Assembly: GCF_964194155.1 (NCBI RefSeq)
Contig: NC_135901.1
Location: 35,960,001 to 36,024,000 of the forward strand
Direction: 5' to 3'
From: Cetorhinus maximus
Taxonomy: Eukaryota
Length of the DNA: 64,000 nucleotides
Position numbers and translations under genes: made by a program. Shown piece after piece: positions 1 through 64,000 of the stretch. Position 1 is the stretch's first letter. Every line of letters starts with the position of its first letter. Under the pieces are notes generated by a model, which worked only from the letters and a program-made list of their open reading frames with translations, was not told where the DNA came from and made no database searches.

Positions 1-478
1 CAGAGGTGAGGACTCCTGCAGTGAATATCTCACCTCCTGACTCCCCAAAGCCTGTCCACAATCTACAAGGTACAAGTCAGGAGCGCGATGGAACACTCTC
101 TATTTGCCAGGATGAGTGCAGCTCCAAAAACACTCAGGGGCTCAACACCATCCAGGACAAAGCAATGCACTGGATTGGCACCACATCCACAAACATTCAT
201 TCTATCCACCACTGACGCACAGTGGCAGCAGTATCTACCATCTACAAGGTGCACTGCAGAAACTCACCAAGGTTCCTTAGGCAGCACCTTCCAAACCCAC
301 GACCACTACTATCTAGAAGGACAAGGGCAGCAAACACATGGGAACACCACTACCTGGAAGTTCCCCTCCATGTCACTCACCATCCTGGCTTGGAAATATA
401 TCGCCGTTCCTTCACTGTCACTGGGTCAAAATCCTTGAACTTCCCCCAGCATCTCATGAATGAATTTTTAAAAATTAA
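1..478 (+). mobile_element. 3' end of non-LTR retrotransposon (CR1/Jockey-group LINE, 'family A'), degraded
   Basis: Frameshifted ORF2 C-terminus (TIQDKA..IGTTSTNIHS..TIYKVHCRNSPRFLRQHLPNPRP); same sequence and 3' junction as 18190-18648. Confidence 0.8.
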
Positions 479-490
479 TTGTAAACACAA

Positions 491-562
491 AGTTTCCAGC
501 CGGGATTGAACCCGGGACTTTCTCATATAAAGTAAACGTGATAATCAGTGCACTAGGGAAAT
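491..562 (-). pseudogene. tRNA-Val-derived pseudogene, copy 1
   Basis: Minus strand ATTTCCCTAGTGCACTGATTATCACGTTTACTTTATATGAGAAAGTCCCGGGTTCAATCCCGGCTGGAAACT is colinear with vertebrate tRNA-Val (GTTTCCGTAGTGTAGTGGTTATCACG...GGTTCGAAACCGGGCGGAAACA); stems mismatched, B-box retained. Confidence 0.8.
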
Positions 563-689
563 GAGTGTGAATCACCCCCGGACAGAGGGGAACTGACCAT
601 CCATCTCTAGCTCTAATTCCCAAACAGAAAATGCTGCCAAGAATCAGCAAGTCAGGCTGAGTCTGTGACCGCTCTCACCATCTGAAACC

Positions 690-1100
690 GTCACAATGCC
701 CGGCTGATTGACGGCAGCTCGGGACCAATAGGAAGAGGTGGCGGGACTGGGGGTCTGAGCAGGAGCGGCTGGTCCTCCAACCAATCGGAGTCAATGAGGG
801 GCGGGGCGCAGGTGCAGGGTCATTGTGCCTGAAGCAAGGGGAGTGTGGGAGCTGAAGGAGGAAGGAGGCGGGAAAGGGTGAGTGACAGCCGAGTACAGGA
901 GAGAAATGGAGTCAGTGCGGACTCGAAGGTTTCATAAACACTCGGTGCAAACCTCCAGCCCCGAATTAGAAACTCCCGGTCCAGCGTTTGCACCAAATCG
1001 GCAACTGAGACTCTTCAGGTCTCAGGCCCGGGGTAACGGCCGCCATCTTTCTCGGGGCAATGTGCAGCAGGGCGCATGCGCGGTCATCCTGGTCCAGGTA
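690..1100 (+). promoter_or_regulatory. CpG-rich ZNF promoter cassette P1
   Basis: CCAAT at 725 and 781, GC box GGGGCGGGG ~798-806, donor-like GTGAGT at 878, YY1-type GGCCGCCATCTT ~1038-1049, NRF1-type GCGCATGCGC 1072-1081. Confidence 0.7.
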
Positions 1101-1429
1101 ATAGGAGGAGAGAATGTTGTGAATTTCTATCCTGGACTAACAGGGGTGGATTTTGGAAACTCCTTTCACAGGGGGTTAGAAGGGGAGAATTTACACACAG
1201 CAAACTCAAACCAAGGGAAATGTTTCCTCTTCTGATATAGATCTTGTAAATTTCTATCACAGGATATTAGAAGGGGAGGGTTGACAGACAGAAAATGCAA
1301 ATCAAGAATCCCATCAAGATCTGACAGTCACTCGATTCATCAGAACCTGAATATCATCGGCGTTTGAATGTGGAAGGAATAAGGTTTGTTTGTTTGATAT
1401 ATGGGATGAGGTTTTGAACATCTGTATGA

Positions 1430-1810
1430 CTGGAAATAGAGAGGGAGAGACCGTGGAAGGATTTGAAAACAAGAATGTGAATTTTAAAATTGAGGTGCTG
1501 CTTAACCAGGAGCCTGTGCAATCCATGAGCAGAGTGGTGGGATGAGCTGAGACTAGGGTGGAGTTGGGTAATATACTGAGGTGGTGATAGGTGATCTCCA
1601 TGAGGATGCAGATATATGCAAGCTAATCTTGGGTACAATATGACACCAAAGTTGTGAACACTCTGGTTCAGCACCAGCCAGTTATCAGGGATAGGGATGG
1701 CTCCATGGCTATGGAGTGGAGTTTGTAGCAGGGACTGAAGACACTGGCTTCAGTCTTCCCAATATTTAAATGGAGGAAATCGTTCATCCAATATTGGATT
1801 TCAGACCAGT
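1430..1810 (-). mobile_element. L2-type LINE fragment
   Basis: LNQSVHNFGVI..LHRLLVKQHLNFKIHILVFKSFHGL, typical of L2 ORF2 C-terminus. Confidence 0.7.
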
Positions 1811-1984
1811 CAGGATGGGTTTGGAGGGGAACTTGAGATGATGGTTTTCAGATAAATCTGCTACCCTGGTCCTTCCAGGTGGTGGAGGTTTTGTCAAAAC
1901 TTTGGGTGAGTTTTAAGTATTGAAAATCCCTCTCGGTCTCCCTCTGATGCTGCCACCACTTTTCTCTCTCTTTCCCCATGGAGT

Positions 1985-2150
1985 CCAGAGTCTTGTGTAG
2001 GCCCAGACCGGGTGGCAGGTCCCTCTCCCTGAAGGACATTAGTGAACCAGTTGGGTTTTTATGACAATCCAGCAGTTTTCATGGTCACTTTTTCCTCGTG
2101 CCGGCCCCACAAATTCCCAGATTCATTCAGCTCAATTTCACAACCTGCCT
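1985..2150 (-). mobile_element. SINE-like fragment antisense to the gene, just upstream of the coding-exon acceptor
   Basis: GTGACCATGAAAACTGCTGGATTGTCATAAAAACCCAACTGGTTCACTAATGTCCTTCAGGG core; also at ~6682-6845, 27628-27760, 44777-44940, 47990-48150, 61032-61195. Confidence 0.6.
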
Positions 2151-2290
2151 ATTTGTTTTTGTGGGTTCTCTCTCACTCCCTTTTTTTGTCTTAAATCAAT
2201 TTCACAGGGGATTAGAAGGGAAGGATTTGCAGTCGGGGAAACTGAAACCAAACATCACATCAGGATCTGACAAATCATTGGGTTTTGAAC

Positions 2291-3186
2291 ATGGAAGGAA
2301 AAAGCACCGTTCACAGTGGGGAGAAACCGTACACGTGTTCTGTGTGTGGACAGTCTGTGGAACTGCGGGAACTGTGTGCAGGGATTCAGAACCCCATCTG
2401 ATCTGGAAACTCATCAGTGCACACGCACCAGGGAGAGACCGTCCATCTGCTCTGAGTGTGGGAAGCGATTCACTCAGTTATCCCACCTGCTGATACACCA
2501 GCGAGTTCACACTGGGGAGAGGCCTTTCACCTGCTCCGAGTGTGGGAAGGGATTCACTCAGTCATCAAACCTGCGCACACACCAACGAGTTCACACAGGG
2601 GAAAGACCGTTCACCTGTTCTGAGTGTGGGAAGAAGTTCACTCATTCATCCGATCTGCTGACACACCAGCAAGTTCACACTGACAAGAGACCTTTTAAAT
2701 GCCCAGACTGCGGGAAGTGCTTTAAAAGTTCCAGGGAACTATTGTCCCATCAACATGTTCACACTGACGAGAGACCGTTCAGGTGCCCTCACTGTGGGAC
2801 TGGGTTCAGACATTCATCTCACCTCACTGTACACCAGCGAATTCACACTGGGGAAAGGCCATTCACCTGCTGAGTGTGGGATAGGATTCACTCAGTTATC
2901 CAACCTGCTCGCACACCTGCGAGGTCACACTGGGGAGAGACTGTTCACCTGCTCCGAGTGTGGGAAGGGATTCACTCGGTCATCTGATCTGCTGACACAC
3001 CAGCGAGTTCACACTGGGGAGAGACCATTCACCTGCTCCGAGTGTGGGAAGGGATTCACTCGGTCATCTGACCTGCTGACGCACCAGCAAGTTCACAGTG
3101 GGGAGAGGCCATTCACCTGTTCTGAATGTAGGAAAGGATTTACTCGACCATCTGAGCTGCTGAGACACCAGCAAAATCATGAATAA
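2291..3186 (+). pseudogene. C2H2 zinc-finger array pseudogene (~10 fingers, two frameshifts)
   Basis: [19 protein letters not shown] at 2291; deletion/frameshift near 2352 fuses fingers 1 and 2; 2-bp loss near 2870; TGERPF linkers in ORFs 2316..2873 and 2755..3186; AATAAA at 3293. Confidence 0.88.
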
Positions 3187-3374
3187 CTACAATGATTGGA
3201 TTTTGCTGTTAATCACAACTGGGACTGAACCATGTTCACTGGGGTCTGTTTTTCCAGCCCAATTATAGGATTATCATTCTGGATAAAAGTCAAATAAATC
3301 AGCTTTGTTTTAAATACACAGCATGTTGAGTCTTTTTCATATCTCGGGAACACAAGTTAGTTCCTTTTGAAGGG

Positions 3375-3660
3375 CTCTCCCTCTCTCCTGTCTCCTCCAT
3401 CCTCACCTCCAACAAGTGTGAGGAGCTCATGGAGCTTCTTTGTCACTAAGATTGAGACAATCCGATCAGCTGCCTCTGCTGCTTCCCTTCCACTAACCCA
3501 CCGGGACAAACTGTCTCTTAATTTCCCCCTTGCCTGAGCCCACATTTTCCTCTTGTTTTTCACGATTTTCCCTCACACCATCTCTGTCTCATCTTGTCCA
3601 TTAGACCCACCTCCACCCTCGAGACTATTCCCACTAAACTGCTGACCATGCAACTTGCTC
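3375..3660 (+). mobile_element. L2-type LINE fragment abutting the ZNF 3' UTR
   Basis: CEELMELLCH..IETIRSA segment; the same junction follows the ZNF genes at ~21890, ~26490(-) and ~43480(-). Confidence 0.6.
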
Positions 3661-3669
3661 ATGTTCATT

Positions 3670-4095
3670 GGTGCAAAAACACAACAAGAAAAGTGGCCCA
3701 ACCATGGCTCACAAAATAAATTAAGGAAAATATTAGATCCAAAGACGAGTCATATAAAGTTGCTAGAAAATGTAGCAAGCCTGAGGATTGGGAGCAGTTT
3801 AGAATTCAGCAAAGGAAGACCAAGAGATTGACGAAGAGAGGAAATATAGAGTATGAGAGAAAACGTGCAAAGAACACAAACGAGCACAGTAAAAGCTTCT
3901 ATAAGTACGTAAGAGGAAAAAGATTAGTGAAGATAAATGTATTACAGTCTAAAATGGGAGAATTCATAATAGAGAACAAAGAAATGGCAGAGCAATTGAA
4001 CAACTACTTTAGTTCTGTCTTCATGCAGGAAGACACAAATAACTTCCCAGAAATACTAGTGAACCAAAGGTCTAGTGAGAAGGAGGATATGAAGG
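3670..4095 (+). mobile_element. CR1 LINE ORF2 fragment
   Basis: KSFYKYVRGKRLVKIN..NKEMAEQLNNYFSSVF. Confidence 0.75.
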
Positions 4096-4599
4096 AAAGC
4101 AGTTGGTCATCTGACCTAATATGTCCTTATGCCCCTGTGAAACTTCTTGGGACAATGTATTACGTTAGATGCTCGATATAAATATAAGTTGTTGTAATTC
4201 AGTCAGACCTGATCACTTACTGAGTCTGTATCAATGTAACTCAGACAGACACAGCTTGTTGGAACAGACCTGGGGAGAAGAAGCTCTGAATTAATTACTG
4301 GACTTTCTGTTTGCCACAGTTGGGAAAATGGTGATTCTGTCCACACATCCAAATGAAGAATCAAGTCATCAAAGATGATTTGTTGTTTTGAGTTGAATTA
4401 TTTGGTAGAATTAGAGTGAAGGAATGGGATTGACCCACAGCCTGAGCCACCACTTTAAGGACAGGAAACGTGAGAATCTGGAGAGGAGAGAAGAATTAGT
4501 AGGTGACTGGGCACTGAATCTGGAACAATGAGCAGAGAGGGGGAGCAATGTGTGGGACAGGGGTTTATAGACTTGGGGGAATGAAAGGAGAAAGAATAT

Positions 4600-4862
4600 T
4601 CCATAGAAACTAGAATTGTCTGTTCTGAATTTCTATCCTGTACTGACAGTAAACACTTCGTGTAAACTCTATTCACAGGGGATTAGAGGTAGAGGATTTT
4701 CAGATGGGAAAATCAAACCAAAAATCTTGCAAGATCTTATAGAAACACCAAATTCATAAATGATCAGCCTCTGATTATGGAAGGAAAAATGTTTGTCTGT
4801 TCTGTCTGTGGGGAAGATTCACATCATCAGTGTGACTGGAAAATCATCAGGACACACACGAG
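4600..4862 (+). pseudogene. Orphan ZNF acceptor/head module with one dead finger, truncated by L2
   Basis: TCTATCCTGTACTGACAG..TTCACAG|GGGATTAGAGG..ATGGAAGGAAAAATGTTTGTCTGTTCTGTCTGTGGG; no finger array follows. Confidence 0.65.
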
Positions 4863-4869
4863 TTGGAAT

Positions 4870-5380
4870 CACATCTCGGGGTCAAACCTGACATCATGTG
4901 TGCAAAAAGTCTGGTTTACATTCAGACAGTTGTGAGGAAGAGGGATGGAGTTGGTAGCTCGGGAATAAAAACAATGGCTTCAGTCTTCCCAATGTTTAAT
5001 TGGAGGAAATTTCTGCACATTCACCACTGGATATCAGAAAAACAGTCTGATAATTTAACAAAAGTGGAGAAGTAGAGAGAGATGGTGGTGAGGTAGAGCT
5101 GGACACTGTCAGTGTACATGTGATAACTGACACTGTTTTCAGATGATGTCGTTGTGCAGAGCATGTTGATGAGAAATAAGAGGAGGCCAAGGCTGGATCC
5201 TTTGGGGACACCAGAGGTAACCGTGGGAGAGGGAAGGGAAGACATTACAAGGGATTCTCTGGCTATGATTAGACAGAGAAGAATGGATCCAGGAGAGAGC
5301 AGCCCCACCCAGCTGGACGACAGTGGAGAGGTGTTGAGCAGAATGGTGTGGTCATCCTTGTCAAAGGCTGTAAACAGGTT
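4870..5380 (-). mobile_element. L2-type LINE RT fragment
   Basis: VTSGVPKGSSLGLLLFLINM..SYHMYTDSVQLYL. Confidence 0.75.
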
Positions 5381-6065
5381 GAAGCTTGTGTAAATCAGTC
5401 TAAATTTGACAGATTGACATACAGTTTTTAAAAAAGCATATTTTCAGGATTATGAAAAGTTTTATGAGCCATAAAATGTTTGTAGAGGAGAAAACACCTT
5501 TCTGACTGTACATCACACCAATAGCTTCTGTTGAATATAAGTGAAACCATATTGTAGTGACTATGATAAAATCTGCTTGTGTGTGTAATTGGCAGTCATG
5601 TATATGAAATATCCTCTACACGCAGAAATGGAATTTCAAGATTTTATTTAGTGAAGAATTATAGAGTTATAAAGGGAATTATTAAGAGTTAATTATACAT
5701 GAGTCCAATTTACAATGTAGACTTTACACTATTTTAAATTTCCATTGAGCTTAGAGCAAGTATTTAGCTGCTTGAAGTGCTCTCTGCAGAATAATGATTG
5801 TCCAAACTGTCGGTCTGAAGCCTCCTCCCTGCTCAACATCTCCTGTAACCCCCAGATTTTCACTCCAGGGTCACACCAAGTTTCAGACATTAAAATGGGG
5901 TTTCACCGGGAAAAGGTTTGGGTAGCGCTGGATTAATAGACTCAGCGCATTGTGTTTAACACTAAACTGTTTTATTTGACTTTTATGTGGAATATATTAA
6001 CATTAGCAGCCCCTAATGAACAGTGTTCAGTCCTGGATGTGATTAACAGCAAAATCCAATCACTG

Positions 6066-6518
6066 TCATGACTCATGAACTTGCTGGTGTCTCAGCAGGT
6101 GGGATGAGGTAGTGAATCCCTTTCCACACTCGGAACAGGTGAATGGTCTCTCCCCAGTGCGAACTCGCTGGTGTCTCAGCAGGTTGGATGACCGAGTGAA
6201 TCCCTTTCCACACTCTGAGCAGGTGCACAGTCTCTCCCCAGTGTGAACTCGCTGGTGTCTCAGCAGGTGGGATACCTGAGTAAATCGTTTCCCGCACACG
6301 GGGCAGGTGAACGGCCTCTCCCCAGTGTGACTGCGCCAATGCGTTTCCAGCTGAGACTGGTAGATAAATCCCTTCCCACATTCCCCACATTTCCACAGTT
6401 TCTCCCCAGTGTGACTGCGCCAATGCGTTTCCAGCTGAGACGGGTAGTTGAATCCCTTCCCACATTCCCCACATTTCCACAGTTTCTCCCCAGTGTGAAC
6501 GGTGCCTTTTCCCTCCAT
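6066..6518 (-). CDS. C2H2 zinc-finger protein, 5 fingers (150 aa), no effector domain
   Basis: Open frame from ATG ([16 protein letters not shown]); fingers 1 and 2 are an 84-bp tandem duplication; finger 4 ends HQRVR; acceptor-like site ~6624; AATAAA (minus) at 5971-5976. Confidence 0.75.
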
Positions 6519-6974
6519 ATTCAAAACCTAATGATATTCAGGTTACGATACATTGGGCAACTCCGTCAGATCCTGATGTGATGTTTGGTTTCAGTTTCCT
6601 GCAAATCCTCCCCTTTTAATACCTTGTGAAATTGATTTAAAACAGAAAAAAGGGAGTGAGAGAGAACCCACAAAAACACAAAGGCAGGTTGTGAAATTGA
6701 GCTGAATGAATCTGGGAATTTGTGGGGCTGGCACTAGGAAAAAGTGACCATGAAAACTGCTGATTGTCATAAAAACCCAACTGATTCACTAATGTCCTTC
6801 AGGGAAGAGAACCAGCCACCCGGTCTGGATCTACACAAGACTCTAGCCTCTATGGGAGCAGATGAGAGGGAGAGAGAGAGAGAGAAATGGGAGTGGGTGC
6901 AGGGGAGCGAGAGATTAGAGTGAGAGACGGGGGTGAAGGAGAGGGATATCTGGCACCATCTGTGCAGAGAGAAA

Positions 6975-7016
6975 CAGAGTTAACATTTCGAGCCCTTGAG
7001 ACTCTTCTTCAGAATT
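6975..7016 (-). ncRNA. Minimal hammerhead ribozyme motif in a Penelope-like fragment
   Basis: Minus strand AATT CTGAAGA A GAGTCT CAA GGGCTC GAAA TGTT AACT: CUGANGA and GAAA core plus a 6-bp stem II; duplicate at 61320-61360. Confidence 0.55.
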
Positions 7017-7169
7017 GGTGAAGCAGAGGGGATTTATATTTCTACAACTCGGCCAGAACTTAGGCAGAATCTCCCAAACCTTCAAACTCCAACCTAGAAG
7101 GACCAGGGTAGCAGGTGTATGTGAACACCATTACCTCCAAGTTCCCCTCCAAGTAACACACCATCCTGA

Positions 7170-7855
7170 CTCGACTGACATCCGGTACTGGATGAGTAGA
7201 AATTTCCTTTATTTAAACATTGGGAAGACTGAAGTCATTGTCTTCAGTCCTCTCTACAAACTCCACTCCCCAGACACCTGCTCCATCCCTCTCCCTGACA
7301 ACTGTCTGAGACTGAACCAGACTGTTCACAGCCATGGTGAAATATTTCACCCCAAGATGAGCTTCCAACCACATATCCACATCATCACCAAGACCGCCTA
7401 TTTCCACCTCAGTAACATCGCCCGACTCCAGCCCAGTCTCAGCTCATCTGCTGCTGAAACTCTCATCCATTCCTTTGTTACCTCTCGACTTAACTATCCT
7501 AACACTCCCGGCTGGTCTCCCACATTCAACCTCCCTGTAATCTTGAGGTCATCCAAAACTCTACTGTCCCTGTGTTTACTCGCACCATGTCTTGTTCACC
7601 CATCACCCTGTGCTCACTGACCTGCAAAGGCTCCGGGTTAAGGGGAACTGAAATTTGAAATATCTCATCCCTGTTTTCACATTCCTGCACCCTAACTCAG
7701 AAATCTCCACCAGCCTCGCAACCCTCTGAGATATCTGAACTCCTCTGATTCCAGCCTCCTGTGCATTCCTGATTTGAATCACTCCAGCATTGGTAGCCAT
7801 TTTGTCAGTTTCGAAGTCCCAAGCTTTGGAATTTCCTCCCTAAACCTCTCTACCT
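7170..7855 (+). mobile_element. L2-type LINE 3' fragment
   Basis: DIRYWMSRNFLYLNIGKTEVIVF..TKTAYFHLSNIARL..AETLIHSFVTSRLNY. Confidence 0.85.
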
Positions 7856-9460
7856 CCTGAGGTCCCCAGCATCAGAGATGCCAGTCTTCAGCCAATTCGA
7901 TTCGCTCCACGTGATATTAAGAAATGGCTGAAGGCACTGGGTACTGGAAAGGCTATGGGTCCTGACAATATTCTAGCAATAGTATTGAAGACTTGTGCTC
8001 CAGAACTTGCCGCACCCGTAGCCAAGCTGTTCCAGTACAGCTATAACACTGGTATCTACTTGGCTATGTGGAAAAATGTCCTGTACACAACAAGTAGGAC
8101 AAATCCTACCTGGTCAATTGCCACCCCATCAGTTTACTCTGGATCATTATAAAGTGATGGAAGGGGTCATCAACGCTTCTGTCAAGCGGCACTTACTTAG
8201 CAATAACCTGCTCACTGATGCCCAGTTTGGGTTCCGCCAGGGCCACTCAGCTCCTGACCTCATTGCAGCCTTGAACCAAACATGGACAAAAGTGCTGAAC
8301 TCTAGAAGTGACATGAGAGTGACTGCCCTTGATACCTTGGCAGCATTTGACCAAGTGTGGCATCAGGGAGCCCTAGCAAGACTGGAGTCAATGGGAATCA
8401 GGGATGAGTGGGTGGGTGGAGTCATACTGAGCACAAAGGAAGATGGTTGTGGTTGGTGGAGGTCAGTCATCTCAGTTCCAGGATATCACTGCAGGAATTC
8501 CTCAGGATAGTGTCCTGGACCCAGCCATCTTCAACTGCTTATCAATGACCTTCCTTCCATCATAAGGTCAGAAGTGGGGGTATTTGCTGATGATTGCACA
8601 ATGTTCAGCACCATTCACGACTCCTCAAACACTTAATAACTCCATCCTCAAATGCAGCAATATCTGGACAATATCCATGCTTAGGCTGACAAGTGGCAAG
8701 TAACATTCACGCCACACAAGTGCCAGGCTATGACCATCTCCGACAAGATAGAATCTAACTATCGCCCCTTGACATTCAAGGGCATTACCATCGCTGAATC
8801 CCACACTATCAACATCCTGGGCGGTTACCATTGACCAGAAACTCAACTGGACTAGCCATATAAATACTGTGCCTACAAGACCAGGTCAGAGGCTAGGAAT
8901 CCTGTGGTGATTAACTCACCTCCTGACTCCCCAAAGCCTGTACACCATCTACAAGGCACAAGTCAGGAGTGGGCTGGAATACTCTCTATTTGCCTGGATG
9001 AGTGCAGCTCCCACAACATTCAAGAAACTTGACACCGTCCAGGACAAAGCAGCCCGCTTGATTGGCATCACATCCACAAACATTCACTCCCTTCACCATC
9101 GACGCACAGTAGCAGCAGTGTGTACCATCTACAAGATGCACTGCAGGAATTCATCAAGGCTCCTTAGACAGTGCCTTCCAAACCTGTGACCACTACCATC
9201 TAGAAGGACAAGGGCAGCAGATAGATGGGAACACCACCACCTGGAAGTTCCCCTCCAAGTCACTCACCATCCTGGCTTGGAAATATATCGCCGTTCCTTC
9301 ACTGTCGCTGTGTCAAAATCCTGGGACTCCCTCCCTGACAGTACGGTGGGTGTAACCTACACCACATGGACTGCAACGATTCAAGAAGGCAACTCACCAC
9401 CACCTTCTCAAGGGCAATTAGGGATGGGCAATAAATGCCCAACCCAGCGAAGCCCACATC
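7856..9460 (+). mobile_element. LINE family A, 5'-truncated RT plus 3' end
   Basis: GPDNILAIVLKTCAPELAAP..QFGFRQGHSAPDL..FADD motif; multiple stops and frameshifts. Confidence 0.85.
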
Positions 9461-10168
9461 CCTTGGAAGATTTCAGAAGAAAACCCCCTGGAAGATTCCC
9501 TTTAAAAGCGACATCTTTGACCAAGCTTTTGGTCACCGGCCCTAATATCTCCTCATGTGGCTCAGTGTCAAATGTTACTTTTCTGTGAAATGTCTTGGAA
9601 CATGGAATAATATTAAAAGTGTGATAGAAGCAGAATTGATTGTTATTGATTTGGAATTATAAGGCCATCCCTTCATCATCGCTGGGTGAATAACCTGTAA
9701 CTCCTTACCTAACAGCATTGTGGGAGCACCTTCACCACACGGACTACAGTGGTTCAAGAAGGTCAAACATCATCTTCTCCACAAGCAACTGGGGATTGGC
9801 AATATTTGTTGGTATCTGTGGAGAGGGAAACAGAGTAAACATTTCAGGGTGTGCAGAATGAATTACAGGGAATTAAAATGGTGCAGAATTTGATGGTCAA
9901 TATGATCTCAGAGGTGGAAGATAAATGGACTATAGCGCAGGGGGAAACAATTCCTGACGATGAAAGATATTGAGAGAAGATAAAGCTAGGAAGCCAGCAG
10001 CACATGGTCGGGGGATGGGTAGCAGTGAAAACTTCATTTAGATTCAGTCAGCAAAAGTAACAGTAAAACACTAAACAGCTAAAATACACCCATATTAGAG
10101 ACAGAGGAAGTTGGGCAATAGCAGAGAGGTGATCAGAGAGGACAGAGCTGAAACAGAGCAATGGATGG

Positions 10169-11095
10169 TGTTATGAATTCAATTCATCCTGCATCCCTGG
10201 GTGCTAACTGTGCAGATTGTAAAATTTAAAAGTACAGGATGTTCTAATGCTTGTTACGTTGGTTCCTGTCCAGTAACAAGGGTGGGACCCTCTGGGAGTG
10301 TTTTGATAGGTCACAGATCAGTTCAAGTGTCAGTGAACAGCTCTTCTTGAGGCAGTTATTTCCAGTAGTTGCCAGGCAACAGGTGGCACAGAGACAGGAA
10401 TGAGCTGACGTCCCAGTTAAATTGAGTTAAAATTTAGAGAAAAGACTGCAGGGGAGGAATTTAACTAAAGAGGGCTGTTGAAGCAAAGCAAAAAAACTCT
10501 TTGGGGCAATGGTGTTCTGCTTGGCACGGCCATAACTCTAAAACTGTGCTTGCAAGCTAGTGTTTGAATGTACTCAGGAATCCAGGGAGAAGGAATCTCG
10601 GAAAGAGAGACTGAAACTCTGTGAGGTGGGCCATTGTTAAAGCTGTATGAGTGGGAGTGACTTTTGGAGAGAATTCCAGGTGAGATCTTTGACACTGGAG
10701 ATTGGAAACCCTCTTGAGAAAGAGTAAGTTTCAGTGAGATTGGTTGACTCAATGTGGGACTAATGGCTGAGTGGATTGTAGAGAAATCCATGGAATCTCT
10801 TTTGGTTGCATCTGTCAATTACTCTGTAGTGTGGTGTGTCTCACCACAGTTCATCTGTTAATTCACATGTACCTCATACTTACCCTGAATGTTCGAGTGT
10901 CAGGTACAGATTGTAAATTGTTTTATCTTTCTGAACTTGTACAGTAAATTTTGTTTTATTGTTGTTCAAAACCCATGGAAACTTGTGGTTTTGTTCCAAA
11001 AGCAGGTGTCTTAAATCTCAACCTTCATCTACTTTAAACAAAATGTCATTGATCCCTCACCGGATCGCATATGTGTCTGGCCAAGAATCATAACA
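10169..11095. mobile_element. Solo LTR (Gypsy-like, 927 bp)
   Basis: Termini TGTTATGA...TCATAACA (8-bp inverted repeat) flanked by 4-bp TSD ATGG at 10165-10168 and 11096-11099. Confidence 0.8.
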
Positions 11096-11448
11096 ATGGA
11101 CATGGGATTCAGATCCACAGGAAAGAAGCCACACCAGCCGTTAACAGGATCCACACCAAATGATGAAGTCAAAACTAAGACACAGAGCCTTTTCTTGCTG
11201 AGATAGTTTGTTGACTTGGTTCACTGTCAACACTGCTCACCCACACCCAGTGTCCCAGCTATCCCCTACTTCATTGTGTTTAAATACCCATCACCTGTTT
11301 ACCTTAACAATCTCATTGACATTAACAAACCTTAACAATGTAACTGAGAAGGCATTCACACCAACCTCAGAGCCATGGAACTTTGCATAGATAACAAAGC
11401 ATAAAACCAAAATCTTTAAATTGTCGATGAATAGTCAAAAATACTCAC

Positions 11449-11500
11449 CTGTGAAACAATTTCAAGGTTCAACTTTAAACTCTCCTGCTGGAACCTGCAG
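11449..11500 (-). other. Candidate 52-nt non-coding exon
   Basis: Minus strand TCTTTCCAG| ... CACAG|GTGAGT; lies between promoter P2 and the ZNF at 6518. Confidence 0.35.
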
Positions 11501-11566
11501 CTGGAAAGATATCAGAAGCACTGGAGTCAGAAAAATATCCCAGTTGAGGAAATACCCGGGAAGCGG

Positions 11567-11640
11567 GATGATGTCATCGTGTAATTGTCGATGTGTGATG
11601 ATGTCACAGTGTAATTGTCGATGTGTGATGATGTCACACA
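11567..11640. repeat. ~29-bp tandem repeat (2.5 copies) with three TGATGTCA motifs
   Basis: GATGATGTCA(TC/CA)GTGTAATTGTCGATGTGT repeated. Confidence 0.8.
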
Positions 11641-11851
11641 CACGGACACAGAACATCTGAGTCTGTGCAAACCAGTGATCACCACACATTATGAAGGATG
11701 TGAGGGTCCTTAAGAGAATGTGGAGACTCACCAGAATGGGTCAAGGGATGGGAGATATGAGCTAGAAGGTTTTGTTCTCCTTCAAGCAAAGGAGATTGAG
11801 GGAAATTTGATCAAGGTGTACAAGATTATGATAGGTTTAGATAAGGTAGAC

Positions 11852-13600
11852 AGAATCACAAAGCGTGGAAGAGGCCCTTCGGTCCATCGAGTCTGCACCA
11901 ACACGTGAGAAACACCTGACCAACCTACCTAATCCCATTTACCAGCACTTGGCCCATAGCCTTGAATGTTATGACGTGTCAAGTGCTCATCCAGGTACTT
12001 TTCAAAAGGATGTGAAGCAGCCTGCCTCCACCACCCTCTCAGGCAGTGCATTCCAGACCGTCACCACCCTCTGGGTAAAAAAGTTTTTCCTCACATCCCC
12101 CCAAACCTCATGCCCCTCACCTTGAATTTGTGTCCCCTTGTGACTGACCCTTCAACTAAGGGGAACAGCTGCTCCCTATCCACCTGTCCATGCCCCTCAT
12201 AATCTTGTGCACCTCGATCAGGTCGCCCCTCAGTCTTCTCTGCTCCAACGAAAACAACCCAAGTCTATCCAACCTCTCTTCATAACTTAAATGTTTCATC
12301 CCAGGAAACATCCTGTTGAATCTGCTCTGCACTCCCTCCAGTGCAATCACATCCTTCCTATAATGTGGCGACCAGAAATGCACACAGTACTCCAGCTGTG
12401 GCCTCGCCATGGTTCTATACAACTCCAATGTGACCTCATTACTTTTGTAATCTATGCCTCGATTGATGAAGGCAAGTGTCCCATATGCCTTTTTCACCAC
12501 CCCACTAACATGTCTCTCTGCCTTCAGAGATCTATGGACACGTATGCCAAGGTCCCTTTGTTTCTCAGAACTTCCTGGTGTCATGCCGTTCATTGAATAT
12601 TTCCTTGTCAAATTACTCCTGCCAAAGTGTATCACCTCACACTTTTCAGGGTTAAATTCCATTTGCCACTTATCTGCCCATTTGACCATCCCGTCTATAT
12701 CTTCCTGTACCCAAGACACTCAACCTCACTGTCAACCACCCGGCCAATCTTTGTGTCATCCGCAAACTTACTAATCCTACTCCACACATGTCGTTTATAT
12801 AAATGACGAATAAGTGGGGACCAAGCACACATACCTGTGTTACGCCACTGGCTTCCAGCCACTAAAGCAGCCTTCTGTCATCACCCTCTGTCTCCTACAA
12901 CGAAGCCAATTTTGAATCCAACTTATCAAATTACCCTGTCTCCCATGTGTATTTGCCTTCTTTATAATTCTCCCATGTGGGACCTTGTCAAAGGCTTTGC
13001 TGAAATCCATATAAACTACATCAACCTCACTATCCTCATGTACAGACCTGGTCACCTCCTCAAAAAATTCAAACAAATTTGTTGGGTATGACCTCCCTCT
13101 GAGAAAGCCATGCTGACTTTCCCTGATCAAACCTTGCCTCTCCAAGTGGAGATGGATTCTCTGCTTCAAAATTTTCTCTAGTAGTTTCCCTGCCACTGAT
13201 GTTAAACTCACTGGTCTTTAGTTCCCTGGCTTATCTCTACAACCCTTCTTAAATAGCGGAACCACATTAGCTGATCTCCAGTCCTCTGGCACCTCCCCCA
13301 TGGCCAGAAGGGAATTGAAATTTTGGGTCAGAGCCCCTGTGATCTCCTCCCATGCCTCCCTCAGCAGTCTGGGATACAAATCATCCGGACGTAGAGATTT
13401 GTCCACTTTTGAGCCTGCCAACACCTCCAATATCTTGTCACTCCCTATGTCAATTTGCTCAACAGCCTCGCAGACTCTCTCCATGAGTTCCATACTTTCA
13501 TCCTCATTCCCTTGGGTGAAGACGGATTTGAAGTATTCGTTCAACACTCTAGCGATGTCCTCTGGCTCCACCCATAGATTGCCCCCTTGGTCCCTAATGG
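11852..13600 (-). mobile_element. CR1 LINE, 5'-truncated RT plus 3' end
   Basis: VPEDWRSANVVPLFKKG, QHGFLRGRS, VDVVYMDFSKAFDKVPH, KWQMEFNPEKC, LEQRRLRGDLIEV. Confidence 0.92.
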
Positions 13601-13999
13601 TAACGATAGTTAACGAAAACCTGTTCCCATTAACTGATTGTAAAATGATTACGGGACACAGATTAAAGATTTTGGGCAAGATCTGTAGGGGCATTGAGAG
13701 GAAGAAAATTTACACAGTGAGTGGTAATGACCTGGAACTCAATGATTACACTCAGAGGCCGATAATATCCAGGTCCTGAATTTCTATCCTGGGCTGACAG
13801 TGCCATGTTTGGGAAACGATTTATACAGAGCATTAGAAAAGGATGATGCAGGTCCTGATGAATCGAGTGACTCTGTCATATCTAAAAGTTATGATGGTCT
13901 TGACATTCCCGTCTGTAAATCCTCCCCTTCCAACCCCCTGTAAAAGGAGTTTCCAAAATCCATCCCTGTCAGTCCAGGATAGAAATGCACAACATTCTC

Positions 14000-14420
14000 T
14001 CCTCCTGGTACCTGGACAGGATGACCGCGCATGCGCCCTGCTGGACATTGCCCCCTATAAAGATGGCGGCCGTTACCCCGGGCCTGGCGAAGGGAGAAAT
14101 CCAAACCTTTTCGGCCTGTTCTCTGCAAACACAAGACCGGTACCTTGTTATTTGAGGTCTGCGGCCTGCACTGTGTCTTTATGAAGCCTCCCTGCCCATT
14201 CTTCTGGCTCCATTCCTCCTCACACACCCACTATCTGTTAGTTTGCTCTGTTCGACGTTCTCTCAACCGCTCTGAGCAGCTTGTCACAGACCAACACTGC
14301 GCATGCTCAAGAAACACCGCAATGCGCATGCCCAGTACACACCGTAATGCGCATGTGCAGGGAGCCTCTGTAGTGGCAATAGGGCACATTCTGTTCCCCT
14401 TTGCTGGGTAGCCCCGCTGC
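14000..14420 (-). promoter_or_regulatory. CpG-rich ZNF promoter cassette P2 (NRF1-rich type)
   Basis: AAGATGGCGGCC (YY1-type) ~14060-14071, GCGCATGCGC 14027-14036, three further TGCGCATG motifs at 14298-14358; head module at 13850-13940. Confidence 0.68.
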
Positions 14421-15741
14421 TATTGAAAGTTCATATTTCTGAATAGGAAATTATTATTTGTGATCCAGTGACGATTGGAGCCACAGGGCCAAGATAGAAC
14501 AATGTTTCTTTATATCACTTGACTTAATAAAGTGCACTGGTCTTCCGCCATAGTTCTGTGCCAGGTGTAATTAACAGCAGAACAAATCCCTAGTTAGATG
14601 TGAAATCACTGGAATCTCAGCAGGCCGTGTGAACAAGTGATTTTTCATTCCATACACAGAACATTTAAATTCTGTCGTCAGTAAGGATGTAACAAATCAG
14701 CTGGTGAATGATCATTTCACAGTGTGATTTTACCCATAAGTTTCCAGCTCACACAGGGATCTCAAACCCTTCGGATAATGAGTTCCACATTCTCAACAAT
14801 CTCCAGTTATCAAAAAGCGGGTGCTGTGAATCTGAAATTAAAATGGAAAATGCTGGAATTTTTTGCAGATCTGGTAGTACCGGTACAGTGAGGAATATAG
14901 CATCAGTGAACAGTCCTGAAAACTTAACTCTTCTCAATGCAGATGCACCTAGATGTGCTGAGTGTTCCTGGAACATTCTGCATTATCTCTGGTGAATGAA
15001 AATTGATCATGATTTACACATTAGATTTATTAGTGACTAACTTATATTTATTTCCATCCATTCATAAGTGGAAACATCTTCCACGTGTCCATCCTTTCAA
15101 ACCCTTTCACTATCTTAAAGTCCTCGGTCAGATCATCTCTCACTCTCTTCTCCAAACAAAACCTTTGCAAACTGTTGAATCTTTGTTGATTGATATCACT
15201 TTCCAATTCTGGCATCATTCCATTAAACTGTTTTGCACCTTCCCCAGTGCTTCTCGATCCAATTTAACATATGGAGACAGCGCTAATCTGAGCACCAACA
15301 TCACTATTGCCCCAAATTCCTGTATGTTGGAAGGGTCAGTATGGCAGTGGGAGAGAGCACTGTGGTTTCGAGCTATTATTCATCATCCTCTATTTGAGAG
15401 ATTATCTCACTAGAATATTTGGACACTAAGGGAATCAATGGATATGGGAATGGGGCGAGAAAGTGGAGTTGAGCTGAAAGATCATTTAATGGTGGAACAG
15501 GCTCAAAGAGCCATATGGTCCACCCCAGCTCCTATTTCTTGTTTTCTTATGAACATCACTGTGAATCATTTCCATACAAGCACAGCAGATGCAGCACCCG
15601 CCCTTCACCTCTTCCCTTCCCACATTCCAGGTCCACAAACACACTTTCCAGGTGACACAATGAAAAAGGTCAGCGACCTGAAACATTCCGTCCGCTTGGT
15701 CAACATGAAACTAAACTTACGATTAATTCCTCCTCAGTAAC

Positions 15742-18648
15742 AGGGAGTGAATCAATAGCACCACTACTGACCAAGCTGGTCGATTCCTAAAGAACATAGC
15801 TGCCAGACTGGGTCTGTGGCAAGTCGTGAGAGAGTCTTCAAGATGGAAGAACATACTTGAGCTCATCCTCACTACTCCGTCTGCTGCAGACGCACCTGTC
15901 CATGACAGCATCATGAGGAATCACCTCCTTCACAGTCATTGTGGAGACGAAGTCCCATCTTCACATTGAGGATACCCTCCATCATATGGTGTGGCATTAC
16001 CATCGTCCGAAATAGCATAGATTTCGAGCAGATCTAGAAACTCAAGGCTGGGCATCCATGGGGCGTTATGGGCCATCGGTAACAGCAGAATTGCACTCAA
16101 CCGCAATCTGTAACCTTATGGCCCAGCATAACCGCCCCCCCCCCAACTCTACCAGTACCATCAAGCCAGGGGATCAACCCTGGTTCAATGAAGAGTGCAG
16201 GAGGGCATGCCAGAAGCAGCATCTGGCATACACAAAAATGAGATGTCAACCTGGTGAAGTTACAACATAGGACTACTTGCAGGCCAAACAGTGTAAACGG
16301 CATGTGACAGACAGAGGTAAGTGATTCCACAACCAATGGATCAGATCTAAGCTCTGCAGTCCTGCCACACCGTCATGAATGGTGGTGGACAATTAAACAA
16401 CTCACTAGAGGAGGAGGCTCCACAAATATCCCCATCTTCAATAGTACTGAAAACTTGGACTCCAGAACTCGCTGCACCCATAGCCATGCTGTTCCAGTAC
16501 AGCTACAACACTGGCATCTCCCCAGCAATGTGGAAAATGGCCTGGGTATGTCCTGTACACATAAGGCATGATAAACCCAATCGGACCAATTACTGCCCTA
16601 TCATTCTACTCTCGATCATCAACAAAGTAATGGAAGAGGTCTTCAACAGTGCAATCAAGCAGAACTTGCTTAGCAATAATCTGGTCACTGGTGCTCAATT
16701 TGGGTTCTGCCAGGATCACTCAGCTCCTGACCTCATTACAGCCTTCGTTCAAACATGGACAAAACAGTTGAACTCCAGACATAAGGTCAGAGTAACTGCC
16801 CTTGACATCAAGGCAGCATTTGGCCGAATGTGGCGTCAAAGAGCCCTAGCAAAACTGGGGTCAATGGAAATGAGGGGGGAAACTCTCCATTGGTTTGAGT
16901 CCTGGGTTCTGGTTGTTGGAGGTCAATCATCTCAACTCAGGACATCACTGCAGGAGTTCCTCAGGATAGTGTCCTAGGCCCAACCATCATCAGCTGCTTC
17001 ATCAATGACCTCCCTTCCATCATAAGGTCAGAAGTGGGGATGTTCACTGATGATTGCACAATATTCAGCACCATTCGTGACTGCTCAGGTACTGAAACGA
17101 TCCATGTCCAAATGTACCAAGACCTGGAAAAACTTGGCGGATGGAATATAATTTGGGAATATGTGAGGTTATGCTATTTGACGGGAAGGATAGAGGAGCT
17201 GAATATTATTTAAGTGGAGAAAGACTGCAGAAGGCTGCAGCACAGAGGGATTTGGGAGTCCTTGTGCATGAATCCCAAAAAGCTAACATCCAAGTTCAGC
17301 AGGTAATAGGGAAGGACAATGGAATGTTGGTCTTTATTTCAAAGGGAATGGAGTATAAAAATAGGGAAGTCTTGCCAAAACTATATAAGGCAGCATTTAG
17401 ACCGCCCTGAGAATACTGTGAACAATTTTGGTCCCCTTATCTAAGGAAAGATATGCTGGCATTGGAGGCAGTCCAGAGAAGATTCATTCTATTGATCCCG
17501 GGTATGGAGGGATTTTCTTTTGAGGAGAGGTTGAGTAGGTTGGGCCTGAACTCATTGGAGGTAAGAAGAATGAGAGGCGACCTTATTGAAACATATAAGA
17601 TTCTTCGGGAGCCTGACAGGGTAGATGCTGAGAGGTTGTTTCCCTTTGTGAGAGAGTCTAGGACTAGAGGGCATAATCTCAGAGTAAGGGGGTGCCCATT
17701 TAAAAAATATATGAGGCAGAATTTCTTCTCTCACAGGGTAGTGAATCTGTGGAATTCTTTACCACAGAGGGCTGTAGAGGCTGGGTCGTTAATCATATTC
17801 AAGGCTGAGATAGACAGATTTTTAATCAATAAGGGAATCAAGGGTTATGGGGACAAGGAAGGGAAGTGGAATTGAGGATTATCAGATCAGCCATGATCTC
17901 ATTGAATGGTGGAGCAGAATCTATGGGCCAAATGGCCTTCTTCTGCTCCTCCATCTTATGGTCTTATGAACAATACCCAGGCTTGGTCTGGCAAGTGGCA
18001 ACTAACATTCACGTCACATAAGTGACAAGCTATGGCTATCTCCAACAAGGGAGAAGCTAACTAAATCCCCTTGACATTCAATGGTATTACTACCATTTAA
18101 TCTCCCATTATCAACATCCTGGGGTTACCATTTACCAGAAACTGAATTGGACCAGCCATATACATATTCTGGCTACGAGAGCTGGTCAGAGGCGAGGAAT
18201 CCTGCGGCGAATATCTCACCTCCTGACTCCCCAAAGCCTGTCCACAATCTACAAGGCACAATTCAGGAGTGCGAAGGAACACTGTCTACTTGCTAGGATC
18301 AGTGCAGCTCCAAAAACACTCAAGAGCTCGACACCATCCAGGACAAAGCAATGCACTGGATTGGCACCACATCCACAAACATTCACTCCCTCCATCACTA
18401 ACACACAGTCGCAGCCAGTGTGTACCATCTACAAGATGCACTGCAGAAACTCACCAAGGTTCCTTAGGCAGCACCTTCCAAACCCACGACCACTACTATC
18501 TAGAAGGACAAGGGCAGCAGATAGACGGGAACACCACCACCTGGAAGTCACTCGCCATCCTGGCTTGGAAATATCGCCGTTCCTTCACTGTCACTGGGTC
18601 AAAATCCTTAAACTTCCCACAGCATCTCATGAATGAATTTTTAAAAAT
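15742..18648 (+). mobile_element. LINE family A copy (endonuclease remnant, RT, 3' end) interrupted by a CR1
   Basis: IKPGDQPWFNEECRRAC, ORF 16375..16977, 3' end at 17971-18648; empty site CAGTAACAATTGTAAAC seen at 34122-34138 and 46233-46252. Confidence 0.85.
17129..17970 (+). mobile_element. CR1 LINE 3' fragment nested in LINE-A
   Basis: QRDLGVLVHESQK, LEAVQRRF, RRMRGDLIETYKIL, VNLWNSLPQRAVEA; ends in TCTTATGGTCTTATG; splits host GACCTGGA|CAATA. Confidence 0.88.
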
Positions 18649-18663
18649 CAATTGTAAACACAA

Positions 18664-18735
18664 AGCTTCCAGCCGGGATTGAACCGGGGACTTTCTCATG
18701 TAAAGTAAAGGTGATAATCAGTGCACTGGGGAAAT
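18664..18735 (-). pseudogene. tRNA-Val(TAC)-derived pseudogene, copy 2
   Basis: Same relic as 491-562; TAC at the anticodon position; B-box GGTTCAATCCC. Confidence 0.8.
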
Positions 18736-18869
18736 GAGTGTGAATCCCCCCCGGACAGAGGGGAACTGACCATCCATCTCTAGCTCTAATTCCCAAACAG
18801 AAAATGCTGCCAAGAATCAGCAAGTCAGGCTGAGTCTGTGGCCGCTCTCACCATCTGAAACCGTCACAA

Positions 18870-19265
18870 TGCCCGGCTGATTGACGGCAGCTCTGGACCA
18901 ATTTGAAGAGGGGGCGGGACTGGAGGAACGAGCGGGAGCGGCTGGTCCTCCAACCAATCGGAGTGAATGAGGGGCGGGGTTCAAGAGCGACGCCACGCGC
19001 AGGCGCAGTGTCATTGTACCTGAAGCCCGGTGAGTGCGGGAGCTGAAGGAGGAAGGAGGCGGGAAAGGGTGAGTGACAGCAGGAGAGAAATGGAGTCAGT
19101 GCGGACTGGGAGGTTTCATAAACACCAACGTAGGACTCAAGACTCGAATTAGAAACTCCCAGTCCCGCGTTTGCACCAAATCGGCAACAGCTGGGGGTAA
19201 GGGCGCCATCTTTATAGGGGGCAATGTGCAGCAGGGCGCATGCGCGGTCATCCTGGTCCATGTAA
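18870..19265 (+). promoter_or_regulatory. CpG-rich ZNF promoter cassette P3
   Basis: Two CCAAT boxes, two GC boxes, GCGCAGGCGC, donor-like GTGAGT at 19030 and 19069, CGCCATCTT ~19204, GCGCATGCGC ~19237. Confidence 0.7.
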
Positions 19266-20507
19266 CAGGAGGAGAGGATGTTGTGAATTTCTATCCTGGA
19301 CTGACAGGGATGGATTTTGGAAACTCCTTTTACAGGGGGTGAGAAGGGGAGGATTTACACACAGCAAACTCAAACCAAGAGAAATGTTTGTCTCTTCTCT
19401 ATTTCTTTCCTGGCCTGACAGTAATGCCTTTGAATACTTTTTTGCAGGATATTCCATCAGGATTCTCAGACGGGACACACACTAAACATCACAGCTAAGT
19501 GGCACTTAATCACTCCATTCATCAGGACGTGGATATTATCGGCTTCTGAGTGTAAGTGTTGAGTTCCAGGTCATTACCACTCACTGTGTAAAATTTCTTC
19601 TTCACATTCCCCCTCTAGATCTTGCACCAAATCTTAAAACTGTGTCTTGTAATCCTTTTACTAACAGCTATTGTGAATGGCTTTTCTTTATCTACCTTAT
19701 GTGAACCTATCATTAAGTTGCACACCTCCATCAAATCTCCCTTCAACCTAAGATAAAAGAAAAACACTACGGATGCTGGAAATCTGAAACAAAAACAGAG
19801 AGCAGAAGAGTCATCCGGACTCAAAACGTTAATTGTGTCTTTCTCTCCACAGATGCTGTTAGACCTGCTGAGTTTTTCCAACATTTGCTGTTTTTGCTCC
19901 CTTCAACCAACTTGGCTTCAAGGAGAACCACCCCAGTTTCTCCAACCAGGGTATCAGGAGTGTGCACCATCTATAAGATGCATTGCAGCAACACACCAAG
20001 GCTCCTTCAGCAGCACCTTCCAAACCCGTAACTTCTAACACCGAGAAGGACAAGGGCAGCAGACACATGGGAACACCACCACCTGCAAGCTCCTCTCCAA
20101 GTCATACACCATCCTGACTAGGAACTATATCGCCGTATGTCTCGGGGTGGGGTAACTTGGAGGTAATGATATTCACGTGTACCAGCTACCCTGGTCCTGC
20201 TAAGTGGTGGAGGTTGAGGGTTCCCCCATCGCGCTGTCTCTCTTTCTCTCTCTCTCTCTCTCTTGATCAGCTTTAACGTTCCACTTTCTCCTAGTGCCGA
20301 CCTCACAAATTATTCATTAGCTTGGTTTCACAACCTGCCTTTGTATTTTTGTGGGTTCTCTCTCACTCCCTTTTTTCTGTTTTAAATTAATTTCACAGGG
20401 TGTTGGAAGGGGAGTATTTACAGTCAGGAAACTGAAACCAAACATCACACCAGGATCTGACAGAGTCGCCCAATGCATTGTAACCTGAATATCATTAGAT
20501 TTTGAAC

Positions 20508-21365
20508 ATGGAAGGAAAAAGCACCATTCCCACTGGGAAGAAACTGTGGAAATGTGGGGACTGTGGGAATGGATTCAGTTACCCATCCCAGCTGGAAACT
20601 CATCGGCGAACTCACACAGGGGAGAGACTGTTCACCTGCTCCGAGTGTGGGAAGGGATTCACTCGGTCATCCCACCTGCTGACACACCAGCGATTTCACA
20701 CTGGTGAGAGGCCGTTCTCCTGTTCCAAGTGTGGGAAGGGATTTACTGTTTTATCCACCCTGCAGAGACACCAGCGTGTTCACACTGATAAAAGACCTTT
20801 TAAATGCTCAGCGTGTGGAAAGTGTTATAAAAGCTCTCAGGAACTAATGTCCCATCAACGTGTTCACACTGATGAGAGACCGTTCAGGTGCTCTCACTGC
20901 GGGACTGGGTTCAAGACCTCATATTACCTCAATGTGCATCAGCGCAGTCACACTGGGGAGAGACCGTTCACCTGCTCCAAGTATGGGATGGCATTCACCC
21001 AGTATTCCAGCCTTCTGAGACACCAGCGAGTTCACACTGGGGAGAGACCATTCGCCTGCTCTAAGTGTGGGAAGGGATTCAGTCAGTTATCCACCCTGCA
21101 GAAACACCAGCGAGTTCACACCGGGGAGAAGCCATTCTCCTGCTCCGAGTGTGGAATGCGATTCAGTAGTTCAACCACCCTGCTAATACACCAGCGAGTT
21201 CACACTGACGAGAGACCTTTTCAATGCCCAGACTGTGGGAAGAGCTTTAAACGTTCCCAGGAACTGATGTCCCATCAACGTGTTCACACGAACGAGAGAC
21301 CGTTCAGGGGCTCTCAGTGCGGGACTGGGTTCAGGTGGTCATCTCAACTCTCGGAACATCAGTGA
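20508..21365 (+). CDS. C2H2 zinc-finger protein, prematurely truncated (285 aa, 8 intact fingers); ancestral frame ran to 21702
   Basis: [19 protein letters not shown]; TGA at 21363 replaces CGA in HQRVH; about four more fingers follow with one frameshift (~21522); fingers 6 and 10 each lack a Cys. Confidence 0.7.
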
Positions 21366-21519
21366 GTTCACACTGGGGAGAGGCTGTTCACCTGCTACAA
21401 ATGTGGGAAGAGATTCACTCATTCATCCAACCTGCGGAAACACCAGCAAGTTCACACTGACAAGAGACCTTTTAAATGCCCAGACTGTGGGAAGTGCTAT
21501 AAAAGTTTGAGGGAACTGA

Positions 21520-21699
<180 letters not shown>

Positions 21700-21899
21700 T
21701 AACTACAGTGATGGGATTTTGCTGTTAATCACATCCAGGAATGAACCAGGTTCATTGGAGTCTGTTTCTGCTGATGTTAATAAACTCCAACCCAGTTATA
21801 GGGGCTATTATTATCAGAAATATAGCCAAATTCATCAGCTTTGTGTTAAATCCATTCTGTCAAATATTTTTAATATCTCTAACGTAAGTTAGTTCCTTT

Positions 21900-23355
21900 T
21901 GAAGGACTCTCCCTCTCCCCTGTCTCCTCCATCCTCACCTCCAACAACAGGTGTAAGGAACTCATGGAGCTTCTTTGTCACTAGGATTGAGACAATCCGA
22001 TCAGCTGTCTCTGCTGCTTCCCTCTCTTCCATTAGCCCAACGGGACAAACTGTCTCTGAAGTTCCCCTTTGTCTGAGCCCTGAACCCACATCTTTCCTCA
22101 CGCCCTCTTGATCCTATTCTCACTAAACTGCTGACCATCCAATTTCTCCATCTTAGCTGATATTGTTAATGGTTCTCTCTCTCTTTTGGTACTGACCCTC
22201 TCACCTTTAAAACCACCATCCTCACCCATTCTAAAAAAAGCAAATTTTGACCCAACCATCTTTGGAAACTACCGCCCCATCACCGACCTCCCTTTCCTCT
22301 CCAAAGTCCTTGTACTTGGTGTCCCCCAAGGATCTATCCTTGGCCCCTCCTATTTCTCATCTACATGCTGCCACTCGGTGACATCATCCAAAAACACCGT
22401 GTTAGTTTTCACATGTACACTGACAACACCCAGCTCTACCTCACCACCATCCCTCTCCATTCCTCCACTGTTACTAAATTATCAAACTGCTTATCCCACA
22501 TCCAGTACTGGATGAGCAGAAATTTCCTCCAGTTAAAAATTGGGAAGACCAAAGCCATTGTCTTCAGTCACCACTACAAATTCTGTTCCCTATCTACCAA
22601 GTCCATCCCTCTCCCTGGGAACTGTCTGAGGCTGAACCACACTGTTCACAATCTCGGTGTCATATTTGACCACAGGAGTTTCTGACCACATATCCACACC
22701 ATCACTAACACCAGGTATTTCAATCTCCATAATGTCGCCTGACTCCACCTAACCCCAGCTCATCTGCTGAAACTTTTATCCATTTCCATGTCACCTTTAG
22801 ACTTGACGATTCCATTACATTCCTGACCAGCTTCTCACATTCAACCCGTCCCCCACACAGAAACGTGGGATCATCCAAAACTCTGCTGTCCATGAGCTTT
22901 CTCACATCAAGTCCCCATCACCCCTGCACTCACTGACCTACATTGGCTCCTGGTCAAGCAGTGCCTTAATTTTAAAGTTCATAGCCTTGTTTACAAATCC
23001 CTCCATGGCCTCGTCCCTCCCTATCTCTTTAATCTCCAGTCACTCACCCTCTGAGATATCTGTGCTCCTCTCATTCTGGCCTCTTGAACATTCCTGATTT
23101 TAATTACTGCACCATTGGTGGCCGTGCCTCGGTGTGAAACCCTGAAATTCCCCCCCTAAACCTCTCCACCCCCTCCAGCTCTCTCTCCTGATTTAAGATG
23201 CTGGTTAAAATCTGCCTCTCCAATCAAGGTTTTGTCCATTTACTCTAATATCTCGCTTTGTGACTCTGTGTCAATTTTTTTCTTTATGAAACTCCTGTGA
23301 AGAACTTTGGAACATTTTATTACATTAAACGTGTTTTATAAATACAAGTTGTTGC
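21900..23355 (+). mobile_element. L2-type LINE, internally deleted RT plus 3' end
   Basis: [51 protein letters not shown]; ends ATAAATACAAGTTGTTG. Confidence 0.85.
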
Positions 23356-23359
23356 TGTT

Positions 23360-23492
23360 TCATGACAGCCAGTTTGTGCACAGTAAGATTCCACAAACAA
23401 CAATAAGACTAACTGATTAATCCAGGTTTTTTTTGGTGGTGTTAGTTAAAGCACGAATGTTGGTCCCATTGCACCAGCAGAACTCCCCTGTG
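23360..23492 (-). mobile_element. Deu-domain SINE fragment (SacSINE1/AmnSINE1-like)
   Basis: Minus strand CAGGGGAGTTCT..AACACCACCAAAAA..TTGTTGTTTGTGGAATCTTACTGTGCACAAACTGGCTG resembles the Deu domain as I recall it; copy at 41075-41200(+). Confidence 0.55.
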
Positions 23493-23683
23493 GACAGGAT
23501 GTGGAGTAGTTGAGCTCTCCTGAGCTGAGAGTGGAGCTGATTGAGCTGTTTGGCCTGTAGTGTACCTTGAAGAACAGCTGTCTTTTACCTACATCTAACC
23601 CATTCGAAATCCATGAAGTTTATGCATTCAAACAAAACAATAAATTATTCTCTCTTCATCAGTTCCACAGTGAGTGAAACAGG

Positions 23684-24650
23684 TGTAAACAAAATATCAT
23701 TTTTTTTCCCTTATTACTGTGGGATACTGTGAAGCAGGCTTGTGCGGACTGTGTGTAGGTTGTGTGTGTGTGCGATTAATTTATTTAGACTGATGACAGT
23801 CACACTGCAAGGTTTATATCATGAAAATAATTAGGTGTAAAAGCAGACATTTTTGAAGTGGAGGTGAGTGAGCTAAGATGGGATATCAGTAGATACAACA
23901 TGAATAGGAATTTGCATTGGGAGATAAATGAGGAGCTGAATTTTTAGCTATTGAATTTTAAAGAGAGAAAAAAGGAAGTCTTCCAACTGGCAAAGAGCAC
24001 AAATAAATAAAGCAAAGTTATTAAGTTTATTTTTCCCTAAAGTAGTGACCATAAAAACAGCATGAAAGTTTTTAGATTCTGGGAAAGGTAACCTTCAAAT
24101 TAAAATTTAAAAACATTGGGTATATGAGGGGTTTGGCCATGTGATCTTGAAGAGTGTGCCATGTGAACACAGTCCTATGAAGGAAGCAGCTTCTCACCAC
24201 CCCAGAGAAGTGTCTGGTTGTTCCAGAAAGCTAAGTTTTCTTACAAGACTTGGATTTCCATTGTTGACTGAGAGGGAGAGAGAGAAGCTTGTGAAATACC
24301 TCCCTTATAGCAACAGTGGTGCCTTGTAGTAATATTACTGGATGTTTTACTGTTGTCTGGAAATGGGTGTTTATTTGTGAATCTAGCTAAGTAGAAATCT
24401 TTTGGGAAATGATATAAAACGAAAATTAACTGTGTAACTGTAATTTTATGTGTTTAAGTTTTCTTCCGTTAATAAATATTTTAAGTTAATATTTAAAATC
24501 CCCAAAAGCGGTAATGGAATCTTTACTTCTGACTTCAGTACACATACCTTCTTGAAATAAATACAAACTGCAAATTTGTTGTGATAGCCTGACCAAGTTT
24601 CCCTTTGGGATTTGGTCAGCCTGGCAAATACCACCTGCCATATCATAACA
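23684..24650. mobile_element. Solo LTR (Gypsy-like, 967 bp)
   Basis: TGTAAAC...ATCATAACA termini flanked by 4-bp TSD CAGG at 23680-23683 and 24651-24654; AATAAA at 24471. Confidence 0.7.
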
Positions 24651-25284
24651 CAGGGGGAAGCAGCAAAGCAGCAATATTCCGGCCCCGCACTCTCCAATCA
24701 CCTACTGCCAGCAGAAAGCGGTGACTGTAGCTTCAATCAGTGGGTTACTGCCCATCCCTGAGACACAAGATACTCCAACCTGGGCCAAACCTCCCAATAC
24801 ACCGAGCATAGGCACAGGAAGATGCAGGTAGATTATATCCCTGTCACTAAACCTCCAAGCAGCATTTACAGAATGCCCAAGTGAGTCACAAATAAAAGAC
24901 ACACCAACTTTCTAAATCTTTTCACTGAAAAATCCATTCAATTTATTGAAAATCTGACTGTTGTGAATCTGAAAATGAGCACCATGGGGTTTGTGTTACT
25001 AAATGACTGGCTGTCCATTGTTTGTCTGTCAGGTTTGCAATTCAATTTTTGTTGGATATTGAAGTGAATCTCATTTCAAAATGAGGACACAAATCCAGGG
25101 ACAAATCCTGAGGAAAATGGATCACAGTGTTTGGAAGGAGGTGCAGCTAAGCAGCAGAAGCTGTGAATGATGCTATTGATGATTGAGTGGAAGCCCCTTG
25201 GGCTTCTGCTGGTCAATTTCCTTCTCTGCCATTTCATTCAGTCATCTCACTGTGAATACAGATATGGATATAACATCACCGATT

Positions 25285-25346
25285 GCCTGACTAACAGCCT
25301 GAATCATTTCATCTCAGGGTTGTGGGTTTGAGCCTCACATTGGGTG
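25285..25346 (+). pseudogene. tRNA-Lys(CTT)-derived pseudogene
   Basis: 3' half ATCTCAGGGTTGTGGGTTTGAGCCTCACATTGGGTG vs tRNA-Lys ATCTCAGGGTCGTGGGTTCGAGCCCCACGTTGGGCG; 5' GCCTGACTA vs GCCCGGCTA; D-arm partly deleted; T-run follows. Confidence 0.75.
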
Positions 25347-25779
25347 CTCTTTGTTTTTAAACTTTTCTCCTTTTCCAGGTGAACTCCAGCTCTCCATTCT
25401 TCCAGCAGTGTCACCCCTCAAAATGTGTCTTTCTCCATCCTGCTTTGTTACTATCACTGATTCAGAAACTGAAGAAGGGCACTATGACCACCCACCCCAG
25501 GGTCAGATACTAGCTGTGCAGCTTTAGGGCCTGAATAAGATCCAACAGGGGGTCCCCTCCTGTGTTCCACTGGACGGCAGCTGGGGTCAGTCTGAGGACC
25601 CGAATAAGAGTCACAGGAGCTGGAGAACTGAACCCAGCTAGAGTAGAGGGAGGGAGAAAACTGGGAGTGGAGGAAGGAAATGGTGGAGATGGTGTGATGC
25701 GTTTGAACTTCAGCTCAGGGAAGACGGAGAGTGTGTGAGATGGGTATTTACAGCTTTGGGGAACAAGAGAGAAAAAAGT

Positions 25780-25925
25780 GTTCCATAGAAACTAGAACTC
25801 TCTGTTCTGAATTTCTATCCTGTACTGACAGCGATGCCCTTTGTAAACTATTTGCAGGATATTGGAGGGAGAGGATTTTCAGTCAGGAGACTCCAAACAA
25901 AAACCTTGGCCTGATTTTACAGCAG
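25780..25925 (+). pseudogene. Orphan ZNF acceptor/head module
   Basis: TGAATTTCTATCCTGTACTGACAG..TTTGCAG|GATATTGGAGGGAGAGGATTTTCAG; no fingers follow. Confidence 0.55.
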
Positions 25926-26114
25926 CAGATCTCAAACAGAGGGTCGTGATTCCCAGTGAGGTGGGGGGCTGAGGAATTGGGGTTGTGAGCTCCGGGGCAG
26001 CAATGGGGTATTTGGAGCAGAGACTCAGCCCAGACAGTCCTGCCATCGGGTTCGAGGCTCCAGGACACGTGCGTTTCTTTTCCTGCCAGTGGTCCGGGTG
26101 TCAAGAGAATGAGG

Positions 26115-26398
26115 TTCAAGGCCAGCATTTATTGCCCATCCTTAATTGCCCATCCCTGATTGCCCTTGAGAAGGTAGTGAACTGTCTTCTTGAGCAGCTG
26201 CAGTCCATGTGGTGTAGGTACACCCGCAGTGCTGTTAGGGAGGGAGTACCAGGATTTTGACCCAGCGTTAGTGAAGGAACAGCGATATATTTCCAAGTCA
26301 GGATGGTGAGTGACTTGGAGGGAAACTTGCAGGTGCTGGTGTTCACATGGATCTGCTGCCCTTGTCCTTCTAGATGGTAGTGATCATGGGTTTGTAAA
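26115..26398 (-). mobile_element. LINE family A 3' end
   Basis: Same 3' sequence as 9190-9440, in reverse orientation. Confidence 0.75.
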
Positions 26399-26665
26399 GT
26401 TCTCTGAAAGAAGCACCATGAACTCCTCACACTTGTTGGAGGTGAAGATGGAGGAAGCAGAGGAGAGGGAGAGCCCTTCAAAAGGAACTAACTTGTGTTA
26501 GAGATGTTAAAAGATTCAACACACTGTATTTAGCACAAAGCTGATTTATTTGACTTTTATACAGAATATTAACACCTATAGCTGGGCTGGGGTATATTAA
26601 CATTAGCAGAAACAGACCCCAATGCACAAGGTTCAGTCCTGAATGTGATTAACAGCAAAATCCAA

Positions 26666-27460
26666 TCATTGGAGTTGCTTGTGAACTCGCTGGTGTCTCA
26701 GCAGGTGGGATGACCGAGCAAATTCCTTCCCACACTCTGAGCAGGTGAACGGCCTCTCCCCAGTGTGAATTCGCTGGTGTGCAGTGAGGTCAGATGATCG
26801 CCTGAACCCAGTCATACAATGAGAGCACCTGAATGGTCTCTCATCAGTGTGAACACGTTGATGGGATATCAGTTCCCAAGAACTTTTAAAACACTTCCCA
26901 CAGTCTGGACATTTAAAAGGTCTCTCCCCAGTGTGAACCCGCTGGTGCTTCAGCAGGGTGGATGAATGAGTGAATCCCTTCCCACACACGGAGCAGATGA
27001 ATGGTCTCTCCCCAGTGTGAACTCGCTGGTGTGTAATGAGGTGAAATGATCTCTTGAACCCAATCCCACAGTGAGAGCACCTGAATGATTTCTCATCAGT
27101 GTGAACGCGTTGATGGGACATCAGGTTCCCAGAACTTTTATAGCACTTCCCGCAGTCTGGACATTTAAAAGGTCTCTCATCAGTGTGAACTCGCTGGTGT
27201 TTTAGCAGGGTGGATGAATGAGTGAATCCCTTCCCACACTCGGAGCAGGTGAACGGTCTCTCCCCAGTGTGACTACGTCGATGTGTTTCCAGGTCAGATG
27301 GGGATCTGAAACCCTTCCCACAGTCCCCACATTTCCATGGCTTCTCTCTGTTGTAACTGCATTTATGTTTTGACAGGCCAGATGATTGGCTGAAGCCTCG
27401 TCCACACAGAGAGCACGTGTACAGTTTCTCCCCACTGTGAATGGTGCTTTTTCCTTCCAT
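26666..27460 (-). CDS. C2H2 zinc-finger protein, intact (264 aa; 8 canonical fingers plus 1 degenerate), no effector domain
   Basis: Uninterrupted ORF from [15 protein letters not shown]; acceptor TTTCACAG at ~27570; AATAAA (minus) 26545-26550; promoter P4 upstream. Confidence 0.88.
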
Positions 27461-27779
27461 GTTCAAAAGCTGATGATATTCAGGTTACAATAAACTGGGC
27501 AACTCTGTCAGATCCTGATGTGATGTTTGCTTTCAGTTTCCCGACTGCAAATCCTCCCCTTCTAGTATTCTGTGAAACTGATTTCAAACAGAAAAAAAAA
27601 GAGTGAGAGAGAACCCACAAAAACTCAAAGGCAGGTTGTGAAATTGAGCTGAATGAATCTGGTAATCTGTGGGGCCAGCACGAGGAAAAAGTGACCATGA
27701 AAACTGCTGATTGTCATAAAAACCCAACTGGTTCACTCATGTCCTTCAGGGAAGGGCAGCTTCTACACAGTCTGTGCCC

Positions 27780-28610
27780 ACTCAAGATTCTGTCAACAAA
27801 TTTCAAAATTGTGCCTGAACACCAAGGTCTCGGTCATTTATACCTGTTAAGAAGAGCAGGGTTCCTAACACTGACTCCTGGGGAACTCCACTATAAATCT
27901 TCTTTCAGTCTGAAAAACATCCATTAAACACTCACTCAGCCAAATTCATATCCATGTTGCTGCTGTCCCTTTCATTCCTTGAGCTATGACTGCTATTCCA
28001 ACACCTCCTCCTTATCAATTTTAAACGCCACAAGTGCCTGAACTACCTCCTCTTTCAGCATGTCCTATGCAGTATCTTCTTGCTTGGAAATGACAGGTGC
28101 AAAATATTCATTTAATGCCTCATCCATGCCCCCTGCCTCCATGTGCAAATTGTCCCTTTGGTTCCTAATCAGCCCCACTCCTCCTTTTACCACCCTGCTC
28201 CTTTTTATAAGCCGACACAAGACACTTTGATTTCCTCCTATATTAGCTGCCAGTCTCTTTCCATACACCCTCTTTGCTTCTCTTATTTGTATTTTCAATT
28301 CCCCTCTGAACCTTCTATATTCAGCCTGGTTCTTGGTTTTTTATCTACTTGACTTCTGTCATTAGCACATATATTCACCTCCATCTGAATCTTTATCTCT
28401 TTTATCATCGAGGGAGCTCCAGATTTGTTTGCCCTATCTTTTCCGCTCTGGGGGAATATCCCTTTACTGTGTCTAAACTATTTCTTCTTTAAAGACAACC
28501 GAGTGCTTAGTTCCAGTTTTTCCTGACAACCTTTGATTCCAGTTTACCTGAGTCGGGTCCATTCTTAAACCATTGAAATTGGCTTTCCCCAGTAAATTAT
28601 TCCTACTTCT
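27780..28610 (-). mobile_element. CR1 LINE fragments (intronic)
   Basis: IREAKRVYGKRLAANI..EALNEYFAPV. Confidence 0.65.
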
Positions 28611-28936
28611 TCCTTAAATCTTTACCCACAGACAGAAAAGATTAACTGTTTACCTCCCAGATTCGAAGTATGATAATATTCAGGTCCTGATGAACCGAGC
28701 GACTCTGTCAGATCTTGATGTGATGTTTGGTTTGAGTTTTCCGTCTGTCAATCTCCTGTAAATATCCTGTAAAAGAAAGTTACAAAATCCATCACTGTCA
28801 GTCCAAGATTAGAAATTGAGAAGAGACAAACATTTCTTTTGGCTTGAGTTTGCTGTCTGTAAATCCTCCCCTTCTCACGCCCTATCAAAGGAGTTTCCAA
28901 AATCCATCCCTGTCAGTTCAGGATAGAAATGCACAA

Positions 28937-29195
28937 CAAAAACAAAAATACCTGGAAAAACTCAGCAGGTCTGGCAGCATCTACGGAGAGGAACACAGTT
29001 AACGTTTCGAGTCCGAATGACCCTTCAACAGAACTAAGTAAAATCCTATATTTACTTAGTTCTGTTGAAGGGTCATTCGGACTTGAAACGTTAACTGTGT
29101 TTCTTTCCGCAGATGCTGCCAGACCTGCTGAGTTTTTCCAGGTATTTTTGATTTTGTTTTGGATTTCCAGCATCCGTAGTGTTTAGCTGTTATCT
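28937..29195. mobile_element. Non-autonomous Penelope-like hairpin insertion
   Basis: Arms 28943-29042 and 29051-29150 are reverse complements (4 mismatches by eye); 13-bp TSD TAGAAATGCACAA at 28924-28936 and 29196-29208; empty site at ~13980-13992; hammerhead-like motif in each arm. Confidence 0.85.
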
Positions 29196-29219
29196 TAGAA
29201 ATGCACAATATTCTCTCCT

Positions 29220-29700
29220 CCTGCTACCTGGACCATGGTGCCCGCGCATGCGCCCTGCTGCACATTGCCATATAAATTTGGAGGCCGCGCAAGCGCTCTG
29301 GCGCCCCTTGCCCCTATAAAGATGGCGGCTGTTAACTCGGGCCGGTCGCCGAGGGAGTTGCGGCCGCAGCTGCCGTCGTCCCGTCCGGTACAACCGCGAG
29401 GTCTGTAGCTTCATTTCGCGCTTTCAGGCCTCCTCTGGGTGATTTGTGAAGCCTCCCTGCCCATTCCGCCGCCTCCATCCTCTCCACTCACCAGCTCCAT
29501 TCACTCGCCTGTTTTCGCCATTTCTCGGCCCCTTCGAACAGCAACAAGTAAAAGACTTTACTGCACATGCGCCGTTCAGAGACCGCACTGCGCATGTTCC
29601 AGTTACTGTCTCGCTCCGCCTGCGCATGATGTCCTATAATGAAGATAGGGCACATTATGTTCCCCGTTGTATGCTGGGTAAAGCTGCAGCCATTGAATGC
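29220..29700 (-). promoter_or_regulatory. CpG-rich ZNF promoter cassette P4 (paralog of P2)
   Basis: Dense CpG; GCGCATGCGC 29244-29253, AAGATGGCGGC ~29320, TGCGCATG-type motifs at 29562-29628. Confidence 0.72.
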
Positions 29701-29839
29701 CCATTTTGTTTCAAAGAATATTTTTTTTTTCAATCCAGTGACGATTGGAGGCACAGGGCCAAGATATAAACTTGTTACGTCGATTCAAATATCAATCAAA
29801 ATGCACTGGCCTTCCACCATAGTTCTGTCCTGGGTGTAA

Positions 29840-30140
29840 TTAACAACAGAACAAATATCTAGTTAGATGTCAACTCACTGCAGTCTCAGCAGGCGGCATG
29901 AATAAGTGATTTTTCTTCCCTTTCACAGGACATTTCAACTCCGTCTTGTCAGTAAGAATGTAGGAATTGTGCATCAAATCCCTGGAACTTTTAAAATTGG
30001 AGTGTTAACAGGTGGGCAAAATGAGTAACTCCCTTCGAAGACATGAAGTATTTGAATAGCCCTCTCTCTGGTGTGACTGTGCTGACGTGTCAGTAAATGG
30101 GATGACTGAGTGAATCCCTTTCCACATTCAGCTGGTGAAT
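29840..30140 (-). pseudogene. Highly decayed ZNF 3' remnant
   Basis: Minus strand encodes [23 protein letters not shown] at 30060-30130; shorter paralog at ~14570-14715. Confidence 0.6.
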
Positions 30141-31419
30141 GATCTTATCAAAGTGTGATTTTACCCATGAGTTTCCAACTCACACTGGGATCTCAAACCC
30201 TTCTGAAAATGAGTTCTACATCCTCAACCATCCAAAGTTAGAGAAAATCAGGTGTTGTAAATCTGAAAAAGTAACAGAAAATGCCAGAATTTCCAACAGA
30301 TCTGGTAGTGTGTATGGAGAGCTAAACATAGTTTACATTTCAGGACTATGACTTTCCATCAGAATTGCACTGCATCAGTGCACAGGCCTGAAAACTGAAC
30401 TCAGATCCTCAATCCACAGATGCTCCTTGATGTGCTGAGTATTTCCAGCACTTCCTGCTTAATCTCTGGTTAAAGCAGTTGTTCCCGATTTGTACAACAG
30501 ATTTATTATTTACATACAAACATAAAAACATGCGAATGAGGAACAGCAGGAGGCCATATGGCCCCTCGACCCTGCTCAGTCATTCAACAAAATCATGCTG
30601 AATTATTGTAACCTCAAATCCACATTCTCACCTACTTACTTTCACCACCTCGCTTATTAAGAATCTATCTGCCTCTGCCTTAAAAATTTTCAAATATTCT
30701 GCTTCCACCATTTTTTGAGGAAGAGAGTTCCAAAGACTCATGACCCACTGAGAGAAAAAAAAATCTCATCATCTCTGTCTTTCTTCTCATCCATCCACAA
30801 GTGGAGACATCTTCCACTTATCTGCCCCGTCAAACCCTTTCATTATCTTAAAGGTCTCGTTCAGGCCATCCCTCACTCTTATTACCGAGGCAACACATTT
30901 TCAACCAGTTCAATCTTTATTGATTGATATAGCTTTTCATTTCTGGCATAATTCCAGTCAATCTTATTAGCACCTTCCCCAGTGCTTCGTGATCCATCTT
31001 ATAATATGGAGACAGCTAATCTGAGCATCAACATCACTATTGTCCCAAATTCCCGTTAGTTGGGAGGATCAGAATCACAATGGGAGAGGGGACTGTGGTT
31101 TCGAGCTGTTATTCACCATCCTCTATTTCAGCCATTCTCCCATTAGCTGAAAATAATATGAGATGAAATGACCTGATCCAAGGAGCCGCTCTGTAACATT
31201 ATGAATCATCTACAAAGTTGTCTCTCACCTTGACAGTGCAACAGAGCGCAGTTTTCATTCTAAATCCACCAATTATACCATTAAGAATACCTGTCAGAGA
31301 ATGACTAGATTTCAGCACGGGGCCATTGGAAAGCTCAGGTAACATGATTTCCAAGCAGTGAGGAGATGAATTCGCAATTCATGTGCACCTTATTTGTACG
31401 TTTTCCAGTTTTAAAAAAA

Positions 31420-32780
31420 ATTCATTTGTGGGATGTGGGTGTCAATGACGAAACCAGCATTTATTGCCTATCCCTAATTGCCACTGAGCTGCTGGTGTGG
31501 AGCCGCCTTCTTGAACCACTACTGTCCCTGTTGTGTAGGTACACCCACAGTTCTGTTAGGATTTTGACCCAGTGACAGTGAAGGGATGGCGATATATTTC
31601 CAATTCAGGGTGGTGAGAGACTTGAAGGGGAACTTCCAGGTGGTGGTGTTCCCATATTTCTGCTGCCCTTGTCCTTCTAAATGTTAGCGGTTGTGTGTTT
31701 GGAAGGTGCTGGTTAAGGAGCCTTGGTGAGTTGCTGCAGTGCACCTTGTAGATGGTTCACAGAGCTGCCACTGTTCGTCGGTGGTGGAGGGAGTGAATGT
31801 TTGTGGATGTGGTGCCAATCAAGCAGGCTGCTTTGTCCTGGATGGTGTCAAGCTTCTTGAGTGTTGGAGCTGCACTCATCCAGGCAAGTGAAGGGTAATC
31901 CATCACACTTCTGACTTGTGCATGTCGGTGGTGCACAGGCTTTGGTGAGTTAGAAGGTTAGTTACTCATCGGACGATTCCTAGCCTCTCACCTGCTCTTG
32001 TAGCCACAGTATTTGTATGGTGAGTCCAATTCAGTTCCTGATCGATGGTAACCCCCTGGATGTCGATAGTGTGGGATTCAGTGATAGTAATGACATCGAA
32101 CATCAGGGGGCAATGGTTAGATGCTCTCTTGTTGGAGATGGTCATTGCCTGAAACTTGTGTGGCGCGAATGTTACTTGCCACTTGTCAGCCCAAGCCTGG
32201 ATATTGTCCAGGTCTTGTTGCATTTGGACATGGACGGCTTCAGGATCTGAGGAGTCGTGAATGGTGCAGAACATTGTGCAATCATCAATGAACATCCCCA
32301 CTTCTGACCTTATGTTGGAAGGAAGGTCTTTGATGAAGCATCTGAAGATGGTTGGGCCGAGGACACTACGCTGAGGAACTCCTGAGGTGGTGTCCTGCAC
32401 TGAGACGACTGACCTCCAACAACCACAACCATCTTCCTTTGTGCACAGTATGACTCCAACCAGCAGAGAGTTTTCCCCCTGATACCCATTGACCCCAGTT
32501 TTTCTCGGTCTCCTTGATGCCACACACAGTCAAAGACTCCCTTGATGTCAAGGCAGCTACTCTCACTGCACCCCTGGAGTTCAGCTGTTTTGTCCATGTT
32601 TGAACCAAGGCGGAAATGAGGTCAGAAGCTGAGTGAAACTGGCAGAACCAAATCTGAGCATCAGTGAGCTGGTTATTGCTAAGCACGTGCCGCTTGATAG
32701 CACTGTTGATGACTCCTTCCATCACTTTACTGATGACGGAGAGTAGACTGATGGGGCGGTAATTGGCCGGGTTGGATTTA
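31420..32780 (-). mobile_element. LINE family A, RT plus 3' end
   Basis: GVPQRSVLGPTIF..GMFIDDCTMF..AWADKWQVTFAPHK. Confidence 0.88.
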
Positions 32781-33204
32781 TAGTTGCATTGAGTCTATCA
32801 ATTTCCATCTTGAATCTCAAGTTGAAGAGCGATAGACTCAGTGTATAAAATCACACAGTGCAGAAGAGGCCCTTCAGCCCATCGAGTCAGGTGAGAAACA
32901 CCAGCACTTGGCCCATAGCCTTGAATGTTATGATGTGCCAAGTGCTCATCCGGGTACTTTTTAAAGGATGTGAGGCAACCCGCCTCCACCACCCACCCTC
33001 TGGGTAAAAACGTTTTTCCTCACATCCCCATAAATCTCCTGCCCCTCACCTTGAACTTGTCTAGATATTTGGACACGAAGGGAATTAATGGGTATGGGGA
33101 TAGGGTGGCGAAGTGGAGATGAGGTGGATGATCATTTAATGGTGCAGTAAGTACAATGCGTGTATAGCCTACCCATGCTCCTATTCCTTGTGTTCTTATG
33201 AACA

Positions 33205-33975
33205 TCACTGTGTATCATTTCCATGAAAGCCCAGCAGATGCAGCAACCACCTTTTCACCTCCACCCCATGTCCCAGAGCCCCAGAAACAATCTCCAGGTG
33301 ACACAGCGATATACTTGTACTTCTTTGTATTTTGTATTGTGTATTCACTGTTCACGATGTGGTCTCCTCTTTGCTGAGGAAACAAAATCCCGATTGGGTG
33401 ACTGTTCTGTAGACGAATAGCAGTCTGCAAGTGTGGTCCAGAGCTTCTGATTATTTACCTGTTTGTTTCTCCACTGCACTCCAGCTCTGATCTCTCTGTC
33501 CTCGTCCTGCTGCACTGTTCAAATGAAGCTTCATGGAAGCTCGAGGAACAGCAGCTCATGTTCCAGTTCGGGTCTTTACAATATTCCAGACTCAACATTC
33601 ACTTGAATAATTTTTGACCTCATTCTCTTCAGACAGTAGGTGCTGGTACATGTTCTGCTGTTACCATTTATACCTCCTCTGGGCCTGTCTTCTGTTTCTT
33701 CACTTCACCCATCAGTTTATTTCCTTATATAATCATCACCAAATGTTGCCTCGCACCATCATCCCCTTTGTCATTTAATCACTCCATCCTTCCATCTTAT
33801 CACATGACTGTTTGTTCTTTCCCTCTCCTTTCCCTGACTCTGTTCATTTTTGTAAGCTTTTAAATCTCTAAATTCTTCCAGTTTGGATAAAAGGTCACCG
33901 ACCTGAAACATTCACTCTGTTTCCCTCTCCATCAAAGCTGTTTGACCTGCTGAGAGTTCACAACATTTTCTATTT
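33205..33975 (+). mobile_element. Degraded Penelope-like element (GIY-YIG end plus terminal repeat)
   Basis: QVTQRYTCTSLYFVLCIHCSRCGLLFAEETKSRLGD; degenerate TTGGATAAAAGGTCACCGACCTGAAACATT terminal motif near 33890. Confidence 0.7.
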
Positions 33976-34142
33976 TGAGTACCTTGTTTTTGGGGTCACA
34001 GTGGATCAGTTTTCTCTGAATTATCGTTGCCTGTTTAAAGGTGAAGAAGGGGCTTTTACAGAATGAGACAATAACTGTCCCCCTGTTCGACATGAAACTA
34101 AACTCACTGTTAATTCCTCCTCAGTAACAATTGTAAACACAA

Positions 34143-34214
34143 AGCTTCCAGCCGGGATTGAACCGGGGACTTTCTCATGTAAAGTAAAGGTGATAATCAG
34201 TGCACTAGAGAAAT
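34143..34214 (-). pseudogene. tRNA-Val(TAC)-derived pseudogene, copy 3
   Basis: Same relic; B-box GGTTCAATCCC retained. Confidence 0.8.
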
Positions 34215-34349
34215 GAGTGTGAATCCCCCCCCCCCGGACAGAGGGGAACTGACCATCCATCTCTAGCTCTAATTCCCAAACAGAAAATGCTGCCAAGAAT
34301 CAGCAAGTCAGGCTGAGTCTGTGGCCACTCTCACCATTTGAAACAGTCA

Positions 34350-34785
34350 CAATGCCCGGCTGATTGACGGCAGCTCCGGACCAATAGGAAGCAGGGGGCG
34401 TGACTGGAGGACCGAACGGGAGCAGCTGGTCCTCCAACCATTCGGAATGAACGAGGGGCGGGGCCGGGCTGGGAGTGAAGCATGCGCAGTGTGAGGAATG
34501 GCGATGGAGAGATGTTTGTTTTTCTAATCCGGAATCGGTGAGGAAGTGAATGGCGGGTCGGAGGGAGTGATGGGTCCGGCGTGTGGGCGGGGAGGCTTCG
34601 TAAACATATTCTGTGAACCGCAAACCCAGAAAAATAACTTCCCAGTCTCCAGGGGACCGTCTCCCCATTTGCACCGAGCGAGGCCGCTGCTTTCTCCCAG
34701 TTACAGACACTGGGTAACGGCCGCCATCTTTATTGGGGGCAATGTGCATCAGGGCGCATGCGCGACCGCCATCTTTATATGGGGC
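34350..34785 (+). promoter_or_regulatory. CpG-rich ZNF promoter cassette P5
   Basis: CCAAT at 34381, GC box ~34455, GCATGCGCA, two CCGCCATCTT motifs (34721, 34766) flanking GCGCATGCGC. Confidence 0.7.
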
Positions 34786-35000
34786 AAAAACAGAATGTTG
34801 GGAAACTTCAGTATGTCTGACAGCATCTGTGGAGAGAGAGACAGTTAACGTCTCTTCAGAGATGAAGAGAAGAAATATCATGGACTTCATACTGTTTAAG
34901 AGGGGTGGAGCAGGTGAAAGATAATATTCAGGTCCTGATGAATCGAGTGACTCTGTCCAATCTTGATGTGATGTTTGGTTTGAATTTCCCATCTGCAAAT

Positions 35001-35335
35001 ACTCACCAAGGCTCCTTAGGCAGCACTTTCCAAACTTACTACCACTACCATCTAGAAGGACAAGGGCAGCAGATAGATGGGAACACCACCACCTGGAAGT
35101 TCCCCTCCAAGCCACTCATCATCCTGACTTGGATGATATCACTTGGATATCACTATTCCTTCACTGCCGCTGGGTCAAAATCTTGGAACTCCCTTCCTAA
35201 CAGCACTGTGAGTGTACCTACACCACATGGACTGCATGGTTCAAGAAGGCAGCTCAGCACAACCACCTCGAGGACAATGAGGCATGGGCAATAAATGCTG
35301 GCCTAGCCAGCGATGTTCACATCCCATGAATGAAC
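35001..35335 (+). mobile_element. LINE family A 3' end inserted in an inverted head module
   Basis: Splits the minus-strand head module 34920-35000 / 35345-35380. Confidence 0.7.
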
Positions 35336-35387
35336 AAAAAAAATGCTGTAAAAAGGAGATTATTAAAAAATCCATCACAGTCCAAAA

Positions 35388-36482
35388 GTTGGTGCGGGAG
35401 GGAGGGCTTTAGATTCCCAGATCAATGGGCCTATTTCTGGGAAAGGTGGGACTTGGACAGGTCTGACCGGTTACACCTGAACTGGAACGGGACCAACATC
35501 CTTGCACGAGGATTGCTCATGCTGTGGGTGGTAGTTTGAGCTAATTTGGCAGTGGGATGGGTTACGGAGTGGAGGTATAGTAGGGGTGATGCACAGACAA
35601 GTATAGAAGAAAAAGCAAGTCAGCCTGGAAGGCAGATCGGATGTAGTCAAGTTAAGGCACAAGGGAGAATGGCAAGCCTGGATGGCACCTATTATAATGC
35701 AAGGAGCCTTGCGAGTAAGGCAGATGAGTTGAGGGTGTTGATTAACACATGGGGATATAATATAATTGCTATCACGGAGACATGGTTGAGGGAGGCGCAG
35801 GACCGGCAGCTCAATATTCCAGGATATGGAATCTTCGGGTGAGATGGGGGAGGGGGTGTAAAAGAGGAGGTGGGGTCACAATATTGATCAAGGTGCCAAT
35901 TACTGCAATAAGGAGGGATGATATCTGAGAAGGTTCTTCAAATGAGGCCATATAGGGAGAGCTTAAGAACAAAAAAGGGGAAATCACATTGTTGGGAGTA
36001 TACTGTAGACCCCCAAACAGTCAGCGAGAGGTAGAAGAGCATATATGTAGGCAAATCTCACAAATGTGTAAAAATAACAGGATAATAATGGTTGGGGATT
36101 TCAACTTGCCCAATATTAACTGGGATAGACTAAGTGTGAAAGGCTCAGAGGGGGCTGAATTCTTAAAATGTATCCAGGAGAGCTTTTTAAGCTAGCATGT
36201 AGGAAGTCCTACAAGAGGGGCAATGGCGCGAAGCCGGGCAAGTGGTAGAAGTTTCTGTGGGGGAGCATTTCGGTGATAGTGACCATATCCCAGGAAGATT
36301 TAAGTTAGTTATGGAAAAAGCCAAAGATGGTCATGAAATAAAAGTTGTGAATTGGGCGAAGGCTGATTTTAATATGATAAGGCAAGATCTGGACAAAGTG
36401 GACTGGGAGCAGCTACTTGTAGGAAAATCTACATCAGAGCGGTGGGAGTCATTCAAAAAGGAAATAGTGAGAGTGCAGGGCC
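35388..36482 (+). mobile_element. CR1 LINE 5' fragment (ORF1 esterase end plus AP endonuclease)
   Basis: WCGREGFRF..DRLHLNWNGTNILA; YNARSL..IIAITETWL; GVYCRPPNS..VGDFNLPNINW; GDSDH. Confidence 0.88.
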
Positions 36483-36489
36483 GAAAATA

Positions 36490-36830
36490 AACCAAATTTC
36501 AAAGGAAACAACAGTTTATACTGCATGAGAAAAGGGTGCTGATTGGTTGGCCAGTCAGTTCTGATTGGTCATTGCCAAGGAGAATGTACCAGGGAGCTAT
36601 CATCATGTGCTTTTGTTTAATTCAACTGAAGGTGCCATGCCTGGACTTGTTCCTTCTGCCTGCAGAGGACAGCTCCCTGTGTATAAATATATGTAGCTTC
36701 TAGCAAGTGTAAGTGAGACACATTACAAGCCTGACTGATAATCTTTGAAATTTGATGTTCTTGCATCTGTCCTGATGAGTACAAGATGAAAAGTTTGGTA
36801 GAATGTCTCTTTTTTTAACAATACTCAAGT
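36490..36830. mobile_element. Non-autonomous Penelope-like element (second type) with hammerhead-like motif
   Basis: CTGATGA GT ACAAG AT GAAA AGTTT at 36772-36796; paralog has inverted termini at ~50618-50702 and ~52748-52830. Confidence 0.5.
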
Positions 36831-37515
36831 GTCTTAAAGGGGGAAGTCTGGTAGACAGAGGGAGAGGTGTAGGGAGAGAATCTCAGAGCTTGGGTATGAG
36901 GGAACTGAAGGCATGGTCACTAATGGTGGAGTGATTAAAATAGGGAATGTACAAGGTCAGAATTACAGCAGTGTAAATATCTCAGATGGTCGTGGGGCTG
37001 GAGGAGATTACAGAGATAAGGAGGGGCGAGGCCATGGAGGGATTTGAAAACAAGGTTGAGAATTTTAAAATCAAGTTGCTGCTTGACCGGGAGCCAGGGC
37101 AGGTCAGGAAGCAGAGGGGTGTTAGGGGAATGAGCCTCGCTGTGAGTGAAGACATGGTTAGAAGACATTTGGATGGTGTCAAGTTTGTCGAGGGTAACGT
37201 GTGCGACCAGCCAGGAGTGTGTTGGAATAGTCGAGTCTGGAGGTAACAACGGCAACGATGAGGGTTTCAGCAGCAGATTCACTGAGACAGGGTGAGGTTG
37301 GGTGATGTTACAGAGGTGGAAACAGGTGATCAGAGTGATGACACAGATATGAGGTCAGAAACTCATCTCGAGATCAATTTTAACACCGAGGTTGTGAACA
37401 GACTGGTTTAATCTCAGACTGTTCCCAGGGAGAGGGATGGAGTTGGTATCTAGGGAATGGAGATTGGAGCAGGGACTGAAAACAGTGTCTTCAGTCTTCT
37501 CGGTGTTTAATTGGA
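36830..37515 (-). mobile_element. L2-type LINE 3' fragment
   Basis: TPLLPDLPWLPVKQQLDFKILNLVFKSLHGLAPPYLCNLL. Confidence 0.85.
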
Positions 37516-38347
37516 GTTAATTAGTCATCAGGAAGAGAAGCAGGAACCAGAATGGGCCATGAGACTGATCCCAGGTTTAACTTAGTTAGAGAGGGAGAGA
37601 AGGAAGGAAGGAAACCCTGGGAGGTTTGGAGAAACCACCTTCACAATCACTCATTAAATCACCACACAGTAAGTTTTGGCACAAGATTAATGTCTGCTAT
37701 TCTGTATGGTCGGTCGGGGGTTTCAGATTAATGATTTGTCACGAGTAATGACTAAAGTGAATGATCAGACATATTGTCATCTCCAGTTGTTGAAATCTGT
37801 TAAAAAGATACAGAAATAATTGTCCAAAACTCTGTTTGGATTTCAGCACAGGGAGGAGGGAGAGTGTGTGGGATGGGGATTTGCAGCTTTGGGGGAACAA
37901 GCGATGCAGAAATGTTCCACAGGAACTAGAATTGTCTGTTCTGAATTTCTATCCCGTTCTTACAGTGATGACTTTTGTAAACTCCTCTTACAGAGAATTA
38001 GAAGGGGAGGCCTTGTAGACGGGGAACTCAAACCAAACATCACATCAAGATCTGACAGAGTCACTCGATTCATCAGGACCTGAATATCATGGAACTTTGA
38101 CTGTGGAAGGAGAAATGTTTGTCTGTTCTGTCTGTGGGAAAAGATTTCAAACATCAGTGTGACTGGAAAAGCACCGAGACACAGACACGCCCGAGTGAGA
38201 GTGTTCCAGTGAACTGACTGTGGAAAGAGCTTTAACCAGTTACACAGCATCACACCATTCACAGTGGGGAGAAACTACACGTGTTCTCTGTGTGGACGAG
38301 GCTTCAACTTATCATCAAACCTGGAGAGACACAGGGACACCTGCACC

Positions 38348-39442
<1,095 letters not shown>

Positions 39443-39569
39443 CTGCAGGGATTGGATTCTGCTGTTAATCACATCCAGGATGAAAAGTCTGACAATATTA
39501 GGCTTGTTTCTGCTAATGTTTACAATCCCTGTAACTGGGCTGGAGTTTAATATTCTGGATCTATATCTG

Positions 39570-40620
39570 ATTGTGTTCTCGGGGCTGCAGTGTCCCTTTA
39601 AGAACCGCTGTCTCTGATCTTTCCCCATAATTCAGGAACTCTCATCAGAAATTAGTTTACAACAAGATTCTGAACTTTTACTTCAATCCTAAATTGATCT
39701 TTGGTACGAACTCTACAATTCAGTGTCTGAGAGGTTCCACTGATTAACATCTCCAATTAGAAAGTGCTGATTAATCCTTGCTGACAATTCTTACTGACTT
39801 GTACATTACTCACAGCGACACCTCCATTATCCACCAGTAAGAAGGGGAATGGGAATTGGTGGAGAATCGAGAGTTCCCAAATGTTACCCCTCCCGCCTGA
39901 TACAGAAATCCCCTCGGCACGGGAATGGAGACAAGTTCAATCCAAGTAACGGACTGTAAGTAATCACTGTCTAATAACCCTATAAAAAGGTTAAAATAGG
40001 CTCTCGGGAGCAAAGAAATTTTGAGGCGATCCGTATTGGCTTCAGCCCAACACCCACACTCCCCACACCAGTTAACCATTCAGAAGAGACTGCCACCAGC
40101 AGCTACGGAGACCAGCACTCACTCTGTGCCCTCCGGGACCAGTAATCCATTCTAACCTGTCATGGGTCGTGTGTTTCTCGTGTCTATTTAGGTTCTGCAT
40201 CATATTTAAACTGTCACTTCTCAATGAACTACTTTAAAATCACTTCTGCGCTCAACCCCCTTTTCAGGTAATCTGTGACTCCCGAACCTAAATCTTACAA
40301 GTGCTGTTAGGAGTGGGATCGGAGTGATCGAGACCATAGGCTTGAGAAGCAACACACTTACTTAAATGTGAATGGAGAAGTTCCTAAGTGAAGCCAGGAG
40401 TATACAATGGCATTGACACATTACAGGGAGCAACTAATAGATAGTCTGATAGAGAAAACAGGCCGGCCGGGGGTGAGAGATATCCCGGGGATTGGTGAAG
40501 AGTGTGACCGGGATTACGAGTATATCCTTGATAGGATTTCTAAAGAGGGTCAGAGAGGACAGATTAAGTTGAAAAAGGTCCAGAATGAGTTAGAAAATAC
40601 CCGCAGGTGAATAGAGAGCT
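39570..40620 (+). mobile_element. LTR retroelement remnant: 5' LTR, tRNA-Leu PBS, start of a possible gag ORF
   Basis: TATAAAA at 39981; LTR-like end TTACA at 40299; TGCTGTTAGGAGTGGGAT (40302-40319) vs tRNA-Leu PBS TGGTGTCAGGAGTGGGAT; ORF 40407..40610; 5' boundary uncertain. Confidence 0.55.
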
Positions 40621-41209
40621 AGAGAACCTTTAAAGTCAGTGCATGAACCTTTGTTGAACCAGATGTATTTACGACATGTTAATAATTTAGAATTGTGTGA
40701 GATGATCGGCAGGTGGGGAGGATGAATATAAGACAATAGTTATGACATTTTAGCAGAAAAGATTTGACATTTATTCTTGGTGGCTCCTCAATAGTTTGTG
40801 TTGCTGATGCTGATCATTCTAGTAGCTTTAGTATGTTATCTACAGTTTGTCATCAAGAAATTAGGAAAACAAACTCGTAGCTTAGAAATAGTGAGGTTCG
40901 TCAGAAATCAGTTGTGAGAAGTCAATAAGGATATTCCCTTCTCAAGCTGGGGAGATCTGTGAATTAAGAGGCAAGGTCCCAGACAGCGGTTCTTCAAGGT
41001 ACACTGCAGGTCCGACAGCTCAATCAGCTCCACTCTCAGCTCAGGAGAGCTCAACAACTCCGCATCCTGTCCACAGGGGAGTTCTCCTGGTGCAGTAGGA
41101 CCAACATTCGCTTTACCTAACACCACCAAAAAAAAACCAGATTAATCATTTATTTGTGTGATTGTTGTTTGTGGAATCTTACTTTGCGCATCTGGCCGTC
41201 ATAAAACAT

Positions 41210-43470
41210 AAGCAACTTGCCTTTATATAACATGTTTAATGTAATAAAACATCCCAAGGTGCTTCAGAGGAGGTTTGTAAAGAAATATTTGACACCCAGT
41301 CACAGAGGACGATATTCGGGTAAATGGACAAAACCTTGATTGGAGAGGCAGATTTTAACCAACATCTTTAATCAGGAGAGAGAGCTGGAGGGGTTGGAGA
41401 GGTTTAGGGAGGGAATTTCAGAGTTTCACACTGAGGCACAGCCACCAATGGTGCAGTAATTAAAATCAGGGATGTTCAAGAGGACAGAATGAGAGGAGCA
41501 CAGATACCTCAGAGGGTGAGTGACTGGAGGTTACAGAGATCGGGAGGGACGAGACCATGGAGGGATTTGTAAACAAGGATGTGAATTTTAAACTGGAGGC
41601 ATTGCTTGACCAGGAGCCAGTGTAGATCAGAGAGCACAGGGCTGATGGGTGAATGGGACCTGGTGTGATAAAGGTCATGGTCAGCAGAGTTTTGGATGAT
41701 CTCATGTTTCCGTGTGGGGGTGGGGTGAATGTGAGGGGCCGGCCAGGAACGTATTGGAATTGTCAAGTCTAAAGGTAACACGGACATGGATGAGGGTTTG
41801 AGCAGCAGATGAGCTGGGGGTGGGGTGGAGACAGGCGACGTTATGGAGATTGAAATATCTGGTGTTAGTGATGGTGTGGATATGTGGTCAGAAACTCATC
41901 TTGGAGCCAAATAAGACACCGAGATTGGGAACAGTGTGGTTCAGCCTCAGACAATTCCCAGAGAGAGGGATGGACTCGGTGGTTAGGGAACAGAATTTGT
42001 AGTGGTGACCGAAGACAATGGCTTTGGTTTTCCTGATTTTTAATTGGTGGAAATTTCTGCTCATCCAGTACTGGATGTGGGATAAGCAGTTTTGATCATT
42101 TAGTAACAGTGGAGGAATGGAGAGGGATGGTGGTGAGGTAGAGCTGGGTGTTGTCAGTGTACATGTGAAAACTAACATGGTGCTTTTGGATGATGTCACC
42201 GAGTGGCAGCATGTAGATGAGAAATAGGAGGGGCCAAGGTTAGATCCTTGGGGGACACCAAGTACAAGGACTTTGGAGAGGAAAGGGAGGTTGGAGATGT
42301 GTGAGGTGATGCATTTTGGGAGGACTAACAAGGCAAGAGAGTTCACGATGAATGGTAGGATCCTAGGAAGTACAGAGCATAAGAGCGACATTGGTGTGCA
42401 TGTCCATAGATACTTGAAGGCATCAGAACAGATAGATAAGGTGGTTAAGAAGGCAAATGGGATACATATGGGAGTCGAGGCATTGAATACAAGAGCAGGG
42501 AAATTATGATGGAGCTGTATAAAACATTAGTTAAGCCACATCTGGACTACTGTGTGCAGTTCTATAGGAAGGATGTGATTGCACTGGAGAGGGTGCAGAG
42601 GAGATTCACCAGGATGTTGCCTGGGCTGGAGAGTTTCAGCAATGAAGAGAGACTAGATAGGCTGGGGTTGTTTTCCTTGGAGCAGAGAAGGCTGAGCGGG
42701 GACCTGATTGAGGTATACAAAATTATGAATGGCATAGATATGGTACATAGGAAGAAATTTTTTCCCTTAGTGGAGGGGTCAATAATCAGGGGGCATAGAT
42801 TTGAGTAATTTTTTTTCACCCAGAGGGTGGTTAGAATCTGGAACACACTGCCTGCAGGGGAGGTAGAGGCAGCAACCCTCACAACATTTAAGAAGTATTT
42901 AGATGAACACTTGAAAAGCCACAGCTTACAGGGCTACAGGCCAAGTGCTGGAAAATGGGGTGAGAGTAGATAGGGGCTTAATGACTGGCGTAGACACAAT
43001 GGGTTCCATGCTGTAAAACTCTATGACTCTGGTGGTAGTTTGCAAAGATGGTGGGGGTCAAAGGTTGCTTTTTTAGGATGGGTAGTGACGGTGGGTTTAA
43101 AGCTGGAGAGGCAGTAATAAAAGAGAGAGAGAACGATTGACAATATCAGCTAACATGGAAAAGTTGGATTGTCTGCAGTTTAGTGAGCATAAGTGTTAGG
43201 GGAGCAGCAGGTGGTTCTCATGGACAAGATGAGCACTGAGAGGGCATCAGGGGAGATGGGAGAGAAAGTGGAGAAAGATGTGGGTTCAGGGCTTAGACAG
43301 GGGGGATCTTTAGAGACAGTTTGTCCCGGTGGGCTAGTGGAAGGGAGGGAAGCAGCAGAGGCAGCTGATCAGATTGTCTCAATCTTAGTGACAAAGAAGC
43401 TCCATGAGCTCCTCACACTTGTTGTTGGAGGTGAGGATGGAGGAGACAGGGGAGAAGGAGAGCCCTTCAA
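41210..43470 (-). mobile_element. L2-type LINE (paralog of 21900-23355) split by a CR1
   Basis: Same internal deletion joining SKVLVL to GVPQGS; CR1 inserted at 42298-43030. Confidence 0.85.
42298..43030 (+). mobile_element. CR1 LINE 3' fragment nested in L2
   Basis: CEVMHFGRTN, LYKTLVKPHLDYCVQF, LERVQRRFTRMLPG; ends ACTCTATGACTCT. Confidence 0.88.
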
Positions 43471-43661
43471 AAGGAACTAACCTGTGTTTGAGATAATAAA
43501 AATATTTGACAATGTATTTCACACAAAGCTGATGTATTTGACTTTTATTCAGAATGTTATACCCGATAACTGGGATGGCATTAATGAACATCAACAGAAT
43601 CAGACCCCAGTGAACATGGTTCAGTTCTGGATATGATCAACAGCAAAATCCAATCACTTGG

Positions 43662-44610
43662 TTACTTGTGAGTTCTCTGGTGTCTCAGTAGGTGGGATGA
43701 CTGAATGAATCCCCTCCCACACACGGAGCAGGTAAATGGCCTCTCCCCAGTGTGAATGCGCTGGTGTACAGTGAGTTGAGATGATTGCCTGAACCCAGTC
43801 CTACAGTGAGAGCACCTGAATGGTCTCTCGTCAGTGTGAACACGTTGATGAGGCATCAATTCCTGAGAACGTTTAAAGCACTTCCCACAGTCTGGGCATT
43901 GAAAAGGTCTCTCGTCAGTGTGAACTCGCTGGTGTATCTGCAGGGCGGTTGAATTACTGAATCGCATCCCACACTCAGAGCAGGTGAATGGCTTCTCCCT
44001 GGTGTGAACTCGCAGGTGTTTCTGCAGGATGGATAACTGAATCCCTTCCCACACTCAGAGCAGGTGAATGGTCTCTCCCCAGTGTGAACTCGCTGGTGTG
44101 TCAGAAGGTTGAAAGACCGAGTGAATGCCATTCCACACTTGGAGCAGATGAACGGTCTCTCCCCAGTGTGACAGCGCTGGTGTACAATGAGTGACATGAG
44201 GCCTTGAACCCGCTCCCACAGTGAGAGCACCTGAATGGTCTCTCATCAGTGTGAACATGTTGATGGGACATCAGTTCCTGAGAACTTTTAAAGCACTTCC
44301 CACATTCTGGGCATTTGAAAGGTCTCTCAACAGTGTGAACCCGCTGGTGTCTCAGCAGGGTGGATAAACCAGGAAGTCCTTTCCCACACTCAGAACAGGT
44401 GACTGACCTCTCCCCAGTGTGAACACGCTGGTGTGTCAATAGGTGGGACAACCGAGTGAATCCCTTCCCACACTCGGAGCAGGTGAACGGTCTCTCCCCA
44501 GTGTGACTGCGCCAATGAATTTCCAGCTGGGATGGGTAACTGAATCCCTTCCCACAGTCCCCACAATTCCACAGTTTCCTCCCAGTATGAACAATGCTTT
44601 TTCCTTCCAT
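43662..44610 (-). pseudogene. 11-finger C2H2 ZNF with two frameshifts (4 intact fingers before the first)
   Basis: [19 protein letters not shown]; 1-bp loss ~44190 and 4-bp loss ~44037; finger-by-finger paralog of the 20508 gene. Confidence 0.85.
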
Positions 44611-45689
44611 GTTCAAAGGCTGATGATCTTCAGGTCCCGATGAATCCAAAGACTCTTTCAAATCCTAATCTGTTGTTTTGTTTCAGCTTCCCAACTGCAA
44701 ATCCTCCCTTCTAATACTCTGTGAAATTGATTACAACAGAAAAAAGGGAGTGAGAGAGAGCCTACAAAAACACAAAGGCAGGTTGTGAAATTGAGCTGAA
44801 TGAATCTGGGAATTTGTGGGGCCGGCACTGGGAAAAAGTGACCATGAAAACTGCTGGATTGTCATAAAAACCCAACTGGTTCACTAATGTCCTTCAGGGA
44901 AGGGAACCTGCCACCCGGTCTGGACCTACACTAGACTTTGGCCCACAAGGGAGGAGAGGGAAAGAGAAAAAGAGCGAAAGAGAGAGGTGGGAGAAGCAGA
45001 GGGACTTTATGTATCTAGAGCTTGACCAGAACCCTGACAGAATCGCCCAAACACTCAACCTCCATCACTCAGCAGGACCAGGGTTGCAGGTGTATGTGAA
45101 CACGATCACCCCCAAGTTCCCCTCCGAGACACACGGCGATATAGTTCTAAGTCAGGATAGTGTGTGACTTGGAGGGGAACTTGCAGGTGGTGGTGTTCCC
45201 ATGCATCTGCTGCCCTTGACACTCTCAGTGTTAAAGGTCACAGGTTTGGATGCTGCTGCCGAACCAGCCTTGGTGTGTTGCTGCAGTGCATCTTGTAGAT
45301 GGTAAACACTCCTGACACTGTGGCTGGAGAAACTGAGGGTGCCAAGTAAGTTGAAGGGAGATTTGATCGAGGTGTGCAAGTAAATGGTAGGTTTAGATAA
45401 GGTGGATAAAGAAAAGCCATTCACAATAGCTGATAGTAAAAGGATTACAAGACACAGTTTTAAGATTTAGTGCAAGACCCACAGGGGGGATGTGAGGAAG
45501 TAATTTACACAGTGAGTGGTAATGACCTGGAACTTACACTCAGAGGCCGACAATGTCCTGGTCCTGAAGGATGGAGTGATTCAGTCAGGTTTTGATGTGA
45601 TGTTTGGTTGGAGTTTCCTGTCTGAGAATCCCGCTGTAATATCCTGCAGAAAGTGAACAAGAGGCATTACTGTCAGAGGGCGGCTCTTA

Positions 45690-46035
45690 CCCCGGCTCGG
45701 AGATCGGAAGAGGCCGCAGCTGCTGTCGGTTTGATGTAAACAGGGACCGGGAGTTTCTAATTCGGGTCTTGAGTCCTCCACCGGCTGTTTATGAAACCTC
45801 CCAGTCCGCACTGACTCCATTTCTCTCCTGCACTCGGCTGTCACTCACCCTTTCCCGCCTCCTTCCTCCTTCAGCTCCCGCACTCCCCGGGCTTCAGGTA
45901 CAATGACACTACGCCTGCGCGGAACCTCAGCCCTCTCGCCCCGCCCCTCATTCACTCCGATTGGCTGGAGGACCAGCCGACCCCGTTCGGACCTCCAGTC
46001 TTCCTATTGGTCAATCAGCCGGGCATTGTGACGGT
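45690..46035 (-). promoter_or_regulatory. CpG-rich ZNF promoter cassette P6 (YY1/NRF1 block deleted)
   Basis: Reverse complement of P1/P3: ATTGG at 45960 and 46006, GC box ~45938, donor ACTCAC ~45843. Confidence 0.62.
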
Positions 46036-46159
46036 TTCAGATGCTGAGAGCGGCCACAGACTCAGCCTGACTTGCTGATTCTTGGCAGCATTTTCTGTTT
46101 GGGAATTAGAGCTAGAGATGGATGGTCAGTTCCCCTCTGTCCGGGGGGGATTCACACTC

Positions 46160-46231
46160 ATTTCCCTAGTGCACTGATTATCACCTTTACTTTACATGAG
46201 AAAGTCCCCGGTTCAATCCCGGCTGGAAGCT
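46160..46231 (+). pseudogene. tRNA-Val(TAC)-derived pseudogene, copy 4
   Basis: ATTTCCCTAGTGCACTGATTATCACCTTTACTTTACATGAGAAAGTCCCCGGTTCAATCCCGGCTGGAAGCT. Confidence 0.8.
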
Positions 46232-47410
46232 TTGTGTTTACAATTGTTACTGAGGAGGAATTAACAGTGAGTTTAGTTTCATGTCGAACAGGGGAACAGT
46301 TATTGTCTCATTCTGTAAAAGCTCCTTCTTCACCTTTAAACAGGGAACGATAAGTCAGAGAAAACTGATCCACTGTGACCCTGAAACAAGATTCTGCAGA
46401 TGCTGCAAATCCGACCTCAAAACAGAAAATGTTGGAAACACTCAGCAGGTCAAACAGCTTCTGTGGAGAGGGAAACAGAGTGAATGTTTCAGGTCGGTGA
46501 CCTTTTATCCAAACTGGAAGGATTTAAAGATGGGGCCAGTGTGTCGGGAGACGGGACAAGTATACAGTACATGTTGCTGACCTTCAAAATTCACACGATT
46601 CCTGATGTTCATGAGTTGCCTCACTTTCTTTCCCATTAAATCCATTTGCTGATCTATCAGTAATGGACTTGCTGCCATCTCGAATAAAACTGTTTTCACC
46701 ACTAAGGGTCCGCTGGTATTTAATAGTCTTCATGATTCGTTGAATTTAAATTCCACCAGCTGTGATTCTGAATCTCAACCACAAAATGCTGATAGTACTC
46801 AGTGGTCATGCCGAGGCTGTGGAAAGTAAAACAGTTAATAGTTCAGGTCATTGAACTTCAAACAGAACTGGAAAATAAGTGAGTGATTCAACAGATTTTA
46901 GGAAAATACACAGACAGGAGAAAGGAGGGGAGGGGAGGAGAACAAAAGAGAAGGTTTCTGATTGGATGAATTCGGGAGAGCTGAAATAACAAAAGGGATG
47001 AGGATACAGGACAAAAACTATGGTAATGGAACGAGTAAATAAACTAAAGGTGGGAGAGTCATTTTGTACCTGTTGTCTATTCTGCTCTGATTTGAGATGT
47101 GTTGCTTTGCTGTTGACCCATATGACTTCTATCCCACACTGAAAACTCTTAATCCCTCTCCGCCAGAGATTTTATTGAGCAAACACATGCAAGCATACAA
47201 GAAAAGTCTCATCATTTTTAAACACTGAAATACCAAAACATAGAAATATTTACTACCTAGAAGGTGGCCATTCGATCCATCATGTCCATGTCGGCAGAAA
47301 AAGAACAAGCTGAAGAAGGGTCATTCAGACTCGAAACATAAGCAGAAACAGACCACCATGAACATGGTTCAGTCCTGGATGTGATTAACAGCAAAATCTA
47401 TTCCCTGTCC

Positions 47411-47860
47411 TTACTCGTGAGTTCGCTGGTGTTTCAGGGGGCTCGATGACTGAGTGAGTCGCTTCCCACATTCAGATCAAGGGAATGCTCTCTCTCCACT
47501 GTGAATGCGCTGGTGCACAGTGAGGTTAGATGATTGTCTGAACCCAGTCCCGCATTGAGAGCACCTGAACGGTCTCTTGTCAGTGTGAACTCACTGGTGT
47601 GTCATCAGGGTGGATATTTGAGTGAATTCCTTCCCAGACTCGGAACAGGAGAATGGCCTCTCCCCAGCGTGAGTGCGCCAATGAGTTTCCAGCCTAGAAA
47701 GGTAACTAAATCCCTTCCTACCATCCCCACATTACTACAGTTTCTCCCCGGTGTGATGGCGCATGTGTTTAAACAGGTCAGATGATCGGATGAAGCCTCA
47801 TCCACACACAGAACATGTGTACGGTTTCTCCCCACGGTGAACGGTGCTTTTTCCTTCCAT
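47411..47860 (-). pseudogene. 5-finger C2H2 ZNF pseudogene with multiple stops
   Basis: [44 protein letters not shown]. Confidence 0.85.
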
Positions 47861-48302
47861 GTTCAAAATATGATGATCCTGGTGTGGTGTTTGGTTTCAG
47901 TTTCTCGACTGTAAATCCTCTCTTTCTAATACCCTGTGAAATTGATTTAAAACAGAAAAAAGGGAGTGAGAGAGAACCCACAAAAACACAAAGGGAGCTT
48001 GTGAAATTGAGCTGAATGAATCAGTAATTTGTGGAGCCGGCACAGGGGAAAAGTGACCATTAAAGCTGCTGGATTGTCATAAAAACACTGGTTTATTAAT
48101 GTCCTTCGGGGAAGGGAACCTGCCACCCAGTCTGGGCCTTCACATGACTCTGGTCTCTGTGGGAGGAGAGAAAGATGGGGCATGGGAAATGGACGATGCA
48201 CATCTATAACTCAACCAGAATGTTGACAGAATCATCCCAACTCAAAGCCCACTCCAGCCAGAATACAAGGGCAGCGGGTGTGCGGGAAAACCATCATCTT
48301 CA

Positions 48303-48550
48303 GGACACACACCAGCGAGTTCACACTGGGGAGAGGCCATTCACCTGCTCCGTGTGTGAGAAGGAATTTAACTGATCATCCAACTGCTGAGAAACCAGCG
48401 AGTTCACAAGTGACAGCAGGGTTTCGATTCTGCTGTTATTGCTGCTCTTAATCACATCCAGGACTGAACCATGTTTAACCTGACAGTTGGGGTTTGTTTC
48501 TGCTGATGTTAATAATCCCTGGAACTGGAGTAGAGTTATATATTCTGGCA
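48303..48550 (+). pseudogene. Orphan terminal zinc finger plus ZNF 3' UTR module
   Basis: [22 protein letters not shown], broken helix, GTTCACAAGTGA, then the shared TAATCACATCCAGGACTGAACCATG. Confidence 0.7.
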
Positions 48551-48654
48551 ATTAGATTACTTTACTTTTTAACATTTACTCTTCAAATTAAGTACCTTTC
48601 TTCAGCCTGTTCTCAAGGTTTTGAAAGATGGAACTTCTTAAAAAGATTTACTTG

Positions 48655-49830
48655 AACAAATACAAAAATACCTAGAAAAACTCTGCAGGTCTGACAGCAT
48701 CTTCAGACAGGGATACAGTTAACGTTTCGAGTCCGAATGGCTATTCGTCAGAACTAAGGAAAAATAGAAAAGACGTGAAATATAAGCTGGTTTAAGGGGG
48801 TGGGGGGGGGGGGGGAACAGGTGGAGCTGGATAGTGGGCCAGTGATAGGTGGAGATTGCCAAAAGATGTCATAGACAAAGAGATGTTGACGGTGGTGATA
48901 TTAGCTAAGACATGTGCTAATGAGGACATTAAGGGTAGAAAGCAGGATGAGCAAGGGACAGATAGCCCTAGAGGGGGTGGGGTGGGGTGAAGGGAAGGGA
49001 TCGAAATAGGCTAAAAGGTAGAGATAAAACAATGGATGGAAATACATTTAAAAATAATGGAAATAGGTGGGAAAAGTAAAAGAAAAATATATATAAATTA
49101 TTGGAAAAAGGGGGAATCGGAAAGGGGGTGGGGATGGAGTAGAGAGTTCATGATCTAAAGCTGTTGAACTCAATATTCAGTCCGGAAGGCTGTAAAGTAC
49201 CTAGTCGGAAGATGAGCTGCTGTTCCTCCAGTTTGTGTTGAGCTTCACTGGAACATTGCAGCAGGCCAAGGACAGACATGTGGGCATGAGAGCAGAGTGG
49301 TGTGTTGAAATGGCAAGCGACAGGGAGGTCTGGGTCATGCTTGCAGACAGACCGAAGGTGTTCCGCAAAGCGGTCACCTAATCTGTGTTTGGTCTCTCCA
49401 ATGTAGAGGAGACCGCATTGGGAGCAGCAAATGCAGTAGACTAAATTGAGCGAAGTGCAAGTGAAGTGCTGTTTCAATTGAAAGGAGTGTTTGGGCCCTT
49501 GGACGGTGAGGAGGTTGGAAGTAAAGGGGCAGGTGTTGCATCTTCTGCGGCTGCATGGGAAGGTGCCATCGGAGGGGGTTGAGGTGTAGGGGGTAATGCA
49601 GAATGAGCAAGTGACAGATAGCCCTAGTGAGGGTGGGGTGGGGGAAGGTGTCGAAATGGGCTAAACGCCTGGAATAAAACAATGGATGGAAATAAATTTT
49701 TAAAATAATAATAGAAATAGGTGGGAAAAGAAAAATATGTTAAAAAATATACATAATAAATATGAAAAAACGGGATCGAAGAGGGGGGTGAGGATGGAGG
49801 AGAGAGTTCATGATCTGCAGTTGTTTAACT
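48655..49830 (-). mobile_element. Penelope-like retroelement 3' part (GIY-YIG endonuclease) in partial tandem
   Basis: ORF 49148..49477 NLVYCICCSQCGLLYIGETKHRLGDRFAEH..GLN; 49600-49830 repeats 48945-49172; hammerhead core at 48716-48755. Confidence 0.9.
48716..48755 (-). ncRNA. Minimal hammerhead ribozyme motif (core intact, stem II damaged)
   Basis: Minus strand AGTT CTGACGA ATAGCCATTCGGACTC GAAA CGTT AACT; stem I AGTT/AACT and palindromic ACGT stem III. Confidence 0.55.
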
Positions 49831-49849
49831 TCAAACAGAACTTGAAATT

Positions 49850-50335
49850 CGACCGCCTTCATCCCGTTCCCGCACCCGTACTGCGCATGCTTCGCTCCAG
49901 CCTGGCACCGCCCCTAATTTACTCCGATTGGCTGGAGGATCAGCCGCCCACGCTCGGTCCTCCAGTCCTGCCCCCTCCACCTATTGGTCCGCAGCTGTCG
50001 TCAATCATTAAGAGTTGGAGCATGCGCAGACTGTGCGGACGGAAGGTAAACGAGGTCTTGCGAGTGGATTTAAAATGCACGTTTTACAAAGACTGAGTTG
50101 GGATTCAGAGCCGAAAATAAACGCGTGAAGAAAAATAGGGCCGGTGGGTGGGTTGAGAGGCTTCATAAACTCACGGTGTGGGCCCCAAAACCTCAATAAG
50201 AAGCCATCGGTCCCGCGTTTCACGAAGCGGAACGACAGCTGAGGCTTTTCTCCGGAAATAGGCCCGAGGTGATGGCCGCCATCTTTGTAGGGGGCAATGA
50301 GCAGCAGAGCGCATGCGTGACCGCCATGTTTACAG
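49850..50335. promoter_or_regulatory. Probable bidirectional CpG promoter P7
   Basis: Minus-oriented CCAAT/GC cassette 49880-50008 fused to a plus-oriented block: GCATGCGCA ~50019, GGCCGCCATCTT ~50274, GCGCATGCG ~50309. Confidence 0.65.
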
Positions 50336-50819
50336 AAGCCGCAGACCCGAATGAATGACCTGAAGGAGGGACAATAAATCTGAGATAGAGTTTGGTGTGA
50401 GATCAATGGGTTGTTGTAAAACAGGAAATCAGGGTAACGGTCAGAAACAACAATAATTTCTATTAACATCATAAATCATCCCAGTGAGCTTCACAGGAAA
50501 ATTATAAAACAAAGTGTGACACCCAGACATATAAGGGGATATTAGGGTTGGTGACCAAAAGCTTGGGCCAATAGTTTTAAGGAGAGTCTCAAATAGTCGC
50601 TTGGTTGTACAGAGCTGGAGTGTTACTGAGAAAACCGGCATGGTCCCAAAACTTTTCGACTTGCGCTCTTCAGGGCAGGCACAAGAATAGCGAATTTCAA
50701 AGGGAACAACAATTTATACTGCATGAGAAAAGGGTGCTGATTGGTTGGCCAGTCAGTTCTGATTGGTCATTGCCATGGATAATACACCAGGGAGCAATTG
50801 TCCCCCAGGCTTTTCTTTA

Positions 50820-52625
50820 AGTACATATAAAGAAAAAAATTAGTAAAGACAGTCCGAAACGGGCGAATTTATAATAGAAAACAAGGAAATGACAAAGCAA
50901 TTAAATTCACGGAGGAAGACAAAAATAACTTCCCAGAAATACGAGGGACCCAAGGGTCCAGTGAGAAGGATGACTTGAAGGAAATTAGTATTGCTAAAAC
51001 AATAGTGCTGGAGAAATTAATGGAGCTGAAAACCGATAAATCCCCAGGGCTCGATAATCTACATCCCAGAGGACTAAAGGATGTGACCATGGAAATAGTG
51101 GATGCGTTGATTGTCCTCTTCCAAAACTCTGTACATTCTGGTTCAGTCCCAGCAGATTGGAGGGTGGAAAATGTAACCCCACTATTTAACAAAGAAGGGA
51201 GGGAGAAAACATGGAATTACAGACCAGTTAGCCTGACCTTGGTAGTAGGGAAAATGCTAGAGTATGTTATAAAGGATGTGATAATAGGACACTTGGAAAA
51301 TATCAACGGGGTTAGACAAAGTCAACATGGATTTATTAAAGGGAAATCATGTTTGACAAATGTGGAGTTCTTTGAGGATGTAACTAGCAGAATAGGTAAG
51401 GGAGAACCAGTGGATGTGGTGCATTTGGATTTTGAGAAAGCTTTTGATAAAGTCCCACATAAGAGATTAGTGTGTAAAATTAAAGCACACGGGATTTGGG
51501 GTAATATATTGACGTGGACTGAGAATTGGTTAGCAGACAGGAAAGAGAGAGTCGGAATAAGTGGGTCTTTTTCGGAGTGGCAGGCGGTGATTCGTGATTT
51601 ACCGCAGGGATCAGTGCTTGGGTCCCAGCTATTCACCATGTATACCAATGATTTGGATGAGGGAACCAAAAGTAATATTTCCAAGTTTGCTGAAGACACG
51701 AAACTTGGGAATGTGAGTGATGACGAGGGTGTTAAGAGGCTTCAAAGTGATTTAGACTCAAAGTGAGTGAATGGACAAATACATGGCAGGTGCAGTATAA
51801 CATGGATAATTGTGAAGTTATCCACTCCGGTAGAAAAAACAGAATGGCAAAGTATTATTTAAATGGTGATAGATTGGGAAATGTTGATGTTCAAAGGGGC
51901 CTGGGTGTCCTTGTGCACCAATCACTGAAAGCAAGCAAGCAGGTGTAGCAAGCAGTGAAGAAGGCAAGTGATATGTTGGCCTTCATTGCGAGAGGACTTG
52001 AGCACAGGAGCAAGAATGTCTTTCTGCAGCTGTACAGGGCCCTGGTGACACCACACCTGGAGGATTTGTGTCTAATTTTGGTTTCCTTACCTAAGAAAGG
52101 ATATACTTGTCACAGAGGGAGTGCAGCGAAGGTTCACCAGACTGATTCCTGGGATGGTAGGATTGGACCAACAAGGCCTGTATTCACTGAAGTTTAGAAG
52201 AATGAGAGGGGATCTCATTGAAATGTATAACATTCTGACAGGGATGGACAGACTGGATGCAGGGATGATATTTCCTTTGGCTTGGGGTGGGGGGATGGTG
52301 GTGGGGGTTGTGTAGAACAAGGGGTCACAATCTCAGGATACAGGGTAGACCATTTAGGACCAAGATGAGGAGAGACATCTTCACCCAGATGGTGATGATC
52401 CTGTGGAATTACCTACCACAGAGAGCTGTGGAGGCCATTTCAGTGAATTTATTTCAGAAGGAAATAGAGACATTTCTGGACTCTAAAGGAGTCAAGGGAT
52501 ATGGGGAGAGCACGGCAGTAAGGCGTTGAGATAGAGGATCAGCCCCCATGATCATTTGAATGGCGGAGGAGACTCGAAGGGCCGAAAGGCCTACTCCTGC
52601 TCCAATTTTTTGTGTTTCTATGTTA
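50820..52625 (+). mobile_element. CR1 LINE, RT plus 3' end
   Basis: ORF 50975..51766 (KSPGLDNLHPR, QHGFIKGKSCLTN, DFEKAFDKVPH, PQGSVLG, FAED) and downstream fragments. Confidence 0.92.
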
Positions 52626-52834
52626 ATTCAACACAAGGCCCCAAAGCTGGACATGTTCCTTCTGCCTGCAGAGGACAGGTCCCGATGTGTGAATATGTAT
52701 GGCTTCTAGCAAGTGTAAGTGAGACACATTATGAGCCTGACTGATAATCTTTGAAATTTGGTATTCTTGCAGCTGACCTGATGAGTACAAGATAAAAAGT
52801 TTTGACAGAATGTCTCTTTTTATTAATACTGTGT

Positions 52835-53515
52835 TGTCTTAAAGGTGGAAAATGTGGTAGACGGAGGGAGAGCTGTAGGGAGAGAATTTAGAGCTTGGTG
52901 ATGAGGCAACTGAAGTCACGGTCACTAATGGTGGAGTGATTAAAATAGGGAATGTACAAGACAGAATTAGAGCAGTGTAAATATCTCAGAGGGTTGTGGG
53001 GCTGGAGGAGATTACAGAGATAGGGAGGGGCGAGGCCATGGAGGGATTCGAAAACAAGGATGAGAATTTTAAAATCGAGCTGTTGCTTGACCGGGAGCCA
53101 AGGCAGGTCAGGAAGCAGAGGGGTGTTAGGGGAATGGGCCTCACTGTGAGTGAAGACACAGACAGCAGACATTTGGATAGTGCCAAATTTACAGAGGGTA
53201 AAATGTGGGAGACCAGCCAGGAATGTGTTGGAATAGTCGAGTCTGGAGGTAACAACGGCAGGGGTGAGGATTTCAGCAGCAGATTCACTGAGACAGGGGG
53301 AGGCTACAGAGGTGGAAACAGGCAATTTTAGTGATGGCAAAGGTATGAGGTCAGAAGCTTATCCCGAGATCAAATGTAACGCTGTGGTTGTGAACAGACT
53401 GGCTTAATCTCAGACTGTTCCCAGGGAGAGGGATGGAGTTGGTATCTGGGAAATGGAGATTGGAGCAGGGACTGAAAACAGTGTCTTCAGTCTTCTCAGT
53501 GTTTAATTGGAGTTA
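52835..53515 (-). mobile_element. L2-type LINE 3' fragment (paralog of 36830-37515)
   Basis: VTSRLDYSNTFLAGLP..WLPVKQQLDFKILILVF. Confidence 0.85.
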
Positions 53516-54341
53516 ATTAGTCATCAGGAAGAGAAGCAGGAACCAGAATGGGTCATGAGACTGATCCTAGGTTTAACTTAGTTAGAGAGGGAGAGAAGGA
53601 AGGAAGGAAACCCTGGGAGGTTTGGAGAAACCACCTTCACAATCACTCATTAAATCACCACGCAGTATGTTTTGGACACAAGATTAATGTCTGCTATTCT
53701 GTATGGTCGGACAGGGGGTTTCAGATTAATCTTTTGTCATGAGTAATGAGTGAAGTGAATGATCAGAGATATTGTTATCTCCAGTTGCACAAATTTGTTT
53801 AAAAAGATACAGAAAAAAATTGTCCAAAACTCTGTTTGGAATTCAGCACAGGGAGGAGGGCGAGTGTGTGGGACGGGGATTTGTAGCTTTCGGGGAACAA
53901 GGGAGGAAAAAAATGTTCCACAGGAACGAGAATTGTCTGTTCTGAATTTCTATCCTGTTCTTACAGTGATGACTTTTGTAAACTCCTTTTGCAGAGAATT
54001 AAAGGGGAGGATTTGCAGACGGGAAACTCAAACCAAACATCACATCAAGTTCTGACAAAGTCACTCGATTCATCAGGACCTGAATATCATCGGCCTTTGA
54101 ATGTGGAGGGAGAAATGTTTGTCTGTTCTGTCTGTGGGAAAATATTTCAAACATCAGTGTGACTGGAAAAGCACTGAGACACACACACACCCGAGTGAGA
54201 GTGTTCCAGTGAACTGACTGTGGGAAGAGCTTTAACCAGTTACACAGCCTGAAATAACATCACACCATTCACAGCGGGGAGAAACAGTACGTGTTCTCTG
54301 TGTGATCATCAAACCTGGAGAGACACAGGGACACCTGCACC

Positions 54342-55436
54342 ATGGAGAAACCGTGGAAATGTGAGGAGTGTGAGAAAGGATTCGATTACCCATCCCAGCT
54401 GGAAAAACATCGACGCAGTCACTCTGGGGAGAGGCCGTTCACTTGCTCTCGGTGTGGGAAGGGATTCACTCAGTTATCCCACTTGCTGAGACACCAGCGA
54501 GTTCATGTTGAAGGTCGGCCATTCACCTGCCCTAAATGTGGGAAGGGATTCACTCACTTATCCCAACTACTGACACACCAGCGAATTCACACTGGGGAGA
54601 GGCCATTTACCTGCTCCGAGTGTGGGAAGGGATTCACTACATCATCTGACCTGCTGACACACCAGCGAGTTCACACTGGGGAGAGACCATTTACCTGCTC
54701 CGACTGTGGGAAGGGATTCATTCGGTCAGCCCACCTGCTAACACACCAGCGAGTTCACACTGGGGAGAGGCCATTCACCTGCTCTATATGTGAGAAAGGA
54801 TTCACTCGGTCCTTTGACCTCCTGAAGCACCAGCGAATTCACACTGAGGAGAGACCGTTCAGCTGTACTTCCTGTGGAAAGAGTTTCAGGTCTCCATTCC
54901 ATCTCACTGTACACCAGCGAATTCACACTGAGGAGAGGCCGTTCAGTTGTACTTCCTGTGGAAAGAGATTCAGGTCTTCATTCAGTCTCACTGTACACCA
55001 GCGACTTCACACTGGAGAGAGGCCGTTCATCTGCTCTAATTGTGGGAAGGGGTTCAATCAAGCAGTTAGTCTACTGAGACACCAGCGAGTTCACACTGGA
55101 GAGAGGCCGTTCACCTGCTCCGAGTGTGGGAAAGGATTCACTGGGTCCTCTGACCTGCTGAAGCACCAGCGAATTCACACTGAGGAGAGGCCGTTCAGCT
55201 GTACTTCCTGTGGAAAGAGATTCAGGTCTTCATTCAGCCTCATTGTACACCAGCGACTTCACACTGGAGAGAGGCCATTCACCTGCTCCAAATGTGGGAA
55301 GGGATTCACTCAGTCATCTCACTTACTGACACACCAGCGAGTTCACACTGGGGAGAGGCCATTCATCTGCTCCAAATGTGGGAAGGGATTCACTCAGTCA
55401 CCACATCTGCGTAGACACCAGCGAGTTCACAAGTGA
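54342..55436 (+). CDS. C2H2 zinc-finger protein, intact, 13 fingers (364 aa), no effector domain
   Basis: Uninterrupted ORF of 13 x 28 aa, ACCATGG Kozak context, all Cys/His ligands present; acceptor TTTTGCAG at ~53993. Confidence 0.92.
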
Positions 55437-56580
55437 CCTCAGAGTTTGGATTCTGCTGTTATTGCTGCTGTTAATCACATCCAGGACTGAACCATGTTCA
55501 TTCTGACAGTTGGAGTTTGTTTCTGCTGATGTTAAGAATCGCTGTTACTGGGCTGGAGCTTAATATTCTGGATCTATTGCTGGTTGTGTTCTCGGGGCTG
55601 CAGTGTCCCTTTAAGAACCGCTGTCTCTGATCTTTCCCCACAATTCAGGAACTCATCACAAATTAGTTTACAACAAGATTCTGAACTTTTACTTCAGGAT
55701 TCTTTAGTAAGTGTTGCCCAATGGTGGAATCGCATCTAATATCATTGAAGGGGAAGCTGGACAAGCACAAGAGGGAGAAGGGAATAGATGGTTAAGATGG
55801 TAGATTTAGATCAGGATAAATGGGAGGAGGTTCTTGTGGAACATAAACACCAGCATGGACTGGCTGGGCCGAATGGCCTGTTTCTGTGTCATGTATCCTA
55901 TGTAATTATACTCAGGGTCTGGTTCTAACTTTTAAACTATACCACCTATTCCTAGACTGCCTAACCAGCAGAAATAATTTCTGTTTACCCTCTGTTCCCG
56001 TTAATGTGCTCAATTCGGCTTTTACTGTCACTGTTAATCACATCCATGTTCCGTTGGGGTTTGTTTCTGCTGATGTTAATAATCCCTGTAACTGGGCTGG
56101 AGTTTAACATCTTGATGTTAAATAAATCAGCTTTGTTTCAAACATGCAGTATGTTAAGTCCTTGATTTCTCCAGGATGAGACTGATTGGTGTCCTGTTAC
56201 TGACTGCCCCTTTTTTGGGTCTTTTCCCCTTTCTTACTCGAGATTCTTTCAGTTCTCATACCTTTGCTTACTCTCACGGACAAGTCCCAGCTCCCTGTTC
56301 CTCCCAGAGATCCTCTGTTCACCTTGCGATTCAGGGAAGGCATCGCTATCAAAAACAGAAAATGCTGGAAATAAAAATCCATACTTTTCCAATTGCCAAT
56401 CGATTTTCTCCGGGATTATTGTCTCCAGCCTTTCCCCACCACTGATGTGAAGCTGATTGTCCTGGAATTGCTGTGTTTTTGAACAGGGGTGCAACATTTA
56501 CAATCTGTCAGTCCTTTGACACCACTACTACATCAGGAGGATTGGAAGATTGTGACCAGAGCCTCCACAAGTTCCATGTG

Positions 56581-56655
56581 AAGGATGCTGTCTCTGACAG
56601 TGCAGCAGTCCCTCAATGTCACCCTGGAGTGTCAGCCTAGATAATGTGCTCAGGT
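56581..56655 (-). mobile_element. Deu-domain SINE fragment
   Basis: Minus strand CTGAGCACATTATCTAGGCTGACACTCCAG..GAGGGACTGCTGCACTGTCAGAG. Confidence 0.5.
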
Positions 56656-56924
56656 TTATTACTATTTCCTCTTGTTATTGATGTGGGTCATTAAGAAACA
56701 ATGGACTCTTATGATGTCATCCAGTCCCAGTGCGATGATGTCATGGAGACTATTAAATACCAGCAGAGCCTTAGTGGTGAAAACAGTTTTGTTCGAGATG
56801 GCAGCAAGTCCATTACTGATAGATCAGCAAATGGAATTAATGGGAAAGAAAGTGAAGCAGCTCATGAACATCAGGAATAGGGTTGTGAATTATGAAGATG
56901 AGCAACGTGTATAGTATACATGTC

Positions 56925-57245
56925 CCGTCTCCCAAAAAGCTGCCCCCATCTCCCGAAACGCTGCCCCCATCTCCCGACACTCTGCCCATCTACCCACACT
57001 CTGCCCCCATCTCCCGACACTCTGCCCCATCTCCCCACACTCTACCCCCATCTCTGATACTCTGCCCCCATCTCCCGACACGCTGCCCCCATCTCCCGAC
57101 ACTCTGCCCCCCATCTCCCGACACTCTGCCCCCATCTCCCGACACTCTGCCCCCATCTCCCAACACACTGCCCCATCTCCCCACACTCTACCCCCATCTC
57201 CTGATACTCTGCCCCCATCTCCCGACACTCTGTCCCCATCTCCCG
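56925..57245. repeat. 21-bp minisatellite, ~15 copies
   Basis: (CCCCATCTCCCGACACTCTGC)n with variants. Confidence 0.95.
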
Positions 57246-58252
57246 AGCAGCCTGTCTCTACCTCTGCTGAACCCTCACAGGATGCACCATGTTGAAACCA
57301 GAGGAAAGGACTGGGTGAGAAATTATAATTCACCAAGGGTGTGCACATGGAGGTTTGACAAAATATTAAGTTTCCTGTGTTTAACAATGACACAAAAAAT
57401 GTATTGATTGGGACCACTTCCAGCTCTTGTCCATTCTGACATCCCGTGGGCGAGCTCGCCCTCTCACTGGGTTCATGCTGAATATCAATCCAGGCTGGGA
57501 ACCATTGGGTGGATGTGCAATGGGTGGATGAGTGGGTGAAGGAATGTTCAGTTCACAGGGAGGGGGATGGGGGAGGGGGGTTGGTGCTGGTGGTGGTAAG
57601 TGTTCATTCTGAAGGAGTCCCACCTGAAACAGTGACCACTAACTTATCACTTTCTAATGGTGATTGACCTGCTGTTTATTTCCCCAGGTTTGTTCTGTTT
57701 AGTATTTCAGTATTTATATATTTTTGTTTTTGCTAAAACATGTTCTTGTTCTGACACTGAAATCCAGAGGATTTTAACTCTGTTAATGTCAATCTCCATC
57801 GAGTACACAGGAGGACTCAACTGTTCCAAACTTCTTATGGTATCAATAAACCAATATCCTACAAGATGTTTATTTGGCGAATTGTTTTTCTCTGAGACCC
57901 GGGACAGTCAAACTATGTCCCAAAGTTCAGATTTTGGCTTTGAGCCTGGGCTATGGGGCCCACATACATGGAGCACCATTACGGGATGCCCTTCATCCCC
58001 GATTTTAATCACTCTACCATTGGTGGCCGGGCCTTCAGCTGTCTGGACCCTAAGCTCTGGAATTTCCACCCTAAATCTCTCCAGCTTTCTAATTCACTTT
58101 CCCCCTTTCAGACACTCTTTCGAGCCGACTTCTTTGACCAAGCAGTTGGTCATCTGACCTAATATGTCCTTATGCCCCTGTGAAACTTCTTGGGACAATG
58201 TATTACGTTAGAAGCTCGATATAAATATAAGTTGTTGCATTTGTTGTTGTAA

Positions 58253-58685
58253 TTCAGTCAGACCTGATCACTTATTGAGTCTGTATGAATGTAACTCAGA
58301 TAGACACAGCTTGTGTCATAGTCGTGAGATCTGATCACTCACTGAGTGAGAGAGTCTGTATCAATATAACTCAGATAGACACAGCTTGTGTCATAGTTCA
58401 GTGAGACCTGATCACTTACTGAGTGAGTGAGTCTGTATCAATGTAACTCAGATAGACACAGCTTGTGTTCAGTGAGATCTGATCACTTCCTGAGTGAGTG
58501 AATCTGTATGAATGTAACTCAGATAGACACAGCTTGTGTTCAGTGAGATCTGATCACTTCCTGAGTGAGTGAGTCTGTATCAATGGAACTCAGATAGACA
58601 CAGCTTGTGTCATAGTTCAGTGAGACCTGATCACTTACTGAGTGAGTGACTCTGTATCAATGTAACTCGGATACACACAGCTTGT
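58253..58685. repeat. ~72-bp tandem repeat, 6 copies
   Basis: TTCAGTGAGA(C/T)CTGATCACTT..TGAGTCTGTATCAATGTAACTCAGATAGACACAGCTTGTG; single unit at 4198-4259. Confidence 0.92.
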
Positions 58686-60500
58686 TGGAACAGACCTGGG
58701 GAGAAGGAAGCTCTAAATTAATTACTGGACTTTCTGTTTGCCACAGTTGGGAAAAAGGTGATTCTGTCCAAACTTCCAAATGACTAATCAAGTCATCAAA
58801 GATGGTTTGTTGTTTTGAGTTGAATTATTTGGTAGAATTAGAGTGAAGGAATGGGATTGACCCACAGCCTGAGCCACCACTTTAAGGACAGGAAACGTGA
58901 GAATCTGGAGAGGAGAGAAGAATTAGTAGGTGACTGGGCACTAAATCTGGAACAATGAGCAGAGAGGGGGAGGAATGTGTGGGACAGGGGTTTATAGACT
59001 TGGGGGAATGAAAGGAGAAAGAATATTCCATAGAAACTAGAATTGTCTGTTCTGAATTTCTATCCTGTACTGACAGTAAACACTTCTGTAAACTCTATTT
59101 ACAGGGGATTAGAGGGAGAGGATTTTCAGATGGGAAAATCAAGCCAAAAATCTTGCAAGATCTTATAGAAACACTGAATTCATAAATGATCAGCCTCTGA
59201 TTATGGAAGGAAAAATGTTTGTCTGTTCTGTCTGTGGGGAAGATTCACATCATCAGTGTGACTGGAAACTCACTGGGACACACACACACACACACACACA
59301 CGAGTTGGAATCGCATCTCGGGTCAAACCTGACATCACGTGTGCAAAAAATCTGGTTTACATTCAGATAGTTGCCAGGGAGAGGAATGGAGTTGGTAGAT
59401 CGGGAATGAAAACAATGGCTTCAGTCTTCCCAATATTTAATTGGAGGAAATTTCTGCACATTCACCACTGGATATCAGACAAACAGTCTGATAATTTAAC
59501 AAAAGTGGAGAAGTAGAGAGAGGTAGTGGTGAGGTAGAGCTGGGCACTGACTGTACATGAGACTGTGTTTTCAGATGATGTCACTGTGGCGAGCATGTTG
59601 ATGAGAAATAAGAGGAGGCCAAGGCTGGATACTTTGGGGGCACCAGAGGTAACTGTGGGAGTGGGAAGGGAAGACATTTCAAGTGATTCTCTGGCTATGA
59701 TGAGATAGAAAAGAATGGATCCAGGAGAGAGCAGCCCCACCCAGCTGGATGACAGTGGAGAGGTGTTGGAGCAGAATGGTGTGGTCATCCTTGTCAAAGG
59801 CTGCAGACAGGTTGAAGCTTGTGTAAATTAGTCTAAATTTGAGAGATATACATATACAGTTTTTAAAAAAGCATATTTTCAGGATTATGAAAAGTTTTAT
59901 GAGCCATAAAATGTTTGTAGAGGAGAAAACACCTTTCTGACTGTACATCACACCAATAGCTTCTGTTGAATATAAATGAAACCATATTGCAGTGACTATG
60001 ATAAAATCTGCTTGTGTGTGTAATTGGCAGTCATGTATATGAAATATCCTGTACATGCAGAAATGGAATTTCAAGATTTTATTTAGTGAAGAATTATAGA
60101 GTTATAAAGAGAATTATTAAGAGTTAATTATACATGAATCCAATTTACAATGTAGACTTTACATTATATTAAATTTCCATTGAGCTTAGAGCAAGTATTT
60201 AGCTGCTTGAAGTGCTCTCTGCAGAATAATGATTGTCCAAACTGTCGGTCTGAAGCCTCCTCCCTGCTCAACATCTCCTGTAACCCCCAGATTTTCACTC
60301 CAGGGTCACACCAAGTTTGAGACATTAAAATGGGGTTTCACCGGGAAAAGGTTTGGGTAGCGCTGGATTAATAGACTCAGCGCATTGTGTTTAACACTAA
60401 ACTGTTTTATTTGACTTTTATGTGGAGTATATTAACATTAGCAGCCCCTAATGAACAGTGTTCAGTCCTGGATGTGATTAACAGCAAAATCCAATAACTG

Positions 60501-60868
60501 TCATGACTCATGAACTCGCTGGTGTCTCAGCAGGTGGGATGAGGTAGTGAATTCTTTTCCACACTCGGAGCAGGTGAATGGTCTCTCCCCATTGTGATCT
60601 CGCTGGTGTCTCAGCAGGTTGGATGACCGAGTGAATCCCTTTCCACATTCTGAGCAGGTGCACAGTCTCTCCCCAGTGTGAACTCGCTGGTGTCTCAGCA
60701 GGTGGGATACCTGAGTAAATCGTTTCCCACAGACGGAGCAGGTGAACGGCCTCTCCCCAGTGTGCCTGCGCCAATGAGTTTCCAGCTGAGACTGGTAGAT
60801 ACATCCCTTCCCACATTCCCCACATTCCACAGTTTCTCCCCACTGTGAACAATGCCTTTTCCCTCCAT
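60501..60868 (-). pseudogene. 4-finger C2H2 ZNF, frameshifted paralog of 6066-6518
   Basis: ATG at 60868; span of 368 bp is not a multiple of 3 because of a 1-bp loss at ~60826; F-to-C change in finger 1. Confidence 0.82.
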
Positions 60869-63800
60869 GTTCAAAACCTAATGATATTCAGGTTACGATA
60901 CATTGGGCAACTCCGTCAGATCCTGATGTGATGTTTGGTTTCAGTTTCCTGCAAATCCTCCCCTTTTAATACCCTGTGAAATTGATTTAAAACAGAAAAA
61001 AGGGAGTGAGAGAGAACCCACAAAAACACAAAGGCAGGTTGTGAAATTGAGCTGAATGAATCTGGTAATTTGTGGGACCGGCACCAGGAAAAAGTGACCA
61101 TGAAAGCTGCTGATTGTCATAAAAACCCAACTGATTCACTAATGTCCTTCAGAGAAGAGAACCAGCCACCCGGTCTGGGCCTACACAAGACTCTAGCCTC
61201 TATGGGAGCAGATGAGAGAGAGAGAGAGAAATGGGAGTGGGTGCAGGGGAGAGAGAGATTAGTGTGAGAGACGGAGGTGAAGGAGAGGGATATCTGGCAC
61301 CATCTGTGCAGAGAGAAACAGAGTTAACATTTCGAGCCCTTGAGACTCTTCTTCAGAATTGGTGAAGCAGAGGGGATTTATATTTCTACAACTCGGCCAG
61401 AACTTAGGCAGAATCTCCCAAACCTTCAAACTCCACCCTAGAAGGACCAGGGTAGCAGGTGTATGTGAACACCATTACCTCCAAGTTCCCCTCCAAGTAA
61501 CACACCATCCTGACTTGACTGACATCCGGTACTGGATGAGTAGAAATTTCCTTTATTTAAACATTGGGAAGACTGAAGTCATTGTCTTCAGTCCCCTCTA
61601 CAAACTCCACTCCCCAGACACCTGCTCCATCCCTCTCCCTGACAACTGTCTGAGACTGAACCAGACTGTTCACAGCCATGGTGAAATATTTCACCCCAAG
61701 ATGAGCTTCCAACCACATATCCACATCATCACCAAGACCGCCTATTTCCACCTCAGTAACATCGCCCGACTCCAGCCCAGTCTCAGCTCATCTGCTGCTG
61801 AAACTCTCATCCATTCCTTTGTTACATCTAGACTTAACTATCCTAACACTCCAGGCTGGTCTCCCGCATTCAACCTCCCTGTAATCTTGAGGTCATCCAA
61901 AACTCTACTGTCCCTGTGTTTACTCGCACCATGTCTTGTTCACCCATCACCCTGTGGTCACTGACCTGCAAAGGCTCCGGGTTAAGGAGAACTGAAATTT
62001 GAAATATCTCATCCCTGTTTTCACATTCCTGCTCCCTAATTCAGAAATCTCCACCAGCCTCGCAACCCTCAGTGATATCTGTACTCCTCTGATTCCAGCC
62101 TCCTGTGCATTCCTGATTTGAATCACTCCAGCATTGGTAGCCATTTTGTCAGTTTCGAATGCCCCAAGCTCTGGAATTTCCTCCCTAAACCTCTCTACCT
62201 CCAGAGGTCCCCAGCATCATAGCTGCCAGTCTTCAGCCAATTCGATTCGCTCCACGTGATATTAAGAAATGGCTGAAGGCACTGGATACTGGAAAGGCTA
62301 TGGGTCCTGACAATATTTTAGCAATAGTATTGAAGACTTGTGCTCCAGAACTTGCCGCACCCGTAGCCAAGCTGTTCCAGTGCAGCTATAACACTGGTAT
62401 CTACTTGGCTATGTGGAAAAATGTCCTGTACACAACAAGCAGGACAAATCCAACCTGGCCAATTGCCACCCCATCAGTCTACTCTGGATCATTAGTAAAG
62501 TGATGGAAGGGGTCATCAACACTTCTGTCAAGTGGCACTTACTCAGCAATAACCTGCTCACTGATGCCCAGTTTGGGTTCCGCCAGGGCCACTCAGCTCC
62601 TGACCTCATTACAGCCTTGAATCAAACATGGACAAAAGAGCTGAACTATAGAGGTGACATGAGAGTGACTGCCCTTGATACCAAGGTAGCATTTGACCGA
62701 GTGTGGCATCAGGGAGCCCTAGCAAGACTGGAGTCAATGGGAATCAGGGGAAAACTCTCCGCTGGGTGGAGTCATACCTAGCACAAAAGAAGATGGTTGT
62801 GGTTGTTGGAGGTCAGTCATCTTAGTTCTAGGATATCACTGCAAGAGTTCCTCAGGATAGTGTCTTGGGCCCAACCATCTTCAGCTGCTTATCAATGACC
62901 TTCCTTGCATCATAAGATCAGAAGTGGGGGTATTTGCTGACGATTGCACAATGTTCAGCACCATTCACAACTCCTCAAACACTTAATAACTCCATTCTCA
63001 AATGCAGCAATATCTGGACAATATCCATGCTTGGGCTGACAAGTGGCAAGTAACATTCACGCCACACAAGTGCCAGGCTATGACCATCTCCGACAAGATA
63101 GAATCTAACTATCGCCCCTTGACATTCAAGGGCATTACCATCACTGAATCCCACACTATCAACATCCTGGGGGTTACCATTGACCAGAAACTCAACTGGA
63201 CTAGCCATATAAATACTGTAGCTACAAGACCAGGTCAGAGGCTAGGAATCCTGTGGTGATTAACTCACCTGCTGACTCCCCAAAGTCTGTCCACCATCTA
63301 CAAGGCACAAGTCAGGAGTGCGCCGGAATACTCTCCATTTGCCTGGATGAGTGCAGCTCCCACAACATTCAAGAAGCTTGACACCGTCCAGGACAAAGCA
63401 GCCCGCTTGATTGGCACCACATCCACAAACATTCACTCCCTTCACCATCGACGCACAGTAGCAGCAGTGTGTACCATCTACAAGATGCACTGCAGGAATT
63501 CATCAAGGCTCCTTAGACAGTGGCTTCCAAATCTGTGACCACTACCATCTAGAGGGACAAGGGCAGCAGATAGATGGGAACACCACCACCTGCAAGTTCC
63601 CCTCCAAGTCACTCACCATCCTGGCTTGGAAATATATCGCCGTTCCTTCACTGTCACTGGGTCAAAATCCTGGGACTCCCTCCCTGACAGCACTGTGGGT
63701 GTACCTACACCACATGGACTGCAACGGTTCAAGAAGGCAACTCACCACCACCTTCTCAAGGGCAATTAGGGATGAGCAATAAATGCCCAACCCAGCGAAG

Positions 63801-64000
63801 CCCATCCCTTGGAAGATTTAAGAAGAAAACCCCCTTGGAAGATTCCCTTTAAAAGCGACATCTTTGACCAAGCTTTTGGTCACCGGCCCTAATATCTCCT
63901 CATGTGGCTCAGTGTCAAATGTTACTTTTCTGTGAAATGTCTTGGAACATGGTATAACATTAAAAGTGTGATAGAAGCAGAAATGATTGTTATTGATTTG

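Follow-up and report, generated by a model that had tools for sequence, protein, structure and literature searches.

A six-frame scan of the window (the whole 64-kb stretch of DNA analysed here) revealed 73 zinc fingers of the C-x2-C-x12-H-x3-H type. Eight finger arrays contain at least three fingers, and a decayed ninth lies at 47400-47860. A preliminary description of this DNA had distinguished three open, two truncated and four broken arrays, a split that the translations reproduce exactly. The arrays represent two subfamilies, type A (seven arrays, starting with MEGK) and type B (two arrays, starting with MEKPWKC), which differ in the acceptor and in most of the 3′ UTR. The intact type A gene (26666-27460, minus strand) encodes a protein of 264 aa, composed of the MEGK leader, an atypical first unit, a lead finger referred to below as the W-finger (27269-27337, minus strand), seven further fingers and a four-residue tail. 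The intact type B gene (54342-55436, plus strand) encodes 364 aa with 13 fingers, the W-finger at the start (54354-54422, plus strand) and a one-residue tail. These proteins contain 8 and 13 PF00096 stretches, respectively. The third open array (type A; 6066-6518, minus strand) is short: it has five finger units, with the W-finger doubled, one His replaced by Arg and the acceptor altered.

The remaining arrays are damaged in several ways: (i) the truncated type A array at 20508-21696 (plus strand) has a stop at 21363-21365 followed by a frameshift, (ii) the truncated type B array at 38348-39442 (plus strand) has two in-frame stops, (iii) the broken type A arrays at 2292-3186 (plus strand, two frameshifts) and 43662-44610 (minus strand) are frameshifted, (iv) the decayed type A array at 47400-47860 (minus strand) carries several stops, and (v) a broken duplicate of the 6066 array (60501-60869, minus strand) has a frameshift within its W-finger.

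Self-BLAST confirmed that promoter, acceptor-head and 3′ UTR modules are shared between the genes, as had been proposed. The type A 3′ UTR block of the intact gene (26424-26665, minus strand) has further copies near 3185-3424, 21701-21960 and 43410-43658. The claim that each array occupies one exon holds for the coding sequence; the genes likely have, in addition, one or two non-coding 5′ exons. A shared intronic SINE module had also been described. Type A introns do share an intron end of about 250 nt with a repeat core (27570-27790, minus strand, in the intact gene; the core is high-copy in a DNA sequencing run), but other SINE-like copies occupy differing sites in the self-BLAST and look like independent insertions.

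The final exon of the intact type A gene begins with a 109-nt untranslated head (27461-27569, minus strand), which contains two in-frame stops and resembles decayed coding sequence. In the intact type B gene the head (53995-54341, plus strand) is 347 nt long, with five in-frame stops and the remains of three dead fingers. A likely non-coding exon 2 (19448-19551, plus strand) is a promoter-proximal copy of the head with a GT donor end, and a paralogous junction is present in sequencing run X2 and in the named gene model P0004. One run-X2 contig connects the final acceptor to the exact donor site of the head copy; this splice evidence amounts to a single contig for each joint, which comes from a different organism and from a run whose RNA nature is a guess, and contig depth was left out as evidence. 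A search of sequencing runs for the window's stretch listed no RNA run, and coverage was close to nil in X23, a same-species run of 11 million letters that was guessed to be RNA. A protein search with the head peptide returned one candidate and none was scored. The possibility that the type B head encodes a conserved separate peptide was unsupported, as its phases are mixed and it contains frameshifts.

The CpG-rich promoter-like block at 18846-19285 (plus strand) includes a short putative exon 1 with a donor near 19032, and contains CCAAT boxes together with YY1-like and NRF1-like motifs. Similar blocks are located at 673-1121 (plus strand; the 2292 gene), 34329-34780 (plus strand; upstream of the 38348 gene) and 45676-46049 (minus strand; the 44610 gene), the last without the YY1-like motif. 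The block at 49880-50330, between the divergent genes at 47860 (minus strand) and 54342 (plus strand), is likely bidirectional. A second promoter type occurs at 29196-29660 (minus strand), upstream of the intact 27460 gene, and at 13988-14691 (minus strand), from where it would serve the 6066 gene 7 kb away.

The window belongs to a shark chromosome of 65 Mb with at least about 800 such genes, and the chromosome probably carries thousands. Duplication and loss in the family proceed block by block, in agreement with the birth-and-death evolution suggested earlier. The segment 4195-9653 is 94.4-94.6% identical to 58613-64000, so that the 6066 and 60501 arrays represent a single 5.5-kb duplication (about 94.5%) with no adjoining promoter block, and an older duplication (36617-39685, plus strand, with 52623-55696; 83%) carries both type B genes. 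Fewer than half of the unselected genes are intact (16/35). The 70 intact genes analysed as a set carry 58 distinct fingerprint strings, and in 10 close pairs the fingerprints differ mainly by whole fingers. New arrays thus arise mostly via gain or loss of whole fingers, and contact residues diverge over longer times. Like both intact proteins of the window, all 70 genes have at least five TGEKP-linked fingers on one exon; arrays without a detectable acceptor block, genes with fewer than five canonical fingers, four locus-edge genes and one double-counted record were left out of this set. Contrary to an earlier suggestion, the family is not lineage-specific, since relatives with the same N-terminus are present in two skates and in sharks of four further genera. 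Nor was its position among retroelements seen to set it apart from the rest of the genome: LINE and SINE fragments are also found in control loci on another contig (C34).

The absence of a fused effector, proposed in the preliminary description, is well supported. In 64 of the 70 intact genes the stretch from the splice acceptor to the start ATG contains in-frame stops, and therefore no upstream exon can be fused; the same holds for 16/16 genes in stretches not picked by similarity. The acceptor phases of the heads are mixed, head indels are not multiples of three, and a pyrimidine-backed YAG follows the last head stop in only 2/64 cases. The start codon has A at −3 and G at +4 in 67/70 genes. 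At the other end, the stop codon lies at most four residues past the last finger in 66/70 genes (tails of 1-4 aa). A KRAB (PF01352) profile search gave three matches, all on contig C34 and none on the window's chromosome, and no KRAB-A exon was found in frame with a finger exon. SCAN was absent from this chromosome among the best 150 of 4987 candidates. Pfam detected no effector family, SCAN and BTB included, in 150 of the 153 upstream frames with at least 45 aa. An upstream coding exon for the 28-aa FiNZ domain is excluded indirectly, without a FiNZ profile, because the head carries stops and mixed phases. None of 23 elasmobranch relatives is annotated with KRAB, SCAN or BTB, while dog and bat matches list KRAB. 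The family is very likely finger-only. Emerson and Thomas (PMC2604467) did not decide if domain-less ZNF models represent real genes or gaps in annotation; for one large family, the gene structure itself settles that they are real.

Selection on the fingers was estimated from 14 independent close pairs and from a deeper set of 34 pairs (up to pS 0.4), in which non-homologous fingers may be aligned. In the close pairs dN/dS was 0.13 for the core, 0.33 for the linker and 0.15 [0.08-0.21] for the contacts; in the deeper set the values were 0.12, 0.26 and 1.03 [0.85-1.20]. Base-contact residues are therefore conserved between recent duplicates (0.15) and diverge between subfamilies (about 1). Per site, dN/dS reached 1.08 at −1, 1.36 at +3 and 1.15 at +6, the pattern of poly-C2H2 proteins, whose fold is under purifying selection and whose contacts change fastest. 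Values for Cys/His are circular, because these residues define the search pattern. Neutrality would have told against the earlier proposal; purifying selection acts on the codons of framework and linker (0.12-0.33). No ongoing arms race was seen: gene-level contact dN/dS is not confidently above 1 and is low among recent duplicates. In finger-level pairs contact dN exceeded dS, but this pairing biases dS low. Six broken-versus-intact pairs, too few for a neutral baseline, gave 0.42 overall and 0.71 at contacts. From these sequence patterns, the family members are very probably functional sequence-specific binders.

The acidic W-finger (W..PS.LE) is present in 65/70 intact genes, always as first or second finger and never internally. 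Among 610 internal fingers, W occurs in none, E at +5 in one and P at +1 in 13; net charge is +0.3 for the lead W-finger versus +1.9 for internal fingers. Its layout is that of a normal C2H2 finger. Drift continues at its contact positions (0.65); for P+1 and E+5 the dN/dS is 0.10. Type B proteins have retained the W-finger as their start although the fingers upstream died. It is also present in 21/23 elasmobranch relatives, including two skates, which were retrieved with a query that included the W-finger. Gene conversion was rejected as the source of this conservation, because synonymous divergence of the W-finger (65/341) equals that of the array (647/3466). The intron end (0.07) and head (0.10) are more alike than synonymous sites (dS 0.235). 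The ESM Atlas yielded only generic C2H2 clusters and the PDB only generic fingers; prediction of a complex of two copies of the W-finger plus the next finger, with zinc and without alignment, scored 0.00 and carries no weight in either direction. We tentatively put forward the W-finger as a candidate docking site for a partner protein, though we do not favour this as the likelier case. Pro at +1 is present in a ZFP568 finger as well.

The shark family shares with tetrapod KRAB-ZNFs, as described by Emerson and Thomas 2009 (PMC2604467), TGEKP-linked arrays on a single last exon, birth-and-death clusters and helix positions −1, +3 and +6 as those changing fastest. Unlike KRAB-ZNFs, it resides on a chromosome without a KRAB or SCAN exon among the matches listed, its fingers are preceded by an untranslated spacer, and its contact dN/dS of 0.15 (close) and 1.03 [0.85-1.20] (deeper) does not demonstrate positive selection. 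The cyprinid FiNZ-ZNFs of zebrafish chromosome 4q resemble it, according to PMC10547256, in having a single chromosome with hundreds to thousands of genes, one-exon arrays, rapid turnover and RNA genes nearby (nine tRNA genes in 200 kb of the window's chromosome). However, FiNZ is described there as an acidic domain of 28 aa with a coding exon to itself, and repression has been demonstrated for it, whereas the acidic conserved element of the shark family is itself a zinc finger and an in-frame upstream exon is impossible in 64/70 genes. Human ZNF146/OZF, reported to contain only zinc fingers (PMC8896011), is a precedent for KRAB-free transposon binding, but stands as one conserved gene, not as a chromosome-scale family. 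It binds LINE-1, and its loss was reported not to de-repress LINE-1 in HEK293 cells (PMC8896011), which counts against the explanation proposed below. Single N-terminal C2H2 fingers of Drosophila proteins dimerise (PMC12774644), a precedent for an N-terminal finger as a protein-contact module; these are described as needing an adjacent beta-strand motif and standing apart from the array, whereas the shark finger is joined by a normal linker.

We propose that a CpG-rich promoter would drive a transcript whose one or two non-coding exons derive from decayed coding sequence, that translation would begin at the strong-context ATG in the last exon, that the array would recognise particular DNA sequences, plausibly of transposon origin, and that a partner protein would be contacted by the acidic finger fixed in the lead position and not by a fused domain. 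This reading of a shark-and-skate family of finger-only, likely sequence-specific DNA binders seems to us about evenly poised between right and wrong, and so does its component that the family targets mainly transposons. The proteins may instead act alone, blocking transcription factors or polymerase by occupancy, with the lead finger under ordinary purifying selection as a structural cap or through a weak contact to the DNA backbone. They have no other domain, the lead finger is canonically spaced with a contact face that drifts, and thousands of co-expressed binders could suffice; yet an acidic N-terminal finger, fixed across sharks and skates and never shuffled inward, is unlike an interchangeable DNA reader, and we find this account rather unlikely.

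A shade less probable still is that these proteins regulate host genes as ordinary lineage-specific transcription factors, the nearby retroelements being the general load of the genome and promoting duplication; Wells 2023 (PMC10547256) names transposon-promoted duplication as an alternative. The conserved contacts of recent duplicates (0.15) and the LINE and SINE fragments of the C34 control loci are consistent with this, whereas the pseudogene rate (16/35 intact) and fingerprint turnover (58 strings in 70 genes) resemble those of KRAB and FiNZ families, and across metazoans ZNF count is reported to correlate with retroelement count (PMC10547256). We consider it very improbable that an effector exon is joined in frame via an unseen acceptor, or that the array is largely a neutral by-product of segmental duplication. 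The head resembles former coding sequence and is open in 6/70 genes and in models P0002, P0004 and P0021, a FiNZ-sized exon (28 aa) would escape the 45-aa cut-off, and small distant exons are a known blind spot (PMC2604467). The six open heads, however, fall in two different phases, and the best 150 of 6291 candidates for type B heads all lie within open frames of at most 200 aa; purifying selection on framework and contacts means that intact copies are not neutral.

The transposon-binding reading bears on how the ZNF repertoire of cartilaginous fishes acts, as these fishes are reported to be without expanded KRAB families (PMC8455134, PMC11603059) and to have 475-3586 long ZNF open frames (PMC10547256 supplement); the shark ZNF expansion itself is already known from that Wells 2023 supplement. 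The family offers a single 28-residue candidate module, the lead finger. In its strongest form, which we regard as speculative and unlikely to hold in full, sharks and skates would possess a chromosome-scale transposon surveillance of thousands of finger-only proteins, whose effector is a repurposed acidic W-finger docking a co-repressor; this would be a third solution, alongside KRAB and FiNZ, and would have followed decay of an ancestral N-terminal coding region into 5′ UTR.

ARAGORN detected no tRNAs in the window and an Rfam search gave no matches. Beyond the nine arrays, the window contains one-finger remnants at 48307-48548 (plus strand) and 30020-30200 (minus strand), and four headless acceptor/head remnants.

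Translation of the 73 C2H2 fingers revealed by a six-frame scan of the window, which form eight arrays of at least three fingers and one decayed array, reproduced the division made in the preliminary description: three arrays are open (26666-27460, 54342-55436 and the short 6066-6518), two are truncated by stops (20508 and 38348), and four are frameshifted or decayed (2292, 44610, 47860 and 60869). Seven arrays start with MEGK (type A) and two with MEKPWKC (type B). The shared modules reported earlier were recovered by self-BLAST, in which promoter-like blocks, acceptor heads (the untranslated stretch between the final-exon acceptor and the start ATG), the type A intron end and 3′ blocks recur, together with two segmental duplications (approx. 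94.5% and 83%). Seven promoter-like blocks are CpG-rich (observed/expected 0.57–0.95 versus 0.32 window-wide) and contain seven of the eight YY1-like motifs in the window. One promoter type is accompanied by decayed tRNA-like sequence pointing away from the gene (approx. 492-563, 18666-18736 and 34146-34216, minus strand; 46160-46230, plus strand), which gave no ARAGORN call, yet matches a called tRNA in locus L013. The intergenic space holds reverse-transcriptase fragments and one GIY-YIG fragment. The first intron of the intact 27460 gene carries a 240-nt inverted repeat (92%) at 28926-29167, made up of two SINE-like insertions in head-to-head orientation. Two short tandem arrays lie at 56915-57250 and 58247-58685 (units of approx. 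21 nt and 71–77 nt).

The window sits on C24, a 65-Mb chromosome of the 4.0-Gb genome. One intact protein used as query gave 17,474 candidates genome-wide (145 scored), and the 150 matches listed were confined to C24 and to contigs numbered C200 or higher. An exact 30-mer of the lead finger (described below) occurred 791 times in the genome and an exact 25-mer around the type A start 732 times; of the first 100 entries listed for each, in contig order, 96 of the former and 97 of the latter lay on C24. From the densities observed in twenty evenly spaced 10-kb samples (5 arrays) and in the whole 864 kb of unselected sequence (62 arrays), we extrapolate a total of roughly 1,600–4,700 arrays, with wide error. 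Since named relatives come from both sharks (Cetorhinus, Scyliorhinus, Mustelus, Chiloscyllium, Heterodontus) and skates (Rhinoraja, Amblyraja), the finger-only family, as judged by sequence, extends across both groups.

The annotated set (window plus fetched loci) comprised 106 genes, 102 of them off edges and 70 intact with at least five fingers; the loci were mostly chosen by similarity, so that intact genes are over-represented, and among unselected genes 16 of 35 were intact. The view that these genes lack a fused effector was upheld by finger-frame stops between acceptor and ATG in 64 of the 70 intact genes (16 of 16 unselected), and by the outcome of the Pfam, KRAB and SCAN searches given below. 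The six open heads are divided over two phases, the acceptors vary in phase, and among the lengths of head indels are 1, 2, 5, 16 and 17 bases. A YAG follows the last head stop in 27 genes, with a pyrimidine tract in only two. In 67 of 70 genes the start ATG is flanked by A at −3 and G at +4, and the C-terminal tail past the last finger is 1–4 residues long in 66 of 70 proteins. Pfam detected no effector domain in 150 of the 153 upstream frames of at least 45 aa, and the best 150 of 6291 candidates for the type B head all lay within open frames of at most 200 aa.

The genome-wide KRAB search returned three matches, all on contig C34 (near-identical exons at 9.11-9.41 Mb; L041-L052), each with a finger exon 12–18 kb downstream; these served as its positive control. 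Their finger exons are homogeneous (9, 5 and 10 fingers counted), and the KRAB exons resemble the PRDM9 type, the loci being possibly three PRDM9 paralogues. No SCAN was found on C24 among the 150 matches listed in a genome-wide search; the nearly 5000 SCAN-like candidates scattered over large contigs are probably gag capsids of LTR elements. Because the head reads as former coding sequence, type B heads contain three dead fingers, and one skate model has a head-like segment in frame, a longer ancestral N-terminus is likely to have existed.

Of 43 head-like ends examined, 11 belong to promoter-proximal head copies that terminate in a GT donor, and many of the others are final-exon heads. In single contigs of X2, a run from a different organism whose RNA nature is only guessed, the final acceptor L037:1987 was joined to 2545, the exact head-copy donor site, and in a single contig also to 2565; both joints were absent from run X1 and from run X18, which is presumed to be DNA. 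In X1 and X2 there are contig pieces that start at the acceptor of the 20508 gene, and the same two heads are joined in the named model P0004. These joints hint at a gene structure in which a short first exon and a second exon made of the head copy precede the final exon.

The lead finger, recognised by Trp ahead of the first Cys, Pro at +1 and Glu at +5, was present in 65 of the 70 intact genes (15 of the 16 unselected ones) and invariably in first or second position, and type B proteins start at it; among 610 internal fingers Trp was never found and Glu+5 once. Its mean net charge is +0.3 versus +1.9 for internal fingers. Its synonymous divergence equals that of the array, and dN/dS was 0.10 at Pro+1 and Glu+5 and 0.65 at the contact face. 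Of 23 elasmobranch relatives, 21 have it at the start of the first array and two have decayed versions there, and several later arrays in fused models also start with it; as the query contained this finger, its frequency there is biased and its position unbiased. It was not found in dog, bat or lizard hits. A docking role is a plausible candidate; against any special role, the finger has canonical spacing and linker, and one finger of ZFP568 likewise has Pro at +1.

Purifying selection was detected at core Phe/Leu and linker codons (dN/dS 0.12–0.33). Fourteen independent close pairs (dS 0.06), some of the closest being perhaps alleles, gave dN/dS of 0.13 for the core, 0.33 for linkers and 0.15 (0.08–0.21) for base contacts; with pS of up to 0.4 allowed (34 pairs, the deep ones perhaps with misaligned fingers), it was 0.12, 0.26 and 1.03 (0.85–1.20), and in a smaller set of 17 pairs 0.14, 0.21 and 1.07. 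Intact copies thus retain the code by which they read DNA, which is evidence in favour of function. Since fingerprints in ten close pairs differed by whole fingers gained or lost, the common fingers being almost unchanged, diversity builds up as fingers are shuffled and, more slowly, as contacts change; the contact dN/dS falls short of demonstrating an ongoing arms race. Between paralogues, divergence is 7% in the type A intron end and 10% in the head, versus dS 0.235 at synonymous sites, which suggests conversion or RNA-level constraint. Ten of the 70 intact genes (L026, L123, L126-L128, L130-L134 and others; C24, 39-62 Mb) have one identical nine-finger fingerprint with approx. 1–2% synonymous divergence, and represent either a single specificity amplified very recently or haplotypes left uncollapsed.

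The family is real, large, under selection and finger-only. It resembles KRAB and FiNZ clusters in its mode of evolution and differs in belonging to neither. The shark expansion itself is already published, because the accessible supplement of Wells et al. 2023 (PMC10547256) counts 1851 ZNF frames in Carcharodon and 3586 in Scyliorhinus canicula; sharks are absent from the accessible main text, and the available per-chromosome table of the notebook holds a single sequence record for each species. No description of the finger-only architecture or the lead finger was found in the accessible literature on shark or effector-less ZNFs or first-finger interactions, nor in the accessible portions of the whale-shark paper, PMC11603059 and the Squalomix preprint. 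Emerson and Thomas 2009 (PMC2604467), in the part available, left the reality of domain-less poly-ZF models undecided; ZNF146/OZF, according to the available part of PMC8896011, is a finger-only LINE-1 binder lost without LINE-1 activation. By analogy, a transposon role is plausible; like lead-finger docking, it is directly testable.

C24 is tRNA-rich (9 genes in 200 kb of even samples; L001, L013, L018, L019 and L035, one L035 tRNA having a TTA 'stop' anticodon), which is reminiscent of zebrafish 4q, and also of the cluster of tRNA and histone genes of the stingray in the accessible part of the Squalomix preprint. A LINE whose ORF1 (521 aa) and ORF2 (>1000 aa) are long and open lies directly upstream of a ZNF promoter (L030:3-4854; L031:4730-9710) and was co-duplicated with the gene. 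At L007:4301-5026, also on the ZNF chromosome, an open frame of 242 aa contains a P-loop (GTPRVGKS) and resembles an interferon-inducible GTPase.
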